Made by a program: the position numbers and the translations under genes
The notes under the pieces: generated by a model
Database searches by the model: none
Seen by the model: only the letters and a program-made list of their open reading frames with translations
What the model was told of the DNA's origin: nothing
Assembly: GCA_965214705.1 (NCBI GenBank)
Contig: CBDCCI010000002.1
Coordinates: 2,400,001-2,464,000 of the forward strand
Length of the DNA stretch: 64,000 bases
Origin: Alphaproteobacteria bacterium
Lineage (GTDB): Bacteria > Pseudomonadota > Alphaproteobacteria > UBA828
Reading direction: 5' to 3'
Shown: in pieces, positions 1 to 64,000 of the stretch
Layout of the letters: each line of letters begins with the position of its first letter
How positions within the stretch are numbered: position 1 is the stretch's first letter

Positions 1-157
1 GCTCGGCACCGTCGACGACACCGACCTTGAGTTCGAGGCCCAGGCGATCCTGCTCCACGGCGACGGCCCCAACGCGACCGAGGTAGTCAGCGCCGTGCGG
101 ACCACGCTCGAGCGCATGCAGGTCGCCGTCCAGCCCGCCAGCACGCTGGTGCATTAG
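1..157 (+). CDS. 3' end of LamB/YcsF (5-oxoprolinase subunit PxpA) family protein, truncated by the window edge
   Basis: Frame 2 reads LGTVDDTDLEFEAQAILLHGDGPNATEVVSAVRTTLE..VH*. The HGD motif followed by an amphipathic helix is typical of the LamB/YcsF C-terminus. Stop TAG at 155-157. Confidence 0.7.
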   Translation, partial: LGTVDDTDLEFEAQAILLHGDGPNATEVVSAVRTTLERMQVAVQPASTLVH

Positions 158-306
158 GGAACCTCTGATTTATCAGGGGTTCCCGTGGCACAGGGATGTG
201 CCACCATTTTCGGTGGCTGTAAGTCACTGAAAATGTGAGCAAAGTGGAAAGCGCGCTTCCGCCTTGCGCGTCTGAGAAATGCAGGAGGCACTTATTCAGA
301 CCTTCC
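158..306. mobile_element. ~149-bp non-autonomous IS5-like MITE
   Basis: Imperfect terminal IRs GGAACCTCTGATTTA / TTATTCAGACCTTCC, flanked by TTAG direct repeats at 154-157 and 307-310. No transposase inside. Confidence 0.65.
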
Positions 307-425
307 TTAGCTCTTTAATCGCTCACGGCAGCCGGCCGTCGCGCGATCTCGCGCGCCTACGGGCGCGACGGCCGGCGCCTCCGCGAGGGCGCCGCTGGCG
401 CGGCGGGCCGCGGTCGCGGCCTATC

Positions 426-450
426 GCGAGTCCGTCGAAGACGGACTCGC
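426..450. repeat. Perfect palindromic stem-loop
   Basis: GCGAGTCCGTC-GAA-GACGGACTCGC, an 11-bp stem, in the convergent intergenic region. Confidence 0.6.
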
Positions 451-465
451 TCTCCGTCGTCGGAA

Positions 466-503
466 ACAAAAACCCCGGCGCCCGCAGTCCTGAGCGCCGG
501 GGT
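466..503 (-). terminator. Rho-independent terminator downstream of amiE
   Basis: Minus strand: CCCCGGCGC...GCGCCGGGG stem followed by TTTTTG, about 40 nt after the amiE stop. Confidence 0.7.
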
Positions 504-541
504 CCGAAAAAGCTTCAGAGAGCCTGAAGCGGGGTCGCCCC

Positions 542-1582
542 CTACTCGGCCGCCATCTTCTGCGGCTCGGGGATGCCGTCGATGGGGCAGCCCGTGACGC
601 CGATGGAGTCGCGGGTGATGGATTCGACCATCTGCTGCGCCCGGCGCGGGTCCTGCACCCAGGTGCGGTAGAAGTCGAACGGGCACTCGGCCACGCCCTT
701 GTCGCCGTCGCCCGAGGCATAAACGCCCGTGTAGCCCCGGTGCATCAGCTTGAAGAGGTGGTTCTGCGCCTGATCGTTGGCACGGGAATCGCGGATCTGC
801 GAGACGGAGAGCTGGGCGTACTGGATGCCGTTCTCCTCCTCGCCGCACTCGCCGAGCGTGCGGCCATCGAAACCGACGATCGCCGAGTGGCCGAAGTAGG
901 TGTAGACGCCGTCGTTGCCGGCGGCGTTGGCGACCGCCACGTAGCAGCAGTTGGACCAGGCCATCGCCTTCGCCATCATGATCTGCTGGTCCTTCGCCGG
1001 GTACATGTAGCCCTGGCAGCGGACGATCAGCTCGGCGCCCTTGACCGCGCAGTCGCGCCAGATCTCGGGATAGTTGCCGTCATCGCAGATGATGAGGCTG
1101 ATCTTCATCCCCTTGGGCCCGGTGCTGACATAGGTGTTGTTGCCGGGATACCAGCCTTCGATCGGGCACCAGGGCAGGATCTTCCGGTACTTCTGGACGA
1201 TCTCACCCTCGTTGTTCATCAGGATGAGGGTGTTGTACGGGTTCTTGTTGGGGTGATCCTCGTGCACCTCGCCGGTGAGCGAGAAGACGCCCCAGGTGTT
1301 CGCCTCGCGGCAGGCCTCGGCGAAGATGTCGGTCTCCGGCCCTGGGATCGAGGACGCCGTGTCGAACATCTCCTGGCGGTCGTACATGATCCCGTGCGTG
1401 CTGTATTCGGGGAAGATCGCGAGATCCATCCCCGGTAGCCCGACCTTCGCGCCGACGATGAGATCGGCGATCTTCTTCGAGTTGTCGATCACCTCCTGGC
1501 GCGTGTGCAGGCGCGGCATCTTGTACTGAAAGACCGCGCAACCCACGGTATCCGGGCTGCTGACGATATCGCCGTGTCTCAT
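542..1582 (-). CDS. amiE: Aliphatic amidase (nitrilase superfamily)
   Basis: N-terminus [22 protein letters not shown]; catalytic E-K-C motifs [27 protein letters not shown]. Confidence 0.95.
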
Positions 1583-1703
1583 GGCTTGGCCTCCCTAGCC
1601 GTCCGTATCCTGCGCGTGTTTATACCGCGCCCCAGACCGGAAACCAAACACAGGCTAAGCTTGCCGCGGCTGCAATCGAGAGACGGCGGCGCCCGGATCG
1701 TCG

Positions 1704-2399
1704 CTAAACGGTCATGTGCTTGCGCACGATGTCGTCGGTCAACGCGTCGATCGCGCCGCTCGCCGCGATCTCGCCTCTCTCGATAATGCAGAAGTGCTGG
1801 GACGCCGCCCTCGCAAATTTTACGTTTTGCTCGACCAGCACGATCGTCAGGCCGACCTCTTTGTTGAGCCGCTGAATCGTGTCCTCGATCTGCTCCACGA
1901 TGTTGGGCTGAATACCCTCCGTGGGCTCATCGAGCAGCAGGATGCGCGGCTCGGACGCCAGCGCCCGCGCGATCGCCAGCTGCTGCTGCTGGCCGCCCGA
2001 CAACAGTCCGGCTCTGCGGCCGAGGTTATCGCGCAAGTAGGGAAACAAGTCCCTGACCAGGTCGGGCACCAAACGCCTGCGGTCGGTCCGCCCGTAACAT
2101 CCCATCAGAATATTGTCGCGAATCGAAAAATCTGGAATCAGCTCCCGTCCCTGGGGCACGTAACCGATCCCGGCGCGGGCGCGAAGATAGGTCGGCCTGC
2201 CGGTGATATCCTTGCCGTCCAACGTGATCGTGCCGAGCGTGCGAACCTCCAGCCCCAGAATGCTCTTGAGGAGCGTTGTCTTGCCGACACCGTTCCGCCC
2301 CAAAATACTAACGATTTCGCCGCTCTGAACTGACAAATCTATATCGCGCAAGACGTGGCTCGCACCGTAGTAGACATCCACTTGTGAGAGTTCAAGCAT
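1704..2399 (-). CDS. urtE: Urea/amide ABC transporter ATPase (UrtE/LivF-like)
   Basis: Walker A GRNGVGKT, LSGGQQQ, LLLDEPTEGIQP. Confidence 0.85.
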   Translation of the reverse strand: MLELSQVDVYYGASHVLRDIDLSVQSGEIVSILGRNGVGKTTLLKSILGLEVRTLGTITLDGKDITGRPTYLRARAGIGYVPQGRELIPDFSIRDNILMGCYGRTDRRRLVPDLVRDLFPYLRDNLGRRAGLLSGGQQQQLAIARALASEPRILLLDEPTEGIQPNIVEQIEDTIQRLNKEVGLTIVLVEQNVKFARAASQHFCIIERGEIAASGAIDALTDDIVRKHMTV

Positions 2400-3147
2400 G
2401 GGTGATGCCGCCGCTTCCTAGATAGGCATCGATCACCGCCTGGTCATTTTCGATTTGCTCGACCGTCCCTTCTGCGAGCTTCTTTCCCAAATGCATGACG
2501 GTAATGACCTCGCAAATGGAACGCACGAACGTCATGTCATGCTCGACGACGATGATGGAGTGTTCGCTCTTGAGGCCGTTGATGATCTCAGAGGTCTTCT
2601 CGGTTTCGAGGGCCGTCATGCCCGCCGTGGGTTCGTCCAGCAGCACGAGTTTGGGCGATTGCACCAATACCATGCCAAGCTCGAGCCATTGGGTCTGCCC
2701 GTGCGACAGGCTGCCGGCGAGTGTGGCGCTCTCATCTGCGAGGCTGGTGAGCTCCATCGCACGCTCGATCTGGCTGTTGCGCTGGCGCGGCTTCGCGCTC
2801 ACCGAGAGGTTCCGCCATACTGACAGGCTGCGGGTATGGGCCACCTCGAAGTTTTCGCGCACCGTCAGGTCCTTGAAGACGCTCGGCACCTGAAATTTTC
2901 GTCCGATCCCTCGGCGCGCAATCTTGTGCTCCTGCCAGTTTGTAATGTTGTCTCCCGCAAATGACACCTTGCCGGCGGTCGACTTGGTGCGACCCGTGAT
3001 GAGATCCATGAGCGTCGTCTTGCCCGCGCCGTTGGCCCCGATCAGGACTCGCAGCTCTCCTTCCTCGACGGCCATATCGAACCCATCCACGGCGCGAAAG
3101 CCGCGGAAGTTCACCTCAAGGTTCTCGATCTCCAGAATTGTCGGCAT
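2392..3147 (-). CDS. urtD: Urea/amide ABC transporter ATPase (UrtD/LivG-like)
   Basis: GANGAGKT, IGRKFQ, LSHGQTQWLE, LDEPTAGM, VEHDM. Confidence 0.85.
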   Translation of the reverse strand: MPTILEIENLEVNFRGFRAVDGFDMAVEEGELRVLIGANGAGKTTLMDLITGRTKSTAGKVSFAGDNITNWQEHKIARRGIGRKFQVPSVFKDLTVRENFEVAHTRSLSVWRNLSVSAKPRQRNSQIERAMELTSLADESATLAGSLSHGQTQWLELGMVLVQSPKLVLLDEPTAGMTALETEKTSEIINGLKSEHSIIVVEHDMTFVRSICEVITVMHLGKKLAEGTVEQIENDQAVIDAYLGSGGITHA

Positions 3148-3214
3148 TACGTACCGTTTCCCTCTCCGATCTCCGAACCTTCAAGCACCGGCCTCATTCT
3201 TTCGGGCCATCGCC

Positions 3215-4351
3215 TCACCGGGCCCGTCGTTCCTTGGCCGCCTTGTGGAGCCGTTCCAGCGCCAAATCCGCGGCTCCCTGGAAGAAGCCCGCGAGCCCGC
3301 GCGGCATCACCAGAACGACGAACAGGAAGATCGCGCCGATGATGAGCTGCCAGGCCTCCACCAGCATTTCCGTTTCGCTGACCGTGGCTTCGACCACGTT
3401 CAACATGATCGCGCCGAGGCAAGCACCCAACAGCGACCAGCGGCCGCCGACGGCCGCCCACACCACCATCGAAATACTGAAGCCGATATTCATGTAGGTG
3501 GGCGAGGCAAACTCGGCTGCGATCACATAGAGCATGCCTGCCAACCCGGCGATGGCTGCGGAGACGCAGAAGAAGAACACTTTGTAAATGGCAACGTCGT
3601 AACCCAGGTAGCGCACGCGCTCTTCGTTGTCGCGAATGGCCTGCAGGATCACGCCCACCTTGGTGTTGACCAGCCAACGTGCGCCGATCAGCACCAGGCA
3701 GGTGATGATCGCGATGAGATAGTAGGTCTCCACCAAGTAAGGATCGAACTCCAGGCCGCCGACCGTGAACCAGCCGAGATCGGTCAGTCCGTTGAAGCCG
3801 TTGATGAGCGGCTGCGCGTCGATCACCAGGAGCCGGACCAGCAGGCACAAGGCGAGCGTCAGAATTGCGACGTAGACACCGGCGATGCGCGCGCGGAACA
3901 TCGCGTAACCCAAGACGAGCGCGATGAGCGTCGGCATGACCAGCCCCATGGCCACGCCGAACCACTGTTCCTTGAAGGGAATCCAGAGGAACGACCCCTG
4001 GTTGATGCAGCAGAGGTCGATGGGCGCGCCCGGCTCCGACGTCCACAGCATGAAATCGGGAACCGGTTCGTCGGCGGACCCCTGTTGCAGGCTTGTCGGG
4101 CTCGCGAGCTTCAGCGACATCGCCAGCATGTAGGCGCCGAAGCCGAAGAAGAGGCCCTGGCCCAGATTGAGGATTCCGGCGTAGCCCCAGGACATGCTGA
4201 TGGCGATGCCGAGCATGCCGAACACCAGATACTTGGAAATCCGGTTTAGCCAGAAAACGTCCATGACGAGCGGGAGAAGCATGACGACGACGATGAACAA
4301 CCCGTAAGCGGCGAGCTGCAGATTGGTCCGGGTCAAGAGCTGCATCGTCAA
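3215..4351 (-). CDS. urtC: Urea/amide ABC transporter permease (UrtC-like); the 3' end may be frameshifted
   Basis: WGYAGILNLGQGLFFG and VPDFM motifs, multiple TM segments. An alternative frame ends in a TAA overlapping the urtD ATG. Confidence 0.85.
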   Translation of the reverse strand: MTMQLLTRTNLQLAAYGLFIVVVMLLPLVMDVFWLNRISKYLVFGMLGIAISMSWGYAGILNLGQGLFFGFGAYMLAMSLKLASPTSLQQGSADEPVPDFMLWTSEPGAPIDLCCINQGSFLWIPFKEQWFGVAMGLVMPTLIALVLGYAMFRARIAGVYVAILTLALCLLVRLLVIDAQPLINGFNGLTDLGWFTVGGLEFDPYLVETYYLIAIITCLVLIGARWLVNTKVGVILQAIRDNEERVRYLGYDVAIYKVFFFCVSAAIAGLAGMLYVIAAEFASPTYMNIGFSISMVVWAAVGGRWSLLGACLGAIMLNVVEATVSETEMLVEAWQLIIGAIFLFVVLVMPRGLAGFFQGAADLALERLHKAAKERRAR

Positions 4352-5241
4352 CGTCCTCGGCGGGAGAACAGGCCTTGGGGCCGCAGGATGATGACGACGA
4401 TGATGACGCCAAACACGATCGCCCTGGCGAGGACGTCATTCAGCAGGCTCGCGACCCAGCCCTGGACCTCGCCCAGGATCACGGCCGAGCCGAGCGTGCC
4501 GAAGAGGCTGCCCACACCACCCATGACCACGACGAGGAAACCGTCGATCACGAACGGCGTTCCCATGCTGGGCGAGACGGTCTTGAAGCCGGCCAGCATC
4601 ACCCCGGCGGCGCCGGCCAGCGCGGAGCCATAGGCAAAGGTCCACGCGTTGATCTTCTTGTCGTCGATGCCGCAGCAGGACGCGATGCCGCGATTGCGCG
4701 AGACCGCGCGGAGCTGCATGCCGAAGGAGGTATGGAAGATCAGCCACCAAGTCAGGATGAACAGCCCGATGGTGAGCACGATGATGAAGGTGCGGTAGGG
4801 CTGCACCACGAAGTCGCCGACCAGGAAAGTCTCGCGGAAGAACGAGGGGATCGGGACGTTCTGCAGGCCGGGGCCGAGCCCGTCGATGTGCAGGCCCGCG
4901 AACGCGGCGCCGAACTCGAGGCGGATGGCCTGCTGAATGATGATCGCAAGCCCCCACGTCGCGAGCAGCGTATCCAGCAGGCGGCCGTACAATCGTCGCA
5001 CGATGAAGCGCTCGATGGCGTAGCCGAACGCACCGGTGACGACGAAGGCGACGGGAATGGTGGCGAGAAAGTGCAGTCCGAAATGGGTCTGGCAGAGAAC
5101 GGTGACGTAGGCGCCGATCATGACGAGCTCGCCATGCGCCATGTTGATGACACCCATGGTGCCGTAGGTGATGGCGAGCCCGAGAGCGACCAACAGCAAA
5201 ATGGACGAAAGACTCAGCCCAATGAAAATTACGTCGGCCAT
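4348..5241 (-). CDS. urtB: Urea/amide ABC transporter permease (UrtB-like)
   Basis: LGLAITYGTMGVINMAHGE, LLATWG, RPQGLF. Confidence 0.85.
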   Translation of the reverse strand: MADVIFIGLSLSSILLLVALGLAITYGTMGVINMAHGELVMIGAYVTVLCQTHFGLHFLATIPVAFVVTGAFGYAIERFIVRRLYGRLLDTLLATWGLAIIIQQAIRLEFGAAFAGLHIDGLGPGLQNVPIPSFFRETFLVGDFVVQPYRTFIIVLTIGLFILTWWLIFHTSFGMQLRAVSRNRGIASCCGIDDKKINAWTFAYGSALAGAAGVMLAGFKTVSPSMGTPFVIDGFLVVVMGGVGSLFGTLGSAVILGEVQGWVASLLNDVLARAIVFGVIIVVIILRPQGLFSRRGR

Positions 5242-5329
5242 ACTATGTGAGCCGTTTCGGTTCCGACGATGCGTGACTCCAGGCTGACGGGGGCCGGCGT
5301 CGAGACGCCAGCCCCCGCACCGTCAACGG

Positions 5330-6604
5330 TTAGGTCTTGAGCTTGCTGGAATCCAGGCCAGCCTGCGTGCAGAAGAGATTGTCGGGCGCTTCGCCGTATG
5401 CCGAATAGGGAAGCGGCATCAGCGGCTCCGCGTATTCGTCGACAATCTCGGCCTGCCCGTCCGGGCCCCACACGCCGATGCGCGGCGTCAGCCAGCAATG
5501 CAGGTTCTCGGGCTCGATTCTCACGCGCCCTTCCGGCGCATCGACCTCTTGTCCCTTGGACGCTTCGCGTACCGAAAGAGGATCGACCTCGCCAGCCTTC
5601 TCCACCGATTGCGCCCACAGGAATACTTGGAAATAGGCGCATTCCATGGCGTGATAGGTGACGGTATCGGCACCCATCGTGCTCTTCACGTCTTCCACGA
5701 ACTTCTCGTTCGCCGGATTGCTCACAGACTGAAAATAGGGGAAGGACGTGACACTGCCCGCGGCATAATCGGCACCCATCGCCTGCACTTCGATTTCCGA
5801 GCATACGGTGGCAAAGATGGGGAACCTGTCGTAGCTCAGGCCCTGGTTGATGAACTCACGGCGGAAGGCGACAATCGAGTCGCCGACCACGTTGGAATAA
5901 ACGCAGTCGCACTCGCCGGCTTCCCACATGGTCTTCATCTTGTTGACCATCGAACCCCATTCTGTGTGACCGAGTTCCAGGTACTCGTCAGCCACCCAGG
6001 AGCCGCCTTCTCTCTCCACCAGGATCTTGCAAACCTTGGCCATCTCACGCGGGTAGATGTAGTTCGATCCGACAATGAAGAACTTGTTGTAGCCCTGATT
6101 GGTGATCCAGGGGACGAAGTTCTCCTGCTGCTGGTTGGGAACGGCGCCCGTGTATATGACGTTCTTCGAGCACTCGAACCCTTCGTAGAACGTGGGATAC
6201 CAGTACAGATTCTTGCGCTTCTCGAACACCGGCAACGCTGCCTTGCGGCTCGCCGACGTGTAGGAGCCGAAGACGGACGGCACCCGGTCCCGCACGACGA
6301 GCTTGTTGGCTTTCTCGTTGAACGTGCGCGGGTCGGAGGCCGGGTCTTCGATGATCGGCACCACCTTCTTGCCGAGAACGCCACCGTTGGCATTGATCTG
6401 GTCGATGGCCATCTCGGTAACTTTACTCAACTGCTTTTCGACGATCGCCGTCGTACCTGTCAGCGAATAAAGAACGCCGACCTCGATCTCGTCATCGTCG
6501 GCCCAGGCAAACTGATAGTCCTTTACCCAGACATGCGGGAACGTCGTCAGCCCAGCCGCACCGAGCGCGATACCGGATTTCTTCAAGAAGTCTCGACGTT
6601 TCAT
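5330..6604 (-). CDS. urtA: Urea/short-chain amide ABC substrate-binding protein (UrtA/AmiC-like) with Tat signal
   Basis: Twin-arginine MKRRDFLKK; GSYTSASRK, YPTFYEGFE, GAVPNQQ motifs. Confidence 0.85.
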   Translation of the reverse strand: MKRRDFLKKSGIALGAAGLTTFPHVWVKDYQFAWADDDEIEVGVLYSLTGTTAIVEKQLSKVTEMAIDQINANGGVLGKKVVPIIEDPASDPRTFNEKANKLVVRDRVPSVFGSYTSASRKAALPVFEKRKNLYWYPTFYEGFECSKNVIYTGAVPNQQQENFVPWITNQGYNKFFIVGSNYIYPREMAKVCKILVEREGGSWVADEYLELGHTEWGSMVNKMKTMWEAGECDCVYSNVVGDSIVAFRREFINQGLSYDRFPIFATVCSEIEVQAMGADYAAGSVTSFPYFQSVSNPANEKFVEDVKSTMGADTVTYHAMECAYFQVFLWAQSVEKAGEVDPLSVREASKGQEVDAPEGRVRIEPENLHCWLTPRIGVWGPDGQAEIVDEYAEPLMPLPYSAYGEAPDNLFCTQAGLDSSKLKT

Positions 6605-7132
6605 AGCTCCCTCCTCCCTGTGATTTGTGCACGCACAAAGGGCAGTCTACGGTCGTCATTTGTACGATTGATGGCCGGAATCTGGCCGGCCTTCAGCACC
6701 GCCAAAAAAGTCAGGTGGACAAGCAAGGTCGAACGAAATGGACCCACCTACTTCTCCCTGACGGTGCTCATAGACTTGCCCGTTTCGCCCCGGCCCCAAT
6801 CGGAGAACGGGGTGTCTCGCGGCATCCAGCCTAGACACGTCGCAAGTATCGTATGGGCGCCCCTACCCACCGTCAAGCAGCGGCGGTCCCGGCGCGGCCC
6901 AGGCGATCGATCATGTGTCAGGGGTAAAAGGGGCACTCCCTCTGGTTATCGGCCAGCCACGAACAGGAGCACCCCGATGCCACGGCGCTCTTCGACGATT
7001 GAGAGCCCACCGATGGCCTTTGCCCTGGTGAAGGAAATGCAAGCCGACCAACGAGACGCTGGACCCCCCGGCACGAACGCGCCCATACTTCGAGGCAACG
7101 AATAAATTTCACGACAGGGAATGGAGGGAACG

Positions 7133-8499
7133 ATGGATCTGATTCTGGCGAACGGCAAAATCGTGACCGCCCACGAAAGCTACGACGCCGATATCGGCAT
7201 CGAGAACGGCGTCATCAAGCAGATCGGCCACGGCCTCGGCCCGGCCGGCCGCACGATCGATTGCAGCGGCAAGATCCTGTTCCCCGGCGGAGTCGACGTG
7301 CACACCCACGTCGAGTTCGAGCTGATGGGGCAGGAGACCGCCGACGACTTCCACTCGTCCACGGTGGCCGCTGCCTGCGGCGGGATCACGACGATCTGCG
7401 ACTACGCCTTCCCGGAGCCCGGCCAGTCGCTGCAGGACTGCCTGGTCCGCTGGAACCAGCGCGGCGAGAAGTCGGTTATCGACTACGGCCTGCACCCGAC
7501 CATCTTCCAGCCCGGCGAGCACACGCTCTCCGAGATGCGGGACTGCGTGGCCGACGGCTACACCAGCTTCAAGATCTTCATGATCGGCTTCGCCGAGTTC
7601 GACAAGTATGCGGCCGAGTACCTGCGCTGCATGGAGGAGGCCGGCAAGCTCGGCGCGATGGTCAACATCCACTGCGAAGACCAGTGCTGCATCTCCTACA
7701 TGACCCAGAAGCTCGAGGAGGAGAACAACTCCAACGTCCGCACGTTCCCCGATTCCAGGCCGCGCATCTCGGAGGGGCTCGCCGCCCGCCGCGCGCTCTG
7801 GATGGCCCACGTGGCCGACGTGCCCGCCTACCTCGTCCACCTCTCCTGTCAGGAGGGGCTGGATGCGCTCAACGACGCGCGCGGCCGCGGCCAGACCTGC
7901 TACGGCGAGACCCGGCCGATCTACCTCCACCTCTCCCGCGAGCGCTTCAACGAGGAGGTAGACCCCGAGCGCTACGTCGGCTGGCCGCCGCTGCGCGAGA
8001 GGCCGACCAGATGGAGGTGATGTGGCAGGCGCTGGACAGTAACGTGCTCCAGACCGTCGCCACCGACCACGTCGGCTGGAACATGAAGCAGAAGAAGGCG
8101 AGCGTGACCGTGGACGAGCTGCTGCCCGGCATGTCGAACCTGGAGACGGTGCTGCCCATGCTCTATTCCGAGGGCGTGCGCGAGGGTCGGCTCTCGCCCC
8201 ACCGCTTCGTCGACGTGAGCGCCACCAAGCCGGCCAAGCTCATGGGCATGTATCCGCAGAAGGGCACCATCGCCGTGGGCTCCGACGCCGACGTCATGGT
8301 GTTCGACCCCGACAAGCCCGTCACCATCCGCCAGCGCGACATGCACTCGAAGCAGGACTGGGAGCTGCACGAGGGCTTCGAGGTCACCGGCTGGCCAACC
8401 ATGACCATCTCCCGCGGTGACATCATCGTGGAGAACGGCAAGGTCAACGCGGAGCCCGGCCGCGGCAAGCTGGTCAAGCGGCGCACCTACACCTCCTGA
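7133..8499 (+). CDS. hydA: Dihydropyrimidinase/D-hydantoinase, copy 1, with a frameshift near 8000 (pseudogene or sequencing error)
   Basis: PGGVDVHTH, SFKIFM, HCED, VHLS and ATDH motifs. CTGCGCGAGAGGCCGAC versus CTGCGCGACGCCGAC in copy 2 shows a 2-nt insertion; the C-terminal half continues in ORF 7261..8499. Confidence 0.85.
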
Positions 8500-8576
8500 C
8501 CGGCGGAAGCGCCTGCCCGATCCCGCCCATGCTCTAAGGTGAAGGACAAGAATCAACGACGAGACAGGAGGGGACC

Positions 8577-9941
8577 ATGGATCTGATCCTGGCGAACGGC
8601 GACATCGTGACCGCGCACGAGAGCTATCGCGCCGATATCGGGATCGAGAACGGCGTCATCAAGCAGATCGGCCACGGCCTCGGCCCGGCCGGGCGCACGA
8701 TCGATTGCAGCGGCAAGATCCTGTTCCCCGGCGGCGTCGACGTGCACACCCACGTCGAGTTCGAGTGGATGGGACACGAGACCACCGACGACTTCCACTC
8801 GTCCACGGTGGCCGCTGCCTGCGGCGGGATCACCACGATCTGCGACTACGCGGTCCCCGCGCCCGGCCAGTCGCTGCAGGACTGCCTCGCCACCTGGAAC
8901 AAGCGGGGCGAGAAGTCGGTGGTCGACTACGGCCTGCACCCGACCATCTTCCAGCCCGGCGAGCACACGCTCTCCGAGATGCGGGACTGCGTCGCCGACG
9001 GCTACACCAGCTTCAAGATCTTCATGACCGAGCTGTCCCAGTTCGACCACTACGCGCCCCAGTACCTGCGCTGCATGGAGGAAGCCGGCAAGCTCGGCGC
9101 GATGATCAACATTCACTGCGAGGACCAGTGCTGCATCAGCTACATGACCCAGAAGCTCGCGGAGGAGAACAACTCCAACGTCCGCACCTTCCCCGATTCA
9201 CGGCCGCGCATCTCCGAGGGGATCGCCGCCCAGCGTGCGCTCTGGATGGCCCACGTGGCCGATGTGCCGGCCTACCTCGTCCACCTCTCATGCCAGGAGG
9301 GGCTGGACGCGCTCAACGATGCGCGCGCCCGCGGCCAGACCTGCTACGGCGAGACCCGGCCGATCTACCTCCACCTCTCGCGCGACCGCTTCAACGAGGA
9401 GGTGTTTCCCGAGCAATACGTCGGCTGGCCGCCGCTGCGCGACGCCGACCAGATGGAGGTGCTCTGGCAGGCGCTCGACAGCAACGTGCTCCAGGTGGTC
9501 GCCACCGACCATGTCGGCTGGAGCACGAAGCAGAAGACGGAGGGCAAGACCGTGGACGAGCTGCTGCCCGGCATGTCGAACCTGGAGACGGTGCTGCCCA
9601 TGCTCTACTCCGAGGGCGTGCGCAAGGGCCGGCTCACCGCCAACCGCTTCGTCGAGGTCAGCGCCACCACGCCAGCCAAGCTCTTCGGCCTCTATCCGCA
9701 GAAGGGGACGATCGCGGTGGGCTCGGACGCCGACATCACGGTGTTCGACCCGCAGAAGCCCGTCACCATCCGCCAGCGCGACATGCACTCCAAGCAGGAC
9801 TGGGAGCTGCACGAGGGCTTCGAGGTTACCGGCTGGCCGGCAATGACGATCTCGCGCGGCGACATCATCGTGGAGAACGGCAAGGTGAATGCCGAAGCCG
9901 GACGCGGCAAGCTGGTCAAGCGCCGCACGTTCACCTCGTAG
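8577..9941 (+). CDS. hydA: Dihydropyrimidinase/D-hydantoinase, copy 2 (intact)
   Basis: Cyclic amidohydrolase metal ligands HxH, carboxy-Lys (SFKIF), HCED, HLS, TDH; KGTIAVGSDAD. Confidence 0.88.
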   Translation: MDLILANGDIVTAHESYRADIGIENGVIKQIGHGLGPAGRTIDCSGKILFPGGVDVHTHVEFEWMGHETTDDFHSSTVAAACGGITTICDYAVPAPGQSLQDCLATWNKRGEKSVVDYGLHPTIFQPGEHTLSEMRDCVADGYTSFKIFMTELSQFDHYAPQYLRCMEEAGKLGAMINIHCEDQCCISYMTQKLAEENNSNVRTFPDSRPRISEGIAAQRALWMAHVADVPAYLVHLSCQEGLDALNDARARGQTCYGETRPIYLHLSRDRFNEEVFPEQYVGWPPLRDADQMEVLWQALDSNVLQVVATDHVGWSTKQKTEGKTVDELLPGMSNLETVLPMLYSEGVRKGRLTANRFVEVSATTPAKLFGLYPQKGTIAVGSDADITVFDPQKPVTIRQRDMHSKQDWELHEGFEVTGWPAMTISRGDIIVENGKVNAEAGRGKLVKRRTFTS

Positions 9942-9961
9942 CCGCGAGCGGAGCCGGCCGG

Positions 9962-10786
9962 GTGGCGCAGGCGCTCGGGATCGCTAACCCGCTAGACGAG
10001 GCACGGGCGGAGCCCGGCGCCGCGCTCCGAGTGGACGACCTCTACAAAAGCTTCGGCGACCTGGAGGTGCTCAGGGGCGTCTCGTTGACCGCCCACGAGC
10101 ACGACGTCATCGCCATTCTGGGCGCCAGCGGCTCCGGCAAGAGCACCCTGCTCCGCTGCATCAACCTGCTGGAGGTCCCCGACTCAGGCGAGGTTCACGT
10201 CGGCGGCGAGCTGATCCGCATGAAGCGCGACCGGCGCGGCCGCGCGTTGCCGGCGGACCGGCGCCAGGTGGATCGCATCCGCGCCCGGCTCGGCATGGTG
10301 TTCCAGCAGTTCAACCTGTGGTCTCACCTGACCGTGCTCCAGAACGTCATCGAAGCGCCGGTCCACGTGCTCAAGCTGCCCCGGCGCAAGGCAGTGGACC
10401 GCGCACGGGCGCTGCTCGACAAGGTCGGCCTCGCGGACAAGCACGACTACTTTCCCGCCCACCTCTCCGGCGGGCAGGAGCAGCGCGCGGCGATCGCCCG
10501 CGCGCTCGCGATGGAGCCCGACGTCATGCTTTTCGACGAGCCCACCTCGGCGCTCGACCCCGAACTCGTCGGCGAGGTGCTGAGGGTCATCCGCGATCTC
10601 GCCGAAGAGGGGCGGACCATGCTGATCGTCACCCACGAGGTCGGCTTCGCCCGCGAGGTCTCTTCGCGCACCGTATTTCTGCACGACGGGCAGATCGAGG
10701 AGGAAGGCGTGTCCAAGGCGCTGCTCGACGATCCGCAATCGCCGAGGCTCAGGCAATTCCTTTCGGGCCAGCGCGGCGACGCTTAG
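9962..10786 (+). CDS. Polar amino-acid ABC transporter ATPase (HisP/AotP-like)
   Basis: GASGSGKST, MVFQQFNLW, LSGGQEQR, FDEPTSALDPE. GTG start inferred. Confidence 0.88.
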   Translation: MAQALGIANPLDEARAEPGAALRVDDLYKSFGDLEVLRGVSLTAHEHDVIAILGASGSGKSTLLRCINLLEVPDSGEVHVGGELIRMKRDRRGRALPADRRQVDRIRARLGMVFQQFNLWSHLTVLQNVIEAPVHVLKLPRRKAVDRARALLDKVGLADKHDYFPAHLSGGQEQRAAIARALAMEPDVMLFDEPTSALDPELVGEVLRVIRDLAEEGRTMLIVTHEVGFAREVSSRTVFLHDGQIEEEGVSKALLDDPQSPRLRQFLSGQRGDA

Positions 10787-10828
10787 CCGATGTAAACGAC
10801 TCAACCACCAACGAGGGAGAACGGAGAA

Positions 10829-11605
10829 ATGAAAAAACTCACATTCTTAGGCGTGTTCGCGGCACTCGCGCTCGCGGCCGGCACAGCGGCGGCCGATATG
10901 AAGAAGGTCACGCTCGGCACCGAAGGCGCCTACCCGCCCTTCAACTGGATCGACGAGAACGGCGACCTCCAGGGCTTCGACGTCGAGATCGGCAACGCGC
11001 TCTGCGCGGCGGCGAACCTGGAGTGCACCTGGGCGGTGCAGGACTGGGACGGCATCATCCCCGGCCTGCTGGCCAAGAAGTACGACGCCATCGTCGCCTC
11101 GATGTCGATCACCGAGGAGCGCAAGAAGAAGGTCGACTTCACCGGCAAGTACTACACCACGCCAGCCAAGTTCGTGCGCATGAAGGGCTCGGACATCGAG
11201 ATCACGAACGAAGGCCTGGACGGCCTGGCCGTCGGCGTGCAGCGGGCGACCATCCACGAGAACTTCCTGCGCGACAATTACGGCGACATCGTCACCATCA
11301 GGGCCTACGCCACCCAGGACGAGGCCAACCTCGACTTCGTCGCAGGCCGCGTCGATCTGTTGCTCGCGGATTCGATGGCCCTGCAGGGGGGCTTCCTCGA
11401 CACGCCCGACGGCGCGGACGCGGAATTCGTGGGGCCCGACTTCACCGATCCGCGCTGGTTCGGCGACGGCGCCGGGATCGCGGTGCGCAAGGGCGAGGGC
11501 GATCTTCTCGACGCGCTCAACGGCGCCATCACGGCCATCCGCGCCGACGGCACCTACAAGACGATCAACGACAAGTACTTCGATTTCGACGTCTACGGCG
11601 ACTGA
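10829..11605 (+). CDS. Polar amino-acid ABC periplasmic binding protein (ArgT/HisJ family)
   Basis: Signal peptide; GTEGAYPPFN, WDGIIPGL, SMSITEERKKKVDF. Confidence 0.9.
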   Translation: MKKLTFLGVFAALALAAGTAAADMKKVTLGTEGAYPPFNWIDENGDLQGFDVEIGNALCAAANLECTWAVQDWDGIIPGLLAKKYDAIVASMSITEERKKKVDFTGKYYTTPAKFVRMKGSDIEITNEGLDGLAVGVQRATIHENFLRDNYGDIVTIRAYATQDEANLDFVAGRVDLLLADSMALQGGFLDTPDGADAEFVGPDFTDPRWFGDGAGIAVRKGEGDLLDALNGAITAIRADGTYKTINDKYFDFDVYGD

Positions 11606-11620
11606 TCGCCACCGACGCAT

Positions 11621-11650
11621 GGGCGGGCGGCTGTTCCACGCCGCCCGCTC
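11621..11650 (+). other. Intercistronic stem-loop after the binding-protein gene
   Basis: GGGCGGGCGGC-TGTTCCAC-GCCGCCCGCTC with no U-tract. Confidence 0.5.
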
Positions 11651-12334
11651 CCGCCGACTGAAGTGAGCCTGACCGTATTGGACCCGCGACCGTTCGCGGC
11701 CGCGGCCCACTGCTCCGGCCGCCCCCCCACCGTCATGCCCGGACTTGTTCCATTGCTGTCCGGTTTAGATTTTGGCGAAGGGGATTTGGAGCTGGTCATG
11801 GGCTTGCGGTGTGTCAGGCGGTGGTTCGAAGAGGTCGGTGAGGGCCCGGCGTTGGAAGGTCGTCTTGGCGACGAGGCGGGCGATGGCCTGGAGGCCGAGC
11901 CCGGTTCCGGTTCCGATCTGCGCCAGCCGCAGCAGCAGGTAGGCGATCAGCGCGGTGACGATCTGGATGCGCACGGCATTTTCGCTGGTGCCGAGGAAGT
12001 GTCTGATCTTGAGGTTCTGCTTGATCCACTTGAAGAACAGCTCGACCTGCCAGCGCTGCTTGTAGAGCGCCGCGATCTCTTCGGCCGGGGCATTGAGGTC
12101 GTTGCTGACCAGCGTGATCTCCCTGCCGCTGTCGATGCGCACGTCGACCAGACGCACCGGCTTGTCGAAGGGGTTCTTGCGGCTCGCCGCCAGGTGCTTC
12201 GACAGCAAGGCGACGCGGTCGGCCACGACCGGGCCGTCCGGCTTGACCGGGCGGGTCTCGATCAGGCTTGTGGGCGAGTTCTTCTTCAGGCGGGTGACGA
12301 AGCGGCTCCCCTTGGCGTCGATGTCTGCCCAGAA

Positions 12335-13503
12335 GGATTCCTCTGCGAAATCGGCTCAGCGGGATGTTTTGGGAAGGTTTTGGCATTGGGCGGTGTTGAT
12401 GGAGGCGCGTGTGCCGCCGTCGTTGGACGATCTTGTGTCTGAAACGGCGGTTTGCGGGCGCACTGGTCGGTCAGCAGCCCGCAATCAGGCTGGCGCGGCG
12501 CAGGTTGTAGGCGGTGGCAGCGGCGTAGAGGCGGGCGGTGTTCCTCTCGAACACGCAACTCCTGGCTCGCCTCAGCCCGTAGAGGCGCTTCAGCGCCGAA
12601 AAGACCGCTTCCACCGGCGCCCGGCGCCTCGCAATGAGATCGTTGCGGCGCTGCTGCCAGGGCGGCAGCGAGGCCATGTGTTTGTTGCGCCGGTGCATGA
12701 TGCGGTCCTTGATGCCGGCAGCCCTGAGCCTCGCCCGTCTCGGCTTGCTTTCGTAGGCGCGATCGCCATAGACCGCCCCCTCGTCGCCGCAGATCAGCCG
12801 ATCGGCCACCTCGCTCTCGTAAGTCTTGGCCGAGCTCAGCGCCACGCGCCGGATCAGCCCGGAGCCTTGGTCGACCCCCAGATGCGCCTTGTAGCCGAAG
12901 AAGCCGCGGCCCTTCTTCCGCGTCCAGCCCGCGCCCGGCTCCCGTGGGTGCCCAGCACCTGCGCCCGCCTTGTAGGGCGGAGGCCGCGAGGCCGAGGCCA
13001 CCAGCGTCGCGTCCATCAGCGTGCCCTTACGCAGGATCAGGCCGGCGGCGTCCAGCTGGCGGTTGATCTCCTCGAACGCCGCCTCCAGAACCGCGCCCGC
13101 GTCCGCGCGAAAGCGGCAGATCGTGGTCTCGTCCGGCGTGCCCCCATCCAGCGCAAAGCCGCAGAAACGCCGGAACGACAGACGATCCAGCAGCGTCTCC
13201 TCCAGGCCGGGGTCCGAAAGGTCGTAAAGCGCCTGAAGATAGAGCGCCTTCAGCATCGCCAAAGGCGCATACGGCGGACGACCCCGCCGCCCCTCGCGCA
13301 CGCGCGCGGCCAGACGCTCGAGAGGAGCCCAGTCGATCAAGGCGTCCAGACGCTCCAGCTTCCGGTTCGACCCCAGCCCCGGAGACATGAATGCTTCTGC
13401 AAATCCCAGCTGACCCGTGCCGCTCATCGACTCGACCTCCCCATCGCTGCAGCAACGAATCACATGCCAACCAATCCGCAAACCCACTTTCGCAGAGGAA
13501 TCC
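12335..13503 (-). mobile_element. IS5-family element nested in the IS4 transposase
   Basis: Perfect 16-bp IR GGATTCCTCTGCGAAA / TTTCGCAGAGGAATCC; AGAA duplicated at 12331-12334 and 13504-13507. Confidence 0.9.
12471..13427 (-). CDS. IS5-family transposase
   Basis: GRPPY, PDETTICRFR, MDAT, FGYKAH, YGDRAY, RAPVEAVF. Confidence 0.9.
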   Translation of the reverse strand: MSGTGQLGFAEAFMSPGLGSNRKLERLDALIDWAPLERLAARVREGRRGRPPYAPLAMLKALYLQALYDLSDPGLEETLLDRLSFRRFCGFALDGGTPDETTICRFRADAGAVLEAAFEEINRQLDAAGLILRKGTLMDATLVASASRPPPYKAGAGAGHPREPGAGWTRKKGRGFFGYKAHLGVDQGSGLIRRVALSSAKTYESEVADRLICGDEGAVYGDRAYESKPRRARLRAAGIKDRIMHRRNKHMASLPPWQQRRNDLIARRRAPVEAVFSALKRLYGLRRARSCVFERNTARLYAAATAYNLRRASLIAGC

Positions 13504-14326
13504 AGAAGGTGAAGTCGTAATAGCCTCTGTCGAAGACGTAAGTCGCGCCGGGCTCGATGGGGAGGCGCTTGGCCGGCGTGATGTCGTTGACCCTGGCCGA
13601 GGTCACGGCAAAGCAGACAGGCGCATCTGCGTCCGGGTCGTAGACCACGTGCAGCTTGACGGCACCGTCGGCCTCCCAGCTCTCGATCCGCTTGCCAACC
13701 AGGACCCGGGTCGCATCGACGAGGCGCAGCATCTCCCGCCCGCGCTGGCCCGCAGATGCGCCCAGCCGGGCGACCAGGGCTTCCAGCACGTCCTCGAACA
13801 GGGCCGCCGGACGTACCCGGTTGGCATCCGCGAGCGTAGACCGCCGCACCGGCGCCAGACCCAGATGGGCGTGGACGCCCGGAAAGCGTTCCAGCGCACC
13901 GACCGCCTCGCGCAAGGAGCGCGAGCCCGACAGCTGGGCGAACACCATCGCCTGGAACTGGCTCCACGACGAAAGGCGCCGGACCCGGTAGTCCGCTCCG
14001 TGGCGCTCTGCCAGCTTGTCGAAGCGCCAGCGCGGAAACGCCTTCATCAGTTCGCCGAAAACCGTATCCTGGTAGGGCATGGCTTGGGCTCCATTGCGAG
14101 CTTCGATTCAACAGGTCTTGCAAAAACCAAGTTGAATCCAAGCCATGCACCTTGTCTACCCAAGCTAAACCGGACAGCAGTGGACTTGTTCCGGGCATCT
14201 CCATCAGCCGTGCACGACGGAGAGACGTGGATGGCCGGAACGAGTCCGGCCATGACGAGAAGAGGACACTGCGCCGAGCCATGCGTACCCCCGAAACCGG
14301 GCGCTAACGGATAAAGGGTCGGGCCG

Positions 14327-15016
14327 ATGCTCGATCTCAGGGGCTACGGCTGGATGCTGTGGCAGGGCCTCGAGCTCACCATCCTGGTCGGGCTCGGGGC
14401 CATGGCGGTGGCCTTGGCGCTTGGCCTCATCGGCGCCTGGGGCAAGCTCTCGCGCGCATGGGCCGGCCGCTGGGCCGCAGGCACCTACACCACTGTCATC
14501 CGCGGGGTGCCTGAGCTGCTGCTCATCCTGCTCGTCTATTACGGCGTGCCCACGCTGATCCAGGACATCGCCGAAGGCGCGGGCTACGAGATCATCGTCG
14601 ACCTCAACCCCTTCGTCGCCGGTGTCGTCACCATCGGCTTCATTTACGGCGCTTTCGCCACCGAGGTCTTCCGCGGCGCCTTCCTCGCCGTGCCGCGCGG
14701 CCAGATCGAGGCGGCGCGCGCCATCGGCATGAGCCGCGCGCTGACCTTCCGCCGCATCGTGCTGCCGCAGATGTGGCGCTTCGCGCTGCCCGGCCTCGGC
14801 AACGTGTGGATGGTGCTGATCAAGGCCACGGCGCTGATCTCGGTGATCCAGCTCCCGGAGCTCATGCGCAACGCCCAGATCGCCATGGGCGCGACCAAGC
14901 TGCCGTTCACCTTCTTCTTCGTGGCCTCGCTCTTCTACCTCGGCATCACCATCGTCTCGATGGTGGTGCAGCGGCGCGCCGAGGCGTGGGCCAACCGCGG
15001 CGTACGCCGGGCCTGA
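14327..15016 (+). CDS. Polar amino-acid ABC permease (HisQ-like)
   Basis: YTTVIRGVPELL; EAA motif GQIEAARAIGMS; ALPGLGNVW. Confidence 0.88.
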   Translation: MLDLRGYGWMLWQGLELTILVGLGAMAVALALGLIGAWGKLSRAWAGRWAAGTYTTVIRGVPELLLILLVYYGVPTLIQDIAEGAGYEIIVDLNPFVAGVVTIGFIYGAFATEVFRGAFLAVPRGQIEAARAIGMSRALTFRRIVLPQMWRFALPGLGNVWMVLIKATALISVIQLPELMRNAQIAMGATKLPFTFFFVASLFYLGITIVSMVVQRRAEAWANRGVRRA

Positions 15017-15027
15017 GGCGATCGGCG

Positions 15028-15741
15028 ATGGACCTCGCGATCATATGGGAGAGCCTGCCCCGCCTGCTGGACGGCGCGGCGCTTACGGTCGAGATCACCG
15101 TCATCAGCCTGGCGATCGGCCTGGCGCTGGCGGTGCCGCTCGCGATCATGCGGCTTTCGTCCAACCCGCTGCTGTGGATGCCGGTCTACGGCTACATCTT
15201 CTATTTCCGCGGGACCCCGCTGCTGGTGCAGCTCTTCCTGGTCTATTACGGCTCCGGCCAGTTCCGGCCCTTCCTCGACTCGATCGGGCTCTGGGTGCTG
15301 TTCCGCGAGGCCTATTTCTGCGCCGTGCTGACGCTCACCCTCAACACCGCCGCCTACACCGCCGAGATTCTGCGGGGTGCGATCCAGGGCGTGCCGCGCG
15401 GCGATATCGAGGCGGCGCGGGCGCTCGGGTATTCGGGCACGCTGCTCTACCGGCGCATCGTGCTGCCGAAGGCCTTCCGCCTCGCGCTGCCGGCCTACAC
15501 CAACGAGGTCGTATTCCTGCTCCAGGCGACCTCGCTGGTCTCGATCATCACGCTGCTGGATCTCACGGGCGTCGCCCGCATCATCGTCGCCCGCAGCTTC
15601 GAGCCCTACAAGCTCTACATCACGGCCGGCCTGATGTACCTGGTGATGAGCTACTTCTTCATCCTGCTCTCGCGCTTCATCGAGCACCGACTCTCCGGTC
15701 ACATGCGCGAGCGCCCGGCCAGTGGTAGCGCCATACGCTGA
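15028..15741 (+). CDS. Polar amino-acid ABC permease (HisM-like)
   Basis: FRGTPLLVQ, LNTAAYTAEILRG, ALPAYTNE. Confidence 0.88.
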   Translation: MDLAIIWESLPRLLDGAALTVEITVISLAIGLALAVPLAIMRLSSNPLLWMPVYGYIFYFRGTPLLVQLFLVYYGSGQFRPFLDSIGLWVLFREAYFCAVLTLTLNTAAYTAEILRGAIQGVPRGDIEAARALGYSGTLLYRRIVLPKAFRLALPAYTNEVVFLLQATSLVSIITLLDLTGVARIIVARSFEPYKLYITAGLMYLVMSYFFILLSRFIEHRLSGHMRERPASGSAIR

Positions 15742-15774
15742 CGAAATTCCTCAAAGATGCCTACCTCCCCCTGT

Positions 15775-17138
15775 CCCCATAAGCGCTAACTTGTTTGTCA
15801 TGTCGGCACTCCGTATTGTGGGTTGGTGCGCGCTGCGGGGAGGCTTGGCGGATGGACGAGGAGTGGGAAGTGGTGTCGTTGTTTCTGCCCGAGGGCTGGC
15901 GGGAGTTGGCACGGGAGACCGGGGCCTTGAAGGGTCTGCGCAAGGACAAGTCGGTCGATGCCCTGCTGCGCACGCTGTTGCTGCATCTGGCCTGCGGACA
16001 CTCGCTGCGCGAGACCGTGGTGCGTGCCCGGAAGGCGAACCTGGCCGATCTGTCCGACGTGGCCTTGTTGAAGCGGCTGAGGAAGTCGGGGGATTGGCTT
16101 CACGCGTTGTGCGTCGCGCTGTTTCGCGAACGGGGGATGGCGATGTCGGCCGCTGGCGGGTTCCAGGTCAGGGCCTTCGACGCGACGACGGTGAAGGAGC
16201 CGGGCCGGACCGGGGCGCTGTGGCGCCTGCACTACAGCGTGCGCCTTCCGTCGCTGGCGTGCGACTTCTTCAAGCTCACGGCGAGCGAGGGACGGGGCAC
16301 GGGCGAGGCGTTCTCGCAGTTCCCGGTCGGCGAGGGCGACTTTGTGCTCGCCGACCGGGCGTACTCGACTGCTGCGGGCCTCCACCACGTGGTGTCTGCG
16401 GGGGGTCACGTCACCGTGCGCGTGAACACCGGGTCGCTGTCGCTTCGAACGCGCGACGGCGCGCCGTTCGACCTGCTTGCACACGTCACGACGCTGAAGC
16501 GGGTCGGCAGCGTGCGATCCTGGCCCGTGCTGGCGGTCGGCGACGGCATCGCGGTGCCGGGGCGCGTGTGCGCGATCAGAAAGACGCAGGAAGCCATCAG
16601 GCTGGCGCAGCGCAAGCTGCGCAAGGAGGCCGGGCGCAAGGGCAAGCAGGTTCGGCCGCGAACCCTGGAGTTCGCGCGCTACGTCATCGTGTTCACGACC
16701 TTTCCCGAAGCGGCCTTCAGCGCGGCGCAGGTCCTGGAGTGGGATCGCACCCGCTGGCAGGTCGAACTGGTCTTCAAGCGCTTCAAGTCTCTGGCGCAGT
16801 TGGGGCATCTGCCCAAATACGACGACGAGAGCGCCAAGGCGTGGCTCTACGGCAAACTCCTGGTGGCGCTGCTGGTGGAAAAGCTGATCCGTCATGCCGG
16901 CACGGTTTCCCCCTGGGGATACAGCCTGGAGGCGCTGCCGGCCGCACAGCGCCTGGCGTGACTTCAGGTTCATGCTCAACCAGGGCGTGCGAGCCATCGA
17001 ACCCCATTTGTCCCTCGCCGAGGTGATCGACCAATGGAACCAGATCTCCAAATCCCTCTCCGAACCGTCCCGACGGCGCCTGACCCAAACCGCGGAACGC
17101 TTCATCGAAGAACCGCAAACAAGTTAGCGAATGTGGGG
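15775..17138 (+). mobile_element. IS4-family element with transposase at ~15852..16961
   Basis: IRs CCCCATAAGCGCTAACTTGTTTG / CAAACAAGTTAGCGAATGTGGGG; DDE motifs FDAT, ADRAY, RWQVELVFKRFK. Confidence 0.8.
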
Positions 17139-17234
17139 AGGTGGGGCCCCTCCTCGCCAAAGACTTCTGGCCGTTCTACCTGCTGGCCAGAGCGCTGGGG
17201 CCGGTAGGATTGTCGGTCTGGCAGTTCGGGAAAG

Positions 17235-17566
17235 CGAAGCTTGAGGTTGTCGTACCAGAGCTCGCCCGGCACGCCTTGCCACGCCTCGAAGGCCGCGACG
17301 TGGCCGCGCAGGAAGCTGCTCATGCCGGCGTCGAGCTAGAAGCGCAGGAAGAGCCGCTGCGAGTAGTTCAGCACCATCACGAAGGCCATCAAGCGGCGCA
17401 CCGCGCGACCGATCCTCACCGTGCAGAAGTGGGCCCAGTCGACCTGGGCCTGCTCGCCGGGAAGGGTCTTGAGGCGTAGATAGGCCTCGGCCGCTCGCGG
17501 GCGACGAGGCGGCGGAAGTGGCTCTGACTCCCTCGATAGTCGGCGGCGGTGATCAGCTTTCGGAGC
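17235..17566 (-). pseudogene. IS21 IstA transposase internal fragment
   Basis: Fragmented reading [47 protein letters not shown] with a stop and frameshifts. Confidence 0.75.
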
Positions 17567-17567
17567 C

Positions 17568-17990
17568 TAGAGCACAATCCTATCTGACTGAATCGAAAGG
17601 GATTCCCAAGGCGTCTGGTTTGTGCTTCACACTGTCTGCCGGGAGGGAGGCCGGCAGACATGTCGAAAGCGCTTTCCCTTGATCTTCGGGTTCGGGTCCC
17701 TGAGGCGGTGGCCGAGGGCGTGAGCCACCGCGCCGTTGCGGCGCGCTTTGGTGTGAGTGCGGCGAGTGTCAGCCGTTGGTGCAGGCGGGCACGTGTTGAG
17801 GGCGAGTCTCGCCCGAGAGCACTGGGCGGAGACCGTCGCTCCGCTCGCATCGAAGCGCATCGTGCGCTGATCCTCGACGTGCTGGCTGAGACCCCCGACG
17901 TCACCATCGAGGAGTTGCGCCGCCTGCTCGCCGGGCGCGGGCTCGACTTCGGCTATGGCACGATCCAGCGCTTCCTCGTCCGCCAGGATA
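17568..17990 (+). mobile_element. Truncated IS630-family element (left end plus N-terminal HTH ORF from 17660)
   Basis: TAGAGC-type end; MSKALSLDLRVRV..ARFGVSAASVSRW..GGDRRS..PDVTIEEL. Confidence 0.75.
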
Positions 17991-18450
17991 TGGCCTGCAG
18001 CGCGACAGTGGCGGAAAGTATCGACATACAGGGTGCCGGAACCGGCGATACGGCACCGAAACCGCGCGTGGTCGTGGTGGACTACGGGGTCAAGGGAAAC
18101 ATCGTCGACAACCTCGTTCGCAGGGATATCGACGTCACCGTCGTGCCGGCAGAAGCCTCCTCGAGGGACATTCTGGCGCACGATCCCGACGGTATTCTGC
18201 TGTCCAACGGTCCCGGCGATCCGATGGCCGTGGCGCCGTACACCGTTCCCATGATCGAGACCCTGCTCGAGCGGAAGCTGCCGTTCTTCGGCATCTGCCT
18301 GGGGCATCAACTCCTGTCCCTGGCGCTTGGCGGAAAGGTGACCAAGATGCCTTTCAGCCATCATGGCGCCAATCATCCGGTTCTGGAGAAGGCCAGCGGC
18401 CGTGTGGTGATCACCAGCCAGAATCACGGTTTCGTCGTCGACCGCGACAC
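17990..18450 (+). pseudogene. carA: Internal fragment of carbamoyl-phosphate synthase small subunit (class I GATase domain)
   Basis: VVVVDYGVKGNI, DGILLSNGPGDP, FGICLGHQLL, HHGANHPV, ITSQNHGFVVD; lacks the N-terminal domain and the C-terminal HPE. Confidence 0.8.
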
Positions 18451-21318
18451 CTTCCCTCGCATCGCGCCACGCGCCGTCCGAGACGTAGTCGAGCGCCGCC
18501 TCCTTGGGCTCGGAGCGCGACCAGCGCTCGCCAAGGTAAGCCCTGATGTCACTGTCCAGGACCGGGCGCTCCACCTCGTCCTCGGGCCGTCTTCCCGCGA
18601 TGTCGAAGGCGAGCTGCGACCAGTTGACATAGACGTCGATTCCCTCGCGATGCCGAGTCGCGGCGGGATAGATCGTCTCTCGCGCCGGACGGTCGTCCAC
18701 CAGCAGGAAGGCGCGGTCTACGGTCAGCCCCTGGGCCGAGGCGATGGTCATCGCATAGCCGTAGTCGAGCCGGACGTTGTCGTGCCAGTCGCGGATCTCG
18801 TCGTGGCGGAACGCGACACGCCTGCCGTCGTCCGTGCGCGCCGTGATGTGGACGGAAGGCTCAGCCTTCGACTCGTTCCCCGAACTCTCGGACGCGCTCG
18901 TCTTGCCGTCCCTGCGTCCGCCGGCTAGCCGGTTCCGGGCCTTGCGTGACACTGCGGTGTCGTCGCCACGCCGGACTTCGAGGTCTTCCACCGTGACGAC
19001 GGTGCCGTTGAAGAGCTGCTTCTCCCACTGCGTGGAGCCGATGCGGATGCGATCGCCCACGGCGATCTCCAGCGGCTCCGTCACGCGCCCGTCAAGGCCC
19101 CGGCTCACCTCGATCACGGCACGCTTCGCATCGGGCGTCTGCGCAAGCACCCGCAGCCGCATGAGCCAAGACAGCGCCCGCGCCTCGGCCCGCGTGCGAG
19201 CCAGCACCACCGTCGAGGCATCGGGCTCCGCACGCACATGCCGTTCCCAGTCCTCGACGAGCTTGGTCAGGGTCTTCTCTTCGTCGTGGCAGAGATGGAA
19301 GCGGTTGCGCAGATGCCACGCCTCGATCGCCTGCTCTGCCTCTCCGTCCCTGAGCGCCTCCGACACCGCCACCTGCCACGGCGTGAACAGGGGTTTCTTC
19401 TCCATCGCCTCGTAGTCGGCGAGAATCGCGTCGCGCTCCTGGGGATTGGTCAGCCCTGCCCGGAAGCGCGCCTGTTCCGGCGTCTCCTTGTGGACGTGGA
19501 CGAGAACGTCCTCGAGGTCCGCCTTCTGGCGCCTGATGCGGTCGACGCGGACGCTACCGGCGATGTCCCGGATCAGCCTGAGTCCCGGCCCTGCCTCCAC
19601 CGGCTGCTGTTGCCGCGTGTCGCCAGCGAACACCACCTTCGCCTCGTGGCGCTCCGAGAGCTGCAGGATATGATGCGCCTGTCGCGTGGACAGCATCCCC
19701 GCCTCGTCCACCACGATCAGCGTGCGCTTGCCGATCTCCACCTGGTCCTTCGCCGCGAGCTTCAGCAGCTTGTCCACGCAATAGGCACGCGCATCGCAGT
19801 CGTCGCCGAGGGCCACGGCGGTGCGCCAGGCCACGGCGGTCGGCACGATCTCGTAGCCGTGCTCCTTGTGAAGGTCGGTGATGGGCCTGAGCGTCGTGGT
19901 CTTGCCCGAGCCCGCAGCGCCCTCGATTACTGCCACCCGTCCGCCCTTCACCGTGGCATGGTGGATCGTCAGCGACTGCTCTTGGCTCAGCGGATATCCC
20001 TGCTCCAGCAGGGTCTCCAACCTCTCCTTCACCGCCCCTTCCGGCAGGCCGTGGCCGGTATCTTCGGCCATGGCCTCGGCCATGTCGCGCACCGCCTGCT
20101 CGAGGCCGAGATTGTGGCGCGTGGAATAGACCTCCGTGTGGGCCATGCCGGCGCGGGACTCGGCCGTCGGCTTCTTGGGCTCCAGCCGCTCGATCTCCGG
20201 ATTACGGCGCAGCCGCTCGATGGCCGTCCCCACCGCCTCCCGGCCCATCAGACCGGCCGCCGCGTTCGCCGCCGCCTCCACCATGTCCGGGCGCCGGAAC
20301 ACCGCCTCCTCGCGAGCGAGATGGGCGGGGAGATCGTCGAGCCGGTCGGTCAGCTCCCGGATTTCTTCACGGTCGATCCTCACCTCATGGCCGGTCACCG
20401 AGGCGATCAGCGCCTCGCGCTCGCAGAAACCCTCGGCCTCGCCGCGCCAGCGGCGGTGCCTCACCTCCGGGTCATTGTCGTGCGACTTCCCCTCGCGCGT
20501 GAGCTTGTTCACCCCCGCCATGCGGGCAGCATTGCCCAATGACGGGATGCCCAGCTCCCCCGCCCTGGCGACGATCGCCTTCCTGCGCTTCGACCAGAAG
20601 GATTGCAGGTCCTCCGGCATGCCCACGATGCGCGTGAACTCCACGTTGGGACCGTACTGCTGCATCCTGACGCCCAGGTTCTGTTGCAGCTCCCACGCCA
20701 CATAGGCCCGGAACAGGGCGCCCGCCGCCTTCTTCCAGTTGTAGACCGGGTACTGGTGATGCGCCCGCCACTTGCCGTCCTCGCGGGTCCTCGCGAGATT
20801 GAAGATCGTGCAGTGGACGTGAAGCTGCGGGTCGTTCTCCCTGCTGGTACCGTGGACGAAGGTCGCGCCCATCAAGTCCGCCTCCAACGGCCGGGTCACC
20901 CCCTTCTCGCTCACGCGGGTGTAGCTGCAATGCTTCAGCACCGAGTCGTCGAGTGCCGCCCTGGCGGCGGCCACGGCCATTGTCTCGATCCGTTCGCGCA
21001 TCTCCGGCTCTGCGATGGCCCACAGTGCCGACACGCTCTTGTCCACCGAGAACGTCATGTCGATGCCGGGGGAGCGGTCCGGGTTGCCGGCGCGCTGCAC
21101 CAGCTTGCCGGATCCATCAGGAGCGAAGCCCGAGTAGAGGCGATGGAAGTGGCCGCTGTCGACCTTTGCCCCATCCTCCAGACCGAACAGGCCCTTCGGG
21201 TTGAACCAGGTGCCGTCCGGCTCCTCGGCCGCCGTGTAGTACTCGTTGGGGTGCCGGAACGAGCGTTGCTCTCCAGGTAGTATTCGGCAGACGCCATCTG
21301 ACCGATGGTCGCTACCAT
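18450..21318 (-). pseudogene. MOBF (TrwC/TraA-like) conjugative relaxase-helicase; 5' frameshift near 21268 and truncated C-terminus
   Basis: N-terminal AEYY/NEYY tyrosines, DMTFSVDKSVS, HUH motif HGTSRENDPQLHVH, helicase motifs GAAGSGKTT, VVDEAGM, YAMTIASAQGLTVD. Confidence 0.85.
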
Positions 21319-22062
21319 GGCGGCAGGTTCCCGAACCGTTGGGCGAACGCGTTCATGACCGCCGGGGCCTGACCAGCAATACCCGACGCCGGCAGCCTTT
21401 CATGGCCAGCTGCGACTGCGTGAAGGGGCACGCCAAGTCCTTGTACAGGTGTTATATCGTTCGGCCTCCATGGCCAGTCAGGCGGCTCCGTTTCGCTCCC
21501 GCAAGCGTCAGCTTGCACAGGTGTGGCGGGTTACTTTCTCTCTCGCGTGCTTCACTCACCACGAGATACATCATGTAGCGAGTCGCTCGGCGGGAATAAC
21601 AAGAGATAGTATCGGTCCGGGCGCTTCACCTGAACGGTGCACCTTCCTGGATGGCAAGGTGGGGCGGCATGGCGCTTATTCGTAGCTGCTTGAGAGTGTC
21701 GAGATAATCGGGGCGCGGGGAGAGAGTGGCGAAGCGCTCCGATTCAGCGGGGATGAGCGACAAGGCGATGGCGGCCGCCTTGGCGAATCCGGTGCGAACC
21801 ACCATGAGCGCCATCGATGCGCAGACCGGGTGCGAGAGCGCAGGCTCGAGCGATCATTCGAGGGCGTAGCGCTGACAATTGGCGTCTGGCGGTGCAGTGG
21901 CGAAGTGACACGGAAGGGCGTTGGCCACAGGCAGGGAGGGCGGAGCGCGGGCGATGGCGGAGCGCAGCAACGCTTGACGTATCGCGACACGATACGGGAA
22001 GGATGATGCTGGCGCATAGCGCCGAGCGCGGGATGGCGATGCCGTCCGCCCCGCCGTCCGAC

Positions 22063-22503
22063 AATCAAGGGTCGCAAACGCCACATCCTCACCGACACCG
22101 GCGGCCTGTTGGTTGCCGCTCAGGTCCACGCCGCCAACATCCAGGATCGCGACGGCGCTCCCTCGGTGCTTGCGTCCATCCGCCACGCCTTCCCCTGGCT
22201 GCGTCACGTCTTCGCCGATGGTGCCTATGCCGGCCTCAGGCTCGCGGCGGCTCTGGAGCGGATCGGTCGGTGGACCCTGGAGATTGTCCAGCCCCGGCTG
22301 GTACGCGAGGGTTCGATATCCTGCCGCGCCGCTGGGTGGTCGAGCGCACACTGGCTTGGTTGAACCGCAATCGACGGCTCGCCAAGGACTTCGAGGCCAC
22401 CGTCGCCACCGCCCAAGCGTGGCTCTTCATCGCCAGTGTTCAACTCCTCACCAGAAGACTGGTAAGATACTGAAAATCAATATCTTATTATAGGCCAGAC
22501 TCT
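22063..22503 (+). pseudogene. IS5-family (IS1031/IS427-like) transposase C-terminal remnant
   Basis: [29 protein letters not shown], then a frameshift to [25 protein letters not shown]. Confidence 0.8.
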
Positions 22504-22615
22504 TAGACTATACTCTTCGCGGTCGTTGTCTGCTGGGACATTCGCTGTGAGACAACACCTGGAGTCATGGCGAGATCAGCGGCCTTGATCGGTGTCTTCG
22601 CGGGCGAACCCCTGA

Positions 22616-23350
22616 TCAATAGCCGAGAACGCTGTAGTCGCCGTTCACGATCAGGCGAATCGAGACGTAGAGGCCCAGCAGGGCGAACAGCACCCACGGG
22701 CAATTCAGCGCCCAGATATAGATGTACATATCCTTTCGGCCGAGGCGGCTTTGTCGATTGGCCACGAAGAAGCTGACCCAGTAGACCGACGTCGCGTAGG
22801 TCAACTGCCAGAATATCATCGCTCCCATAATGCCGGCGACGAGGGCGGGCAAGAAATCGACGGTGAAGGCGGCAAAGAGGATCAGCGTCGGTACCGGCGT
22901 TACGAAGCCGTTGGCGATATCTACGTTGTAACCGTATGTGCGCCGGTCCGCGTAGGAACTGTCGAACTGGGAATACGTGGCCCAGACGTCCGCCCACATC
23001 GTCGACGACAATATTCGCGTCAAGGGAACCCTTCCAGTAAGGAATTCGGCGGCTGGTGTCCGGCCCGTTTCCCGCCGGCGTTCGCGCCAGTATTGGGCGC
23101 GCTTCTCGATGTAGTCGCGGTTGAAGAACAGGCATATCTCCCAATGGCAGATCACCAGATTGATGGAAAAGAAGAGGATCAGCAGTGCATGAATGACGTC
23201 GAAATCCCCGCGGACGCCGTAGCGCGCACCGATGCCGGACGCTGTCAGAATTGCGATGACCAGCCCCGTGAATACGACCGGCGCAATCGCCAACCGAGTC
23301 CGGTGGGTGTCGCGACCCGAACGGGTTTGCGCGGCTTGCTTTTCGGCCAT
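22616..23350 (-). CDS. EBP/EXPERA-like membrane protein, putative sterol delta8-delta7 isomerase
   Basis: Several TM helices; WATYSQFDSSY resembles EBP WKEYxxxDSRY; QLTYATSVYW and LNCPWVLF resemble the EBP C-terminal motifs; located in the sterol cluster. Confidence 0.6.
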   Translation of the reverse strand: MAEKQAAQTRSGRDTHRTRLAIAPVVFTGLVIAILTASGIGARYGVRGDFDVIHALLILFFSINLVICHWEICLFFNRDYIEKRAQYWRERRRETGRTPAAEFLTGRVPLTRILSSTMWADVWATYSQFDSSYADRRTYGYNVDIANGFVTPVPTLILFAAFTVDFLPALVAGIMGAMIFWQLTYATSVYWVSFFVANRQSRLGRKDMYIYIWALNCPWVLFALLGLYVSIRLIVNGDYSVLGY

Positions 23351-23538
23351 GTGGTCCCATCCTCTCTGGCGCTGCGGCGTTGCCTCTCGCCCCATTGTAC
23401 CCTGTGGAAAGTTCGACGCCCCGAACAAGGGCGCTACGCCTGGGACTCCGTGGATATCGGCGTCATGAAGCGAGGCATCGGAGTTTCCCATGGCTTTCCG
23501 GTCTTGGGGACGACGTGCGGCTCTGGCAGAATGTGCCC

Positions 23539-24570
23539 ATGAATCGCACCTCCGCCACCCGATCGAAAGCGCGCTCCCTCGCGGGCCTCGCCCCGGACGA
23601 AGTAAAGTCCACGGTCGATGGATACACCGAAATCTTTGACGCCGGCCTGGAGCACAGGAAAGAGCATTATCGCTCGTTCGTGAGTCGCTACTACGACCTG
23701 GCGACCGACTTCTACGAGTTCGGTTGGGGCCAATCCTTTCACTTCGCACCCCGCAGCCGGGGCGAGAGCTTCAAGGCATCGCTGCTCAGACACCAGCATT
23801 TTCTCGCTGAAAAGCTGTCCCTGAAGCCGGGTATGCAAGTAATCGATCTGGGATGCGGGGTCGGCGGACCGATGGGCAATCTGGCCCGTCATTTCGGGGC
23901 GAGCTTTGTCGGCGTCAACAACAACGCCTACCAGATCGAGCGCGCAAGACTGCACACTCGGGATGTCCAGTCGTTATGTCGCTTTATTCACAGTGACTAC
24001 ATGGAGATTCCCGACGACGACGACCGCTACGATGCCGCCATGGCGATCGAGTCCATGCCCCACGCACCCGACAAGACAGCGGCGTTCCGCGAGGTCTTGC
24101 GCGTGCTGCGTCCGGGGGCCTGTTTCGCGGGCTACGAGTGGTGCGTTACCGACATATTTGATACCGGCAAGACGGAGCACCGGCGAATAAAAAACGATAT
24201 CATGGCCGGGAATGGGCTGCCGGATATCGCGACCACGTCGGAAGTTTCCGCCGCATTGCAGACGGCTGGATTCGAGCTCCTGGAAGCGCGCGACCGCGCA
24301 CCCGAAGCGGACCCGGAGATGCCGTGGTACCGTTCCTTGCAGGGCCGCGACCTCAGTCTTTCGAGTATTCCGCGCACGCCGGTCGGCCGCGTTCTGACTA
24401 ATTTCACTTTGCGGGTGGGAGAACGGCTGCGGCTCTTTCCCGAGGGCGCCCGCGCAGTCAGCACGCTCCTGAATGCGGGAGCGGACGCGCTGGTGGACGG
24501 CGGCAAGTCCGGCGTCTTCACGCCGATGTTCTTTTTCCTGGCCCGCAAACCCGGGCGCCCGCGCGACTGA
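23539..24570 (+). CDS. smt: Sterol C24-methyltransferase (ERG6/SMT family)
   Basis: SMT region I FYEFGWGQSFHF, SAM motif DLGCGVGGP, region III IESMPHAP, region IV PGACFAGYEW, C-terminal GVFTPMFFFLARKP. Confidence 0.92.
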   Translation: MNRTSATRSKARSLAGLAPDEVKSTVDGYTEIFDAGLEHRKEHYRSFVSRYYDLATDFYEFGWGQSFHFAPRSRGESFKASLLRHQHFLAEKLSLKPGMQVIDLGCGVGGPMGNLARHFGASFVGVNNNAYQIERARLHTRDVQSLCRFIHSDYMEIPDDDDRYDAAMAIESMPHAPDKTAAFREVLRVLRPGACFAGYEWCVTDIFDTGKTEHRRIKNDIMAGNGLPDIATTSEVSAALQTAGFELLEARDRAPEADPEMPWYRSLQGRDLSLSSIPRTPVGRVLTNFTLRVGERLRLFPEGARAVSTLLNAGADALVDGGKSGVFTPMFFFLARKPGRPRD

Positions 24571-24629
24571 ACGAAGCGGGCCTTCGTCCGCGCGGCGCTG
24601 CGCGAGACCACCCATACTCTGGACGGGGA

Positions 24630-27600
24630 TCAGGCGGCAGCCGCTTCGGGCGGGGGTGGCGACGTGTCGGCGGCACACGGAGCGTGGGCGGCGAGACCCA
24701 GCCGCTGGCGGCGGCGCTGCTCGTAGAGGGCGAGCGCGTGCAGCGGGAAATACTGTCGATACAGCACGTAATCCAGGAGCGCCGTGCGGAAGAAGACGCC
24801 CGCCATGTCCTGCTTGGGCCATGTCCCGTCCGCGTCCTGTGCGTCGAGCAGAAAGCGGGCGCCCCGCGAAATCGCGGTCCAGTTCGATTCGCCCGCCTCG
24901 AGGAGCGCGATCAACGCCCACGCGGTCTGGATGACCTGGCTTTCGTCGTGCGGGACATACCGGCCGGTCAGGCATCCGCTGTGGTGCTCGCCCCATCCGC
25001 CGTCTTCTCGCTGGCGCTCCAGCAGCCAGCGGCAGGCCGAGCGAAGCGCCGGATCGCCGGGGCCGGCCCTGGCGGCAAGAAGACCCCTGACCCCGAAGAG
25101 GGTGCCGTAAATGAATTGAACTCCCCATACGCCGCGCCACGACCCGTCGCTTGCCTGGGTCCAGCGAAGCCAGGCACCGGCCCTGGACATGGCGCCCGTC
25201 ACCGCTCCGTTCGCGATTTGCGGAACGTCCTCCATACAGGCGGCGAGCGCCGCGAGGCAGGACGCGGTGCACTCGACATAGGATTGCTCGGTCATCGAAT
25301 CGCCGAACATCTCGGCCGGATTCATCCACTCCAGACCGAAAGCCGAGCGTCGCGCCTCGTAGCTGCCGAAGCCGCCATCGCGGTTCTGGCAGCGCAGCAT
25401 GAACCCGACCGCATCGCGCAACGCGCTTGCGTGCGCAGCACCGCGACCGGCGGCGTGAAGTCCGAGCACCGCTTCCGCAGTGCAGTCGCTCACCGGCCAG
25501 CCGTGCCATCCTCCGGCAAAGCACCAGCCGCCCCTGGGGTCGGTTCGATAGGCCTCGCGAAACCCTTCGAAGCTGGCGGCGATCTGTTCCCCGAGCAGGA
25601 AGTCGGCGCCGCGCTGCAGCGCGTCCCCTACCCCGCCGAACGCGGGCACCGCCGCCAGCGCCTGCAAGGCGAAGCCGCTGTCCCACGAGGCGCTTCTCGC
25701 GCCGACGACACGCGCACCCTCTTCCTCGTCTTCCCAGATCCAGTCGTCCAGCTTCGCGAGCGCCTGGCGCAGATCGGCGTCGTCCGGATCGCGCAGCCAC
25801 AGGGCAAGCATGTTGAGAAGGCCGCTCACCGGAGAGATGCTCGTATGGCTGGTGGTCTGCAGCTCCCATCTGATCTGCCGGACGATCGCCTCCGTGCATC
25901 GGGCACGCAGGCGTTTGCCGTGGAGCCGATTGAACACGCGCGCAATCTTGTATCCAACCTTGAGCCACACGCTCGGCCGCGCGTAGAGGTCGGCCTCCCG
26001 CAGGCGATTGCGGGCGGCGGAGAAATCGACCTCGGCAAAGCCATGGGGGTACAGCTCCTCCCGCAACGACGCGATCGCGGGCGTGACGGGCGCCTGGAAG
26101 CGGTGCGGGTAGATCGCCGCCATGGCCATGTAGATGAGCCGGGTATGGCAGTACCAATTCGAAGGATGCAGGGGCAAGCGGCGCGGCAGGCTCCACAGTT
26201 CCGGCAGAACGGCGTTGACCCCGCGCCAGTCGTAGAGGTTCAGCAGCGCCAGCCAGAACTTTCCCCAGCTCGGAATGCCCACGATCCCCTCGGCCTGGAT
26301 GAAGCGCCGGGCCGGCTCGACCAGCGGATCGTCCCGCTCGACCCCGAGCAGCCTGGCCGCGACGTAGACCAGGGCGGTGACGAAGAGGTGGGGCGAAGAG
26401 TGCTCGTGCAGACCCCACGAGCCCGCTTCGAGACGGGTCCGTTCGAACGAGCGCAGCACGCGCCGGCGCCGGCCGGGCTCGAGCGGCCGCCCGATGATGT
26501 GGTGCAGCAGCACATATTGCGCGGTGAGCATGGGGCACCAGACCATCTCGCCCTCCCAGCCGCCATCCTCGCCCTGGAGGCTCAGGAGGTGCGCGGTCGT
26601 GCTCCCCAGAGCCGGACCGGCATCGGGCGCCTCGGAGTCCTTCGGCCGGCCGGACCCGGAAGCGTGGGGCCGCGGCGGCATGGAGTGCAAAAGTGCGCGG
26701 GCCAGGCTGTCCAGGGCTCGCTCGTCATTCCGCCCGCCCTGGCGTCTCGACTGGCGTAACTGCAGAGCCCAGCGCAGGAGCCACAAGAGACGAACGGTGA
26801 GAGCCCCGAAGATCTTCAGGCCCCGACGCGGAGCGAACCGGCGCAAGGAGAGCGGAATCTCCACGGCCGCCGCACGGGCCGCCGTTGCGAAAAACGCGAG
26901 ACCCATCTCGAGCGCGGATCGGTCTTCGCAGGCGAGTATCCGCGTGGTCCGGTCCCGGTAATAGGAGTTTGTCCGCAATCCTCGGTAGACCGCGTGTCTC
27001 ATCGCCACCGCCTCGGCCCGATGATCGGCAAAGACCTCGTAGAGCCCCATGGCGAGCAGCTCCGGCACTTGGGTGGCCCGGAAACGCCCGGCGGCGAACT
27101 CGCGAAAGCTGCCGCTCTCGGCGAGGGCAAGCGCGTCACCGAAACCGAGGGTCATGCCGACCGCCGTCATGGGATGGTAGTGCCCGGCCGCGTCGCCGAT
27201 CAGCACACGACGCGGGGTACCGTATGTGACTCGCGGCCGCAGCTGATTGGCCGCAACGTGGAATTGCCCCGCCCGCACCGCTTCGACGAACCCCGGCCTG
27301 AGAGCTTCCGGCAGCAGAACGGCATGGGATTCGGTCAGGAAGCCGATCCGGTCCTGGCGTGTCCAGCGGTCCAGCGGAACGTCGACGATGATCCGGACGC
27401 AACCCTTTGCCAAACCGTATGCGAGAATCGGCCCCGGCCCGCCGAGCAGCACATGCCCGTGACCCTCGAAGGGCAGGCTCACGTCGCTCACCGTGATCCC
27501 CAGCATCCGCGAGCAGAGCATCGGGTCTGTCGACAGGCCCAGGGATTGGCGCACGATCGACGCCCGGCCGTCGGCGCCGACAATCCGCGCGGCGTCGAGG

Positions 27601-28043
27601 GTGTGAACCGTGCCGTTGTTGCTGTAGGACAGCCGCTCGTCTTCGACCGCATTCACCCGCGCATGGGTGAAGAAATCCACATCCGCCTCCTTCTCGACGG
27701 CTTCCCGCAGTGTCGAGACGAGCAAGGCGTGTTCGCAAGCCAGACCCTGCGAGCCATTCGTGTAGGGAAGGACGATCGGCTCCGAGCCGTCTTCCGGGAA
27801 CACCACGAAACCCCTGCCCGTGGCGCTGCGGGGCAGGGTGTCGAGCCCGATCCCGATGTCCTGCAGTATCTGTACCCCAGGTGGATGCAGCCATTCGCCC
27901 GCCAGGCGCTCTGACCCCTTGGGATTCGCTTCGAGCAGAACCACCCGGGCGCCCTTCCGCGCGTGAGCGAGCGCGCACAGGCTCCCGACCGGCCCCGCGC
28001 CGACAATGGCCACGTCGTAACGCCGCGACGCGGCGCCGCTCAT
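24630..28043 (-). CDS. Squalene epoxidase - oxidosqualene cyclase fusion protein (~1137 aa)
   Basis: N-half: IVGAGPVG, RLAGEWLHPPG, GADGRAS, IGDAAGHYHPMTAVGMT (SQLE motifs). C-half: QW repeats, WYCHTR, catalytic HGWPVSDCTAE (OSC type, not SHC DXDD). ATG overlaps the CYP51 stop (ATGA). Confidence 0.9.
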   Translation of the reverse strand: MSGAASRRYDVAIVGAGPVGSLCALAHARKGARVVLLEANPKGSERLAGEWLHPPGVQILQDIGIGLDTLPRSATGRGFVVFPEDGSEPIVLPYTNGSQGLACEHALLVSTLREAVEKEADVDFFTHARVNAVEDERLSYSNNGTVHTLDAARIVGADGRASIVRQSLGLSTDPMLCSRMLGITVSDVSLPFEGHGHVLLGGPGPILAYGLAKGCVRIIVDVPLDRWTRQDRIGFLTESHAVLLPEALRPGFVEAVRAGQFHVAANQLRPRVTYGTPRRVLIGDAAGHYHPMTAVGMTLGFGDALALAESGSFREFAAGRFRATQVPELLAMGLYEVFADHRAEAVAMRHAVYRGLRTNSYYRDRTTRILACEDRSALEMGLAFFATAARAAAVEIPLSLRRFAPRRGLKIFGALTVRLLWLLRWALQLRQSRRQGGRNDERALDSLARALLHSMPPRPHASGSGRPKDSEAPDAGPALGSTTAHLLSLQGEDGGWEGEMVWCPMLTAQYVLLHHIIGRPLEPGRRRRVLRSFERTRLEAGSWGLHEHSSPHLFVTALVYVAARLLGVERDDPLVEPARRFIQAEGIVGIPSWGKFWLALLNLYDWRGVNAVLPELWSLPRRLPLHPSNWYCHTRLIYMAMAAIYPHRFQAPVTPAIASLREELYPHGFAEVDFSAARNRLREADLYARPSVWLKVGYKIARVFNRLHGKRLRARCTEAIVRQIRWELQTTSHTSISPVSGLLNMLALWLRDPDDADLRQALAKLDDWIWEDEEEGARVVGARSASWDSGFALQALAAVPAFGGVGDALQRGADFLLGEQIAASFEGFREAYRTDPRGGWCFAGGWHGWPVSDCTAEAVLGLHAAGRGAAHASALRDAVGFMLRCQNRDGGFGSYEARRSAFGLEWMNPAEMFGDSMTEQSYVECTASCLAALAACMEDVPQIANGAVTGAMSRAGAWLRWTQASDGSWRGVWGVQFIYGTLFGVRGLLAARAGPGDPALRSACRWLLERQREDGGWGEHHSGCLTGRYVPHDESQVIQTAWALIALLEAGESNWTAISRGARFLLDAQDADGTWPKQDMAGVFFRTALLDYVLYRQYFPLHALALYEQRRRQRLGLAAHAPCAADTSPPPPEAAAA

Positions 28044-29449
28044 CGGAAGACGCTCGGCTGCGCGCAGCGACGGTAGCGGACCCGGCACGGTCTCTCGGGT
28101 CCCGTCACCCAGCTGCCGTAGTTCGGACGCGGAAACGCGCCGCTGGGAGTGAAGTCGAAACGATCGAGCAGAACGGTCCAGATCGCCTTGAGCTGCATGT
28201 AGGCGAAGTTCTTACCCATGCACGCGTGCTTGCCGCCGCCGAAGCCGATCAGGGCGTAGCGGTGTTGCCTGTCCTCGCTGGCGGGAGGCGCGAAACGGTC
28301 GGGGAAGAAGCGCTCCGGGTCGGCGAATATGTGGGGCAAGCGGTGAGAGACCGCCGGCGACACCATGGCCATGGAGCCGGCGGGCACGACACGGCCTCCG
28401 TAGCGCAGGGGTTCGAGCACCTTGCGGATCAGCAATATCAGCGGCGGGTGCAGCCGCTCGCACTCGCGGACGGCATTCTCCAGAGCCGGCTGGCGCTGGA
28501 GACTGTCGATGCTCATGCTCCCCGCTTCGCGATAGACGTCCTGCACCTCGTCTCTTACCCGCGCCAGGTACGCCGGCGCCCGGAGCAGCTCCAGACCGGT
28601 CCAGGTCGCGAGCACCGCACTGGTGTGCTGGCCCGCGAACAGCACCGTCAGCAGGATCCCCGTGATCTCGTCGTCGCTCAGGGCGCGGCCGCTCTTGTAG
28701 CGGGCGTTCATGAGCGTCTGCATGAAGTCGTCGGGGCTGGCCCCCGCATTCCGGCGCGCCGCCATGATCCCGCCGAAGAGCTCCGCCACCCGTCGCCGGG
28801 CCCTGTCGCGCTTTCGATGCGACGCAACGGGAAGCCTGGGAAGAAAGAATCCCAGGGTGTTAATGCCCTTCTGCAGGTCGTGGTAGGTCTCGGCAAAGCC
28901 GGTATCCACCCGATCGCGGACTTCCTGTCCGATCAGGCAGCGGCTGGCGATCTTGACCGTGAGCTCGTTCATCGCGTGCGGCAGATCGATTTCCCCATCC
29001 TCGCCCAGGGCGTCGGCGAACTGCCGCGCCTCATCGAACATGACGAGGGCGAACCTGCGCATTGCCGCCTCACGGAGCGCTGGAAAGAGAAAGCCCAGCT
29101 GCTCCGCCATGATGTCGGGGGAGGTGTCGTAGGCCACGCCGCGCCCGAAGATGGGCACGGTGAAGCGGTAGACGGCCTTGGCGTTCAACTGCTCCTCGGG
29201 CGTCCTGAAATAGAAGTCGTGGGCTTGGGGACCGGAGAAGAGAACGAAAGCGCGGGTACCGAGCCGGAAGCGGAAGAGCTCACCGTGCTCGCGCCAGCCG
29301 CGGCTCAACATGGCGACCGGATCTCTCTGGAACTCCGGCAAATGGCCGATCAGCGGCCAGCGGCCCGCAAGCTCGGGAAGGGGCTCGTCTGCCCGCGGCG
29401 GCAGATTCGCCGTAGGCAGGGTCGCCATGCTGTCGGTTCGGTTGGCCAT
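28040..29449 (-). CDS. cyp51: Sterol 14-alpha-demethylase (cytochrome P450 CYP51)
   Basis: YRFTVPIFGRGVAYD, I-helix LFAGQHTS, ECERLHPP, haem motif FGGGKHACMG. Confidence 0.92.
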   Translation of the reverse strand: MANRTDSMATLPTANLPPRADEPLPELAGRWPLIGHLPEFQRDPVAMLSRGWREHGELFRFRLGTRAFVLFSGPQAHDFYFRTPEEQLNAKAVYRFTVPIFGRGVAYDTSPDIMAEQLGFLFPALREAAMRRFALVMFDEARQFADALGEDGEIDLPHAMNELTVKIASRCLIGQEVRDRVDTGFAETYHDLQKGINTLGFFLPRLPVASHRKRDRARRRVAELFGGIMAARRNAGASPDDFMQTLMNARYKSGRALSDDEITGILLTVLFAGQHTSAVLATWTGLELLRAPAYLARVRDEVQDVYREAGSMSIDSLQRQPALENAVRECERLHPPLILLIRKVLEPLRYGGRVVPAGSMAMVSPAVSHRLPHIFADPERFFPDRFAPPASEDRQHRYALIGFGGGKHACMGKNFAYMQLKAIWTVLLDRFDFTPSGAFPRPNYGSWVTGPERPCRVRYRRCAQPSVFR

Positions 29450-29457
29450 CTCCGCTC

Positions 29458-30558
29458 TCAATGGATGAAGGGCAGCATCGCGAAGCGCGCCCGCTGCGTG
29501 TAGCGCTCCCACAGCTCGCCGTACTTGGCGCGGCAGCGGCGCTCGTCGCGTCTCGAACGGTGCCACAGCAAGCCCGCTAGCCACGCCGGCAACAGGAAGG
29601 GAGCCCAGGACGTAAGCCCGGTGGTCAGGGCGAAGGCGAGGTAGACGCAGATCTCGCCGGTGTAGTTGAGGTGCCGGCCGATGCCCCAGAACCCGGAGAC
29701 CAGGAGGCGCCCGTCCAGGGTACGGGCGGGCTTGCCCCAGATCCTAACGTTGGAATCGCGCTTGAAGCGGTGCTTCTGCTGATTGGACCCGCGGAAGAGC
29801 CAGAAGCCGAAAACGAAGAGCACGACGATCCCGGCGGCGGCGGCCGGAGACAAGGGCTCCGGTGCGTGAACCAGCCACCAGCCGGGGAGACAGTAGAAGA
29901 AGGGCACCAGCACGTAATCGCCCCAGACCAGCATCCATCCGAAGCGCTCGCGGACGATGTCCCAGGTATGGATCATCCCCTGTTCGAACTGGAAGTAGTT
30001 GAGCACGTAGAGGAAGGTGAAGGTCTGGTAGAGCATCATCGCCAGGGTCAGCTCGCCGTAGGTCTCGTACTGCACGGCGGCAAACGATGCGTTGAAGAGC
30101 GCTAGGCCGATGAGGGAGGGGCAGTAGCTGAAGAGCTTGATATCCAGCCCGAGCCAGGATGGAGCGGCGTCCACCCCGTAGAAGAAGTCCCGCCATGATC
30201 TGGGCGATGCATGAGGCTTTCGCACCCCGCGCAGGTAGAGCCAGCCGGAGAGGGCGAACGCGAATCCGTTCGCCACGACGAACAGGGCGAGCAAGTGGGT
30301 ATGCAGCACCGAAAGGGAGAGCACGCCGGAGGCTTGCGCGCCGCACGCCGCAATCATGACGATCAGATAGAGCGCGAGGCCGTTGAGCTTGTAGACGCGC
30401 TCGTTCCCGTCGGCATCCGGGCCCGTGATCCGACGACCCGGCAGCAGCAGCGAAGCCACGAAGAGGAGGGCGATGAACCCCAGCACCATCGCCGCCGCCT
30501 CGAGCAGGGTCTCGCCCGAGAGCGCCGACGAGAGGTTGAGCGCTTCAGGCGGCGGCAT
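29458..30558 (-). CDS. ERG24/DHCR7/LBR-family sterol reductase (probable C14 reductase)
   Basis: DIVRERFGWMLVWGD, NQQKHRFK, LLVSGFWGIGRHLNYTGE, RDERRCRAKYGELWERY. Confidence 0.9.
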   Translation of the reverse strand: MPPPEALNLSSALSGETLLEAAAMVLGFIALLFVASLLLPGRRITGPDADGNERVYKLNGLALYLIVMIAACGAQASGVLSLSVLHTHLLALFVVANGFAFALSGWLYLRGVRKPHASPRSWRDFFYGVDAAPSWLGLDIKLFSYCPSLIGLALFNASFAAVQYETYGELTLAMMLYQTFTFLYVLNYFQFEQGMIHTWDIVRERFGWMLVWGDYVLVPFFYCLPGWWLVHAPEPLSPAAAAGIVVLFVFGFWLFRGSNQQKHRFKRDSNVRIWGKPARTLDGRLLVSGFWGIGRHLNYTGEICVYLAFALTTGLTSWAPFLLPAWLAGLLWHRSRRDERRCRAKYGELWERYTQRARFAMLPFIH

Positions 30559-31642
30559 CGCCGCTCTCCGACCCGCGCGCCAGATGTTCCTGCCACTTGC
30601 GCACGGTCACTTTCTGAAAGGCCCTGACCACCGGATTGAACTCGACAGGACGGGCGTCCCAGTGTCTTTCGTATCCCTCCTGCTCCGCCTCCAGCGCGAA
30701 CCGGTCCTGGGTGAGCAGGGGGGCGATGAGCAGGCGATTGGAGACCTTCATGACCGCGGTCATGGCGAAACGGGGAATGCGCACCGGCAGCAGAGGTACT
30801 TTCAGCGACTTGAAATAGAACAGGAAGAACACCCGGCTGGTGCGCTCGTCGACCGGCAGCACGAAGAGCCAGTGCTTTATTGCGTCGTCGGTGTTCGACC
30901 ACTGGTAGGGGTACTCGTAGCAAAGCTCCATGCGGTTGGTGTTGAGCCGCCGATGATCGACGAAGAGGCCCGAGATGCGCCCGCGCCCCACGTGCGTGTC
31001 GTAGGCGAGATGCACGTTGTCGCCGAGGGTCTCGCAGCGGGTGAGGGTGGCCCCGTCGAAGGGCCGGTAGCGGCGGTGCAGGTGTGCGTGGGTGAAGTCG
31101 CTCACATTGTCGATCACCATCGAGTGGTGTGCCGACCAGGTGAAACAGAGCGGCACGCAGGCCCAGCGGCCGGATCCCTCGAGCTCAGGAATGTCCGGAA
31201 TCCGGCGCTCCTCCGCCAGCGCCGGATCTCCCGGGAAGAGCCAGATCAGACCGTAGCGGACCTTCACCGGATAGGTCTTGAGCGCAAGATTCGGAAAGCT
31301 TCGCCCCTCGCGATCATGGGGCACCCCGGCGGGACGCCCCTTCCCGCCATACTCCCAGCCATGGTAGGCGCAGACGAGCCGGCATCCCTGCACGTCGCCC
31401 AGGGAGAGCTTGAGCTGGCGATGCGCGCAGCGATCCTCGACCGCCTGGAAGGTGCCGTCCTTTCCCCGGAAGAGCGCGATGGAACGCTTCCAGAAGACGA
31501 CCTCGATCACCGTCTCCGGCTTGATCCGGCGCAATTCCTCGACCGGATACCAGTAATTCGGGTCCATGCCCGCGGCGCGAGCCTGCTGGCGCAGGTTGCC
31601 GGCGTCCTCGAAGCCGGGCGGCGCGGCGGGCGCCGCCCTCAT
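30545..31642 (-). CDS. sdmA: Rieske non-haem iron oxygenase, SdmA-like sterol C4-methyl oxidase
   Basis: Rieske CAHR..CAYHGW; mononuclear Fe site DNVSDFTHAHLH; position between an SDR and sterol genes. The sdmA label is inferred from context. Confidence 0.7.
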   Translation of the reverse strand: MRAAPAAPPGFEDAGNLRQQARAAGMDPNYWYPVEELRRIKPETVIEVVFWKRSIALFRGKDGTFQAVEDRCAHRQLKLSLGDVQGCRLVCAYHGWEYGGKGRPAGVPHDREGRSFPNLALKTYPVKVRYGLIWLFPGDPALAEERRIPDIPELEGSGRWACVPLCFTWSAHHSMVIDNVSDFTHAHLHRRYRPFDGATLTRCETLGDNVHLAYDTHVGRGRISGLFVDHRRLNTNRMELCYEYPYQWSNTDDAIKHWLFVLPVDERTSRVFFLFYFKSLKVPLLPVRIPRFAMTAVMKVSNRLLIAPLLTQDRFALEAEQEGYERHWDARPVEFNPVVRAFQKVTVRKWQEHLARGSESGDAAA

Positions 31643-32267
31643 GGCGCGCTCCCGCCTGCCATCATCCGCATGCCCTGGTCCGGCGCGGGATCACCCTCCT
31701 CACGCGTAACATGCCGACTCGCGGCGTCCTCGCACGGGCGCTTCGCGTGCGGGTTCGCGATCTTGTTGCGGCCGTAGTGGAACGCATAGGCCTCATGAAC
31801 CGCGGCACGGAGGCCGGTCGGCCGATAGCCGAGCTCCCGTTTCGCCTTGGAGATGTCGGCGTGGCGGCACTTTCGCAACAGGCGTATGGCGCCGGGGGTG
31901 AAGCGCTGGGGAAAGCCCGGGTGAACCCGACTCAGATAGAAGCTCGCGATTTCGGCAAAGGTTAAGGGTTGGGCAGGCTCTCTCTCGAGAGCCTGCCCAA
32001 CCCTTTTGAACGAAGCCGCGGGCCACGAGAGGCGAAGTTGAGCTATGTGGAAAGTGCGCTGATGTCAGCGTCAGGCGGCATCCACCGGCAGCAGAGTTGC
32101 GCATAAAATCGACGCTCGCGCCGGTCTTTCGGCAGGCATGCGGGCGCACGCTGCGAGGACTGAGCGGGGTGTGAGCCGAGGGCTGTCAGCCCGGCTCAAG
32201 CGGAGACAGGTTCGGTCGTGCGTCGGCGCTTTGGCGCCGTTGCGCGGGGCCGAAGCGAGCGGGCGTC

Positions 32268-33509
32268 TCACGGTTTCCCCCTGTGGGTCGGCGGCAGCGC
32301 CGGCGGGCCGCGCGTCGAGCGGGGCTCATGGCGGCGGCGGATTTCGCGGACGAGGCGCATGACGCCGCCGCAGTGGGGGCAGGCCACGGGCGCGGTGCCG
32401 ATCTCGGGCTCTTCGTCGGGCTCGGCCCGAGCGCCGTCCACGCTTCCCTCGGGGGCGGCGCAGCCGAGGGCGCCGAGAGCCTGGCGTGCTCTCTCCAGCG
32501 TGCTGGCGCGGCAGCCGTTGGCGAGGATGCCGAAGTAGCGAGTGCGGTGCATGCCGTCCGGCAGGACGTGCCTCAGGAAGCGGCGGATGAACTCGTCGGC
32601 GCTCACGGTGGCGATGCCGTAGCGCGGCTTTCTCTGCCCCGGCGCCTTGGGCTTTCGGTGGCGGAAGGAGACCGTCTCGCCGTCGAAGGAGACGATGCGG
32701 CTGTCGGAGATGGCGATCCTGTGCGTGTAGTGCGAGAGGTACCGGAAGACCTGCTCAGGCCCGCGGAAGGGCCGCTTGGCGTAGACCACCCAGTCCCTGG
32801 CCCGGGCGGCGGCAAGCGTGGCGTGGAACTCGCCGGGATTGGCGAGGTGGGCGACGGTGCCGTGGAACTCCAGGTCCCCCCGGCCGTGGGCGCGGGCGAG
32901 CTCCTCGAGGAAGAGGCGGCGGAACAGGCTGCCGAGGACCTTGACGGGGGCGAGGAAGGTGGTGCTCCCCGTCTTCCACTCGCCACTGTCTACGTCGAAG
33001 CCCGCGTTGGGCACGACCACGTGCAGGTGCGGGTGGAAGCGGAGCTTCTGATCCCAGGTATGGAGGACCGCGGTGCCGCCGATGCGCATGCCGCCGTGGC
33101 GGGGATCGGCGGCGATGGTGCGCAGGGTCTCGGCGACGGCCCGGAAGAGGATGTCGAACACCACCCTGCGGTTGCAGAAGGCAATGGCGGCAACCTCCTT
33201 GGGCAGGGTGAAGACCACATGGAAGTAGGGCACCGGCAGGATGTCCCCGGCGCGCTCCTCGCTCCAGAGGTTGGCGGCGAGACCCTGGCAGGTGGGGCAG
33301 TGGCGGTTGCGGCAGGAGTTGAAGAGCGGATGCTCGCGCCCGCAGCCCTCGCAGGCGTACATGTGGCCGCCGAGCACGGCGGTGCGGCACGCCTCGATGG
33401 CGCCCATGACCTTGAGCCGGGCGGCGTCGATGCGCCCTTTGTGGCGCTCACGGAAAGCGGCGCCGGCGCGGCGGAAGATCTCCGCCACGCCCGCGCGTTC
33501 GGCCTCCAC
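32268..33509 (-). CDS. IS91-family (HUH/Y2) transposase
   Basis: Zn-binding CRT..CEGC..NSCRNRHCPTC; HUH LHTW..HPHLH; YLSHYTHR; RYFGILAN. Confidence 0.9.
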   Translation of the reverse strand: MEAERAGVAEIFRRAGAAFRERHKGRIDAARLKVMGAIEACRTAVLGGHMYACEGCGREHPLFNSCRNRHCPTCQGLAANLWSEERAGDILPVPYFHVVFTLPKEVAAIAFCNRRVVFDILFRAVAETLRTIAADPRHGGMRIGGTAVLHTWDQKLRFHPHLHVVVPNAGFDVDSGEWKTGSTTFLAPVKVLGSLFRRLFLEELARAHGRGDLEFHGTVAHLANPGEFHATLAAARARDWVVYAKRPFRGPEQVFRYLSHYTHRIAISDSRIVSFDGETVSFRHRKPKAPGQRKPRYGIATVSADEFIRRFLRHVLPDGMHRTRYFGILANGCRASTLERARQALGALGCAAPEGSVDGARAEPDEEPEIGTAPVACPHCGGVMRLVREIRRRHEPRSTRGPPALPPTHRGKP

Positions 33510-33515
33510 GCGCCG

Positions 33516-34394
33516 TCAGTTGCGCAACGCTGCGAAGCCTGAGATCGGGTGGTCGAGGCCCTCGAACATCTTGCCGGTGACGCGGGCGTAGTGACGGGTC
33601 GTGTTCGCGCTTCGATGGCCGAGCATGTCCCGGATCACCTCGATATCGCCGCCGCGCTCGAGGAGATGGGTCGCCGCCGAATGGCGCAGGCAATGGAAGG
33701 TGTAGCTGCGGTCGAGCTCGGCAATGTCGCGCGCCCTCCTGAAGGCGGCCTGCAAGGTCTCCGTTGCGATGGGCCTGTCGAGCGAGACGCCGTAGAAGAG
33801 CCAGCTCGTCGGACGCGGCCAGATGTTCCTGTAGTAGACGCGCAAGTAGTGGATGACGATGTCCGGCAACGGTGCCATTCTCTCGGTGCCGCCTTTGCCG
33901 GAGGGGATGTGCAGCAGCTTCTTCTCCGACAGGATGTCGCCGACCTTGATGGCCAAGGTCTCGGAGATGCGGAGCCCGCCGCCATAGCCGGTGACAATGG
34001 CAGCACGGTGGCGGAGGTCGGGTGTCGCAAGGATGAGGTGCTCGACCTCCTGCTCCGACATGTAGCGCGGCAGCTTGCCGGGCTTCTTGCGGGAGCGCAG
34101 GCCGGCGACATGGTCAGGCCAGCCGAGTGTGTCGATGTAGAGGAAGTTCAGCGCGGCGAAGGAGACGTTGGTCGTGCCCGGACTGAGCCCCTTGTCGATC
34201 CGCCCCAGGTACCACTGGCGCACCTGCTCGGCGTCGAGCTCGTCCGGCGAGGCGTCGTAGTACCTGGCCAGGTTCTTGATCTCGCAGATGTAGGCCTTGG
34301 ACGTGCTCGCGGCCAGATTGGCGATGCGGAGCTGCTCCTCCATGCGCTGGCGAAGAGGGGTGACGGTGTTCGTGTCGCACGCGGTCCCGGTCAT
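33516..34394 (-). CDS. Tyrosine recombinase/integrase
   Basis: GLRISE, KGGTER, HCLRHSAATHLLE, LGH, TRHY; N-terminal TPLRQRM typical of IS91-associated integrases. Confidence 0.9.
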   Translation of the reverse strand: MTGTACDTNTVTPLRQRMEEQLRIANLAASTSKAYICEIKNLARYYDASPDELDAEQVRQWYLGRIDKGLSPGTTNVSFAALNFLYIDTLGWPDHVAGLRSRKKPGKLPRYMSEQEVEHLILATPDLRHRAAIVTGYGGGLRISETLAIKVGDILSEKKLLHIPSGKGGTERMAPLPDIVIHYLRVYYRNIWPRPTSWLFYGVSLDRPIATETLQAAFRRARDIAELDRSYTFHCLRHSAATHLLERGGDIEVIRDMLGHRSANTTRHYARVTGKMFEGLDHPISGFAALRN

Positions 34395-36039
34395 TATCGA
34401 TCTCCCTGGATCGCGACGGCGCGCCGCCGGACCGATCCGGCGACGGTCCGTCGCAGGGGTCGATGCTAACCACTGGTGATCGGGAGGCTGCTGGGGATCC
34501 GCCACCCGACGGGCGGAGCGCCACTGACGCAACCGGGAAGCGAACGCACAGAACAAACGGCACCCGCGACGCCTCGGAAATGAATGAACTCTACGCCGCT
34601 AACTCCGCGTAGCGGCTTCGTTCAAGACGAGCATGAGGCGGGTCGGAATTCGCCGGCGCGGCCGCGGGACGCCGGAGACCTCCTCGTAGAGATCCAGGAT
34701 ATCCGAGATGGTCTGGTACTCGGTGCTGAAGATGTACTTTTCGCCCGAGCGACCGTGGTGCATGCACAACACGTGCCCTTCGACGATGTCGCGCGCCGCG
34801 ACGAACTCGAAACCGCCATCGACGTAGGCACGGAGCTTGCCGTTGGTGTAGTCGCACAGGGTTCTTCCCAGTCGCGAGGGGAAGAAGTCGGCGCCCCCCA
34901 CCACCGCACAGCACGTCGCGACCACCACGTCCTGCCCCGATGCCGCCGCGCGCCAGCACTCCTGCTCGACGAGCGACTTGCTGCGCTCGTAGGGCATCGT
35001 GCGCTCCATGGGGTAGAACTGCATGGTCTCGTTGCTGGGAGCGGAGGGATCGTCCAGGTCGTATCCGACCGCGCTGAACGAGCCCGTCACCACCACCCGG
35101 CCGGCCCCCGCCTCCCGCGCCGCCTGCAGCACGTTGCGGGTACCGAGAACGTTGCACTCAAACACGTCGCGGCGATGGGCGCGGTTGCCTTCGATGGTCG
35201 AGACGTAGGCCGCGCAGTGATAGACGCCCTGACATCCCGTGATCGCCCGCCTGATGTCATCCAGATCCCGAATGTCGCCGAACGCGCGTTCGACCTCGAG
35301 ACCTTCCAGGCCCTCGTTGTTGTCCTCGTGTCTCAACAACACTCGGACCCGCACGCCCTCGTCGAGCAGCCGGCGCACGAGGTTGGCGCCGACATGCCCG
35401 GCCGAACCGGTAACGAAGACGGGCGGCATCGAAGATCCCGCCGGCATGCTCGATTCCGAAGTCATGGATGCCGGATTCCGTCAAGCGGAACGCGGGGCCG
35501 ATCCCATTCCGCGGGATGTTCGCAAGGTCTTACAGACACCGTCGCGCGCCCGCCGGCCGGCGTCAAAATAGCCCCTGCGGCGAAGCCAAGCCGTGCCCGT
35601 TCGCGCTCCCACATACCGCGAATTCTCCATGTCTGTCCCTCCATGTTCGGTAAGCCCGCGGCACCGACCGACCGGTACGAATCCAGACAGGGAAAAATCT
35701 ATGCGATTTAGTCACATAGCGTCCAAGAAAATACACTCATAGCGCTCATAAGTTATGCCAATGTATCGCACTGCCGCGTCGTGCTTCTGCGTGCTGATGA
35801 TCTCCATACTCGTCCAGACCCCTTGGCAAGGTCTGTTGGATATACCGAATCCCTCCGCCGATGAGATTGCCATTGCGGTCTCCTTCGGCGTTCTGGCCAA
35901 TATCAATGTCAGTTCCCTGCAAACCGCCGAAGACATGGAATGGGTCTGCGACCTCGTAACTGAAGCCGAGGGTCAGCCCCTCAGAGCCCTGCTGAATGTT
36001 CGAGTGCTCCCACACCAGGCTGATGTGAATATAGAAAAA

Positions 36040-36900
36040 TTAGGGTTCGCTTCCAATCCCGTAGGAGCGGCCGGAGCCAGACGTCCTTTTTTGGCTTGTC
36101 ATAGAGTTTGTCGCGGTCGTAGCGCCCGCGCCCCTGCGTGATTCCGACACGGGTCCAGCCGGAGGCGCTGTAGACGGCGCCGGTGTAGCGCGGCGTCTCG
36201 ACGAAGGTCTCGATGAGCACGGGGGTGGTGCTATGGCGCTCGGCCCAGTCCTCGGGCAGGCGGCGGCGGACGGTGGCGAGAATGTGCGAGCCAAGGTTGA
36301 GGATATGGATCCAGGGCAGGATCAGGAACCTGGGGTTGTCGATGACCAGCGGCAGGCTCTTCTCGCGCTTCTGCGGCGTCTATCCGATAAAGGCGTCACG
36401 CGGGGCGAGTTTCCAGGCGGCGGTGCTGAAGCCGAGCATGGCGACGGGCCAGCCGTCGCGGTCGTGGACAGCGTAGCGCATCTGGGCGCCGACCAGGGTC
36501 TTGTAGCCGAAATAGTGGTAACGGGCGACAAACTCGTTCCACAGCTTGCCCTGGCGGGTGCCGCGCACGACGGTGCGCGGGTCGAGGGGGCGAACGTCAT
36601 CGAGGGCCGTCGGCGCTGGGAACAGCGGCGGTTCGGTGTCCGGCCCTAAGACGATCGGCTTGGGTCGGCCCCTTTCCCACTTGGGCGGCGGCAGCGTGAT
36701 CAGGCCGTCGCGGTGCATAGCCAGCGTGGTGACGCGGGCCATCATGTCCTTGAGACCGCCGTCGGGCTTGAACCAGCCGATGCGCCGGCAAGCTCTCTCG
36801 AAAGGGCCCGGCGGGTTGGCGGCGGTGAAGCAGCGATCAGCGCGTGCAGCAGCGCCATCTCTCCGGTGGTGAAGTCACGCCCGTAATAGCGGCACTCGAC
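36040..36900 (-). pseudogene. DUF4338-domain (IS-associated) protein, frameshifted
   Basis: RYYGRDF.., LWNEFVARYHYFGYKTLVGAQMRY, AWKLAPRDAFIG, RFLILPWIHILNLGSHIL, LIETFVE..GWTRVGITQGRGR, spread over several frames. Confidence 0.7.
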
Positions 36901-37443
36901 GATGGGCGGTGGCCGGCAACCTCCGGGCTGATCGACGAGTTCTTTGGGGCGAAGGGCAACACACTGGTGATGGGCGAGGGAGCGGCACCGGAGGATGTCA
37001 ACATCTTCTTCGCCCGGTTTTGCTTACCAGCCGCCGAAGGCGGAGCGGGAGAGGGAATACGACATGCCGGGCGCGTCCATGAAGACGGTCCGCCGCGCGT
37101 TCTTCCGCCCGATCAACGTCCGGCGCGAGGGGTGAGACCGCCCGCCCGCGAAGAGGCCGAATGGCCGACCCTCGAGTACGACTTCAGATTGTGAACGGCG
37201 TCCCGCCATTCTGATGCGTTCCGCATCGGGCGCTTCGGCGTTCGTATCCGTCCTCAGGAAGTGCCATGCGGACGCCTGAGCCCGCGTGCAGTTGGTGCGT
37301 GCTCGCTGCACGCGGGCTTTTTTCATCGGAATGAGGCACCGTCGTTCGTGCTCGCTCCGGCGCCTCGGACCCGCGCGCAATATTCGAGCTTCTTCTGTGC
37401 GCGGGCCCGCTTTCACCAAGGAAATCCCCTTATGGATAGTGTC

Positions 37444-37617
37444 ATGGCGGATGAGAAGTTCGAGGTCGGGGACACCGTGCAACTCAAGTCGGGCGGCCCG
37501 CACATGACCGTCGTTACAGCGGCGGAGTATCAGAGGAAGCGGTTGGTCCAGTGCACATGGTTCGTCCATGGCGACAAGCGAGCGGTGGCGACGTTCTCTG
37601 CTGAGTCCCTCCGCTGA
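37444..37617 (+). CDS. YodC/DUF2158-family small protein
   Basis: FEVGDTVQLKSGGPHMTV..VQCTWF. Confidence 0.75.
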   Translation: MADEKFEVGDTVQLKSGGPHMTVVTAAEYQRKRLVQCTWFVHGDKRAVATFSAESLR

Positions 37618-38087
37618 TCGGAACGCGCCGAGCCGATAGTGGGCGACGAGGACTGAACTGCAGACGGGAGGCGGTCGACGGTTATCTCACGCGCCGTCCA
37701 CCGACCAGGGGGGCAGCCGGTTCTGAGCTTCTTCCCGGCTGCCCCTTTCACCCACCACCGATGAGGCAGACCATGGCAGATGAGAAGTGCAACGACAGCG
37801 TGAAGAGCTTGACCATTGCGGCGGCCGTTACCGCCATTGTGTTGGCTGGCGCCGGGCGGGTGGCCAATGCCGATCCCGATCCTGAAGAATCGCTAAAATC
37901 CCCCTGCCCCCGAACGCTTACCACGCTTACGCCGAACGTGTGCACGATTGGAGGTCAGGAATGGTCGGGAGTTTACTTCGGGGTGCTTACTTGGTGAATA
38001 TTTTCCTTGATCGGGCACCTCACTCGTGTCCGTGTTGTCTCTCAAGCTATTGATGTACAAAGAATTTGTGCGCTCGCGCGGCAGACC

Positions 38088-38657
38088 ATGACCGTGGTGA
38101 GCAACCCGGCTCTTCGAGACGTGTTCTGGTTCGGCATGTACACCGGGATGCGGCGCGGCGAGGTGATGCCGCTCCGCTGGGATCGTGTAGACAGGGAGGC
38201 GCTGGTCTTCCGTGTGGACAACACCAAGACGGGGGCGCCGCTGGAGCTGCCCATCACCCGGCAGCTCGCAGCCATTCTCGATCGTCGGTGGGGCGAGAGC
38301 GGTCACCTGAAGGGCGGCTGGGTGTTTCCCTCTGCCACCAGCCGGACGGGCTACTTCGTGAAGCTGACGTATTTCCATCGCCGGATCAGCGAGGCCGGGG
38401 GAGCGAAGTTCTGGTTCCACGGGATGCGCAACTACTTCATCACCGTAGCGGAGCGGGAGCTGATGCTGCCGCACGCCCTGACCAAGCGCCTGGTGAACCA
38501 TGCGCCGCCCCGCGACGTCACCGAGGGGTACGCCACCGACTGGACGATCGGGCAGTTGCGCGAACCCGCTCAGCGTATCGTGGATCGCATCGAGGCCTTG
38601 ATGGGAGCTGAGCCCGACCGCGTTATCGGGGGGATGGAGACGCCGGGGGCTTCATAG
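38088..38657 (+). pseudogene. Tyrosine integrase, C-terminal catalytic fragment
   Basis: YTGMRRGE, TKTG, FHGMRNYF, LVNH, VTEGY; no N-terminal domains. Confidence 0.75.
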
Positions 38658-38694
38658 CCTGATCTCTCAGGTTCAAATCCTGCCGCCGCTACCA
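38648..38694 (+). other. Degenerate 3' half of an initiator-type tRNA-Met (att-site remnant)
   Basis: GGCTTCATAGCCTGATCTCTCAGGTTCAAATCCTGCCGCCGCTACCA: CAT anticodon-like loop, T-arm GGTTCAAATCC, CCA end; 5' half absent. Confidence 0.7.
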
Positions 38695-38937
38695 GCTAGA
38701 GTCGGATAATTTATTGATATACAGTCGTTTTCAGAAGCAACGCCAAATCATTTACCCCGTTATATCCTGCACTCAAGCGGGCTTGGTGGCCCCCGCCTGC
38801 AATTGCCCCCAGGGTGTTGTTGGTCGCCGTCGTTTGATTCCTCGGAATCAAAGGGAATCAACACGTTGCCACGCCGATCGGCGTCCAATCTACGCACCGA
38901 ACAACAGGTAGGGTCTCCGAGGTACAAAACGACCGCG

Positions 38938-39276
38938 TCAACGGTCGAGCGCTGCCAGCGCGTCGGCCCTGGTCGGATGGATCGTGATGATCCTGTCGAA
39001 GCCGCTGGTCCCGAACGCAGCACGGACGACGTCGGAAAGGGAGCACAGCGCGAACCCGACGTCCCGGCTCCGGAGGCTCTTCGCGGTCATGAGCACGGCC
39101 CGAAGCCCGGAGCTGCTGATGTAGACCAGCCGCTCGAAATCCATGATCACCGCGCGGTCGCCGTCTTCGGTGGCGCATCGGACAGTCTCCATGAACTGCC
39201 GGACGTTGGCGCCGTCTATTCGCCCCTGCACGCGCACGGACAGGATGCCGTCCTCCCGATCTGCGCTCACCTCCAT
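38938..39276 (-). CDS. STAS-domain anti-sigma factor antagonist
   Basis: VQGRIDGA, MDFERLVYISSSGLRAVL, FGTSGFDRII; RBS GGAGGT. Confidence 0.85.
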   Translation of the reverse strand: MEVSADREDGILSVRVQGRIDGANVRQFMETVRCATEDGDRAVIMDFERLVYISSSGLRAVLMTAKSLRSRDVGFALCSLSDVVRAAFGTSGFDRIITIHPTRADALAALDR

Positions 39277-40353
39277 TGCCGTGACCTCCATCGCTGAAGC
39301 CCGCCGTACCTCACCTCCCGTACGCAACGCCTGCCGTCCTCGGCGTCGCCAAGTACGATTTCGGAGGTGCCGAGGCTGTGAGGGCCGCCTGCGAATCCGG
39401 GTCGCTGCCTCCGCCGTAGACCGCGAGGGAGGGGGCGGCTGATACCGCCAGACCGCAGGCAGAACGGACCCTCATGCTGGTGGACACCAAAAAAGCGGCC
39501 GCCCGCCCAAGGCAGCACAACAAGGCGTCACGAGGATGGGGCAGGCGGCCGAGTCGTCCCGAACCAATATTGGGGACCGAACCTTGAGATGGAGCCGTCC
39601 GCCAGTAAGGACGTTCCCGCCGCGACCGCAGGAACGAGGCGGACGGCCCCAAGGGACGGAAGCCGAGACAGGGATCGAGCTGATGCTCCAAAGGCTCCCG
39701 CCCTTTCCGTGATGCCAATGCCTCTTCTTCCGAAAGGGCCCAGCTTCCCCGGAGCAGGCCTTTGATGAGGGCAAGGCGCTCGCTGATCGAGCCCAGGTCT
39801 CTGTCGCGACCAAGCATGGCCCGACGCTGGTTTCACGCGACGCCTGCGACCACAACACCCGCGAGGATGGCGACGAATTCGCGTATCCGCATCGTTCGAC
39901 GGCTCGCGTTGGTCACCAACCCACCACCCTCGGCAGCACCACACCAGGACCGACGTTCGGCACGACGCCGTCACCGTCGGTTGCCCGCCTCGTTCCAGCG
40001 GCGTGGTGTCATCTTGCCCTTCGTGTCCCTTGAAGCCGCTTGTCTGATATCCACCGAACCAGAGCCACCTAGAACCGACATATGGAGAGCGTCCTGCCAT
40101 TCCTGCTGCTGCGCGCGCGACACGCGCGAACGAGCGCCCTGGAGGTGAATTCTTACCGAACTATTTGTAAATTGTGTGTGCCAAACTCGGTCATGTTGGT
40201 GTTTTTTCCGTAAATGTTGGAGCACGTTGGCCACGGCGCACCTGTGCCGCCAGCACAGTCGAAGCCTCGCCGAGCGTGCGTCCCGTGCGCCGCAGCGGAC
40301 GACCGTAGGCTGCGGGAACTGGAGTGCGGACCGGGTCAGCGAAGGAGGAGGTC

Positions 40354-42705
40354 GTGAACGAGACCAGCGAACCGCGGCAGGAGGTCGAGGCGCTGCGCGA
40401 GCGGATCTCGGCGCTCAGCGCGGCGGTGCTGCGCATCAGCGCGAGCCTCGACGTCACCACCGTGCTGCAGGAGGCGGCCGACAGCGCCCGCGCGCTGACC
40501 GCCGCGCGCTACGGCATCATCACCACCATCGACGAGGCGGGCGAGGTGCGCGAGTTCGTCACCTCGGGCTTCACCCCCGACGAGCGGCGCCAGTTCGTCG
40601 ACTGGCCGGACGGGCCGAAGCTGTTCGCGCATTTCCGCGACCTGCCCGGCCCGATCCGACTCACCGACCTCCCCGCCCTGGTCCGCTCCCTCGGCTTCTC
40701 CCCGGACCTGATGCGCTCCAAGACCTTCCAGGGCACGCCGATGCGCCACCGGGGCATCCATGTCGGCAACTTCTTCCTCGCCGAGAAGGAAGGCGCGCCC
40801 GCGTTCACCGACGAGGACGAGGAGATCCTCGTTCTGTTCGCCTCGCAGGCGGCGACCGCCATCGCCAACGCGCGGACGCACCGAAATGAGCGGCGCGCGC
40901 GGGCCGGCCTCGAGGCCCTGATCGAGACCTCGCCGGTCGGCGTCGTGGTGTTCGATGCGAAGAGCGGCCGCCCGGTCTCCGTCAACCGCGAGGCGCGGCG
41001 CATCGCCGAAGGCCTGCGCACGGCGGGCCGCCCGGCGGAGGAGCTGGTCGAGGTGGTCTCGTTCCGCCGGGCCGACGGCCGCGAGGTGTCCCTGAGCGAG
41101 TTCCCCATCGCGCAGCAACTCGGCACCGGCGAGACGCTGCGCGCCGAGGAGGTCGTGCTCTCGGTGCCCGACGGGCGCAGCGTCAGGACGCTGATCAACG
41201 CCACGCCCATCCCCGCCGAGGGCGGCGGGATCGGCTCAGTCGTGGTGACCCTTCAGGACCTAGCGCCGCTCGACGAGCTGGAGCGGCTGCGCGCAGAGTT
41301 CCTGGGCCTGGTGAGCCACGAGCTGCGCGCCCCGCTGACTTCCATTTTGGGCTCGGCCGCCACGCTTCTGGAAGAGTCGGCGGACCTCGATCCGGCCGAG
41401 ATGCACGAGTTCCATCGTATCATCCACGAGCAGGCCGGGCACATGCGCGGCCTCATCGGCGCCCTGCTCGACGCCGGGCGCATCGAAGCGGGCACGCTCT
41501 CGGTCTCGCCGGAACCCTCGGATGTGGCCGCGCTCGTGGACCGTGCGCGGAATACCTTCCTTTCCGGCGGCGGCCGGCACACCGTGCTCATCGACCTGCC
41601 GCCCAACCTGCCGCCTGTGATGGCCGACCGCCGGCGCATCGTGCAGGTTCTGAACAACCTGATCGCCAACGCCGCGAGCCACTCGCCCGACTCCTCCCCC
41701 ATCCAGATCTCGGCCGAGCACGACGGCGTCCACGTTTCGATTTCGGTCTCGGACGAAGGCAGGGGCATCGCGCCCGGGCAGCTGCCGCATCTGTTCCGCA
41801 AGTACGCCGGCTCCGCTGGCGGCGAACGCGCGACCGCAGGAACCGGCCTCGGGCTCGTCATCTGCAAGGGACTGGTGGAAGCGCACGGGGGCCGCATTCG
41901 CGTCGAGAGCGGCGGCACCGGCCAGGGCAGCCGCTTCACCTTTACCCTGCTGGCGGTCGAAGACACCCGTGAAGGCGAAGCCCCCCGTTCCGGCCGCCGC
42001 TCCGCCGATCCGGCGTCCGATCCGCGCGAGCCCACCCGCATCCTGGTGGTGGACGACGACCCGAAGACCCTTCGCTACGTGCGCGACATCCTCAGCGGAG
42101 CGGGCTACGCCCCCCTCGTGACGGGCGACCATGCAGACCTCTCCCACATCATCCGGACCGAGAAGCCATCCCTTGTCCTGCTCGACCTCATGCTGCCCGG
42201 AACCGACGGTATTGCGCTGATGGAGAGCGTGCCGGAGCTCGCCGACCTGCCGGTCGTCTTCATCTCCGGCTACGGCCGCGACGAGACCGTCGCGAGGGCG
42301 TTGAAGGCGGGCGCCGCCGACTACGTCGTCAAGCCGTTCTCGCCCACCGAGCTCATTGCCCGGGTCGAGGCGGCGCTCCGGCGCGTCGCACGCCCCGAGC
42401 CCTTCGCGCTCGGCGCGCTCGCCATCCATTACGAGTCGCACCGGGTCACGGTTGCCGGGCGCGAAGTAACGCTTACCGCGACGGAATACGAGCTGCTGCG
42501 CGTCCTCTCGCTCAACGCGGGACGGGTCGTGACCTACGAGGCGCTGCTGCGCCAGGTCTGGGGTGGGCGCGAGGCCGGCGACATGGATCTCATTCGCAAC
42601 TTCATCAAGAAGCTCCGCGCCAAGCTCGGCGAGGACGCGGCGAACCCGACCTGGATATTCAACGTTCGCGGCGTCGGCTACCGTATGGCCCCGCCCGGCG
42701 AATAA
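40354..42705 (+). CDS. Soluble hybrid sensor-regulator GAF-PAS-HisKA-HATPase-REC-OmpR wHTH, copy 1
   Basis: H-box SHELRAPLT, N-box LNNLIANA, GTGLGL, REC VVDDD/LLDLMLPG/KPFS, wHTH LTATEYELL..NVRGVGYR; RBS AAGGAGGAG before GTG. Confidence 0.88.
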   Translation: MNETSEPRQEVEALRERISALSAAVLRISASLDVTTVLQEAADSARALTAARYGIITTIDEAGEVREFVTSGFTPDERRQFVDWPDGPKLFAHFRDLPGPIRLTDLPALVRSLGFSPDLMRSKTFQGTPMRHRGIHVGNFFLAEKEGAPAFTDEDEEILVLFASQAATAIANARTHRNERRARAGLEALIETSPVGVVVFDAKSGRPVSVNREARRIAEGLRTAGRPAEELVEVVSFRRADGREVSLSEFPIAQQLGTGETLRAEEVVLSVPDGRSVRTLINATPIPAEGGGIGSVVVTLQDLAPLDELERLRAEFLGLVSHELRAPLTSILGSAATLLEESADLDPAEMHEFHRIIHEQAGHMRGLIGALLDAGRIEAGTLSVSPEPSDVAALVDRARNTFLSGGGRHTVLIDLPPNLPPVMADRRRIVQVLNNLIANAASHSPDSSPIQISAEHDGVHVSISVSDEGRGIAPGQLPHLFRKYAGSAGGERATAGTGLGLVICKGLVEAHGGRIRVESGGTGQGSRFTFTLLAVEDTREGEAPRSGRRSADPASDPREPTRILVVDDDPKTLRYVRDILSGAGYAPLVTGDHADLSHIIRTEKPSLVLLDLMLPGTDGIALMESVPELADLPVVFISGYGRDETVARALKAGAADYVVKPFSPTELIARVEAALRRVARPEPFALGALAIHYESHRVTVAGREVTLTATEYELLRVLSLNAGRVVTYEALLRQVWGGREAGDMDLIRNFIKKLRAKLGEDAANPTWIFNVRGVGYRMAPPGE

Positions 42706-42985
42706 CGACGTCCTTGTGAGCCGGTTCGAATGGGACGTGTCGTCCCCGTCGCCGGCCCGATACCGTCACCGGTTCTCGGATTCTTCGCGGTGGCGCGTGT
42801 GCCCGCAGGTGGCTGGCGGCGATCCCGCGCTCATGCCGCTCCCGGCGAGCGCCAAGTGGCGCGGCATGATCGTCCCCATTCCTTTCACGGGTGCTTATCG
42901 CGGGGACCGGCCCCCTGGAAATGCGACCCTGCACTCTGCATTCTTCGTCGAGGCAGAAGTGAGCGATCCTTTGTCGGTAAGGAAC

Positions 42986-45322
42986 TTAGTCCTCTCCGAG
43001 TTTCGGCATGCGGTAGCCGACGCCGCGAACGTTGAATATCCAGGTCGGGTTCGCCGCGTCCTCACCGAGCTTGGCGCGGAGTTTCTTGACGAAGTTGCGC
43101 ACCAGGTCGAGGTCGCCCGCCTCGCGCCCGCTCCAGACCTTGCGTAGCAGGGCTTCGTAGGTCACCACCCGTCCGGCGTCGAGCGAGAGCACGCGCAGAA
43201 GCTCGTACTCGGTCGCGGTCAACTCGACCTCGCGCCCGGCCACCGTCACTCGGCGCTCCTCGTGGTGGATGGCGAGCGCGCCGAGCTCGAAGGGCTCAGG
43301 CCGAGCGACGCGGCGAAGGGCCGCGCCAACCCGGGCGGTGAGCTCGGTCGGCGAGAACGGCTTGACGATGTAGTCGGCGGCGCCCGCCTGCAGGGCTTCC
43401 GCGATGGTCTCGTCGCGGCCGTAGCCCGAGATAAAAACCACCGGCAGATCGGCGAGCTCCGGGACGTTTGCCATCAGCTCGATGCCGTCGGTGCCCGGCA
43501 GCATCAAGTCGAGCAGGACCAAGCGGGGATTCTCGGTACGGATGATCTGCGAGAGCTCCGTATGCTCGCCGGTCACCACCACGGTGTACCCGGCCTTGGC
43601 GAGGGCTTCGCGCGCGATGCGCAGCGTATGCGGGTCGTCGTCGACGACCAGGATGCGGGCGGCCTCGGGCGGTTCCGAGCTCGGGCGCCGGCCGGCGGAC
43701 CTGCTCTGCGCGACATCCTTCGCCACTGGTAAGGTAAAGGTGAACCGGGCGCCTTGGCCGATACCGCCGCTCTCGGCGCGGATGCGGCCCCCGTGCGCCT
43801 CCACCAGCCCCTTGCAGATGACGAGCCCGAGGCCTGTGCCCGTGATCGCCCGAGCGCCGCCGGCGCCCCCGTACTTGCGGAACAGGTGGGGCAGAAACTT
43901 GGGCGCCACGCCCCTTCCCTCGTCCGAGACAGAGACCGCGACGTGGACGCTGTCGCGTTCGGCCGAGACCCGGATAGGGGCGGACTCCGGCGAGTGCCGT
44001 GCCGCGTTGGCGAGCAGGTTGTTCAGCACCTGTACGATGCGTCGGCGGTCGGCCATCACCGGCGGCAGGTCCGGCGGCAGGTCGATGTGCACGGTGTGCC
44101 GGGCACCGCCGGACAGGAACGTGTTCCGCGCCCGGTCGACCAGCGCGGCCACCTCGGACGGTTCGGGGGCGACCGAGAGCGTGCCCGCCTCGATGCGTCC
44201 CGCATCGAGCAGGTCGCCGATCAGGCCGCGCATGTGCGCTGCCTGATCGTGGATGATACGGTAGAACTCGTGGCGTTCGGCCGGGTCGAGCTCGGCCGAC
44301 TCTTCGAGCAGGGTGAAGGCGGAGCCCGTGATCGAGGTGAGCGGGGTGCGCAGCTCGTGACTCACCAGGCCGAGGAACTCGGCGCGAAGCCGCTCCAGCT
44401 CCTGCAGCGGCGCCAGATCCTGCATTGTGACCACCATCGAGGCGACCTCGCCGTCGTCGGAACGGATCGGGGTCGCGTTGAGGAGCACGGTGACGCTGCG
44501 ACCGTCCGGAACCGATAGCTCGACCTCCTCGCCGCGCACCGTCTCGCCGATGCTCAGCGCCTCCACGATGGGGAACTCGCTGAGCGATACCTCGCGGCCG
44601 TCGCCGCGACGGAAGTACATTATGTCTAGCAGCTCCTCCACCGGGCGGTCCGCCATGCGCAGATGTTCGGCGAGGCGCCGCGCCTCGCGGTTGAACGACA
44701 CCGGACGGCCGGATCGGGCATCGAACACCACGACGCCGACCGGCGAGGTCTCGACCAGGGCTTCGAGGTCCGCCCGCGCGCGGCGCTCGTCGCGGTGGGT
44801 GCGGGCGTTGGCGATCGCGGCCGCCGCCTGCGAGGCGAACAGCGCCATTACCTCCTCGTCCTCGTCGGTGAACTCTGGTCCCGTCTCCTTCTCGCCGAGG
44901 AAGAAGTTGCCGACCTGCGCGCCGCGGTGGCGCATCGGCGTGCCCTGGAAGGTGTTGATGATCACCCCGTCGGTGGAAAAGCCGAGCGCGCCGACATGGG
45001 CGGGCATGTCGGCCACCCGCAGCGGCGAGGGCAGATCGCGCAGCACCTCGAAGACCCGCAGGTTGTCCGTCCACTCCACCACCTGACGTTTCTCCTCGGG
45101 CGTGAAGCCGGAGAGGACGGCGTCCTCGAGCCGCCCGGCGTCGTCGATGGTGGTGATGACGGCGTAGCGGGCGCCGGTCAGCGCGCGGGCGGTTTCAGCG
45201 ATCTCGTGAAGCACCGTGTCGAGGTCGAGGCTCGTGCTGATGCGCAAGAAGGCCGCGGTGAGTGCGGAGATCCGTTCGCGCAGGGTCTCGATCTGCCGCG
45301 CCGGTTCGGTCGGCTCGCTCAA
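42986..45322 (-). CDS. Soluble hybrid sensor-regulator GAF-PAS-HisKA-HATPase-REC-OmpR wHTH, copy 2
   Basis: Close paralogue of 40354..42705 (SHELRTPLT, LLDLMLPG, NVRGVGYR); TTG start after GGAGGAG inferred. Confidence 0.88.
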   Translation of the reverse strand: MSEPTEPARQIETLRERISALTAAFLRISTSLDLDTVLHEIAETARALTGARYAVITTIDDAGRLEDAVLSGFTPEEKRQVVEWTDNLRVFEVLRDLPSPLRVADMPAHVGALGFSTDGVIINTFQGTPMRHRGAQVGNFFLGEKETGPEFTDEDEEVMALFASQAAAAIANARTHRDERRARADLEALVETSPVGVVVFDARSGRPVSFNREARRLAEHLRMADRPVEELLDIMYFRRGDGREVSLSEFPIVEALSIGETVRGEEVELSVPDGRSVTVLLNATPIRSDDGEVASMVVTMQDLAPLQELERLRAEFLGLVSHELRTPLTSITGSAFTLLEESAELDPAERHEFYRIIHDQAAHMRGLIGDLLDAGRIEAGTLSVAPEPSEVAALVDRARNTFLSGGARHTVHIDLPPDLPPVMADRRRIVQVLNNLLANAARHSPESAPIRVSAERDSVHVAVSVSDEGRGVAPKFLPHLFRKYGGAGGARAITGTGLGLVICKGLVEAHGGRIRAESGGIGQGARFTFTLPVAKDVAQSRSAGRRPSSEPPEAARILVVDDDPHTLRIAREALAKAGYTVVVTGEHTELSQIIRTENPRLVLLDLMLPGTDGIELMANVPELADLPVVFISGYGRDETIAEALQAGAADYIVKPFSPTELTARVGAALRRVARPEPFELGALAIHHEERRVTVAGREVELTATEYELLRVLSLDAGRVVTYEALLRKVWSGREAGDLDLVRNFVKKLRAKLGEDAANPTWIFNVRGVGYRMPKLGED

Positions 45323-45860
45323 CGGGTTCTCCTCCCCGGATACGGCCTGGATTGACCTTCGATCGCCCAGCGCCGGCGTGCCGCGGCACAGGACAGTCAG
45401 GACCCTAGGGTGCCGACGATCCGGCCGGATCGTAAACGATCCAGTCAAATAATTACAGAAAAGACATCGTATTAATCAAATTAGGTACGAAGAAATCATT
45501 TAAAGCCTTTCAAATGCTGGTTTTGCCCGCGGTTCGGCGACGCTCGGAGAACGGAGAAGATGACCGGGCGGTTCGCAATGACGAGCGCGGTACGGAACCG
45601 TTCCGGGCATTGTCGACGGCGATGGCTGCCGCGCGTGCCTGCGCACCAGTTCAGCAACTAGCCGAAAGCGAGAGTTGTCGGGTCGCCAAGCTTGAGAGAC
45701 TTTCGATCGCCTCCGAAAAGGTAAGGGACTGGTGATCCGGTCGTTCATCCGCGTCGTCGGTCCGCTCCCGCAACACCGGACTGATCAATGGCAGCGGACT
45801 TGTGTTTCGATCGACCTGATCTACCTCAACGTGTCCCTAGACACTTACGGATCGCGCACT

Positions 45861-46778
45861 TTACGCACGGTCACTGTCTTGAGCGAGTCGGCCGACGGAA
45901 CGGTCAATTTCGTCCAGCAACCAAGCGCGAAAGTCGCTGACCTCCGACACGTCGGCCATCGTTTTGGGGATCAAGAGCCAGTAGCCGAACTCGCTCTGCA
46001 GGGTCTCGTCGACGGGCCGCACGAGGCGCCCCGATGCGAGGTCGTCATGTACAATCGTGGTGGGGGTCAGTGCGACGCCCAATCCTTCCCGCGCAGCGTC
46101 CATGATAAGCCCTCCGCTAAGACTGATGCCGGCATGCGGGTCGATCCCTTCGCGACCTTCCAGCCCTGCGCTGGTCAGGAAGGTGGGCCAGTCGGGAAAA
46201 TCGTAGCGATGCGGGAAACTATGGCGATGAAGGAGGGTTGCTCCGGCGAGAGTTCGGTCTTGACAGACCGAGGGAGCGCACACCGCCAAGATCGTCTCGC
46301 GGGTCAGTCTCTCCGCAACGACGTCGCCCTCGCTGTCAAAGAATCCCCAGTCGACGACGATATCCGCGTCGCCGATGGTCGATTCAGTGAATCGGTCAAC
46401 GAGGACGATATCGACGTTGCGAGCTTGGCGCTTGAAGCTTCCAAGGCGAGGAAACAGCCAACACTTCGCGAAAACGGGCGCGACCATGACCACGATTCTT
46501 TTTGTGCGAGGATTGCGGCGTGTACGCACGACGGCATTGTTGATCATGGTAAAGGCTGGGTAGAGGTTATCTCTTAAGCTCTTGCCGGCGACCGTAAGAC
46601 GCACGCCACGCCCGTTTCTCTCCAAAATGGCGACGCCGAGATCAGCCTCGAGCTCTTTGATGTGACGGCTTACGGCGCTAGGCGTGACCGACAATTCGCC
46701 GCCGGCAAGGGATACTGAACCGAGACGGGCGACGGCCTCGAATGCACGCAGCGAGTTCAGGGAAGGTAGGCGCGCCAC
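45861..46778 (-). CDS. LysR-family regulator (GcvA-like)
   Basis: RLPSLNSLRAFEAVARLGS..ELSVTPSAVSRHIKELE; GRLVRP. Confidence 0.9.
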   Translation of the reverse strand: MARLPSLNSLRAFEAVARLGSVSLAGGELSVTPSAVSRHIKELEADLGVAILERNGRGVRLTVAGKSLRDNLYPAFTMINNAVVRTRRNPRTKRIVVMVAPVFAKCWLFPRLGSFKRQARNVDIVLVDRFTESTIGDADIVVDWGFFDSEGDVVAERLTRETILAVCAPSVCQDRTLAGATLLHRHSFPHRYDFPDWPTFLTSAGLEGREGIDPHAGISLSGGLIMDAAREGLGVALTPTTIVHDDLASGRLVRPVDETLQSEFGYWLLIPKTMADVSEVSDFRAWLLDEIDRSVGRLAQDSDRA

Positions 46779-47415
46779 CTCTCTCTACCTCTGTTTGCGG
46801 CAATGAAAGTCCGGTTCGCTCGCGACGCGTCCGGGCGCACATGGACGACCGCCGCCCGCGCTTTGCATCTTCCACGCGCAACGGGAAGCGGATCATTGGT
46901 GAAACATGCACATTCTGGCGCCAAATCCGTGATCTGTGTGTTCTTTTCTTGGCTAAAATCGTTCTCATTCTGTGACTTTCCTCTCGAACTGGTGGATGGA
47001 CCGGACGCAGGACGCACTACGTGGACGTCATGGTGAGATGAACGTCCAGGGCAGCAACTCGTCGCACTCAGAGCTGGCACTCTGCGCCGGTGGGCTCGAG
47101 CGTGCCAGCGAATGCGGCATGCCCGTGTTGCGAGTGGGAGTCGATCGATGATGGCGGGGAAGTGACGGATAACCCCAAACCGATCGCGCGCCGCTGGAAG
47201 ATGAACCACACGAGAGGCCCAGATGTCGGGCTGGAACAAGAGCGAGACCGCGAGGGCCAGTCTCCAAGTGAGCGATCAGGCGTGGTTCTGCAATCTGCAC
47301 CGGTACTCGCCGATTGCGTCTCCTCGGCCAGCCCGTTGTGCGCCGCGCTCGCGTGCCCACTCTGCTCGTTCTCACAGAGGAGCGGCGCTTCATGCCTGAC
47401 GGACCCCGGTGCGGA

Positions 47416-48399
47416 TCAGCGGTTGGCTGCGACACCGGAGGCGTGACCACCCATGATCCGCGCAGGGGGAGATTGCGCTGAACTCGGCTTGGCCGGTCCA
47501 CCCGAGCTGCGACCCATCTCATCCTTCAGCCAAGCCTGGAAGGCGACGACTTCAGGGCGAACACTCCGCGTCTGGGGAGCCAGCATCCAGTAGCCGCAGC
47601 CGTTTCTCATGGCTTCAGCGATCGGGCGCACCAAACGTCCGCTCGCCAAATCGTCATAGGCTACGGTCGTATTGGTGAGCAGCAGGCCTTTGCCGTTGCG
47701 TGCGGCTTCCATTATCAGCGCCGTAGACAGGCGAAGTCCCCGGCTGGTGTCGATGCCGTCCAGCCCCAAGAACGCAGCAAAGCCCGTCCAGCCCGGCCAG
47801 TTCGCGGTGGGCGGTATGCCCTTGCGGTGCAGGAGCGTACATTCAGCTAGGCTTCTCGTTTCCGCGATGTGGCGTGCCACATCTGGCCTACATACGGGAA
47901 AAATCTCCTCGTCGCTCAGCTTCTCGACGTCGAAGCCTGGAAATTTGTCGAAGCACCCGTAGTCAATGATTAGATCGGCGCCTGGAGGGATCCTGTCAGG
48001 ACATGTCCACTTGTCCTCGATTGCCACATCGATCGTCGCTCCGTGATAGTTGAAGCGATCAATGCGTGGAATCAACCAAGCTGAAGCGAACATGGGTGAG
48101 CTATAAAGCCTGATCCGATTGCCTGCACGCGAATCGGCCACTCTTTCAATGCATCCAGCGATTTCAGCGAACGCTGCTTCCAAGCCAATTTGGAGCTGCT
48201 CACCAACAGGAGTCAGGCGAACACCACGACCATCCCGCGAGAGGAGTTTGATGCCTAAGTCGGCTTCAAGATTCTTAATTTGGCTGCTCACAGCGCCGGC
48301 CGTAACATTAAGAGCGCGAGCCGCCTCAACCACTGAACCATGACGACCTACTGCTTCGTAAGCCTTCAAGGAATTGAGTGACGGTAATCTTCTTCCCAT
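47416..48399 (-). CDS. LysR-family regulator (GcvA-like), paralogue
   Basis: RRLPSLNSLKAYEAVGRHGS..LNVTAGAVSSQIKNLE; DDLASGRLVRP. Confidence 0.9.
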   Translation of the reverse strand: MGRRLPSLNSLKAYEAVGRHGSVVEAARALNVTAGAVSSQIKNLEADLGIKLLSRDGRGVRLTPVGEQLQIGLEAAFAEIAGCIERVADSRAGNRIRLYSSPMFASAWLIPRIDRFNYHGATIDVAIEDKWTCPDRIPPGADLIIDYGCFDKFPGFDVEKLSDEEIFPVCRPDVARHIAETRSLAECTLLHRKGIPPTANWPGWTGFAAFLGLDGIDTSRGLRLSTALIMEAARNGKGLLLTNTTVAYDDLASGRLVRPIAEAMRNGCGYWMLAPQTRSVRPEVVAFQAWLKDEMGRSSGGPAKPSSAQSPPARIMGGHASGVAANR

Positions 48400-49487
48400 G
48401 CCCTATTTTGCAATTTCCGGGTGCTAATGTCACCCCAAATCGTCCTCCTTTTGTGTTATTTTTGTAAATTATACGGCCAGAAAAATATTATTTGAGTGAC
48501 GACCGAGCTCGATTGTCACCGAGGCACCATCGCAGCGACGGCATGCACTGCGACTCGACACCAGCCCATCCCTGTGCTGCTCCCGTCCGAGGCCTGCTGA
48601 CAGGACGGCAACTCGTCGTCCGCCCCCTTCTGATGCAGCCTACCGCGTTGTCACGTTTGTGACGGTTCTCCATCCACCGCACCCGCCCTACCGCGAATGC
48701 CGAACCTGATACGGCAACCGCCAGCATAAACCTCTGTGGAGAAAATGGGTTTTCTTCATCACGCGTGCGCTTAGCGCTTCGCCCAGTTGAGCAGAGCAGG
48801 GCGTACGATTCGGCGCGGCGGCCAAGCGAGGGCTATCAGGTCCCTCGACCGGAGCTCGCCGTGAGCCTCCAAGACTGCTGGGCGAAGCCTTGCTACCTCA
48901 TGGCACAGTGGATGGGCTGGCGCCATATTTCTGAGCGGCAGGGAAACGCCCGCCGGGGTGTCGAGCAGGAGAGCCTCGAAACTCCAGCTATCTCGATCGC
49001 GTCGTGACCCGGCCCGGGCGTAACAACAGCGTGTCCACAAACCGCCGTTAACGTTCCGGTCTCAGGTCGCACTGAAGCGCAACGTCCGCTCGCGCGCGGC
49101 CTGATGTTTTTGCAATTCTAGCATTCTGAGTCGCCGAAGATGTAAAGCGAACGCATATGCGCCAAACGGCACGCCTCCTGATCGGGTCTTCTTGATATAA
49201 CTAATGAAGTAGTCTGCACGTGTTTCGAGAAAATCTAGTAGGCCGACGCAAGGGATTGAGATCACTTCTTCGTGAACAGGCAGGCCGAAATGTTTGGACA
49301 AAGAATGCAAATGCTTCAGACGTCGTTGGGAGGAGAGCTGCAGGCGGCTTGAATCGACGAAGTCGCGTAGTGAATTCGTTTTTCCCGGTGTTGCGCTAAG
49401 GGATCGCCGATCTCGGTACAACAAAATTCGACGATCAGCGATGGTATCCTGCAACATTGTCTCGGCACAGCAAATCGAAGTTTTAAT

Positions 49488-50630
49488 TCAGTCTCCCGGC
49501 ATCATGGTGGCGCTTTGAAGAACGCGTTTCATCACTTGCCGTATAGACTTGCGGTATACTGCGCTCGTACGTCTGGACTTGGCACCGGTGGCAAATGCAT
49601 GAATTGCTGGTTCGAAAGGGATAACGACGTCTGGGCGACGATCGCCGAGCGCGTAACGCACATGAGCTGGTGACAAGCGGCTCTTGGGCATTCGCGGAAG
49701 GCATTGAGTTAGAGTTACCGGGTAGTTCGTTCCCAACAGGGCCAAGCCGCGCACGACCGAGCTCAGACTCGAAAGTGTCGGCTCGAACTGCAAAACACGC
49801 GCGTCGGCGCGCTGCATGATCTCCAATCGCAAATCTCCATCGGGGAACCCTGTCACCAGGACCAGGTGGGTCCGGTTCGCGAGATGTGCGAGAAGCCTGC
49901 AAACGGCGGTGGAAGACGGCGGTTCTAATGGTGCGGCGACAGGGGTGTAGGCCACCAGCGATAGACCTTTGTCCGTTGGTGCGCACACGTCGTCGATCTG
50001 ATTCAGTGTGATGTCGGGCTCGGCGTCGGCGGATGCGTGGCTGCCGAGAGATTCGAGAAGGCCCGACAGCCCGTCGGCGGGGGGAATGCCAAACAATCCG
50101 GGAAGCCGTGCCGCGACCGGATCAAGATCTACGATCGAGGCCGTGCGCCCGTCGGCGGCAATAGCGCGCGCGACGGCCGCAACGAGCGTGGATGTCCCGC
50201 TGCCGGCGCTGCCCGCGAATGCGACGACACGCCCGGCATAAGCCCGCTCAGCGGGACTGGCAGACACTGACGCGCACGCTTCTCGGATCTGGAGAGAGGA
50301 AACCGGTTTGAGCAGATAGTCCGCGATGCCGCACTGAAAGAGAGACCGAGCAAATTGCGCAGTATCGGTCGAACCGATTGCGATGACCGCGGTTTCGACG
50401 GCGCAGACTGCAGCTAACTCCCTCGCGGCAATTTCGGGATCCGCGACTCCGTCAAGGTCGACGAAAAGCAGTTTCGCGGCGGGTTCGACCGCCAGACTTC
50501 TAAGGGCCGCCGGAAGACGGTCACGCTGAATTTTGGCCTTGCGGCCCGCGAGACCCTCACGCAGAGCACGCAAAGTGCGAGCGTCTGCAGCGAATCCTCG
50601 CGCATACAGGCTATCGGGGGGCAGAGCCAC
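49488..50630 (-). CDS. CpaE/TadZ-like pilus assembly protein (pseudo-receiver + MinD-like ATPase)
   Basis: LLFVDLD..GIADYLLKP receiver-like domain, then RVVAFAGSAGSGTSTL and IVDLD. Confidence 0.7.
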   Translation of the reverse strand: MALPPDSLYARGFAADARTLRALREGLAGRKAKIQRDRLPAALRSLAVEPAAKLLFVDLDGVADPEIAARELAAVCAVETAVIAIGSTDTAQFARSLFQCGIADYLLKPVSSLQIREACASVSASPAERAYAGRVVAFAGSAGSGTSTLVAAVARAIAADGRTASIVDLDPVAARLPGLFGIPPADGLSGLLESLGSHASADAEPDITLNQIDDVCAPTDKGLSLVAYTPVAAPLEPPSSTAVCRLLAHLANRTHLVLVTGFPDGDLRLEIMQRADARVLQFEPTLSSLSSVVRGLALLGTNYPVTLTQCLPRMPKSRLSPAHVRYALGDRRPDVVIPFEPAIHAFATGAKSRRTSAVYRKSIRQVMKRVLQSATMMPGD

Positions 50631-50675
50631 TTCTGGGTTCCACGCCCAAATCAGGGCAAGAGCCGGTCTTGGGAC

Positions 50676-51107
50676 TCATGAGCCGCCGGTTATCGACGAA
50701 GCCGTGTCGGACGGGTCGGGCAACGGCCGGACCCGATCTTCAACCCAGCGCTTGTAGGCGTTGGATGCACTGCCATAGGCAGCGGTCGTTCGGGCGTTGG
50801 GGATGCACGGTTGCTGCCGTGCTTCGCCGACGGATGTAACGCCGAGGACGGGACCATGAAGAGTAATCGCATCTCGGGCTGCAGCGGTCGACAGGTTGGT
50901 CGTGCAGGGGCGCCGAAGGGCCTGGAGCGCCTCATGGTACGTGACGAGACGCTCGGTCTCCGCCCTGACCTCGGTGACCACCCCGCTGAAAGGGGCAAAA
51001 TACTCGTCCTGCAGTGCGAGCCGCCCCTGACAGCCGGCTACGAGCAAAGCGATCAACATTGGCATGACCAGTCGGGGATGCAAATGCGGGAATCCGACCT
51101 TCTTCAT
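50676..51107 (-). CDS. Putative lipoprotein (possible CpaD/pilotin-like)
   Basis: Lipobox LLVAGC after a hydrophobic stretch; directly upstream of the CpaE-like gene. Confidence 0.5.
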   Translation of the reverse strand: MKKVGFPHLHPRLVMPMLIALLVAGCQGRLALQDEYFAPFSGVVTEVRAETERLVTYHEALQALRRPCTTNLSTAAARDAITLHGPVLGVTSVGEARQQPCIPNARTTAAYGSASNAYKRWVEDRVRPLPDPSDTASSITGGS

Positions 51108-51304
51108 AGCATGCTCCTACGCAACGGATATTGCAGCACGACTCACACCGTCTCTCAAAAACGTGTCTCGAAATATTCAAAAACTTTCGTTCGAATGGCC
51201 GAGATGTTCATACCTTCGGCACTCCCTTACCCAAGCGACCTCATCACGGAAGTCTGACGAGAGAACCCTCGCTCAGAGACATCTTCCAACTTATACTCAA
51301 AGCG

Positions 51305-52554
51305 CTAGCCAGCTTGTTCTGCTGCTTTGCCGATTGTCTCCAAGTTCTTTATGACCAATAGTAGCCGCGCGAATACATCCGTGGTTGTCATTTTTTCAGC
51401 TTTATGAAGCCTGTTAGCTGTCAACTGGATGTTGAGATGGGTCTTGACCTCGCAACTTCTGCGAGCAAAAAATCGGTAACATCCAAGATATCTGACGAAG
51501 TTACGTTTGCAAGCGTGAAATTCGGCACGCTGGATGCATCCATACCCAGTCTGGTTTGCAAGTCCACTAACTTGTATGCTGCCCTTATCACTTGTTGAGC
51601 GACCGCCGTGGGCTGTTTGTCGTGCTCCACGGTCGGCGGATTCACGTCAAGAGAGACCTGTAGTTCCGCGGCAATCAAGTTCATCTCGTCGTGAACCCGA
51701 AGCACCTGAACATACACGTCGTTGGGCGTGGTGGATCGACCTACAAGGCCGTCCAGCAAGAGCGAGGCATGGAGAAGGTTCTCGTAGACATGAGAAGGCG
51801 ACTTGCCACCAACGAAGGGAGCGAACTCGATGTTGTGCCTGACAATCATCTGCCGCTTTATCCTGCGCAGTTCTTCGATGATGGCTTGCACCACCTCATG
51901 TAGGTCGATCAGGGTGAGCGGCTTCACCGGTATATGTCCAACGTCCACAGGGATCATGCCGAGGCGTTTCTGTATGCGCGCTGTCTTTTGCATGACTTCC
52001 AACGACTTTGCATAAGCATGTATGGAAGTTTGATGCTGGCGAAAGGCGACCTTCTCCGGACTGTCAGTAACGTTCATGGCATTCCGTAGAATTACAATTT
52101 CCGAAATGAGGTTCACTGTCGCCTGATGAATGTGACTGGCTGTAATGTCGTTGTCGGCGACTTGAGTGGAGCGAAAATCCCTGGGTCGATGCGGCTGATT
52201 GGGCGCAACCGCGGTTCCCTCGATCGCTAGCGCGCTTTCTTGCACATCTTCTGTTACGGCGCTGGCTTCCACATCCTTCTGACCCGCGAGGTCCTTCCCC
52301 TCAGTGTGCTGCAAGTTTTGACTACCATCTGACTCGGCGTCGGGCGATTCATCTACAAAGAAGTCTACGATAGACGAAAAGATGCCGTCCCAAAGGCCTT
52401 TGTCTTCTTCCGGCGTATCGCTTGGGACCAATTCTGTCGCCAGGTCTTCGGCGGCGGCCGATGCAGCATTTTGCGCTTCCGCAATTGGCGAGAGCACATG
52501 TGCCGACAGCAGGAGGAGCAGGAGCGAGAGTGTCAGTCGAAGCGGTACATTCAT
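51305..52554 (-). CDS. Secreted helical-repeat protein, paralogue of 55949..56902; 1-nt frameshift near 51448
   Basis: Signal peptide; aligns along its length with 55949..56902. A shifted frame continues VKTHLNIQ..DVFARLLLVIKNLETIGKAAEQAG* to 51305. Confidence 0.7.
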
Positions 52555-52763
52555 GTCATGCCTCCGTGCTTGAAGCCAGAGCAAACGCCCCGCGGACAGG
52601 CAGAATCGGCTTGGGCAGATAGAACCTGACCATGCTGGATTTTGAACGCATCATTCCTTGGCTCCTTCCCCAAAATCGAGCATCCTAGATTCAGACATTT
52701 GTGCATATGTTGGTCGCCACGCACGGAGCGAAAAGTGGCTGTCTAGTGTCAGATATGTAGATG

Positions 52764-53954
52764 TCATGGGTCTAGCTCTTGCGACTCGCCTTCCAAGGTG
52801 TTGATAAAGGCGATGATCGCCTGCTTGTCTTCGTCAGGCGCTTCCCGCCCCAGCTGATGCTCGAACATGGCGTCAACGGCGTCGCGCAAAGTCGCGGCGG
52901 TGCCGTCGTGAAGGTAGGGAGCGGTAAGAGAGGCCATGCGCAGGCTCGGAACCTTGAAGGAATGTCGATCGACGGGGTTTCCAGTAACATTGTAGCGACC
53001 GTAGTCAGCCTGAGAGATATCTCCGCGCGTCTTGAAATACTCGTTTAGTACACCAAAAACCTGAAACATGTTGCCACCCACGTTTGCCCCCTGATGGCAA
53101 GAGGCACAACCGTAATGCTTGAACAACGCGTAACCGCGTTTTTCCAAGTTGCTGATGGCATTCACATCTCCACCCAGCCATCGATCGAATCTGCTGTTGG
53201 GCGTGGTGAGAGACCTCAGATACTCGGCGAGCGCATCTTTAACGTTGTTACGTGTGATGCCGTCCGGATAAAGAGCCCCGAAGCGCTGCGGATAACTCTC
53301 GTGCACATAGAGCTTCTCGACGACATCGGGCCACAAGCTACCTAGCTCCACCGAAGATTGCACAGGACCGTCGATCTGCTGCTCAAGCGTGTTGGCTCGA
53401 CCGTCCCAGAATTGCTTGAAGTTCAGTCCGACGTTAAAGACCGTAGGCGCATTTATCGTGCCTAGCTTGCCGTCAATTCCGACGGAGACCCTGCGCCCGT
53501 CATCTCCGCCGGAACCAAGATCGTGGCAGCTCACGCACGCGGTCGAGTTGTCCTTCGACAGCCTCGGGTCATGAAACAGAGCGCGCCCAAGGGCTACCTT
53601 CTGGGGACTCGTCCCCATGTCTGCCGGAATCGGCTTTATGGGTTCGTCGTCGTTCGGCCGAGCCGGCACATGTATGGTGAAATCTACGCCGCTTTCTTCG
53701 ACGATCGACTCGTCGGTGTTTTCCGGATCCCACGGCGCGACCTCCGACAGGGCGTCGGGCAATCCGGGGAACTGCACGTCAGTGCTCAGCCGGTAATAGG
53801 CGGCCTCTTCGGAAGGCTCGCCGGCGTTCTGCACGATTTGCGTGGCTGGACTGAAGCCGCGCGTATCGCCGGCAAGGGAGATGGAGGAAATAGCAGGAGT
53901 TGGCAACAAGGCAACGATCACCATTCTTCCAAGCCTGGATCGGACGAAATTCAT
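52764..53954 (-). CDS. Di-haem cytochrome c peroxidase/MauG-family protein
   Basis: LGRALFHDPRLS, CVSCH, NAPTVFN, QFWDGRA, CASCH, FKVPSLR, APYLHDG; signal peptide from M at 53954. Confidence 0.88.
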   Translation of the reverse strand: MNFVRSRLGRMVIVALLPTPAISSISLAGDTRGFSPATQIVQNAGEPSEEAAYYRLSTDVQFPGLPDALSEVAPWDPENTDESIVEESGVDFTIHVPARPNDDEPIKPIPADMGTSPQKVALGRALFHDPRLSKDNSTACVSCHDLGSGGDDGRRVSVGIDGKLGTINAPTVFNVGLNFKQFWDGRANTLEQQIDGPVQSSVELGSLWPDVVEKLYVHESYPQRFGALYPDGITRNNVKDALAEYLRSLTTPNSRFDRWLGGDVNAISNLEKRGYALFKHYGCASCHQGANVGGNMFQVFGVLNEYFKTRGDISQADYGRYNVTGNPVDRHSFKVPSLRMASLTAPYLHDGTAATLRDAVDAMFEHQLGREAPDEDKQAIIAFINTLEGESQELDP

Positions 53955-53974
53955 TTCTGCTTTGGCCAGAGCCG

Positions 53975-55653
53975 GGGTGTGATTCTCGTATGGCGATATG
54001 CCAGTCGTGATGGCGCTAAAGGATATGGGCTGGTTCATTTTGGTCAAGCAGCGAGTGCCAGGACTTCGGTTGGGCTGATGTTGTCGTTAGCTGGTCCGGA
54101 TCGGGCGTCCATGAGCGCATCCCATGCCCGGTCGAAGAGGCCGGATTTGATCAGGGCGCGGAAGGTCAGAACCGCCTGCCCGCCGTCGATCCGCCAGCGC
54201 ATGCCCGAGCGTTTCAAGCGCTGCGCGACGAGGGTCTTGCAGGCCGCCTCGACCACACCCGAGCCGATGGCGATGCCCTCTTCCTTCAGGGCGTGGTAGC
54301 GCATCCGATGGCGGTGCTTTCGGAAGAAGGCCAGTTCGCGCTCGATCTCGGCCGGGTCCCCCTTTGCCCTGTCCAGGAGGTAGCGCAGTGCCCGGATCAC
54401 CTTGTCGACGCCGCGGGGGTCGTGGCGCAGGATTTCGCGGTGCTTCTCGAACCAGTGGCGCGCCACCGCATGGTCAGAGGCCACGCGGAGATGCTCGCAA
54501 GCGTGCCAGAAGTCGATGACCTCGGTCTCGGGCGAGAGGCTTTCGAGGAAGGTCCAGTTGTCGGCGGCCCCGTCGGCGACGGCGCCGATCCTGATCTTCG
54601 GGCTCACACGGCGGATATGGGCGACCTCGCTTGCAAGTTGCGCTTTCAGCGCGGCCTTGCCGCTCTCGGGCATACGGCCGAGATAGAGGGTCTTCAGCCG
54701 TTGGCCCTCGGCGTCGTGGAAGGAGACCGTGCCGCAAGAGGCCTCGCGCCAGCACGCCTCGGCACGGCCGTCCTCGCCGGCCCGCAGCGCCACCATGACG
54801 CCGTCAAGGGAGACGGACGCGGTGACCGCATCGGGCGGTATGCCCTGGGTTTCACGGATGCTGGCCAGCGTCTCCGGGGCGACGCTCTCCCAGTGCTCAT
54901 GCATGCTCAGGGCCAGGCGCTGCAGCGTGCTCACCGACGGCGTCATTCCGCCCATTTTCGCGAAGAACTCCTCCGCTTCACGCGGCGTACAGTGGCCCAT
55001 CATCATCAGCCCGAGCTGCGCCGCCGGCCGCGTCAGGTAGTCGTCGATGAGGCCCAGGCTCTCGTCCACCGGCACCAGCGACGTGCTGCTCGCGCCGCTG
55101 CGATAGCGCGCACGCCGATAGGTCACGGGACCGAGCGTCGTCATGATCGTCTTCGGCGTCGCCGCCACCCGGACCCAGCTCTGTCCGTCGCGCTCGATCC
55201 GGCTCGCACCGTCGTCGCGGCTCTCGGCGAAGGCCCCAAGGAGCTTGCAACCCAAGCCGTTCATGGCGTCCCGCAGCCCCGTCTCAACCGTTTCGAACGT
55301 CTCGGCAGACGGGTCAGACCCAGCCTGTTCGCGACAGAACTCCACCACCTGGGCGACCGCTTCGGCGACTTCGGCAGGCAGGCCCAAAAGGTCGATGGAC
55401 GAGGCGATGAGAGACTGCGACACTGGCATGGGAACGCTCCTGATGTTGGGTCTGATGTTGGGTTGTCGGCGCGGCATCCTACCGCATCTCGCGGTGCGGA
55501 GCGTTCCCACCCACCACTGCTGGATGCCGCCGTTGTGACAAAATCCGGCCCTGCACCGGCCGATTGTCACGAAAACCCGATTCTGGCTGCCTACGGCCAC
55601 CCGCCAATCGCGCTAAATCAATGACTTACGATCGCCATGCCAGACCTACACCC
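53975..55653 (-). mobile_element. ISKra4/ISLre2-like (Mutator-type) IS; transposase ~54044..55429
   Basis: IRs GGGTGTGATTCTCGTATGGCGAT / ATCGCCATGCCAGACCTACACCC; 8-bp TSD CAGAGCCG; motifs SLDG, ADGA, DFWHA, IGSGVVEAACK. Confidence 0.85.
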
Positions 55654-55948
55654 CAGAGCCGAGGCTATCACCGTCAGGCGGTTCCCTCCGACCAAGGTAA
55701 TGTTTCAGACGGCATTACCATCGATCTTGGGGATTCCAAACAATTGCGGTCCCTTGAAAGCGATCGCGCTTTCTCGGGGCTAGTATGGAAAGAAAGAGGA
55801 GCCGGCACTGCACAACGAAGCGACACCGATCGGATAGCGCCGTCACGCCTTGAGACCGGCCACTCCGACGACCAGGCCGAAGCACCTTGTTTCGCGGCGT
55901 AACTATTTCATTGCGCATTTGCCGGCCCTCTAGCCAGTGCAAAGGCTT

Positions 55949-56902
55949 TTATGCACTCTGATAGTTGTCCGCAGCCTTTGCCAGGATATCGAGATTTCTA
56001 ATCAGCAAGAGAACCTGTGAGAAGACATCACGCGGCCTCTTGTTTCTGGACAGCGCATGCTCTTGTCGCGGAAGCGGAATGTCGAGATGCGCCTTTATTC
56101 GGACCATTTCAGCCAAGAGAACGTTCGTAGCTTCATAGACTTCCGCTGGAGACACTCGCACCAGCGTTATCTGCGGCACACCCGATGCGTCCATGCCAAG
56201 CCTGGTCTGCAGGTTGATGATCTTGAATGTGGCTCTCAAGACCTGCTGCGCCACTTCCTTCATTCTTTTCCGCTGATCGATAGCAGGCGGATCGAGATCC
56301 AGCGCGACCTTGAGCTTGGTGGCAATAAGCTCCATTTCGTCGTGAAGGAACACGATATGGTTGTACACGTCATTCGGGTCAACGGGATGTCCAACCAAGC
56401 CGTCCAAGAGGTACGAAGCATCGCCGAGGTGTTTGTAGACATATGTCGGCGTCTTGCCTCCCTCGAGTGGAGCAGGTTGAATTTGGTCCTCGATTACGAG
56501 CTGCTCCTTGATTCTCCGAACTTCCGCAAGACTCGTTTGTACGCTCCTGTAGACATCTCCCGGATTAATGCTCTTGACTGGAATCTGTCCGACTTTGGCG
56601 GGATCGATGCCGAGCCTTCTTTGCGCAGCGGAGATCTTCTCCATCACCTCCAGCGACTTGGAGTACACGTGCACGGGGGCTCGATCCTCTTGTAGCTCGG
56701 CTTCTATGGGATAGACGGTAACGCCCATTGCATCGCGCAGAATTTCAATCTCGGAGATGAGATCAGACGTTACTTGATACACGTGGCTGGGAGTCATATC
56801 CTCATACTTGACTTCCTGAGAAGCCGCCTGACCAGCCAGACCTGGAACCGCCAACAGCCCAATACAAAAGAGGACTGCTGCCAACTTCGCTTGTCGATTC
56901 AT
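55949..56902 (-). CDS. Secreted helical-repeat protein of unknown function
   Basis: Signal peptide; repeated xPx(D/H)VY-helix units (TPSHVY, NPGDVY, TPTYVY, DPNDVY, SPAEVY, RPRDVF). Confidence 0.7.
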   Translation of the reverse strand: MNRQAKLAAVLFCIGLLAVPGLAGQAASQEVKYEDMTPSHVYQVTSDLISEIEILRDAMGVTVYPIEAELQEDRAPVHVYSKSLEVMEKISAAQRRLGIDPAKVGQIPVKSINPGDVYRSVQTSLAEVRRIKEQLVIEDQIQPAPLEGGKTPTYVYKHLGDASYLLDGLVGHPVDPNDVYNHIVFLHDEMELIATKLKVALDLDPPAIDQRKRMKEVAQQVLRATFKIINLQTRLGMDASGVPQITLVRVSPAEVYEATNVLLAEMVRIKAHLDIPLPRQEHALSRNKRPRDVFSQVLLLIRNLDILAKAADNYQSA

Positions 56903-58727
56903 TCTGCCTTTTCCTTTTCAGCTAGGGTTGACACTTGAACTCCACACTTTTCTAGCGACGAGAATCCAAAAGGGTTTCATCGCAATACCGGCGCGTTCTT
57001 CATGACGCCGTTGTACCGTTCTCTGGTCAGTATTCCAGTGAACAAAGACGGAATTATCACTCTGCATAAACTAGAGATTAGCTGTAATTCGTTTAGGACA
57101 TACATCGAACGACCAGACAGTGAAGGTTGAACGCGCATGTCACATGACGTTTCTGAACGGCAGTGAGTGGAACGGTATGCGTCCTCGACTTTGGGCCTGA
57201 TCCTCTGGAGCGCGGTCAAGAGACCGAGACGGTCGGGTCCGCGGGAAAATCGAGCAGAAATGCTCGTAGACAAAGGTGCGCATCCGAAGATATTACCGAG
57301 AGATAACAACACACAGACCCTTCTAATAGTAATACTTGTTGACTCGCCCGGTCGCCGTCAAACCTGCCTCGTCGGGAAGCGGTCCGGCATCCACAAGCCG
57401 GGCGGTGACCGTAACGATTAGCTCGAGCTCGTCGGATCGCGTCGAGCTATGCCCGAAAAGTGCACCGACAAGTGGTAAGTCTTTGAGTAGCGGAACACCC
57501 GATTGCACATCGTTGGATGCACTGCGAAAGAGGCCAGCGATCACGATGGATTCACCGTCGCCCATCTCGACAGTGGTTTCCGCTCGCCGGACGTTGATGA
57601 CCGGAACATTGACTCCGGCAACCACCTGCACTGAGTTGTCCTGCGATGGTTCGGAAACTTCGGGCCGGACCGTTAGCTCGATCCTGTCCTCGTCGATGAT
57701 CGTCGGAACGAAATCGAGAAGAACTCCGTACTTCTTGTATTCGAAGACGATGACGCCGTCATCGAACCCGGTGGGCAGCGGATACTCGCCACCCGAAAAG
57801 AACGACGCGGTCTCTCCTGAGTTTGCGGTTACGTTCGGGCGGGCCAGCACGTTGGCCAAGCCTGCCTTTGCGAGCGCGTCCACAAAGGCGTTTAACCCGA
57901 CGTTGTCCCATGCCCGCTGAAGCATGAACGTGGGCGACAGCAGGCCATCCACGGAGGTCGATGGGATAGAGAGAAGGATGTTCCCCTCGTCGTTTGCACC
58001 CACATTCGGAGGCAAGCCCGGATGCGGCCGCCCTGCTAACCGCTCGGGCGCAGCAAGCGAGGTTCCGTCGGGCAGGCCGCGACCAATTCGGAATCCGAAG
58101 CCTAACGGATCATTTGAGTGCCCGAAGATCTCCCAGTTGAACCCGAAATCCTCAGCGACCGAACGCTGGACCTCGGCGATCTGGACCTCGAGGTTGACCT
58201 GCTGAGGCCCGACGATGCTCATATGGTTATCGACCAGGGCATCTTCCGGGAGCGAGGCGGTAGCGAAGCGTAGCGCACGCTCGGATGCGGCCGCAGATCC
58301 GACCTCGCCGCTCAGCGCGACACCGCGAGCGACGCGCTGCACGCGAACCCGATGCAGGTCGGGTTCTTTGGCGAGGAGTGTGCGCAGCGGCTGGAGGTCA
58401 GTCTCGACGCGCAGGTTGTTTTCCACGAGCATGTCTTCCGGGAGCGAGGCGGCCGCAAGGCGCACCACCCGATCGGCCCCGGCAACGGAGGCGATCTCAC
58501 CGCTCAGTGCCACTCCCCGTGTTGTTTCCCGCTTTAGCCGGATAGCGGGTCGGCGATTTTTCTCACATTGATCGGTTCAGGGATTTCCCCGGATGGTGGG
58601 GGAAAGCGGGAGATCGGCGAGCATCGCGGCTTCGGCGGTTGGCGGTGCCGGGGCGGGACCGTAGTCTCGGGCTGACGAGGAACAAGAAAGAGGCCCGCGC
58701 GGGCTGACTCCCGCCGGGCCATGGCCG

Positions 58728-59363
58728 GTGCAGCTTCGCTACGAAACGGGGCTTACCGGCGAGGAATACGTTAGGGCCGAGGCGTGGCGCGACGCAAGGC
58801 TTGAGCGCTGCCCGAATCACCCGCACGGCGGATGTTCCGTGGGAAGCCACGGCACCTACGGGCGGAAGACCCCGCCCGGCGCGAGGGTTCCTCGCTGGTA
58901 TTGCCGCGAGAGCCATACGACGATCAGCCTTCTGGCCGACTGCCTGGCGGCGCGGCTGCCGGGCACGCTCGACGATCTGGAAGCGGTTGTCGTCGCGGCC
59001 GAGGGCGCGAAGAGCCAGGAGGAGGCGGCGAACGAGGTGCGCCGCCCCGAGGACGATGACGCCATCGAGCTTCCCGGCGCGCTGCGCTGGCTGCGCCGGC
59101 GGGTGGATCTCGTCCACGATGTCCTTTCCCGCGTTATCGGCCTGATCCCCGACAAGCTCGCGGGCTGCGCCGCCACCATGAGCGCGGTGCGCGACAAGCT
59201 CAAAAGCAACCGCGCATTGATGGCGCTGCGCGGCCTGGTCGCCGGGCAGCTGCAGGCGCTGCCCGCGCCGTTGGGCTTCCAACCCCACGGAACCGGCGCG
59301 AGGAGTCGCAAGCCGGGCCTCCAACACTCGATGGGGCCTGATCCGCCCCCGCCAGGCGCCTAG
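58728..59363 (+). CDS. Transposon accessory protein with Cys/His residues (putative Zn-binding)
   Basis: CPNHPHGGC..HGTYGRK..RWYC..TISLLADCL; first gene of the element. Confidence 0.6.
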   Translation: MQLRYETGLTGEEYVRAEAWRDARLERCPNHPHGGCSVGSHGTYGRKTPPGARVPRWYCRESHTTISLLADCLAARLPGTLDDLEAVVVAAEGAKSQEEAANEVRRPEDDDAIELPGALRWLRRRVDLVHDVLSRVIGLIPDKLAGCAATMSAVRDKLKSNRALMALRGLVAGQLQALPAPLGFQPHGTGARSRKPGLQHSMGPDPPPPGA

Positions 59364-59407
59364 CGTCATGGTCCCGGGCCCGAGGGGCCGCGAACGAGGA
59401 CCGTGAC

Positions 59408-60727
59408 ATGAAGGAATCGGATGACGACCTCCGCCAGGCGATCGCGCTCTTCCGATACGGCGTGATCGCCGATCTGGTGCATCTGCCGCTGGGCACGAAG
59501 GGCGTCGGCGACAGGCTTCGCGAGAAGGCCAGCCAGCCCTATGCCATCCCCGGAACCGACCGGACCCGGGTTGCCGCCGACACCATGCGGGAGTGGATCA
59601 GGCACTACCGCGATGGCGGCTTCGAGGCGCTCTACCCCAAGCCGCGCACCGACCGGGGCAAGCCCCGGCGGCTGCCGCCCGAGGTCGCCGAGCGCCTGGT
59701 CGCGCTGAAGGCCGACAACCCGGCCTGGCCGGTGCGCGCGATCATCCGCGCGGCCGCCGAGGAGGGCATCGATCACCCGCTCGCGCCCTCGACCGTGCAC
59801 CGGCTGCTGAGCCGCGAGGGGCTGTTCGACAGGAAGCCGCCGGACGGCGCCGACCGCCGCCGCTTCGCCTTCCGCGAGGCCGGCGAGCTGTGGATGAGCG
59901 ACGTCATGCACGGGCCCAAGGTCCGCTTCGGCCGGAGCCGGCGCAAGACCTACCTCATCGCATTCATCGACGACGCCACCCGGGTCGTGCCCTTCGCCGC
60001 CTTCGCCACGGCCGAGAACGTCCAGGCCTTCCTGCCCGTGTTCAAGAATGCGCTGATCCGCCGCGGGCTGCCGCAGCGCCTTTATGTCGACAACGGCGCC
60101 GCCTACCGCTCCCGCCATCTCGCCCTGATCTGCGCAAGACTGGGCGTCGTGCTGGTGCATGCGAGGCCGTATCAGCCAGCCGGAAAGGGCAAGATCGAAC
60201 GCTGGTTCAGAACGCTTCGCGCCGGCTGGCTCGCCCATCTCGATGCGCCGGTCCTGGACAGCCTCCAGACGCTCAACCGCAGCCTCTGGGCGTGGATCGA
60301 GGGCGAGTATCACGACACCCCGCATCGCGGCCTCGAGGGACGCACGCCGCTGGAGCAGTGGGCGTTGGCCTCGGTCGCGGTCCGCTACCCCGACGCCACG
60401 CTCGACCTCGACGACATCTTCCTCTTCGAGGCCAGGCGGCTGGTCCACAAGGACCGCACCGTCAGCCTCAACGGTCGCGTCTACGAGGTCGACGCCATCC
60501 TGGTCGGGGAAAGGGTCGTGCTGCGCTACGACCCGGAGGCACCGCCCGGCCGGCCGCTCGACGTGGTCTGCGACGGAAAGCCCGCCGGCCAGGCAACCCG
60601 CCTCGACGCCTATGCCAACACCGCGGTGAAGCGCGGCCACTACTCCAAGAAGATCGAACCCGACGACCCGGCGCCCGAGCCGCCGCCCTCGCCGCTCAAG
60701 ATGCGCAAGTTCAAGGAGGACGACTGA
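59408..60727 (+). CDS. DDE transposase (rve core + Mu-transposase C-terminal domain)
   Basis: ALFRYGVI HTH, LWMSDVMHG, FIDDATR, YVDNGAAY, GKGKIERWF, RLVHKDRTVSLNGRVYEV. Confidence 0.88.
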   Translation: MKESDDDLRQAIALFRYGVIADLVHLPLGTKGVGDRLREKASQPYAIPGTDRTRVAADTMREWIRHYRDGGFEALYPKPRTDRGKPRRLPPEVAERLVALKADNPAWPVRAIIRAAAEEGIDHPLAPSTVHRLLSREGLFDRKPPDGADRRRFAFREAGELWMSDVMHGPKVRFGRSRRKTYLIAFIDDATRVVPFAAFATAENVQAFLPVFKNALIRRGLPQRLYVDNGAAYRSRHLALICARLGVVLVHARPYQPAGKGKIERWFRTLRAGWLAHLDAPVLDSLQTLNRSLWAWIEGEYHDTPHRGLEGRTPLEQWALASVAVRYPDATLDLDDIFLFEARRLVHKDRTVSLNGRVYEVDAILVGERVVLRYDPEAPPGRPLDVVCDGKPAGQATRLDAYANTAVKRGHYSKKIEPDDPAPEPPPSPLKMRKFKEDD

Positions 60728-61527
60728 TGTACCAGCGCCACTTCGCCCTGACCGGCATGCCCTTCGAGACCCCGGCACAGACCGACGAGCTGTTCGAATC
60801 CTCGGCCCGGCGCGAGGCCGAGGCCAGGCTCGGCCACCTCATCGAGCTCAAGGGCATCGGCCTGCTCACCGGCGAGGTCGGCGCCGGCAAGACCACCGTC
60901 TGCCGCCACCTCACCGACCAGCTCCACCCGGGGCTGTATCGCGTCCATTACGTCTCGCTCACCACCGGCAACGTGCTCGACACCTACAAGGCCATCGGAT
61001 GGGAGCTCGGGCTGACCGTCGAGCGATCCCGCTCCTCGGCCCATCACGCGATCAGGACCGAGATCTCCCGCCTCGCCAAGGAAGCCAGGCAGCTCCCCGT
61101 CCTCGTCGTCGACGAGGCCCACCATCTGCGCAACGACGTGTTGGAGGATCTCCGCCTGCTGACCAACTTCGCCATGGACTCCGAGAACCGCATGTGCCTC
61201 ATCCTGGTCGGCCTCACTGAGCTCAGGCGGCGGCTGTCCATGGCGGTGCATGAGTCCCTCAGCCAGCGCCTCGTCGTGCGGCACCACCTCACCGGCCTCG
61301 AACGCGACGAGGTCGACGCCTATCTGACCCACCGCCTCCGGCTCGCCGGATGCGAGCTGCCGCTGTTCGAGGAGGCCGCCGTCGAGGCCCTGTTCCAGGG
61401 CACCCGCGGCCTGCCGCGCCAGATCAACCGCATCGCCCATTACGCGCTGTCGGCCGCCGCCCTCGACAAGGCAAAGACCGTCAACGCCAACCACATCCAG
61501 ACCGCCCTCGACGAGCTTCAGCCATGA
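60727..61527 (+). CDS. ExeA-like AAA+ ATPase (transposition helper)
   Basis: TGEVGAGKTT, VVDEAHHL, ILVG, GLPRQIN; TGATG coupling to the transposase. Confidence 0.85.
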   Translation: MYQRHFALTGMPFETPAQTDELFESSARREAEARLGHLIELKGIGLLTGEVGAGKTTVCRHLTDQLHPGLYRVHYVSLTTGNVLDTYKAIGWELGLTVERSRSSAHHAIRTEISRLAKEARQLPVLVVDEAHHLRNDVLEDLRLLTNFAMDSENRMCLILVGLTELRRRLSMAVHESLSQRLVVRHHLTGLERDEVDAYLTHRLRLAGCELPLFEEAAVEALFQGTRGLPRQINRIAHYALSAAALDKAKTVNANHIQTALDELQP

Positions 61528-62591
61528 ACAGCGTCGCCACCGAGGGCATGGCGATGACCGGCTTCCCGACGCGGGCGCCGATCGAGCTGGAGGACCGGCC
61601 GCGCCAGCAGCAGTGGCTCATCGACGGGCTCTGGGGGCGCCAGGCCGTCGGCATCGTCGGCGGCGAGCCGAAGTGCGGCAAGTCCTTCCTCGCGCTCGAC
61701 ATCGCCGTCGCGGTCGCCGCCGGCGTCCCATGCCTGCGCCGCTTCGCCGCCGACCGGCCGGGCCCGGTCCTGCTGTTCGCCGCCGAGGACGCCGGGCACA
61801 TCGTGCGTGCCCGCCTCCAGGGTATCGCGAGCGCCGCCGGCGCCCGCTTCGACGCCCTCGACATCGCGGTCATCGACGTGCCCGCGCTGCGCCTCGATCA
61901 TCGCGCGGACCGTCAGCGCCTGGTGCAAACGGTGGAACGCGTCCGGCCCCGCCTCGTGGTCCTCGACCCCCTGGTCCGCCTGCACGGCATCGACGAGAAC
62001 ACCGTCGCCGAGGTCGCCCCCATCCTCGGCTTCCTGCGCGACGTCCAGCGCCGCTTCGAGACCGCCGTGCTGCTGGTCCACCACGCACGAAAGAGCGGCG
62101 CCGCCAGGCCGGGCCAGGCCCTGCGCGGAAGCAGCGAGCTGCACGCCTGGGGCGACTCCAATCTGTACCTGCGCCGGCGAGACAGGCAGATCCTCATGAC
62201 CGTCGAGCATCGCGCCGCCCCCGGCCTCAACGACATCGAAATCGAGCTCGCCGACGACGGCAAGGGGCCCGCGCTGCGCCTCCGCCAGGTCGAGACCGGC
62301 GATGCCGCGCCGCGGCCCGAAACCCCTGAACGGCGCATCCTCCAGGCCCTCGCCGAAGCCGACGCGCCGCTCTCCCAGCGCCAGATCCGGGAGCGCGCCG
62401 CAACCCGGCACAAGACCGTGGGCGCCATCCTGCGAAAGCTCGTCCGTGAGGGACGCATCCGGCACGACGCCGAGGGACATTACAGCCTCGTCACAGGCGA
62501 AACCGAGAACGCCGCGCCGGACGACGCCGCCAATGGCAGCCGCCATCCGGACGCCTCGCGGTTCCCGCCTCCCGGTTCCGCCCATCCCTAG
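61524..62591 (+). CDS. RecA-fold AAA_25 (RepA helicase-like) ATPase with C-terminal wHTH
   Basis: WLIDGLW, GGEPKCGKS, AAED, VVLDP, LLVHHARK, LRGSS; ATGA coupling. Confidence 0.8.
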   Translation: MNSVATEGMAMTGFPTRAPIELEDRPRQQQWLIDGLWGRQAVGIVGGEPKCGKSFLALDIAVAVAAGVPCLRRFAADRPGPVLLFAAEDAGHIVRARLQGIASAAGARFDALDIAVIDVPALRLDHRADRQRLVQTVERVRPRLVVLDPLVRLHGIDENTVAEVAPILGFLRDVQRRFETAVLLVHHARKSGAARPGQALRGSSELHAWGDSNLYLRRRDRQILMTVEHRAAPGLNDIEIELADDGKGPALRLRQVETGDAAPRPETPERRILQALAEADAPLSQRQIRERAATRHKTVGAILRKLVREGRIRHDAEGHYSLVTGETENAAPDDAANGSRHPDASRFPPPGSAHP

Positions 62592-64000
62592 GAGTTCGAG
62601 CGGGAACCGCCCGCCGGAACCGCCCCCCAGGCGCCTCTCGGGCTCAAAAAACGACAATGCGTCGAGCGATCGGCCCGTGGCCGAAAGCTCCGCTTACGGC
62701 CATGGATGCACTTCGTCGGATGGACGGCGGCGGGTCACCCGAAGGGCCGTAGCGAAGCGGAGGAGCCGCGCAGCGGCTTGACGCGCCGACGGCCGTCCGA
62801 CACCCCGGCACCCTGTCCCCCTTCCGGCAATGACCGATCAGTCCGGGAAATACGCGCGCCCGTCACCCGAAATAACCCGGGAAATCCGTCGTCAATCAAT
62901 CCGGGAAACAACACCCCGCGCAACCCGCTGCACCTGCACCCCGTCCAGCCCCGGCTCGCCCGCCATCAGCGAGCGCAGCGGGCCGAGGTCCAGCCCCACT
63001 TCCAGGTTGTTCTCCACCAGCATGCCTTCAGGGAGCGAGGCAGCAGCGAGGCGCATTGCCTGGTCGGCCGCGCCCTGGGAGGCGACGTTGCCGCTCAGGG
63101 CCACCCCGCGCGCGAGACGCTTCACGCGCACGGCTTGGAGGATCGGGTCGCCGGCCAGCAGAACGCGCAGTTCCTCGACGTTCGGTAGAATTCGCAGATT
63201 GCTCTCGACCAGTACGTCTTCCGGGAGCGAAGCCGCTGCAAGCCGAAGCGCGCGATCAGCTGCCGCGGCCGATCCGACCTCGCCGCTGAGAGCTATGCCT
63301 CGAGCGACACGGCGTACCCGAACGCTGCGCAATTCAGGTTCGCTGACGATAAGGGCACGCAATGGCGCAAGGTCCAGCGCGACTTCCAGGTTACTCTGAA
63401 CCAGCATGCCTTCCGGAAGAGAGACAGCCGCGAGCTGGAGTGCCCGTTCGGCCGCCGTCGGAGAGGCCACTTCGCCGGATAGGACGACACCGCGCTCGAG
63501 CCGCTGGATGTGCACATCCCTGAGATCGGGATCGCTGGCCAACAACGCTCCCAGCCTGTCGACATTCGGCGTCACACGCAGGTTGTTCTCGACCGAGATG
63601 TCTTCCGGGAGCGAGGCGGCCGCAAGGCGCACCGCCCGCTCGGCTTCAGCCTCTGAGCTGACGTCGCCGCTCAGAGCCACGCCTCGGGCGACCCGCTGCA
63701 CACGGATCTCAGCCAATGCCGGCTCGCCGGCAAGGAGCGAACGCAACAGTTCGAGGTCCAGCCCCACCTCCAGATTGTCCTCGACCACCGTAAGCGGTAT
63801 CGGGCCCCCATACTTCCAGCGGATCTGATTTCGGGGCTGACTCTCCGCCTTGACCACGAGCCACACAGGAGAGATCGCGATGACAGATTCGATTTTGGCA
63901 TCTGGCGACGGTGTCGCTGTTGCTTCGGTTGAGATCCCAGCTTCTGAGGGAGCCGCCCCGGCTCCGTCTGAGCCGGCCCCCATGCGACGCTGGCCGGACG

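Follow-up and report, generated by a model that had tools for sequence, protein, structure and literature searches.

Horizontal transfer of sterol gene clusters among sponge symbionts has already been published. In the searchable portions of Kelly 2022 (PMC9531527), the steroid gene cluster (CSG) of sponge symbionts is defined by the adjacency of ERG24, CYP51 and lanosterol synthase in that order, with SMT nearby; such clusters occur in many phyla and under purifying selection, and their gene trees disagree with the genome phylogeny. The text and nine searchable supplement files of that work hold no mention of mobile elements, transposition, conjugation, plasmids, integrase or relaxase, and give neither a vehicle nor an insertion site, whereas here the relaxase, the integrases and the tRNA half-sites were mapped. 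SMT is likewise grouped with sdmA, sdmB, OSC and other sterol genes in the text passages of Brown 2023 (PMC10070321), where the names sdmA and sdmB are used for genes in such clusters and 'fused SMO/OSC homologs' appear in the methods; these passages and the searchable supplements yielded no genomic-context or mobile-element analysis.

The window, meaning the whole 64-kb stretch of DNA analysed here, carries an intact sterol-synthesis cassette of about 10.4 kb, with broken mobile-element genes on both sides. The gene order is orfX, SMT, and then SE-OSC, CYP51, C-14 reductase, SdmA and SdmB. The first of these, orfX (22619..23350, minus strand), encodes a conserved 244-aa membrane protein with tblastn matches in many loci; the Pfam search gave no significant match for it, and an atlas lead to PF05241 gives a soft hint that it may belong to the EBP sterol isomerase family. 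Next come a sterol C-24 methyltransferase (SMT; 23380..24570, plus strand; Pfam Sterol_MT_C, E 1.9e-20), a squalene epoxidase-oxidosqualene cyclase fusion of 1152 aa (SE-OSC; 24630..28088, minus strand; Pfam SE, FAD_binding_3 and SQHop_cyclase_N/C), a cytochrome P450 of the CYP51-type sterol 14-demethylase kind (28040..29584, minus strand; Pfam p450, E 9e-58), an ERG4/ERG24-type sterol C-14 reductase (29458..30558, minus strand; Pfam E 6.8e-68), an SdmA-like Rieske oxygenase of C-4 demethylation (30545..31642, minus strand; Pfam Rieske and VanA_C) and, as the first gene of the operon, an SdmB-like NAD-dependent epimerase/3-beta-HSD (34599..35465, minus strand; Pfam). ERG24, CYP51 and lanosterol synthase are thus adjacent in the order that defines a CSG. 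More than 120 clusters of SE-OSC relatives were found at 76-97% identity, mostly of about 1130-1150 aa. With the CYP51-type P450 we found 80 related loci, numbered from L001, on which all counts out of 80 are based. Against L001 and L002, dN/dS was 0.08-0.25 for all seven cassette genes (0.14-0.18 for orfX), and the cassette is under purifying selection. Element-like termini were sought at the cassette edges and none was found; the left edge is the stop codon of orfX (seven loci), and the right edge fades gradually.

The operon itself is interrupted in the window. An insertion at 31961..34623 (minus strand), which separates SdmB from the remaining operon genes, carries an IS91-family transposase (32268-33509; Pfam Y2_Tnp 7.8e-54 and Zn_Tnp_IS91 4.1e-30) and a full-length tyrosine recombinase (33516-34556; Pfam Phage_integrase) that is part of the same unit. 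A perfect 19-nt hairpin lies at one end (31964-32005) and GTTC at the right junction (34620-34623). IS91 elements insert adjoining GTTC, and the Y2 transposase, zinc-binding domain, hairpin end and GTTC together identify the unit, as judged from its sequence, as a member of that family. Position 31960 is directly joined to 34624 in nine of the ten loci displayed, and the unit was matched by tblastn in none of the 80 loci. The insertion is specific to the window and would be a recent event.

The earlier note on this DNA had read the cassette as cargo of a single decayed element, bounded by a MOBF relaxase-helicase and insertion-sequence debris on the left and by a DUF4338 remnant, an integrase fragment and a tRNA-Met scar on the right. 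Every one of these pieces was recovered, close to or at its given position and in the state described below, and their union into one element fared less well. We instead favour, with a probability of about 0.55, an accretion zone in which several independent dead mobile elements have gathered around an intact, selected sterol cassette.

On the left side, a MOBF (TrwC-type) relaxase-helicase pseudogene occupies 18860..21318 on the minus strand, as judged from Pfam, the TrwC structures, plasmid relatives and comparison with L002. The open reading frame (17627-21100, minus strand) matched the Pfam models TrwC (E 4.7e-47) and AAA_30 (E 1.9e-38), and its alignment to the solved TrwC (E 1.2e-19) begins at TrwC residue 24 and includes the stretch with the His-rich motif. 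As in TrwC of plasmid R388 (1OMH, 2CDM), the relaxase domain at the N-terminus, which includes the His-rich motif, precedes the AAA_30 helicase domain, and this pairing places the product in the MOBF family. Unlike TrwC and the plasmid MobF proteins, of which the closest, annotated 'MobF family relaxase', are 27-31% identical, the gene is frameshifted and truncated, the intact relatives being about 1350 aa long (range about 1310-1400 aa); and the window, unlike the R388 system, yielded neither a coupling protein nor a T4SS. Relative to L002, a frameshift lies at 21265-21268, at about codon 18, leaving the first 18 codons in another frame, and the N-terminal region, which we take to be the position of the catalytic tyrosines, is not in frame. 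Homology to L002 stops at 18857-18915, with about 500 C-terminal residues missing; the last ~400 codons of the open reading frame are antisense to a plus-strand frame at 17588-18925. The latter is a chimeric open frame (17588..18925, plus strand) that joins an IS21-type HTH fragment (Pfam HTH_38/HTH_28) to a glutamine amidotransferase fragment (GATase, E 5e-35), with megablast matches to istA at about 17279-17516, and is debris that truncates the relaxase.

Further remains of insertion sequences surround the relaxase. Pieces of DDE transposases were detected by Pfam at 11765-12226, 12471-14282, 13460-14080, 15795-16961 and 21808-22470. The IS4/IS5-type transposase at 15795..16961 (plus strand; DDE_Tnp_1, E 1.1e-11) comes after the remains of an amino-acid ABC transporter operon, which is truncated (SBP 10829-11605, permeases 14327-15728, ATPase gene absent), and is therefore a plausible left edge of the mosaic. 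The IS5-type remnant at 21808..22470 (plus strand, in two frames by Pfam) is common to the window, L001 and L002, at 90-91% nucleotide identity. When 15000-39500 was compared with plasmids by megablast, the matches were confined to IS-type sequence in nine records, and nothing pointed to a known plasmid.

On the right side, a segment at 36040..37292, delimited by locus comparisons, carries a frameshifted DruA/DUF4338 gene, the DruA model of Pfam being matched in two adjacent frames (36383-36874 and 35984-36379). Compared with L002 and L001, the window carries this segment in inverted orientation; it is reduced to a 43-nt stub in L001 and lies elsewhere in L003, and repeat searches detected no terminal inverted repeats around it. 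Beyond it, at 37998..38657 (plus strand), is the C-terminal 45% of a putative P4-type tyrosine integrase (Pfam Phage_integrase, E 8e-11; profile positions 27-143 of 172, the catalytic domain). The fragment corresponds to residues 234-416 of an intact 427-aa homologue (89% identity); the 233 N-terminal residues are missing, and the arm-binding domain (PF13356) of the intact relatives is absent.

The integrase frame ends (stop codon 38655-38657) within the remnant of an initiator tRNA-Met, a decayed 3' half that runs from the anticodon loop to CCA (38650..38694, plus strand) and was identified by its match to a clean 45-nt half in L007. The two agree over 27 nt at 92.6%, and at about 38 of 45 positions overall; the differences at about seven positions mark the window half as decayed. 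The L007 half matched annotated tRNA-Met genes in 5426 of 5426 E. coli genomes (91.3% over 46 nt), one of these matches lying between argG and rimP, which we take to be the position of the initiator gene metY. On the window half, Rfam detected the T-arm only (11 bits, E 6), and neither ARAGORN nor Rfam calls a tRNA; at gathering thresholds Rfam gave no match, and in E-value mode over 36-41 kb the matches were at chance level (best a miRNA family at E 0.37, and PtaRNA1 at E 1.2). No intact tRNA was detected by ARAGORN in the 64-kb window, in agreement with the earlier note, and, even allowing up to three mismatches, the 27-mer occurs once in the window (0 of 100 shuffles matched). Since the integrase reads into the tRNA half and the CCA end points away from the cassette, the geometry is that of attR, and these observations support the half-tRNA as a genuine att-type scar beside an integrase. 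Genomic islands that target tRNA genes through P4-type integrases likewise place an integrase of the Arm-DNA-bind_3 and Phage_integrase architecture beside a tRNA 3' segment that spans the anticodon loop to CCA; the window differs from them in its single att copy and in the loss of the N-terminal 233 integrase residues, and the integrase-to-core geometry is unlike between the window and L005/L007.

Could one integrative mobilisable or conjugative element, reaching from the relaxase to the tRNA-Met scar, have delivered the cassette and afterwards decayed where it had inserted? In the window and L002, relaxase, IS5 remnant, cassette and DruA segment stand in the same order (with stubs in L001), which indicates that the block was inherited or moved as one, and the integrase remnant holds its place in this order in L002 as well. 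The attR geometry would fit such an element, and the relaxase differs from that of L002 by 13%, about as much as the upper synonymous divergence seen in the cassette genes (0.10-0.16), in keeping with a common age. Against it, both the relaxase and the integrase are pseudogenes, the latter with only residues 234-416 of about 427 left. No T4CP or T4SS domain was detected in 62 open reading frames and 82 frames scanned, a coverage that is not exhaustive for short open reading frames, and no paired direct att repeats were found within 64 kb, although a partner could lie outside the window. The relaxase family is moreover abundant and multi-copy: its clusters at 84-91% identity number more than 120, and several contigs hold two to three copies. 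An intact copy of 1351 aa shares its longest listed contig with the relaxase frame of the window. By tblastn the relaxase lies near the cassette in only two of the 80 loci. The integrase subfamily was also near the cassette in 2 of 80. The 5' truncation of the integrase and the window-specific inversion lie between integrase and cassette, so that their adjacency may be secondary. Finally, two hybrid GAF-PAS-HK-REC-OmpR genes (40324..45448, Pfam; HK1 on the plus and HK2 on the minus strand), an inverted duplicate pair with 74.7% amino-acid identity to each other, lie past the scar. Homologues at 59-64% stand directly beside SdmB in four gammaproteobacterial loci (L033, L037, L050 and L071), and the scar is therefore not clearly an edge of co-travelling DNA; HK1 and HK2 may belong with the cassette. 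Taken together, a single delivering element appears doubtful.

The half-site was present in only two of the 80 loci, L005 and L007, and there the edge of the cassette falls exactly on the base that opens the tRNA-fMet anticodon loop. Shared DNA between the two loci (94.8%) begins only at this base and runs rightward through the cassette; to the left stand unrelated integrases, one of the subfamily of the window and one only 25% identical. In L007, the integrase stands between the cassette and AbiEii/DUF6088, which is typical island cargo. After the L007 half, folding revealed a strong terminator-like hairpin (dG -26.8 kcal/mol, z -5.4) that a simple terminator scan had not picked up, as expected downstream of a native tRNA gene. 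This pattern would suit a cassette that is not cargo at all but lies, or lay, just downstream of an initiator tRNA hot spot, where different landing elements mimic an island. The side of the att junction on which the cassette stands differs, however: it is the integrase side in the window, which speaks against this account, and the flank side in L005/L007, which speaks against a single ICE/IME. A single inversion was considered as a way from the latter geometry to the former and was rejected, as it cannot produce the change. L005 and L007 differ right after SMT, so that cassette and half are bounded on both sides, and no tRNA was found upstream of SdmB in the sister loci L006, L008, L009 and L010. 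Tandem accretion, in which the cassette would belong to an older island, accounts for the pattern as well, and we regard the hot spot as an unlikely account. Among nine flank tRNAs, four lie within 500 nt of a cassette edge against 0.8 expected (P about 0.01, in a post hoc test); direct repeats of their 3' ends were sought within their own loci, and none was convincing.

We also compared the flanks and phylogeny of the cassette. The earlier note had set a syntenic core position in relatives against its own proposal; in this clade none was found. The flanks differed in all 10 of the closest loci examined, indicating no conserved core position here: ATP synthase in L001, a SulP transporter in L002, amidase/ABC genes in L078 and LepA/PheT in L023 are examples, pairwise comparisons left the cassette alone in common, and in none of the 10 were flanks shared with the window beyond the relaxase-to-integrase block. 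Mobile-element genes were among the nearest open reading frames in 13 of the 80 loci (11 of 29 alphaproteobacterial, 2 of 51 others), in a census that relied on a GC3/length heuristic, took the two nearest frames per side for 70 loci, and can miss genes. The cassette is common to bacteria labelled as many phyla, with between-phylum protein identity of 62-87%, and Nitrospirota and Binatota nest within the gammaproteobacterial group, in favour of transfer; on the other side, the concatenated tree clusters by phylum and needs eight label changes, the fewest possible, while none of 200 shuffles came as low. The window falls within a clade of 24 rows, all of them alphaproteobacterial, so that no recent cross-phylum arrival is visible. 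GC and GC3 showed no contrast between cassette and neighbouring genes, and conserved positions exist in other clades (recA-[cassette]-mutS in L049, L075 and L079; flanks in common among five Chloroflexota loci). The tree, the composition and these conserved positions speak for plain vertical inheritance of a chromosomal operon, with incidental mobile debris and no relocation; this is nevertheless very improbable in view of the unshared flanks, the identity between phyla and the nesting of lineages named above, and the conflict of gene trees with genome phylogeny in the searchable portions of Kelly 2022 (PMC9531527).

The accretion zone that we favour would have formed as follows. The cassette, probably without mobility machinery of its own, would have been relocated as a block within the alphaproteobacterial clade, moving passively in larger segments through site-specific integration beside tRNA genes and IS-mediated rearrangement. 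The relaxase would be what is left of one copy of a MOBF relaxase element that is abundant and multi-copy; the integrase and tRNA half would mark where an integrative element of P4 type, targeting the initiator tRNA-Met, had its attR-type end; the DruA-bearing segment may itself move and invert; and the IS fragments, as well as the recent insertion of the IS91 unit with its recombinase in the operon, would be further separate items. We infer that these pieces arrived separately. The shared block order, the tRNA edge of L005/L007 and the enrichment of tRNAs at cassette edges count against accretion, and would allow for one tRNA-fMet island having carried the sterol genes.

Transfer of these clusters has been published, and a carrier is not described in the literature searched. 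The window alone does not settle the question of the vehicle; the leads are the tRNA-fMet junction of L005/L007, the abundant relaxase family and the tRNA enrichment. Tentatively, the alphaproteobacterial sponge-associated cassette might be, or have been, carried by integrative elements of one family that is specific for the initiator tRNA-Met, with a P4-type integrase and possibly a MOBF relaxase of ~1350 aa, of which the window scar and the L005/L007 junction would be two remnants. Sterol clusters in sponge symbionts bear on the debate over sterane 'sponge biomarkers' and on how bacteria gained a eukaryote-like lipid pathway, and, if this possibility were true, the tRNA-fMet element family would be the missing vehicle for their published horizontal spread in sponge microbiomes.

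Coding frames in the window were picked by GC3 and then named with Pfam. The DNA is of high GC content (53–71% in 2-kb windows), and from 542 to about 15,730 it carries ordinary metabolic and transport genes. Among these is an amino-acid ABC transporter operon, into which IS fragments (11765–14282) break and which ends past the second permease, without the ATPase gene. Patchwork DNA begins at 15,795 with a DDE transposase (15795–16961), and includes an IS21-type HTH joined to a glutamine amidotransferase fragment in one open frame (17588–18925, plus strand) and an IS5-type remnant in two frames (21808–22470). Right of the sterol genes lie a DruA/DUF4338 gene split across two frames (35984–36874) and a Phage_integrase fragment (37998–38657) followed by a tRNA-like end. 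The features observed in the earlier note, a relaxase and IS debris on the left and a DUF4338 remnant, integrase fragment and tRNA end on the right, were all confirmed. Right of the tRNA end, a stretch of lower GC (53–61%, about 45000–58000) may be another foreign segment; it holds two LysR regulators, a MauG-type peroxidase, a UPF0236 transposase-like gene, a secretin with BON domain and a ParA/CpaE-like ATPase.

The cassette itself includes orfX (22619–23350, minus strand), encoding an unnamed 244-aa membrane protein. By Pfam, the other genes encode a sterol methyltransferase (SMT; 23380–24570, plus) and, all on the minus strand, a fused squalene epoxidase–oxidosqualene cyclase (24630–28088), a CYP51-type P450 (28040–29584), an ERG24-type reductase (29458–30558), an SdmA-like Rieske oxygenase (30545–31642) and an SdmB-like epimerase/3-beta-HSD protein (34599–35465). 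The OrfX protein is multi-pass and conserved, accompanies SMT at many of the loci, and shows purifying selection; the Pfam search gave no significant match for it, and a protein atlas offered the EBP sterol isomerase family as a soft lead. The fused enzyme is one protein of 1152 aa, with equal fused length in more than 120 database clusters at 76–97% identity; in the available part of Brown et al. 2023 (PMC10070321), 'fused SMO/OSC homologs' appear in the methods only.

A single genome scan, queried with the P450, supplied the relatives: 80 loci (designated L001 and so on) at 58–97% identity. MAG labels were alphaproteobacterial for 29 and gammaproteobacterial for 22, with Binatia, Dehalococcoidia, Nitrospiria, Acidimicrobiia, Acidobacteriota, Gemmatimonadota and others also represented, and many of the MAG records bear sponge-related names. 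L001 and L002 were closest to the window (97%), and no identical locus was present among the 80. In the window, the SdmA and SdmB genes are separated by an IS91-family transposase and a full-length tyrosine recombinase. Among the ten closest loci listed, nine join position 31960 directly to 34624 and L023, the tenth, is without that region; tblastn detected neither protein in any of the 80 loci, so 31961–34623 is a window-specific insertion. One end of the insert bears a perfect hairpin of 19 nt and the opposite junction GTTC, features that fit the IS91 family. The unit is oriented as the sterol operon and every sterol ORF is still open, but the insertion may alter how genes downstream of SdmB are expressed.

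The position of the cassette is not conserved in the window's clade. Pfam annotation of the flanks gave different neighbours for each of the ten closest loci, and a syntenic core position, which the earlier note had named as evidence against its island, was not found in this clade. One flank of L001 holds the ATP synthase operon and IS110, and the opposite flank IS5, a 29-aa stub of the relaxase and an element of IS1380 type. L002 is flanked by a SulP transporter and the relaxase, L078 by amidase/ABC and isocitrate dehydrogenase-type genes, L003 by Mutator and IS66 transposases, L004 by a piece of IS5 and a Tni-like module, and L023 by tRNAs, LepA and PheT. In pairwise comparisons the cassette was the sole DNA that the loci had in common. 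Whole flanks were surveyed for these ten loci, and for the other 70 two ORFs on either side, the best by a GC3/length heuristic up to 3.5 kb away; on this basis, mobile-element genes were among the nearest ORFs at 13 of the 80 loci (alphaproteobacterial 11/29, others 2/51). Conserved positions were observed in other clades: recA-[cassette]-mutS in three gammaproteobacterial loci (L049, L075 and L079, the last with cinA too), and common flanks in five Chloroflexota loci.

Other recurrent arrangements were noted around the cassette. Open frames in which a GPP34 (Golgi phosphoprotein 3) domain is joined to a cytochrome P450 adjoin it in five loci (L021, 4359–6416; L024, 16293–18428; L031, 6866–9010; L035, 6416–9010; L041, 3449–5539), and GPP34 alone in L010 (4295–5785); elsewhere its repeated neighbours are LolA-like, MMPL and amine-oxidase-type genes. 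The Tni-like module of L004 (17732–21477; rve transposase, AAA ATPases, AAA_25, plus Toprim/DUF3991) directly adjoins the cassette, and a 78.7%-identical piece of it lies at 59408–62591 of the window, 24 kb from the SdmB side and 37 kb from the orfX side. In L023, a truncated cassette (8041–17019; part of CYP51, SE-OSC, SMT and orfX) is located between tRNA-Lys/Asn and tRNA-Ser, by LepA/PheT. There a 173-nt SdmB upstream piece abuts the truncated CYP51, indicating an internal deletion.

The earlier note had claimed that the sterol cluster is the cargo of a decayed ICE/IME-like island ending at the tRNA remnant. The best support for such an island comes from the closest relatives. Relaxase, IS5 remnant, cassette and DruA segment come in one common order in the window, L002 and, as stubs, L001. 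Cassette genes differ from those of L001 and L002 by a synonymous divergence of 0.03–0.16 (dN/dS 0.08–0.25), and the relaxase pseudogene from its L002 copy by 13%, values that fit co-inheritance within this three-genome clade. L001 retains 43 nt of the DruA segment, oriented as in L002, and therefore the inversion of 36040–37292 is window-specific. The DruA/DUF4338 segment shifts orientation and position among close relatives (window, 36040–37292; L002, 4969–6221; L003, 19396–20249), and in L042 (4657–6741) DruA/DUF4338 and a DDE transposase share one open frame. In these loci it behaves like part of a mobile element and not as a defence gene.

The relaxase (TrwC/AAA_30; 18860–21318, minus strand) is a genuine MOBF gene, though a dead one. 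It matches the solved TrwC structure (E 1.2e-19) with an alignment from TrwC residue 24; relative to the L002 copy its initial 18 codons are in another frame, with a frameshift at 21265–21268, and the homology ends at 18857–18915. In a database search its family comprised more than 120 clusters at 84–91% identity, nearly all of about 1310–1400 aa, and the window copy therefore lacks roughly 500 C-terminal residues. Two or three copies occur on each of several large contigs, and an intact 1351-aa member (P0126, 91%) has the same longest listed contig (3,042,943 nt) as the window's ORF. The closest plasmid relatives, annotated MobF, are just 27–31% identical. Since this element is abundant and repeated, a copy beside the sterol genes need not have carried them. 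One ICE/IME with sterol cargo ending at the tRNA remnant is an unlikely origin of the region.

The integrase fragment corresponds to residues 234–416 of a 427-aa homologue (89% identity), and its intact relatives have an arm-binding and a catalytic domain; about 30 clusters reach 82–90% identity. Its stop codon (38655–38657) falls within the tRNA remnant (38650–38694), which neither ARAGORN nor Rfam called and which was identified by comparison with tRNA halves in L007 and L005. L007 has a clean 45-nt half (4001–4045), from CTCATAA to CCA, with a near copy in L005; the remnant differs from the L007 half at about 7 of 45 positions. The L007 half matches annotated tRNA-Met genes at 91.3% in 5426/5426 E. 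coli genomes, at a median of four places per genome. One of these lies between argG and rimP, the position of metY, an initiator tRNA gene. The tRNA-Met 3' half proposed in the earlier note is accordingly borne out, and is of initiator type.

The sister loci L005 and L007 share 9.8 kb at 94.8% identity, from the first anticodon-loop base of the tRNA half as far as some 20 bp past SMT, with both outer flanks unrelated. A hairpin with a 16-bp stem and then a T-run follow the tRNA half. Left of the junction lie, in L005, a degraded integrase that belongs to the window's subfamily and, in L007, an intact integrase just 25% identical to that subfamily, then AbiEii/DUF6088 genes. The junction is clean and site-specific, and links the cassette to a tRNA-fMet integration site, placing it either on the flank side or, within a tandem array, inside an older island. 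In the window, the cassette lies on the integrase side of the remnant and the integrase reads into the core, not away from it as in L005/L007; the two geometries could not be reconciled. tRNA genes were modestly enriched near cassette edges (four of nine flank tRNAs within 500 nt versus 0.8 expected; P ~0.01, post hoc), three of them pointing the 3' end towards the cassette. That different elements landed at an initiator tRNA gene near the cassette, as at a hot spot, is an unlikely explanation, as is the single island. The region is better read as an accretion of separate elements, with a probability of about 0.55. Support extends to horizontal mobility of the cassette, which in general form is already in print, and not to one ICE/IME that ends at the tRNA remnant.

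Two hybrid kinase genes, HK1 (40324–42705, plus) and HK2 (42986–45448, minus), form an inverted duplicate pair right of the remnant. Their full-length homologues (59–64% identity) adjoin SdmB, divergent from it, in four gammaproteobacterial loci (L033, L037, L050 and L071), so the remnant may be debris that entered between operon and kinase and not the end of co-travelling DNA. The proteins combine GAF, PAS, kinase, receiver and OmpR domains in a single polypeptide, with the homologues at about 4100–6600 of these loci; such kinases are candidate regulators of the sterol operon.

Kelly et al. 2022 (PMC9531527) reported that 115 of 537 Ircinia-symbiont MAGs, in 10 phyla, carry sterol clusters, that these are under purifying selection and that their gene trees conflict with the genome phylogeny, and Brown et al. 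2023 (PMC10070321) described clusters with SMT, sdmA and sdmB. By term search, the accessible text and supplements of the former contain no mobile-element vocabulary; the accessible text of the latter is without 'mobile' or 'transpos-', and its searchable supplements without any mobile-element words. A literature search combining oxidosqualene cyclase, genomic island and integrase gave the cyclase term in none of the matches listed. Five concatenated proteins from the window and from those 61 of the 80 loci that had all five at ≥85% coverage went into a FastTree tree, the other 19 loci being dropped. The tree groups by phylum, with 8 label changes, the minimum possible (0/200 shuffles equally low), and neither the tree nor composition gave a sign of recent foreign arrival in the window. 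The window falls in a clade of 24 rows, all others alphaproteobacterial, and Nitrospirota and Binatota are nested in the gammaproteobacterial group. Transfer between phyla has therefore occurred, but long ago in relation to the window's clade.

Follow-up and report, generated by a model that had tools for sequence, protein, structure and literature searches.

HMM searches, NCBIfam profiles and fold comparisons confirm that positions 22616 to 35465 of the window, a stretch of 64,000 nucleotides from an Alphaproteobacteria genome, hold a real bacterial cluster whose sequences point to sterol synthesis and side-chain methylation, and that its seven sterol-pathway genes lie where a sequence-only reading of this DNA had placed them. 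The cluster is very probably a horizontally mobile sterol-synthesis module with a predicted pathway from squalene to C-24-methylated sterols, in which sdmB is here split by an insertion sequence (IS). Its features are as follows.

22616-23350, minus strand: EBP/EXPERA-fold membrane protein, 244 aa, divergent from the SMT gene
23380-24570, plus strand: SMT/ERG6-type sterol C-24 methyltransferase ORF (PF08498 Sterol_MT_C, 73.1 bits, cut-off 21.7)
24630-28088, minus strand: SQE::OSC fusion, 1,152 aa, single ORF
28040-29584, minus strand: CYP51 sterol 14-alpha-demethylase (PF00067, 196.5 bits), start codon uncertain
29458-30558, minus strand: ERG24-type sterol delta14 reductase (PF01222, 229.9 bits)
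30545-31642, minus strand: SdmA-like Rieske oxygenase for C-4 methyl oxidation, with Rieske and VanA_C domains
31639-31959, minus strand: sdmB 3′ piece, 106 codons and stop
31960-34625, minus strand: IS91-family insertion sequence inside sdmB, 2,666 bp
32268-33509, within the IS: Y2/IS91 transposase (PF04986 and PF14319; NF033538, 379.7 bits, cut-off 125)
33516-34556, within the IS: tyrosine recombinase (PF00589)
34626-35465, minus strand: sdmB 5′ piece, 280 codons, extended-SDR/3-beta-HSD type

The minus-strand operon comprises the sdmB-like, sdmA-like, ERG24-type reductase and CYP51 genes and the fusion of squalene epoxidase and oxidosqualene cyclase; the SMT gene is convergent with it. The module spans about 10.2 kb, extended here to 12.85 kb by the IS. 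The earlier description of a tightly packed operon holds for the overlapping ORFs, but not for sdmB, which the IS interrupts. The cluster is bordered by a transposase fragment and a relaxase gene. Seven of 20 congeners carry the cluster, one of them on a 4.15-Mb chromosome, and six of the seven with the fusion have all seven genes in unchanged order. Further, the SMT shares 70-100% identity with 80 loci in MAGs of many phyla, several from sponges according to their record titles. Within 10 kb of these SMT loci lie the fusion (58 loci), CYP51 (59), ERG24 (59), sdmA (57) and sdmB (55), placing the module beside 54-59 of the 80 loci at about 70-90% protein identity; all five operon genes are present at 54 loci, and in 49 of those they are colinear on one strand. 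Recurrence of the gene set in six of seven fusion-carrying congeners and at 54 of 80 SMT loci is not due to chance. The module appears to be a horizontally spread bacterial sterol-synthesis cluster of the kind found in sponge-associated bacteria.

The family assignments were each upheld by an HMM, a solved structure or a fold comparison. In the fusion protein, a squalene epoxidase (residues ~24-406; PF08491 SE and PF01494 FAD_binding_3) precedes an oxidosqualene cyclase (residues ~495-1135; PF13249 SQHop_cyclase_N and PF13243 SQHop_cyclase_C), and the two are joined in 57 of 58 related loci. The epoxidase part matches human squalene monooxygenase (6c6n, E = 2.7e-26), while the cyclase is closer to human lanosterol synthase (1w6k, E = 2e-127) than to squalene-hopene cyclase (E = 1e-49) and scores 742.9 bits against TIGR03463, under the curated cut-off of 851. 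Its catalytic Asp is kept (human D455, in SDCTAE). The residues that govern cyclase specificity form a mixed set (human positions 381, 449 and 453 are A, H and V) and do not point to one protosterol. The best solved relatives of CYP51, which has no fused ferredoxin, are all CYP51 enzymes; among solved structures, named CYP51 entries score at least 199.6 bits, compared to 135 bits for the first other P450. The reductase's best solved relative is a Delta(14)-sterol reductase (4quv, E = 4.8e-65). The SdmA-like protein scores 401 bits against NF052579 (4beta-methylsterol monooxygenase SdmA), under the curated cut-off of 600 and covering profile positions 5-343 of 351, with the next-best NCBIfam family at 34 bits. 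The SMT, whose start codon is uncertain (23380 to 23539), also matches methyltransferase domains and carries Region I (GWGQSFHF) and Region II (DLGCGVGGP), motifs common to all functional SMTs according to a 2025 preprint; it is predicted to be an active methylating enzyme. Its position 249 (yeast numbering, mapped by a rough offset) is an Asn flanked by Gly, which, if the mapping is right, argues against propylation.

As the sequence-only reading had noted, the window contains no squalene synthase, C5-desaturase or second reductase: apart from the cluster's own reductase, all matches to SQS_PSY, ERG4/ERG24 and FA_hydroxylase lie outside C3:2400001-2464000. A search of the rest of the genome for squalene synthesis genes found HpnC (249.7 bits, cut-off 250.45), HpnD (302 bits, cut-off 278.6) and HpnE (375 bits, cut-off 283), and the genome encodes another SMT and another ERG4/ERG24 reductase outside the cluster. 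In the proposed pathway, the fusion protein would epoxidise squalene and cyclise it to a lanosterol-type protosterol; CYP51 would remove the 14-alpha-methyl group and the ERG24 homologue would reduce the delta14 bond; SdmA and SdmB would take off one or more C-4 methyl groups; the EBP-fold protein would move the delta8 bond to delta7; and the SMT would methylate C-24. The full pathway would be expected to run in the congeners whose clusters are intact.

In the source genome, sdmB is broken after codon 280. Its 5′ piece matches PF01370 (119 bits) and PF01073 (71.7 bits) and scores 269.6 bits against NF052578 (SdmB), a truncated piece measured against a cut-off of 600, compared to 205.5 bits against HpnA; a YxxxK-type sequence, YERSK, was found by eye in its translation. 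The reading frame of this piece enters the IS and ends after 8 IS-encoded residues, and the 3′ piece overlaps the start of sdmA by 4 nt. In silico removal of 31960-34625 yields one open frame of 386 codons, whereas two other cut points did not. The borders of the IS follow from comparison with 66 other full-length copies in the same genome, whose ends are near-identical; it contains a 19-bp perfect hairpin at 31964-32005, and its read depth in public runs is about 100-fold that of its flanks. The empty site is found in congeners at 31960|34624, where the sdmB pieces are contiguous in all five nucleotide alignments; both pieces are contiguous in all six congeners having sdmB, and the gene is unbroken in six of the seven cluster-bearing congeners. 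No close second sdmB copy was found in the genome, where the nearest paralogue is 35% identical. Since sdmB is split and lacks such a copy, C-4 demethylation is predicted to be lost or impaired in the source genome. The earlier proposal that the locus could make C24-alkylated, partly C4-demethylated sterols from squalene is supported by the gene families and by HpnC, HpnD and HpnE, but its C4-demethylated part is doubtful here because of the IS. A variant strain may carry an uninterrupted sdmB allele alongside this one, as suggested by a single contig of low depth whose anchor is short.

The insertion may also lower the expression of downstream genes, and in the extreme the source strain's cluster would be decaying and silent, with the IS as a pseudogenisation step whose polar effects shut down the genes behind it. 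The IS does separate the other four operon genes from the likely promoter region, in a genome that is flooded by identical copies of it and is alone, of 21 genomes in the genus, in having near-identical ones, and in a cluster flanked by the transposase fragment and the relaxase gene. However, the remaining six genes are full-length open frames that cover their relatives completely (100%), the identity of the IS copies indicates a very recent insertion and hence little time for decay, and read-through may be possible because the IS genes run in the same direction as the operon, all of which makes decay an unlikely account. It is less probable still that the cluster alters host-derived sterols instead of synthesizing them de novo, as was raised in the discussion by Brown et al. 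2023 (PMC10070321) for the SMT of a Chlamydiae MAG without other sterol genes, since the fusion together with HpnC, HpnD and HpnE covers all the steps that lead from farnesyl diphosphate to a protosterol. Eukaryotic contamination or a chimeric assembly join, suggested by the eukaryotic look of the gene families and a genome contamination estimate of 8.72%, is already contradicted: the cluster lies within a 3.04-Mb contig whose G+C is even, with 0.60-0.69 across the region, its ORFs overlap in the manner of an operon, SdmA and SdmB are bacterial-type enzymes, and the cluster recurs in congeners' chromosomes with nucleotide synteny reaching into bacterial flanks. The contig is bacterial and non-chimeric.

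The 244-aa protein is a candidate bacterial delta8-delta7 isomerase, as its modelled fold suggests. Its AF2 model (pLDDT 94.2) aligns in VIA-align with human EBP (PDB 8w0r and 6oht; a 3-beta-hydroxysteroid delta8,delta7-isomerase of the EXPERA superfamily) at Z = 16.4 and 16.0, followed by the sigma-2 receptor at 11.5 and the next unrelated fold at 7.1; the best superposition covers 183 of 213 residues at an rmsd of 2.8 Å, so that the fold is common over nearly the whole protein. The top two Foldseek matches are also human EBP (TM 0.59/0.66 and 0.53/0.61), with remaining matches at TM ≤0.23, and 22 of 30 ESM-Atlas matches belong to the set of clusters that carries PF05241. The likeness is in fold only: sequence identity to human EBP is 12-13%, PF05241 fails, no Pfam or NCBIfam family matches, and a profile of the protein's family found no solved EBP by sequence, although four of 54 relatives match PF05241 weakly. 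The earlier assignment of an EBP-like gene therefore stands on fold and gains nothing from Pfam and NCBIfam. The genomic context of the gene is sterol synthesis. Elsewhere in the genome, no PF05241 or PF04622 gene was found that could replace the isomerase step. The protein might instead be a sterol binder, sensor or trafficker like the sigma-2 receptor/TMEM97, or act on another lipid, in which case the cluster would end at delta8 sterols; this is possible but the less favored reading. The cholesterol-bound sigma-2 receptor has an EBP-like fold, and likeness of fold is no proof of isomerase activity. Moreover, the gene is absent altogether from three of five cluster-bearing genomes checked and lies within 10 kb of only 32 of the 80 SMT loci, a patchiness that makes it dispensable for the module. 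In favor of the isomerase, EBP is clearly the better structural match, polar and acidic residues that hardly vary within the family and lie in helical segments (E71, D130, D144, N147, T151, N216 and W219) suit catalysis, and the gene remains linked to sterol genes across several different arrangements. It is kept at 85-96% identity in all seven cluster-bearing congeners.

The sterol cluster is of an already known kind, because the same make-up was published in 2022-2023; production of C24-alkylated sterols from a bacterial locus, as first proposed for this DNA, is supported without being a new idea. In bacterial MAGs from Ircinia sponges, Kelly et al. 2022 (PMC9531527) described 'clusters of steroid genes' (CSGs) that span 10 phyla and show signs of horizontal transfer and of purifying selection. 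The CSGs and the window share an ERG24-CYP51-LSS core on one strand, with SMT1/ERG6 downstream on the opposite strand; as far as the available text describes them, the CSG 'dihydroflavonol-4-reductase', upstream on the same strand, corresponds to the sdmB-like SDR and an upstream hypothetical protein to the sdmA-like gene. By the same description, the window differs in its IS-split sdmB, its LSS shown fused to squalene epoxidase, and its EBP-fold gene flanking the SMT; ERG2, which may or may not correspond to that gene, is mentioned in several CSGs. Of 10 symbiont SMTs that Brown et al. 2023 (PMC10070321) assayed in vitro, 8 methylated desmosterol, and some yielded 24-ethyl or 24-isopropyl sterols; their sponge-symbiont and environmental clusters likewise combine SMT homologues with sdmA, sdmB and erg homologues, and their Methods mention fused SMO/OSC homologues.

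Like the window, Methylococcus capsulatus has a Rieske oxygenase and an SDR for C-4 demethylation (NF052579 and NF052578), and its CYP51 (6mcw) is the most similar to that of the window (E = 7.4e-103), the match stopping short of the end of the 551-residue chain. Methanotroph CYP51 is described as fused to or adjoining a ferredoxin, with an NTF2-like 8,14-Bsr used and not ERG24 (PMC13277303), whereas the window has a canonical ERG24-type reductase, an SMT and the EBP-fold gene. In the Enhygromyxa salina cholesterol pathway and a Calothrix cluster (Lee et al. 2023, PMC10202945), SdmAB homologues are clustered, as here, with sterol genes, namely those for oxidosqualene production, cyclisation, C-14 demethylation and C-8 isomerisation. 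These organisms are cultured, with measured sterols and no SMT mentioned for their clusters in the available text. The least-described part of the cluster in the window is the EBP-fold gene, which may encode a bacterial delta8-delta7 isomerase.

The five operon genes of the sterol module lie on the minus strand and are read from high to low coordinates, with the SMT and the EBP-like gene completing the set. The features of the module, of the IS91-family insertion sequence (IS) inside sdmB and of the neighboring mobile-element genes are as follows.

34626-35465, minus strand: sdmB-like extended SDR, 5′ piece (PF01370, PF01073, NF052578)
33516-34556: tyrosine recombinase of the IS
32268-33509: IS91-family Y2 transposase (NF033538, 379.7 bits, cut-off 125; PF04986, PF14319)
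30545-31642, minus strand: sdmA-like Rieske oxygenase (NF052579; Rieske and VanA-type domains)
29458-30558, minus strand: ERG24-type reductase (PF01222, 4quv)
28040-29584, minus strand: CYP51 (solved CYP51 relatives, 6mcw best)
24630-28088, minus strand: SQE::OSC fusion, 1,152 aa (epoxidase and oxidosqualene cyclase domains)
23380-24570, plus strand: SMT ORF (PF08498)
22616-23350, minus strand: EBP-like gene, 244 aa (EBP fold)
21817-22473, plus strand: transposase fragment, near the module
17627-21100, minus strand: TrwC-type relaxase/helicase, just outside the module
12471-14282, minus strand: DDE transposase, near the module

According to the ORF coordinates, successive operon genes overlap by 4 nt, 14 nt, at most 127 nt and at most 49 nt, in that order, and the stop of sdmB overlaps the start of sdmA. 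The overlaps bear out the tightly packed five-gene operon of the sequence-only reading, except that its sdmB is split by the 2,666-bp IS. A gap of 59 bp separates the end of the SMT from the fusion gene, and the starts of the EBP-like gene and the SMT are 29 to 188 bp apart, according to which SMT start codon holds. The G+C content of the region is 0.60 to 0.69. Scans of positions 31500-36100 remained at chance level, both for promoters (1 promoter-like site, versus a shuffle mean of 0.6) and for terminators (5 terminator-like sites, versus 2.2 in shuffles).

Profile and structure searches uphold the fused epoxidase-cyclase, the CYP51 and the ERG24-type reductase. In particular, the epoxidase part of the fusion matches the SE family (PF08491, 84.8 bits, cut-off 20.1) and FAD_binding_3 (85.8 bits, cut-off 22), and aligns with human squalene monooxygenase (6c6n, E = 2.7e-26). 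The cyclase part exceeds the cut-off of the general squalene/oxidosqualene cyclase family (TIGR01787, 500.3 bits, cut-off 322.7), falls below the curated cut-off of TIGR03463 (742.9 bits, cut-off 851), and is nearer to human lanosterol synthase (1w6k, E = 2e-127) than to squalene-hopene cyclase (1gsz, E = 1e-49). Its VSDCTAEA stretch aligns with human residues 453-460, including D455, which we take to be the catalytic Asp of oxidosqualene cyclases within the xSDCTAE motif. Residue patterns at human positions 381, 449 and 453 distinguish lanosterol from cycloartenol synthases; the residues found here (A, H and V) are a mixture of the two types, and the protosterol is therefore not named. The solved structures closest to the CYP51 are all CYP51 enzymes, from 348 down to 199.6 bits (6mcw, E = 7.4e-103), separated by a clear gap from the first other P450 at 135.2 bits. 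The reductase is of the ERG24 type (PF01222, 229.9 bits, cut-off 27), with the Δ14 bond as its predicted target; its nearest solved relative is a Δ14-sterol reductase (4quv, E = 4.8e-65).

The assignment of the two demethylation genes to SdmA and SdmB holds at the level of the best-matching families, but not at that of the equivalogs, whose cut-offs of 600 bits are not reached. The Rieske protein scores 401 bits against NF052579 over profile positions 5-343 of 351, with the next family at 34 bits, and also matches PF00355 (Rieske, 69 bits) and PF19112 (54.9 bits); because of the sub-threshold score, it is called SdmA-like. The 280-residue 5′ piece of sdmB, the sole part scored, reaches 269.6 bits against NF052578 over profile positions 4-259 of 328, compared to 205.5 bits for HpnA.

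The proposed C-24 methyltransferase contains both expected domains, Sterol_MT_C (PF08498, 73.1 bits, cut-off 21.7) and a SAM methyltransferase domain (PF13649, 59.7 bits). A preprint (10.64898/2025.12.19.695621), in the part consulted, lists residues common to all functional SMTs, including GWGxxFHF in Region I and DxGxGxxGP in Region II, and assigns the decision on propylation to position 249. In the window SMT, both motifs, Y81, F83 and the conserved residues at 74-154 match at a fixed offset; conserved residues past 154 were matched only by eye after indels, without a reference alignment. Position 249, placed by offset alone, would correspond to Asn278, flanked by Gly277 and Gly279.

The module recurs in part of the genus and in MAGs of many phyla. 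Of 20 other genomes of the genus, 7 have the fusion gene, with identities of 88-98%; in the remaining 13, and in 20 genomes from outside the genus, searches returned either nothing or hopene-cyclase-like matches to the cyclase part, at roughly 30% identity. In six of the seven fusion-bearing congeners, the seven genes are complete and in the same order, and sdmB is contiguous; one intact congener cluster (stretch L028/L024) is 97% identical. In the seventh (G014), the module is truncated: the fusion, SMT and EBP-like genes are present, CYP51 begins at residue 118, and a search of the 20 kb covered there gave no ERG24, sdmA or sdmB (stretches L026/L031). Against the more distant congeners, similarity at the nucleotide level ends at about 22570-22615 and 35690-35765, at the module's borders, indicating a discrete unit of about 10.2 kb in differing surroundings. 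In the closest congener (stretch L029), similarity continues into the relaxase gene. Elsewhere in the window, about 5-10 kb off the cluster, two paralogous hybrid proteins (40324-42705, plus strand; 42986-45448, minus strand) combine GAF, HisKA, HATPase, receiver and winged-helix output domains in a single chain, and several 2-kb bins within 48001-58000 have a G+C content of 0.54-0.58, compared to 0.60-0.70 in the rest of the window, and may be foreign DNA.

Further, with each species represented by one genome, a scan detected 271 relatives of the SMT; identities are 70-100% for the best 80. These 80 loci are labeled as MAGs of Alpha- and Gammaproteobacteria, Nitrospirales, Nitrospinaceae, Binatia, Thermodesulfobacteriota, Gemmatimonadota, Acidobacteria, Opitutales and Rhodothermales; several are labeled as sponge-derived bins, and the habitat is inferred from such labels of related genomes only. 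Within 10 kb of the best 80 SMTs, the fusion gene is found in 58 loci, CYP51 in 59, ERG24 in 59, sdmA in 57, the 5′ part of sdmB in 55 and the EBP-like gene in 32; genes of the IS are found in none of them. All five operon genes occur together in 54 of the 80 loci, and are colinear on one strand in 49 of these 54, where their span has a median of 8.13 kb. Of the 58 fusion-bearing loci, 57 show epoxidase and cyclase within a single alignment. Where the EBP-like gene is present, 16 of 32 loci have it immediately upstream of the SMT in divergent orientation, and the other 16 have it at another place, such as between the SMT and the fusion gene. Among five cluster-bearing genomes that lack a nearby EBP-like gene, two have a copy elsewhere and three have none.

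The 244-aa protein was read from the sequence as EBP-like, a claim that its predicted fold sustains (EBP Z = 16.4), though the PF05241 profile does not match it. Searched against Pfam at E ≤ 10, it yielded no PF05241 match and a sole, chance-level match to NrsF; no NCBIfam family matched. A word-indexed search found 564 related proteins at E ≤ 0.001, of which the best 120 are 66-93% identical and have no precomputed Pfam domain; the few that are named are hypothetical proteins from Alphaproteobacteria, Rhodospirillaceae and Nitrospira MAGs. An exhaustive search of representatives clustered at 50% identity found 262 relatives at E ≤ 0.001. Four of 54 full-length relatives weakly match PF05241, at best with E = 0.0029 and below the cut-off, and every other family is matched by at most one of the 54. 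Ten of the most distant family members were also tried as a bridge to PF05241, and none matched. A profile of the 54 members, compared to all PDB sequences, returned clathrin only (E = 1.4) and no EBP. The family profile had no match in a sample of 400 other genomes of the phylum, which shows the family, as judged by profile search, to be rare there.

A model built on the alignment of 54 relatives (pLDDT 94.2, pTM 0.89) has human EBP as its top two Foldseek matches (8w0r, TM 0.59/0.66; 6oht, TM 0.53/0.61), with all others at TM ≤ 0.23. By VIA-align, the Z-scores are 16.4 for EBP structure 8w0r (rmsd 2.8 Å over 183 residues) and 16.0 for 6oht, 11.3-11.5 for the sigma-2 receptor, also an EXPERA protein, and 7.1 for the next unrelated structure. 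Moreover, 22 of 30 matches by ESM-Atlas features belong to the PF05241-bearing set. The EBP fold of the protein, as modeled, is established. The family's near-invariant residues are E71, D130, D144, N147, T151, N216 and W219; the catalytic residues of EBP are reportedly His and Glu pairs, together with an Asn and a Trp in the last helix. The source genome has no match to PF05241 or to PF04622 (ERG2) at E ≤ 1. Taking fold and genomic context together, the protein would be a sterol isomerase, and we give roughly even chances to the proposal that it belongs to a bacterial branch of EBP/EXPERA proteins acting as the clusters' Δ8-Δ7 sterol isomerase.

The sdmB gene of the source strain is interrupted. 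Its translation enters foreign sequence after codon 280 and then stops. The element belongs to the IS91 family, having a Y2 (HUH) transposase with an N-terminal zinc-binding domain and many identical copies; a BLAST search of the source genome returned 130 matching pieces, including 66 full-length copies (2,600-3,000 bp) besides the window's own. The ends shared by the copies place its borders at about 31958/31960 and 34625. A perfect hairpin of 19 bp sits at the left end (31964-32005), the 14 nt after it match the right terminus as its inverse complement, and most copies have an AA flank on the left and GTTCAA at the end. Excising exactly 31960-34625 (2,666 bp) creates a single 386-codon open frame, which terminates in the start of sdmA; two alternative cut points gave early stops and no open frame. 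Consistently, five congeners with sdmB align without a break across 31960|34624, showing the empty site. The insertion is recent, since the copies are about 100% identical and, among the 21 genus genomes searched, near-identical copies are found only in the source genome; two others have elements about 80% identical.

Public sequencing runs other than X3-X14, which contain 0.12-0.25 of the sampled words, bear weakly on both forms of the locus. The IS has about 100 times the depth of its flanks, and contigs from both flanks run 23-26 letters into it. Another contig, of low depth (3.6) and with several base differences, joins 31957 to 34624 through a 25-letter anchor, which hints at a variant strain with an uninterrupted sdmB. 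Among the contigs listed, none crosses either IS junction by 31 letters; with all anchors shorter than that, the reads lend weak support to the occupied and the empty form alike. Elsewhere in the genome, the sdmB-like gene most similar to it is only 35% identical. With its sdmB interrupted and no close paralogue in the genome, the source strain should stop before C-4 demethylation; genes downstream of the IS may also be poorly expressed.

The source genome (7.92 Mb in three contigs, the largest among the 21 genus genomes searched, with the window at C3:2400001-2464000) supplies the squalene genes that the sequence-only reading had noted as absent from the window and proposed to seek elsewhere. 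HpnD (302 bits, cut-off 278.6) and HpnC (249.7 bits, cut-off 250.45) are adjacent to each other beside dxr on contig 1, and HpnE (375 bits, cut-off 283) is on contig 3, adjoining a third SQS_PSY gene. Some 10 kb ahead of the window is a squalene-hopene-cyclase-like gene (G000:C3:2388798-2390705), and hopanoids and sterols are probably both made from one squalene pool in this organism. A second SMT (PF08498), 45% identical to the window SMT, is found on contig 1 (L116:9359-10390, minus strand) and adjoins a 622-aa GPP34/GOLPH3::cytochrome P450 fusion (L116:10809-12677, plus strand); the locus corresponds to about 854.3-857.7 kb of G000:C1. IS110-type and other transposase genes are located nearby. 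A second ERG4/ERG24 gene (G000:C1:2185400-2186545; L115:9401-10546, plus strand; 120 bits, 30% identical to the cluster reductase) is situated between a short-chain dehydrogenase (SDR) and a 593-aa protein with a methyltransferase domain, making this a possible further sterol-modifying locus. The genome also has three FA_hydroxylase genes.

In methanotrophs, SdmA oxidizes a C-4 methyl group and SdmB carries out decarboxylation and reduction. As predicted from families, gene order and fold, squalene from HpnC, HpnD and HpnE would be epoxidized and then cyclized by the fusion protein; CYP51 and the ERG24 homologue would remove the 14-methyl group and the Δ14 bond; the SdmA-like protein would oxidize a C-4 methyl, followed by decarboxylation and reduction by an intact SdmB; the EBP-fold protein would shift the double bond from Δ8 to Δ7; and the SMT would add carbon at C-24.

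Clusters of this kind are already known from two publications, cited here for the parts consulted. Kelly et al. (2022, PMC9531527) described clusters of steroid genes (CSGs) in sponge-associated MAGs (115 of 537, from 10 phyla), composed of ERG24-CYP51-LSS, an upstream "DFR" and hypothetical protein, and a downstream SMT1 or FDFT1 on the other strand, and reported horizontal transfer and purifying selection. Brown et al. (2023, PMC10070321) found SMTs from sponge-symbiont metagenomes clustered with sdmA and sdmB, demonstrated methylation in vitro, and mentioned fused SMO/OSC homologues. Hoshino and Gaucher (2021), again in the part consulted, inferred that EBP evolved within eukaryotes. The term "emopamil" was not found in the main texts of the top-listed papers on bacterial sterols, and a literature search on EXPERA, bacteria and sterol isomerase gave nothing relevant among the papers listed. 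The EBP-fold gene thus appears undescribed in these main texts, while the supplements of Kelly et al. and Brown et al. may already list the gene or the MAG lineage.

24-Alkylated steranes are read as biomarkers of eukaryotes or sponges, and such clusters are the reason that bacteria can no longer be excluded as their source, a point already in print. Compared to the published clusters, the one in the window adds a near-complete genome context, including squalene synthesis, a second SMT and a second reductase; a clear, discrete module of about 10.2 kb that occupies different places in congeners beside mobile-element genes; a natural sdmB knock-out by an IS; and a testable candidate for the missing bacterial Δ8-Δ7 isomerase. 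If the candidate is correct, EBP-type isomerases would not be a purely eukaryotic invention, contrary to the 2021 inference, and symbiont clusters with the EBP-like gene could make Δ7, 24-alkylated sterols by bacterial genes alone and, with further steps, Δ5, 24-alkylated sterols as well.

Follow-up and report, generated by a model that had tools for sequence, protein, structure and literature searches.

A bacterial sterol C-24 methyltransferase of the sponge-symbiont clade, its predicted number of methyl transfers and its interrupted gene cluster

How many methyl groups would a bacterial sterol methyltransferase (SMT) add to the sterol side chain, and which of its residues is informative in this respect? 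Side-chain-alkylated steranes, 24-isopropylcholestane foremost among them, are read as early animal or algal biomarkers, and for this reason it matters which bacteria make which side chains. The question is raised here by an SMT gene that lies among sterol-synthesis genes in a 64,000-nucleotide stretch of alphaproteobacterial DNA, which we analysed as a whole and refer to as the window (Table 1; assembly GCA_965214705.1, contig CBDCCI010000002.1, positions 2,400,001 to 2,464,000 of the forward strand). A preliminary description of the gene had proposed repeated methylation, extending to C29 or C30 side chains, on the strength of a Phe in its YEFGWG motif.

In conjunction with published assays of related enzymes, we propose a different model, which we consider probable. 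The window encodes a functional SMT of a symbiont clade, making C28 and perhaps C29 but not C30 sterols, within a gene cluster of known type that lost sdmB recently. In the cell, the enzyme would methylate a delta-24 sterol, for instance desmosterol, to 24-methyl (C28) products in the manner of its assayed relatives, and a second transfer, yielding 24-ethyl (C29) products, would be possible. The cluster would have lost its intact sdmB only recently, to an expanding insertion sequence (IS). The sequence favors one methyl transfer or two over three, and it speaks against three-step (isopropyl) chemistry, the kind most relevant to fossil biomarkers.

Table 1. Features of the SMT locus, in positions of the window; position equivalents within the SMT follow yeast numbering
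Feature	Position	Strand	Basis
244-aa membrane protein, EBP/EXPERA fold, divergent from SMT	22616..23350	-	AF2, Foldseek, VIA-align
Sterol C-24 methyltransferase (SMT, ERG6 family), 343 aa + stop	23539..24570	+	ORF, Pfam, homologs
Region I, YEFGWGQSFHF, residues 59-69; Y59 = position 81, F61 = position 83	23713..23745	+	numbering 84-GWGxxFHF-91
Region II, SAM-binding motif DLGCGVGGP, residues 103-111	23845..23871	+	fits 125-DxGxGxxGP-133
Region III, IESMPH, residues 170-175; E171 = position 195	24046..24063	+	
Region IV, LRPGACFAGYEW, residues 190-201; G193 = position 217, Y199 = position 223	24106..24141	+	
Asn225 codon = position 249; Gly here is reportedly required for 24-isopropyl (C30) products	24211..24213	+	constant offset
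Fused squalene monooxygenase + oxidosqualene cyclase, 1152-aa ORF	24630..28088	-	Pfam, NCBIfam
Cytochrome P450, CYP51-type sterol 14-demethylase, start codon uncertain	28040..29584	-	Pfam p450 9.3e-58; conserved cluster position
ERG4/ERG24-family sterol reductase, C-14 reductase type	29458..30558	-	Pfam ERG4_ERG24 6.8e-68
Rieske oxygenase SdmA, bacterial-type sterol C-4 methyl oxidase	30545..31642	-	Pfam Rieske + VanA_C
sdmB C-terminal fragment, ~105 codons	31645..31960	-	collinear with intact sdmB of L001
Insertion sequence in sdmB, 2,663 bp, palindromic end at element bases 4-45	31961..34623		blastn vs L001, L002
IS91-family transposase of the element	32268-33509	-	Pfam Y2_Tnp, Zn_Tnp_IS91
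Tyrosine recombinase of the element	33516-34556	-	Pfam Phage_integrase
sdmB N-terminal fragment	34624..35465	-	ORF 34599-35465, 288 aa, terminates within IS

The methyltransferase and its relatives

The SMT reading frame translates free of stops over all 343 codons, and alignment shows its start Met to be common to its relatives; a longer, TTG-started ORF from 23380 was rejected because the relatives share the Met at 23539. Pfam Sterol_MT_C (PF08498) matches the protein at 73.6 bits against a curated cut-off of 21.7 (E 1.3e-20), alongside the class I methyltransferase domains Methyltransf_25 and Methyltransf_11 at about 1e-16, which bears out the preliminary description of the gene as a bacterial SMT. 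The four signature regions named in that description are likewise all present in the translation, with H90, D125/G129/P133, E195 and G217 of Regions I-IV kept, and anchor-based motif mapping recovers 25 of the 25 conserved residues of functional SMTs listed in a preprint by Brown & Welander (10.64898/2025.12.19.695621). Judged by these sequence features, 23539-24570 is a genuine SMT from a bacterial clade of sponge and coral symbionts, whose activity we infer, and it is very probably a working C-24 methyltransferase.

Purifying selection acts on the SMT and on the genes of its cluster. The pN/pS of the SMT lies between 0.05 and 0.25 against four relatives, its lowest value stemming from the comparison with locus L001 (one non-synonymous and seven synonymous differences; pN/pS 0.05), and the other cluster genes range from 0.08 to 0.40 (0.05-0.40 for the seven genes overall, with five relatives). 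Structural information is sparser. A sequence search of the PDB with the SMT returned no true SMT structure, the top matches being MitM and other small-molecule methyltransferases; entry 6f5z_A, titled '24-sterol C-methyltransferase', was set aside as aligning to the methyltransferase core only (1e-08). For the SMT, AF2 gives a model of moderate quality (pLDDT 77, below 50 in Region I), too weak to judge how residue 225 and Region I are placed relative to each other.

A protein search with the SMT scored 8,000 candidates and recognised 3,222 of them as relatives; identity is 74-99% for the best 120, and source names, given for few of these 120, include Defluviicoccus, Rhodospirillaceae, Nitrospira and similar. 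Scanning one genome per species gave 165 SMT relatives, and the best 80 of these 165 loci all come from MAGs, assigned to Alphaproteobacteria, Nitrospirales, Binatia, Gammaproteobacteria, Rhodothermales, Bryobacterales, Gemmatimonadota and others, with names of sponge symbionts (Porisulfidus, Poriferihabitaceae, Palauibacter) frequent among them. Phylum labels on the tree require 12 changes as against 27 when shuffled, so they are clustered, if imperfectly.

Several members of this clade have been assayed, and they are listed in Supplementary Table 4 of Brown 2023 (Brown, Olagunju, Giner & Welander, Nat Commun, PMC10070321). The nearest to the window SMT is the enzyme of Petrosia ficiformis LXNJ01014139 (L109), identified by accession and 83.6% identical over 341 residues, which resembles it in gene cluster type and in the residues Y81, F83 and N249 but reads IEATAH in Region III, where the window SMT has IESMPH. 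The enzyme of Sarcotragus foetidus LXNI01004480 (L112; 74.3% identity, Y81/F83/D249) was also identified by accession. Two further counterparts, both Y81/F83/N249, were assigned putatively from gene order: 'Nitrospira sp., coral reef 1 of 2' (L067, 74.9% identity) and 'Theonella swinhoei Chromatiales 1 of 2' (L034, 71.4%). A figure legend in the 2022 preprint of Brown 2023 describes the SMTs of the Aplysina, Petrosia and Theonella clusters as functional, and the legend of Supplementary Fig. 3 in Brown 2023 (PMC10070321) has the Nitrospira SMT converting desmosterol to (epi)codisterol. Saccharomyces cerevisiae Erg6, to which relatives of the window SMT are about 41-42% identical according to Supplementary Data 1 of Brown 2023, has the family and the four regions in common with it; in the available portion of the Brown & Welander preprint Erg6 is a single-transfer enzyme with Tyr83 and Asp249, whereas the window SMT has Phe83 and Asn249. 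The window SMT is a further member of an already published and assayed sponge-symbiont family.

Position 249 and the number of methyl transfers

Residues are compared here in yeast numbering. The Brown & Welander preprint (10.64898/2025.12.19.695621) writes Region I as 84-GWGxxFHF-91, which places G62-W63-G64 of the window SMT at 84-86 and hence E60 at 82, F61 at 83 and Y59 at 81, and it equates G249 with G225 of the Aplysina symbiont SMT. The yeast residues themselves follow in part the wording of that preprint (F83Y and G249D, 'to the yeast residue'). At the anchors E195/E171, G217/G193, Y223/Y199 and G268/G244 the offset between yeast numbering and that of the window SMT is constant at 24, and position 249 of the window SMT is Asn (N225, in the context AGNGL). 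The preceding G224 is invariant, in line with the G-D-G that we take yeast Erg6 to have around 249.

We aligned 202 sequences, comprising the window SMT, the 80 loci, the second SMT copy of the genome and 120 cluster representatives, with some redundancy between the sets. Asp is the commonest residue at 249, with 126 of the sequences, ahead of Asn (61), Thr (10), Gly (4) and Ile (1). On a tree of 83 rows the site has undergone at least 14 changes, compared with 5 for the median column, and 55 of the 319 columns equal or exceed it. One Gly249 variant, P0023, falls inside the window SMT's own clade of eight rows (SH-aLRT 99).

What would Asn at this position mean for the product? According to the available portion of the Brown & Welander preprint, Gly249 was found necessary for C30 and is carried by all four known propylating SMTs; when Gly249 of Chl_SMT was replaced by 11 other residues, C30 was never formed, and C29 was retained in G249A, G249S, G249N and G249T. 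The G249D substitution left Chl_SMT with C28 alone, but with the same substitution the Aplysina symbiont enzyme still gave C29. The G249N mutant of Chl_SMT, which shares Y81/F83/N249 with the window SMT, formed C28 and C29 but no C30; it is, however, an engineered Chlamydiae enzyme from a different branch, with the remainder of its pocket selected for propylation. These residue rules come from one preprint and mostly from one enzyme background (Chl_SMT), and its authors allow for possible propylating SMTs with another residue at 249. In Brown 2023 (PMC10070321), where 10 sponge-symbiont SMTs were assayed, eight methylated desmosterol once, only three gave C29 and two gave C30, and two of the three C29 makers were Gly249 propylators.

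A natural counterpart of the window SMT is provided by Ap_sym_SMT, the propylating enzyme 'Aplysina aerophoba JGIcombinedJ30088_10000835 1 of 2'. It occupies the same place in its cluster, likewise adjoining a fused epoxidase-cyclase followed by CYP51, ERG24, sdmA and sdmB, and position 249 corresponds to residue 225 in both proteins, being Gly in the one and Asn in the other. Three loci (L014, L107 and L108) carry an F81/F83/G249 SMT that is 77.6% identical to the window SMT, in Aplysina-type clusters with the same architecture as that of Ap_sym_SMT, including a second SMT upstream, and this SMT is likely a candidate equivalent of Ap_sym_SMT.

As far as the sequence can tell, then, the informative residue of the window SMT is N225 and not the Phe of YEFGWG. 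Since Asn takes the place of Gly at position 249, we expect no third transfer, the one that would give 24-isopropyl (C30) products, and formation of C30 by this enzyme appears very improbable. A second methylation to C29 is possible, albeit less likely than not.

One may go further and consider position 249 a natural dial of side-chain length in sponge-symbiont SMTs, with the Asn of the window enzyme as an 'ethylating' grade, a speculation that we put forward tentatively and regard as rather unlikely. If it were true, the C28, C29 or C30 capacity of uncultured bacteria could be read from metagenomes, and the lineage represented here would supply 24-ethyl sterols of bacterial origin, which may retain C-4 methyl groups where sdmB is broken. 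Asp, Asn, Thr and Gly switch at 249 among orthologs that are otherwise 62-100% identical, directly beside the invariant Gly.

The sterol gene cluster and its interruption

The genes run in the order SMT, fused epoxidase-cyclase, CYP51, ERG24, sdmA and sdmB, with the fusion downstream of the SMT and convergent with it. Pfam places SE and FAD_binding_3 at residues 24-406 of the fusion and SQHop_cyclase_N/C at 497-1123, and the NCBIfam model for 2,3-oxidosqualene cyclase matches at 2.5e-223; SdmA matches the NCBIfam 4beta-methylsterol monooxygenase at 3.8e-120, under the curated cut-off of that model. Clusters of sponge symbionts are marked by an SMT beside a fused epoxidase-cyclase, CYP51, ERG24 and sdmA, and all of these are found here. 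Among the 80 related loci, a full-length fusion is present at 63, the four neighbours are complete at 60, and the convergent layout of SMT and fusion recurs at 36.

The clusters of Aplysina, Petrosia, Theonella and Nitrospira described in Brown 2023 (PMC10070321) have the same arrangement; Supplementary Data 1 of that study lists one gene as the match of both ERG1 and ERG7, and the Methods of its 2022 preprint speak of 'fused SMO/OSC homologs'. Kelly 2022 (Microbiome, PMC9531527) reports CSGs under purifying selection and horizontally transferred. As in the window, cyclase, CYP51 and ERG24 form their core, a reductase and a hypothetical gene stand on either side of it, and the SMT is found at the 3' end on the opposite strand; in the available text of that report sdmA and sdmB are not annotated, and the sdmB of the window is broken by an IS. 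The window cluster is of the published sponge-symbiont type, and it adds one more bacterial SMT within a sterol cluster, an occurrence that is already published.

The gene on the other side of the SMT is a candidate sterol double-bond isomerase by the fold of its model. The AF2 model of this 244-aa protein (pLDDT 82.7) finds human EBP (8w0r_A, probability 1.00) as its best Foldseek match, VIA-align ranks EBP 6oht_A first (Z 15.0, rmsd 2.7 over 178 residues), ahead of the sigma-2 receptor 7m93_A (Z 11.0) and a third row at 8.4, and a language-model look-up of the protein also pointed to EBP. Searches by sequence family gave little: Pfam EBP (PF05241) does not match the protein even at E up to 10, no NCBIfam family matches it, a profile search against PDB sequences did not find EBP, and among 40 scanned relatives Pfam EBP appears once, at a sub-threshold 16.7 bits. 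The catalytic residues of human EBP are His76, Glu80, Glu122, Asn193 and Trp196. In the family of the 244-aa protein E71, N216 and W219 are invariant and the equivalent of the EBP His is not conserved; the spacing of N216-x-x-W219 along the chain is that of N193 and W196 of EBP. A search at E up to 0.001 collects 325 cluster representatives of the family, and a homolog lies within 10 kb of the SMT at 33 of the 80 related loci. In the literature we found no bacterial EBP-type isomerase in such clusters, and the available text of PMC10202945 names only ERG2-type C-8 isomerisation.

Sterol-synthesis genes thus adjoin the SMT, as the preliminary description held in placing it beside a de novo pathway, but in this assembly that pathway is not intact, as an IS interrupts sdmB. 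At 63 of the 80 loci, the nearest relatives L001 and L002 included, sdmB adjoins sdmA; in the window it is split at 31960/34624, which in the intact protein of L005 corresponds to the junction ...LMLV / FAE.... At least 41 full-length copies of the element, about 100% identical, are spread over all three contigs of the 7.9-Mb assembly, and this near-identity implies a very recent insertion. Of the public runs, X1, in which all sampled words of the stretch occur, and X5 contain no contig that bridges sdmB without the IS; a contig in run X2 connects 31957 directly with 34624, a weak joint with 25 letters on its shorter side, and run X8 has one IS-free joint of 71 letters, in contigs mostly 90-95% alike and thus from related strains. 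The insertion is thus recent, and it may not be fixed. The three RNA runs contain 0.05 of the words. Since sdmB is broken, the natural substrate of the SMT may no longer be produced by the pathway in this strain. Sterol clusters can evidently be knocked out within a strain, and an SMT in a MAG should therefore not be taken as proof that the de novo pathway works.

Has the SMT itself become a relic, left without role or substrate as the sterol pathway of the strain decays under a burst of IS transposition? The multiplication of the element that split sdmB would fit such a decay, as would the remnants of mobile elements around the cluster (a TrwC relaxase, DDE transposases and integrase fragments) and the lack of a bridging contig in run X1. 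Yet the SMT and all other ORFs of the cluster are intact, the few differences between the SMT and that of L001 are nearly all synonymous, the insertion is very recent, the contig of run X2 offers an IS-free joint, if a weak one, and a paralog of sdmB, 36% identical, is present on contig 1. We regard decay as improbable and favor a functional SMT in a cluster that has only just lost an intact sdmB.

Further genes related to sterol synthesis lie elsewhere in the genome. Contig 1 carries a second, unlinked SMT of 343 aa (1495-2526 of locus L082, minus strand), 42-43% identical to that of the window and adjacent to a transposase, with the motifs MQFGWG and IESTCH and Ile at position 249; it is of the '2 of 2' type, which is found inside some clusters elsewhere. 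Three genes of the SQS_PSY family could supply squalene, a second ERG4/ERG24-family gene is present, and a gene similar to squalene-hopene cyclases is located some 10 kb upstream of the window.

Regions I and III as motifs of the clade

The Phe of Region I was previously assigned to the position of yeast Tyr81, an assignment that is two residues off: the Phe stands at position 83, and the Tyr at 81 is kept. The slip has consequences, since Y81F is the substitution classically linked to gaining a second methylation. Neither motif that had been singled out is peculiar to this enzyme. YEFGWG occurs in 192 of the 202 aligned clade sequences, with F83 in 198 and Y81 in 195; IESMPH, noted earlier in place of IEATCH, is carried by 161. 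Within the alignment both motifs are the clade norm rather than distinctive of the window SMT, and F83, being so widespread, predicts nothing specific for it.

It is conceivable that the protein is an SMT-family enzyme with another substrate or position of attack, acting on 4-methyl or 4,4-dimethyl intermediates or methylating a carbon other than C-24 or C-28. Region III and the Met at position 192 (Phe in 127 of the 202 sequences) deviate from the eukaryotic pattern, and the available portion of the Brown & Welander preprint (10.64898/2025.12.19.695621) reports bacterial SMTs that keep all conserved residues and are inactive on desmosterol and 24-methylenecholesterol; C-26 methyltransferases are, according to the SMT authors, still unidentified. 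Against this, assayed members of the same clade methylate desmosterol, and IESMPH belongs to the clade at large. Such a divergent function strikes us as quite improbable, and C-24 methylation of a delta-24 sterol remains our preferred reading.

The effect of F83 itself has been probed in the same preprint. Changing it to Tyr in Chl_SMT cut C30 from 27% to 4%, so that F83 does promote repeated transfer in a pocket that is otherwise permissive; the reverse change in yeast Erg6 (Y83F) gave no 24-ethyl sterols, four assayed bacterial SMTs with F83 formed 24-methyl sterols only, and F83 is described as 'neither necessary nor sufficient' for repeated methylation. Propylating SMTs carry Phe81 and/or Phe83, and the window SMT shares the latter with nearly its whole clade, which makes this feature non-discriminating. 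That the Phe of Region I drives repeated transfer to 24-ethyl and 24-isopropyl-type side chains is accordingly very improbable and is not supported as it was argued: the effect in Chl_SMT, the 77.6% identity to the F81/F83/G249 enzyme of the Aplysina-type clusters and the Gly249 variant within the window SMT's own clade speak for it, but the residue lies at 83 and not 81, is all but universal in the clade and is accompanied by Asn249, and C29 and C30 are the exception among assayed symbiont SMTs. The shortcut from YEFGWG to multiple methylation, here corrected, would flag almost all members of the clade. The window SMT instead presents a natural test case of the residue rule, with Y81/F83/N249 on a background 78% identical to that of an F81/F83/G249 enzyme.

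A candidate sterol isomerase beside the methyltransferase

The protein encoded next to the sterol C-24 methyltransferase (SMT) gene matched no family in Pfam or NCBIfam, and a structural search with its predicted model recovered the fold of human sterol isomerase EBP (Z 15.0) and of the sigma-2 receptor (Z 11.0). An SMT-proximal homolog occurs in 33 of 80 related SMT loci. E71 and the motif N216-x-x-W219 are invariant. The protein is a candidate bacterial sterol delta-8/delta-7 isomerase.

Features in and near the window
Feature	Location	Strand	Remark
DDE transposase	12471-14282	-	
TrwC-type relaxase with helicase domain	17627-21100	-	
DDE remnant	21817-22473	+	
244-aa membrane protein	22616-23350	-	EBP-like fold
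IS91-family element, 2,663 bp	31961-34623		Also with tyrosine recombinase and palindromic end
DruA fragment	36380-36745	-	
Integrase fragment	38007-38657	+	
Hybrid protein: GAF, (PAS), HisKA, HATPase, receiver domain, winged-helix output	40324-42705	+	
Hybrid protein: same domains	42986-45448	-	
Squalene-hopene cyclase-like gene	Contig C3, 2388828-2390705		~10 kb upstream of window
Second SMT paralog, 343 aa	Contig C1, ~854,000 (L082:1495-2526)	-	Unlinked to first SMT

Mobile elements and the sterol cluster

The sterol cluster is flanked by the relaxase, the DDE transposase, the DDE remnant, and the integrase and DruA fragments. In L002, one of the two nearest related loci, a relaxase with 86% DNA identity to that of the window likewise adjoins the cluster, and synteny between the window and the other, L001, is limited to 21179-36031. 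Taken together, these arrangements hint that the cluster may be carried on, or located in, a mobile island. Within the cluster, sdmB is split by one copy of the IS91-family element. At least 41 copies at ~100% identity are present in the genome, namely this one and 40 others of full length distributed across contigs C1-C3, and indicate an insertion-sequence burst.

Methyltransferase paralogs and other neighbors

The second SMT shares 42-43% identity with the first, carries the motifs MQFGWG and IESTCH, and is adjoined by a transposase. Its orthologs (63-67% identity) lie within the sterol clusters of L014, L067, L011, L018, L035, L060 and L022. Two further related loci, L010 and L042, each hold three SMT-family genes, in tandem or closely spaced.

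Compared with the cyclase portion of the fused squalene epoxidase-cyclase, the squalene-hopene cyclase-like gene product shows 36% identity; the organism probably makes hopanoids in addition to sterols. The two hybrid proteins are convergent paralogs, each with all domains on a single chain.

Follow-up and report, generated by a model that had tools for sequence, protein, structure and literature searches.

A predicted squalene monooxygenase-oxidosqualene cyclase fusion at the end of a sterol operon in an alphaproteobacterium

The locus described here lies in the window, by which we mean the whole 64,000-nucleotide stretch of alphaproteobacterial DNA that was analyzed, and encompasses a predicted sterol operon whose last gene harbors a squalene monooxygenase and an oxidosqualene cyclase domain within a single polypeptide. 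The features are given below in window coordinates; residue numbers and Pfam coordinates follow the numbering of the fused protein, P0001.

22503-23360, reverse strand: conserved gene of unknown family beside the methyltransferase gene, with no match in Pfam or NCBIfam
23380-24570, forward strand: sterol methyltransferase gene, converging on the fused gene (Sterol_MT_C at 73.1 bits, along with methyltransferase domains)
24630-28043, reverse strand: fused squalene monooxygenase-oxidosqualene cyclase gene, 1137 aa from ATG
24720-26600, reverse strand: oxidosqualene cyclase domain, residues 497-1123 (Pfam, TIGR01787, alignment with 1w6k)
26601-26870, reverse strand: junction, residues 407-496 (termini of stand-alone relatives, hydropathy)
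26871-28019, reverse strand: FAD-binding/squalene epoxidase domain, residues 24-406 (Pfam, motifs, match to 6c6n)
28040-29584, reverse strand: CYP51-type sterol 14-demethylase, longest frame (p450, 196.5 bits, from residue 71)
29458-30558, reverse strand: ERG4/ERG24-family sterol reductase (PF01222, 229.9 bits)
30545-31642, reverse strand: SdmA-like Rieske oxygenase for C-4 demethylation (Rieske and VanA_C domains)
31645-31960, reverse strand: 3' remnant of an sdmB-like gene, cut by an insertion (tblastn with the intact protein of related locus L001)
31961-34623, no strand assigned: 2663-base insertion element (junction sequences compared with L001)
34624-35465, reverse strand: 5' part of the sdmB-like gene for an NAD-dependent 3-beta-HSD/epimerase, first gene of the operon (Epimerase, 119 bits; 3Beta_HSD, 71.7 bits)

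The longest frame of the fused gene (24630-28088, reverse strand) runs for 1152 residues from an upstream GTG. The ATG used here shares the letters ATGA with the stop of the upstream P450 gene, and 13 of 20 stand-alone epoxidase relatives start exactly at its residue. A database protein, P0002, is 98% identical to P0001 and is also 1137 residues long. The Pfam domains follow one another as FAD_binding_3 (24-323), SE (170-406), SQHop_cyclase_N (497-788; 172 bits) and SQHop_cyclase_C (799-1123; 173 bits), which is the MsbE-type architecture of epoxidase then cyclase in one polypeptide. The window is 64% G+C and contains many long spurious frames; despite these, the fused frame is beyond chance because of the E-values of its domains (1e-24 to 1e-51) and its conservation across loci. 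The single uninterrupted frame of ~1137 residues with SQLE-like and OSC domains, as described in the initial annotation, is borne out by the ORF calls and Pfam. The finer details given there also hold: the DCTAE motif is present, a search with the QW repeat pattern returns two strict and six loose QW-type motifs in the cyclase half, and the Pro/Gly/Ser-rich linker string is found at residues 469-492 (window 26613-26684).

The N-terminal half is predicted to be an FAD-dependent squalene monooxygenase, which would convert squalene into (3S)-2,3-oxidosqualene. It scores 84.8 bits against SE (PF08491; cut-off 20.1) and 85.8 bits against FAD_binding_3 (PF01494; cut-off 22). The fingerprints of class A flavoprotein monooxygenases, namely GxGxxG, DG and GD, are found at G30, G32 and G35, at D173-G174 and at G298-D299. 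The motif glycines and D299 are invariant among 48 aligned fused proteins, and D173 is kept in at least 90% of them. The best solved match is human squalene monooxygenase (6c6n, E 6.2e-27), which has the FAD motifs in common with the epoxidase half; the match covers residues 24-319 only, and the next solved structure follows at E 1e-9.

The C-terminal half would act as an oxidosqualene cyclase, turning oxidosqualene into a protosterol that is most likely lanosterol. It scores 500.3 bits with TIGR01787 (squalene/oxidosqualene cyclases), above the cut-off of 322.7, and 742.9 with TIGR03463 (osq_cycl), which falls short of the cut-off of 851 although no other model scores nearly as high; the model for hopene cyclases reaches 271 against a cut-off of 431. 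The best solved match is human lanosterol synthase (1w6k, E 2e-127, residues 495-1135). The catalytic DCTAE is found at D868-E872 (window 25473-25487), where VSDCTAE (866-872) aligns with human residues 453-459 and the catalytic Asp, common to both proteins, with human D455. The motif is invariant among the 48 aligned fused proteins, and the Asp is kept in the 2 of 80 related loci that carry DCTGE or DCTAQ. Some 78 N-terminal residues of the human enzyme are absent from the bacterial half, as the alignment begins at human residue 79, and in the fused protein their place is taken by the epoxidase. Furthermore, the two human enzymes (1w6k and 6c6n) are separate ER proteins, whereas the bacterial pair forms a single polypeptide. 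Both activities of the fused protein are predicted from sequence; the literature searched contains no report of a biochemical assay for any fused form.

Between the two domains, the junction combines a hydrophobic to amphipathic epoxidase tail (residues ~395-466) with a hydrophilic spacer rich in Pro, Gly and Ser (467-492) and with the tail at the N-terminus of the cyclase. The C-termini of stand-alone epoxidases (456-490 aa) project to residues 475-498 in 20 of 20 cases, and the N-termini of stand-alone cyclases (644-689 aa) to residues 467-485 in 9 of 9. In cyanobacteria, positions that are sense codons in the fused forms are occupied by one or two in-frame stops in the split forms, several split pairs having frames in phase and one or two stop codons apart, and the start Met of the cyclase is kept inside the cyanobacterial fusions. 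As the stand-alone termini meet at residues 467-498, and given this pattern of stop and sense codons, the fusion arose by simple read-through, in which the stop codon between an adjacent epoxidase and cyclase gene was lost. No linker domain was added, the junction being the tail of one protein joined to the head of the other, and the internal Met470 (26679-26681) may be the relic of a cyclase start codon. Across 78 sequences the junction has an identity of 0.47 and a gap fraction of 0.00; its dN/dS is 0.13-1.17, reaching 0.5-1.2 in distant pairs. Measured from a motif of one domain to a motif of the other, the spacer has 204 residues in 70 of the 78 sponge-clade genes, but 37 fused genes from other lineages have spacers of 172 to 219 residues, which rejects a strict universal length. 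A search for a membrane anchor in the fused protein gave no transmembrane segment, the highest 19-residue Kyte-Doolittle mean being 1.47, and we infer that the protein binds the membrane peripherally.

The operon runs in the order sdmB-sdmA-erg24-cyp51-(sqmo~osc), with the fused gene last, and the same order is found in 62-67 of 80 related loci. All five genes of the MsbE-type context are in place, the first of them interrupted by the insertion element. The best solved matches of the P450 are all CYP51 (6mcw, E 7e-103), and its true start probably lies downstream of that of the longest frame. The SdmA-like protein scores 401 bits against NF052579 (4beta-methylsterol monooxygenase), below the cut-off of 600. 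The 3' remnant of sdmB corresponds to residues 279-385 of the L001 protein at 96% identity (tblastn), and the gene is intact in L001. Within the element, 32268-33509 encodes an IS91-type Y2 transposase and 33516-34556 a tyrosine recombinase. The sdmB site lacks the element in L001, L002, L003 and L005, and the window's own genome has 66 full-length copies of at least 97% identity. Its insertion into sdmB blocks the predicted C-4 demethylation in this genome and may also uncouple the fused gene from the operon promoter; a promoter scan, to which no weight is given, returned 1 site against 1.2 expected by shuffling. The sterol methyltransferase adjoins the fused gene in 55 of 80 loci, and a relative of the gene at 22503-23360 is found in 28 of 80. 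Two long representatives, P0335 and P0338, were not among the proteins scanned. Squalene would be supplied by the products of three SQS_PSY genes in the genome.

Fused epoxidase-cyclases have already been described in sponge-associated bacteria and are common in public genomes. The enzyme was published as MsbE, from the msbABCDE cluster of a gammaproteobacterial symbiont of the sponge Melophlus sarasinorum (PMC7074536), and "fused SMO/OSC homologs" are named in sterol clusters of sponge metagenomes (PMC10070321). Of 537 sponge MAGs, 115, belonging to 10 phyla, have been reported to carry the operon, and its horizontal transfer was reported as well (PMC9531527); in the available part of that source the gene is called only LSS/ERG7, and the length of the alignment given there, 3765 columns, would fit the fused form. 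No analysis of the junction, its origin or its recurrence was found in the available parts of PMC10070321 or PMC9531527. The msb cluster shares with the window the order NAD(P) oxidoreductase, Rieske oxygenase, sterol reductase, 14-demethylase and fused gene (PMC7074536). It differs in that the MsbE host is gammaproteobacterial rather than alphaproteobacterial. In the window, moreover, an insertion sequence interrupts sdmB, and downstream there is a sterol methyltransferase gene; MsbE is also linked to sarasinoside saponins, to which nothing in the window points. The likeness to MsbE is one of architecture and gene order; its record, MT026193.1, is named in PMC9531527. The clusters of PMC10070321, like the "clusters of steroid genes" (ERG24-CYP51-LSS) in the Ircinia sponge MAGs of PMC9531527, have in common with our locus the operon, a sponge habitat signal and a cross-phylum spread with tree incongruence. 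Another natural fusion in a bacterial sterol pathway is the CYP51-ferredoxin of Methylococcus capsulatus (PMC7947880), but this joins an enzyme to its redox partner, whereas the fusion in the window joins two consecutive pathway steps.

The two enzymes had initially been taken to be normally separate genes. This is true of eukaryotes and of many bacteria. A second scan found the genes split, in either order, in 21 of 68 loci. The fusion itself is not new, being in print in PMC7074536 and PMC10070321 and abundant in public data. In the second-scan tree, 35 of the 46 loci with the epoxidase before the cyclase are fused (28 + 7) and 11 are split, and fusion occurs in 0 of 10 loci with the reverse order. 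When the fused or split state is placed on the cyclase tree, the fewest changes are 5, and well-supported branches force at least 3; all 21 sponge-clade rows are fused. In Calothrix sp. NIES-4105 and Nostoc sp. NIES-4103 (L155 and L118), members of both families, 45-55% identical, likewise occur with the epoxidase first, but as two polypeptides encoded by adjacent genes. The only cultured strains among the relatives listed are cyanobacteria, one of which, Calothrix rhizosoleniae SC01, has the fused form; we know of no sterol data for it. No cultured sterol-producing myxobacterium with a fused form, a case that would indirectly speak for function, is found among the best 80 of 139 relatives. 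Several of the related loci are MAGs with sponge-related titles. Within the window's genus, the full-length fused gene is present in 8 of 21 genomes, G000 included, and the other 13 are without it.

Both domains are under purifying selection, since across 10 pairs dN/dS lies at 0.23-0.36 in the epoxidase part and at 0.10-0.19 in the cyclase part; PMC9531527 gives an omega of 0.17 for the gene. Horizontal transfer is well supported, because dS between phyla is only 0.5-0.8 and because of the findings in PMC9531527. An easily transferred one-gene module had been proposed at the outset; transfer stands, but rather than the fused gene by itself it is the operon of five genes that moves, in some cases together with the methyltransferase module. 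A conserved vehicle that carries the cluster was rejected: relatives of the TrwC relaxase (17627-21100), the IS91 transposase, the integrase and the DDE transposase (12471-14282) are found in 0 of 80 loci, and relatives of the DDE fragment in 2 of 80. There are 0 tRNA genes within the window to suggest a tRNA-linked island, and the G+C content of the fused gene, 0.684, is not odd against 0.667-0.669 in the three contigs. To the published descriptions, the present analysis adds the read-through origin, the minimum of three changes between fused and split states, purifying selection on both domains and the sdmB insertion.

Taken together, it is highly probable that the gene encodes a natural bifunctional enzyme of the MsbE type, last in a sterol operon that is typical of sponge-associated bacteria and has moved between phyla, and that its fusion arose through stop-codon loss. 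There is practically no chance that an assembly or indel error has made two genes look like a single frame, a reading rejected on gapless contigs from three studies. Run X2, which may be the source, has a contig of 7038 bases that spans 25900-27400 with 0 differences; X5, from another study, has one of 1760 bases over 25900-26996, with 23 substitutions and 0 gaps; and X8, a sponge metagenome from a third study, has one of 669 bases over 26523-27191, with 15 substitutions and again no gap. The tabulation of insertions and deletions is empty. The frame is open across both domains in 79 of 80 related loci from independent assemblies, some with record titles reading "chromosome: 1", and all 120 relatives among the database matches listed have both domains. 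The indel check and the database search for single-protein architectures that the initial annotation called for thus both favor a real fusion. Contigs of the RNA-library run X17, a library that may contain DNA, fall only at 26083-26532 and 27142-27400, outside the junction. Internal initiation at Met470, giving free cyclase beside the fused enzyme, is very unlikely: this Met lies at the projected N-terminus of stand-alone cyclases and has its counterpart within the cyanobacterial fusions, but no Shine-Dalgarno-like motif is found within 20 bases before its ATG, and Ile replaces it in some sponge-clade sequences of the alignment. It is also improbable that the cyclase half makes cycloartenol, parkeol, a non-sterol triterpenol or another product in place of lanosterol. 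In the 1w6k alignment, V866, H862 and A797 correspond to human V453, C449 and T381; the Val fits the lanosterol type, whereas H862 and A797 do not. Val at this position, which is Ile in cycloartenol synthases, goes with lanosterol in every bacterium tested in PMC4919349, but the same source names H449 among the cycloartenol-type residues, so that the lanosterol call rests on the single residue V866. The TIGR03463 score below its cut-off also leaves room for another product; against this, MsbE was given the same lanosterol call (PMC7074536), and the CYP51, ERG24 and SdmA genes of the operon suit a lanosterol-type route.

Whether the intact gene is silent or decaying in this particular genome, with its promoter uncoupled by the insertion and the pathway being lost, is a separate matter, and we regard this as unlikely. 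The element sits inside sdmB, 318 bases upstream of sdmA, its many copies suggest an ongoing IS expansion, a same-genus relative (L004; G014) has a TAG stop in its fused gene, and most genomes of the genus lack the gene. However, the fused gene, cyp51, erg24 and sdmA are free of stops here, differences from L001 in the fused gene are mostly synonymous (dN/dS 0.16-0.36), and the insertion copies are 97-100% identical, most at least 99.7%, which makes the event recent. As to what the bifunctional enzyme gains from its fusion, there is a real prospect, albeit short of an even one, that it gains nothing and that the join is a neutral accident, in which the loss of a stop between two adjacent, co-translated genes is tolerated because both encode peripheral membrane enzymes, and neither kinetic coupling nor channelling results. 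One or two point changes suffice for the join, fused forms alternate with split ones among close relatives, the spacer length is not kept between lineages and junction dN/dS is near 1 in distant pairs. The variable spacer and a junction dN/dS of up to ~1 also weaken the idea of a fixed domain geometry. On the other side stand the predominance of fusion in the epoxidase-then-cyclase order, its presence throughout the sponge clade and its absence from the reverse order; that 79 of 80 loci keep the frame despite a dS of 0.5-0.8 suggests that the fused state is at least maintained. A more tentative proposal, and a doubtful one, is that the fusion is a repeatedly evolved adaptation, in which the tethered epoxidase hands 2,3-oxidosqualene straight to the cyclase, avoiding a second epoxidation and keeping the reactive epoxide out of the membrane. 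Direct channelling by the predicted bifunctional enzyme is possible, while the benefit that we infer is a 1:1 dosage with both enzymes on the same membrane patch.

If the adaptive proposal were true, the operon would work at once in a new host, which could explain the spread of the fused version over the split one in at least 10 phyla of sponge symbionts. As a compact natural squalene-to-protosterol module, the fused gene would be an appealing tool for engineering sterols and triterpenoids in E. coli. In sponge microbiomes it serves as a marker of the sterol operon, and this operon bears on whether bacterial symbionts have a share in "sponge" sterane biomarkers, the theme of PMC10070321. With the existence of the fused gene already published, the value that remains is in its biochemistry. 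Here the Nostocales, in which fused and split forms are found one stop codon apart, provide a clean natural comparison for the effect of fusion on flux.

The initial annotation described a squalene epoxidase (SE) and an oxidosqualene cyclase joined in one frame, and this description is borne out. The fused gene is found on the minus strand, where a single open frame runs from 28088 to 24630 and encodes 1152 amino acids counted from a GTG, or 1137 amino acids in the identical frame from the ATG at 28043 (24630-28043). This ATG shares bases with the stop of the P450 gene that precedes it (ATGA), and the residue it encodes is the start residue of 13 of 20 stand-alone epoxidase relatives. A database protein of 98% identity, P0002, is also 1137 amino acids long. 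The protein, numbered from the GTG, is organized as follows.

Domains and motifs of the fused protein
Residues 24-323: FAD_binding_3 (Pfam, far above cut-off)
Residues 170-406: SE (Pfam, far above cut-off)
Residues 469-492: the Pro/Gly/Ser linker named in the initial annotation
Residues 497-788: SQHop_cyclase_N (Pfam, far above cut-off)
Residues 799-1123: SQHop_cyclase_C (Pfam, far above cut-off)
D868-E872: DCTAE motif

The best solved relative of the C-terminal half is human lanosterol synthase (1w6k, E 2e-127), and that of the N-terminal half is human squalene monooxygenase (6c6n, E 6e-27, over residues 24-319 only). The general NCBIfam squalene/oxidosqualene cyclase model is matched above its cut-off (500.3 bits against 322.7), and the specific oxidosqualene cyclase model below it (742.9 against 851).

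An indel artefact across the linker can be set aside. Contigs from four public sequencing runs were aligned to window positions 25900-27400, and those of three studies run through without a gap. A 7038-base contig of run X2, possibly the source run, spans the whole interval with 0 differences; a second study's run, X5, gives a contig over 25900-26996 with 23 substitutions, and a third study's sponge metagenome, X8, one over 26523-27191 with 15. No inserted or deleted letters relative to the window are listed in the run contigs over this interval. Scanning a single genome for each prokaryote species gave 399 stretches encoding relatives, of which the best 80 (67-98% identity) were examined; one frame crosses both domains in 79 of them. 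The sole exception is a same-genus relative (L004, G014:C71:36707-40159), which has a single in-frame TAG at residue 665, in the cyclase half; that copy may be a pseudogene, or the stop may stem from a sequencing error. In a protein search, all 120 relatives among the matches listed (996-1168 amino acids) carry both SE and cyclase Pfam marks.

The fused gene belongs to a kind that has been described before and is very common in public data. PMC7074536 describes MsbE, the fused last gene of a sponge-symbiont cluster whose earlier genes encode an NAD(P) oxidoreductase, a Rieske oxygenase, a sterol reductase and a 14-demethylase, and PMC10070321 (Brown et al.) puts the fusion in print as "fused SMO/OSC homologs". 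In PMC9531527, 115 of 537 Ircinia MAGs, spread over 10 phyla, are reported to have ERG24-CYP51-LSS clusters, with gene trees that conflict with the genome tree and an omega of 0.17 for the LSS gene; the LSS alignment in that paper, at 3765 columns, appears to match the length of the fused gene. No mention of the fusion was found in the main texts of PMC8237579 and PMC12414744. PMC12414744, like PMC12146001, describes set-ups with E. coli engineered for squalene production. A full-text literature search found no biochemical test of any fused enzyme; supplements may hold more.

The C-termini of 20 stand-alone epoxidases, picked out of 120 listed, project onto residues 475-498, and the N-termini of nine stand-alone cyclases onto residues 467-485. 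The stand-alone termini therefore meet at the junction, which is one tail plus one head and nothing more. When a library clustered at 50% identity was queried with the cyclase half, at least seven fused clusters were interspersed among single ones, and all six fused clusters tested contain all four domains. A distant fused protein, used as query in another scan, gave 72 loci, 68 of them with a cyclase frame: 28 are fused by a BLAST test and seven more by a motif test (all seven confirmed by Pfam), 11 are split with the epoxidase first, 10 are split in the reverse order, and 12 have the cyclase only. The cyclase tree, a quick search with SH-aLRT support only, which besides the scan loci contained the window together with 10 of the 80 sponge-clade loci, requires at least five changes between fused and split states, three of which are forced by well-supported branches. 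In it the 21 rows of the sponge clade, every one fused, group with support 100 and lie among fused Myxococcota lineages.

In the Nostocales, split forms have one or two in-frame stops exactly where fused forms read through, and the fusions retain the cyclase start Met internally. The genes, in phase and one or two stops apart, are those of loci L089, L145, L118 and L091 as against L090, L092 and L093, and such close fused and split relatives provide a natural pair for testing the effect of fusion. Other joined architectures were also encountered. P0316 (1022 amino acids) is a different natural fusion, of a squalene/phytoene synthase domain (29-327) with a complete squalene-cyclase-type domain (388-1020), and shares 34% identity with the cyclase half of the window's protein. 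Two further cyclase relatives, P0311 (1063 amino acids) and P0361 (1008 amino acids), have N-terminal extensions of about 370-420 residues that matched no Pfam family.

A full-length fused gene is present in 8 of 21 genomes of the window's genus, its own included, and was found in none of 20 genomes sampled outside the genus but within its family, order and class. By record titles, the 80 loci (the best of 399) belong to MAGs of many groups, including Alpha- and Gammaproteobacteria, Nitrospirales, Binatia, Acidimicrobiales, Opitutales, Bryobacterales, Nitrospinaceae and Longimicrobiales, several with sponge-related names. Copies in other phyla differ from the window by a synonymous divergence of just 0.5-0.8, which fits recent transfer and agrees with PMC9531527.

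Over ten pairs, dN/dS is 0.23-0.36 in the epoxidase half and 0.10-0.19 in the cyclase half, which places both halves of the protein under purifying selection. Across 48 fused proteins DCTAE and the FAD motifs do not vary, except that D173 of the DG motif is nearly invariant (at least 90%). Two sponge-clade loci, L041 and L066, have DCTGE and DCTAQ instead of DCTAE, with the Asp retained in both. V866 aligns with human V453, a residue that, according to PMC4919349, accompanied lanosterol in all bacteria tested. The assignment of lanosterol as product is provisional, because H862 occupies the position of human C449 and is the cycloartenol-type residue.

Hydropathy analysis found no transmembrane helix in the fused protein. 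The junction has two moderately hydrophobic stretches, one amphipathic stretch and a hydrophilic spacer, a profile that would fit peripheral membrane binding. In 70 of 78 sponge-clade genes, a motif of one domain lies 204 residues from a motif of the other. Oxidosqualene may be channelled from the epoxidase half to the cyclase half. Some benefit of fusion is favoured by the predominance of the fused state where gene order allows it, and by its retention in 79 of the 80 sponge-clade loci. Rigid coupling of the domains is argued against by the distance between the two motifs, which ranges over 172-219 residues in 37 fused genes of other lineages, and by the junction, which evolves almost neutrally in distant pairs as judged by dN/dS.

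The fused gene is part of a sterol operon. Upstream are three same-strand genes with overlapping ends, encoding CYP51 (its best solved matches are all CYP51; 6mcw, E 7e-103), an ERG4/ERG24 reductase and an SdmA-like Rieske oxygenase, and the first operon gene, broken in the window, encodes an SdmB-like 3-beta-HSD/epimerase. A sterol methyltransferase gene lies downstream in convergent orientation. Among neighbours of the fused gene in the best 80 of 399 loci, relatives are found of CYP51 in 67, SdmA in 66, ERG24 in 65, SdmB in 62 and the methyltransferase in 55. In 52 of these 80, similarity to the window's DNA breaks off abruptly where sdmB begins; its other limit lies where the fused gene, the methyltransferase gene or a family-less neighbour gene ends. 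Further features of the region are listed here.

Features around the sterol operon
12471-14282, minus strand: DDE transposase
17627-21100, minus strand: TrwC-type relaxase/helicase, 1157 amino acids
22503-23360, minus strand: 285-amino-acid gene beside the sterol methyltransferase
31645-31960 and 34624-35465: two pieces of the sdmB-like gene
31961-34623: 2663-base element between these pieces
40324-42705, plus strand, and 42986-45448, minus strand: two paralogous hybrid sensor proteins

The 285-amino-acid gene has a relative in 28 of the best 80 of 399 loci and matched no Pfam or NCBIfam family. According to PMC8237579, the SMT gene often occurs with three uncharacterised genes, of which this may be one.

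The 2663 bases inside the sdmB-like gene are extra in the window relative to the related loci L001, L002, L003 and L005. They carry genes for a tyrosine recombinase and an IS91-type Y2 transposase, and one end has a hairpin-forming inverted repeat. The window's own genome (contigs C1-C3) contains 66 full-length copies of at least 97% identity and 65 partial matches, and at 7.9 Mb is the largest in the genus (others 2.8-6.3 Mb); insertion-sequence expansion looks to be ongoing in it. As sdmB is split and no second copy was found in this genome, C-4 demethylation has probably been lost here. The element may also uncouple the downstream operon genes from their promoter.

The same genome has three squalene/phytoene synthase family genes and, about 10 kb before the window, a hopene-cyclase-like gene (G000:C3:2388828-2390705; frame of 786 amino acids, PF13243 at 444.5 bits). 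This squalene-hopene-cyclase-like gene occurs in most genomes of the genus, even those without the sterol gene, and the organism probably makes hopanoids too.

A few kb separate the sterol cluster from the relaxase and DDE transposase genes. L003 has some of the relaxase region, at 86% DNA identity, and no relative was found beside the cluster in the other loci. The two hybrid sensors have a common, unusual architecture, in which GAF, PAS, histidine kinase, receiver and winged-helix DNA-binding output domains are carried on a single chain.
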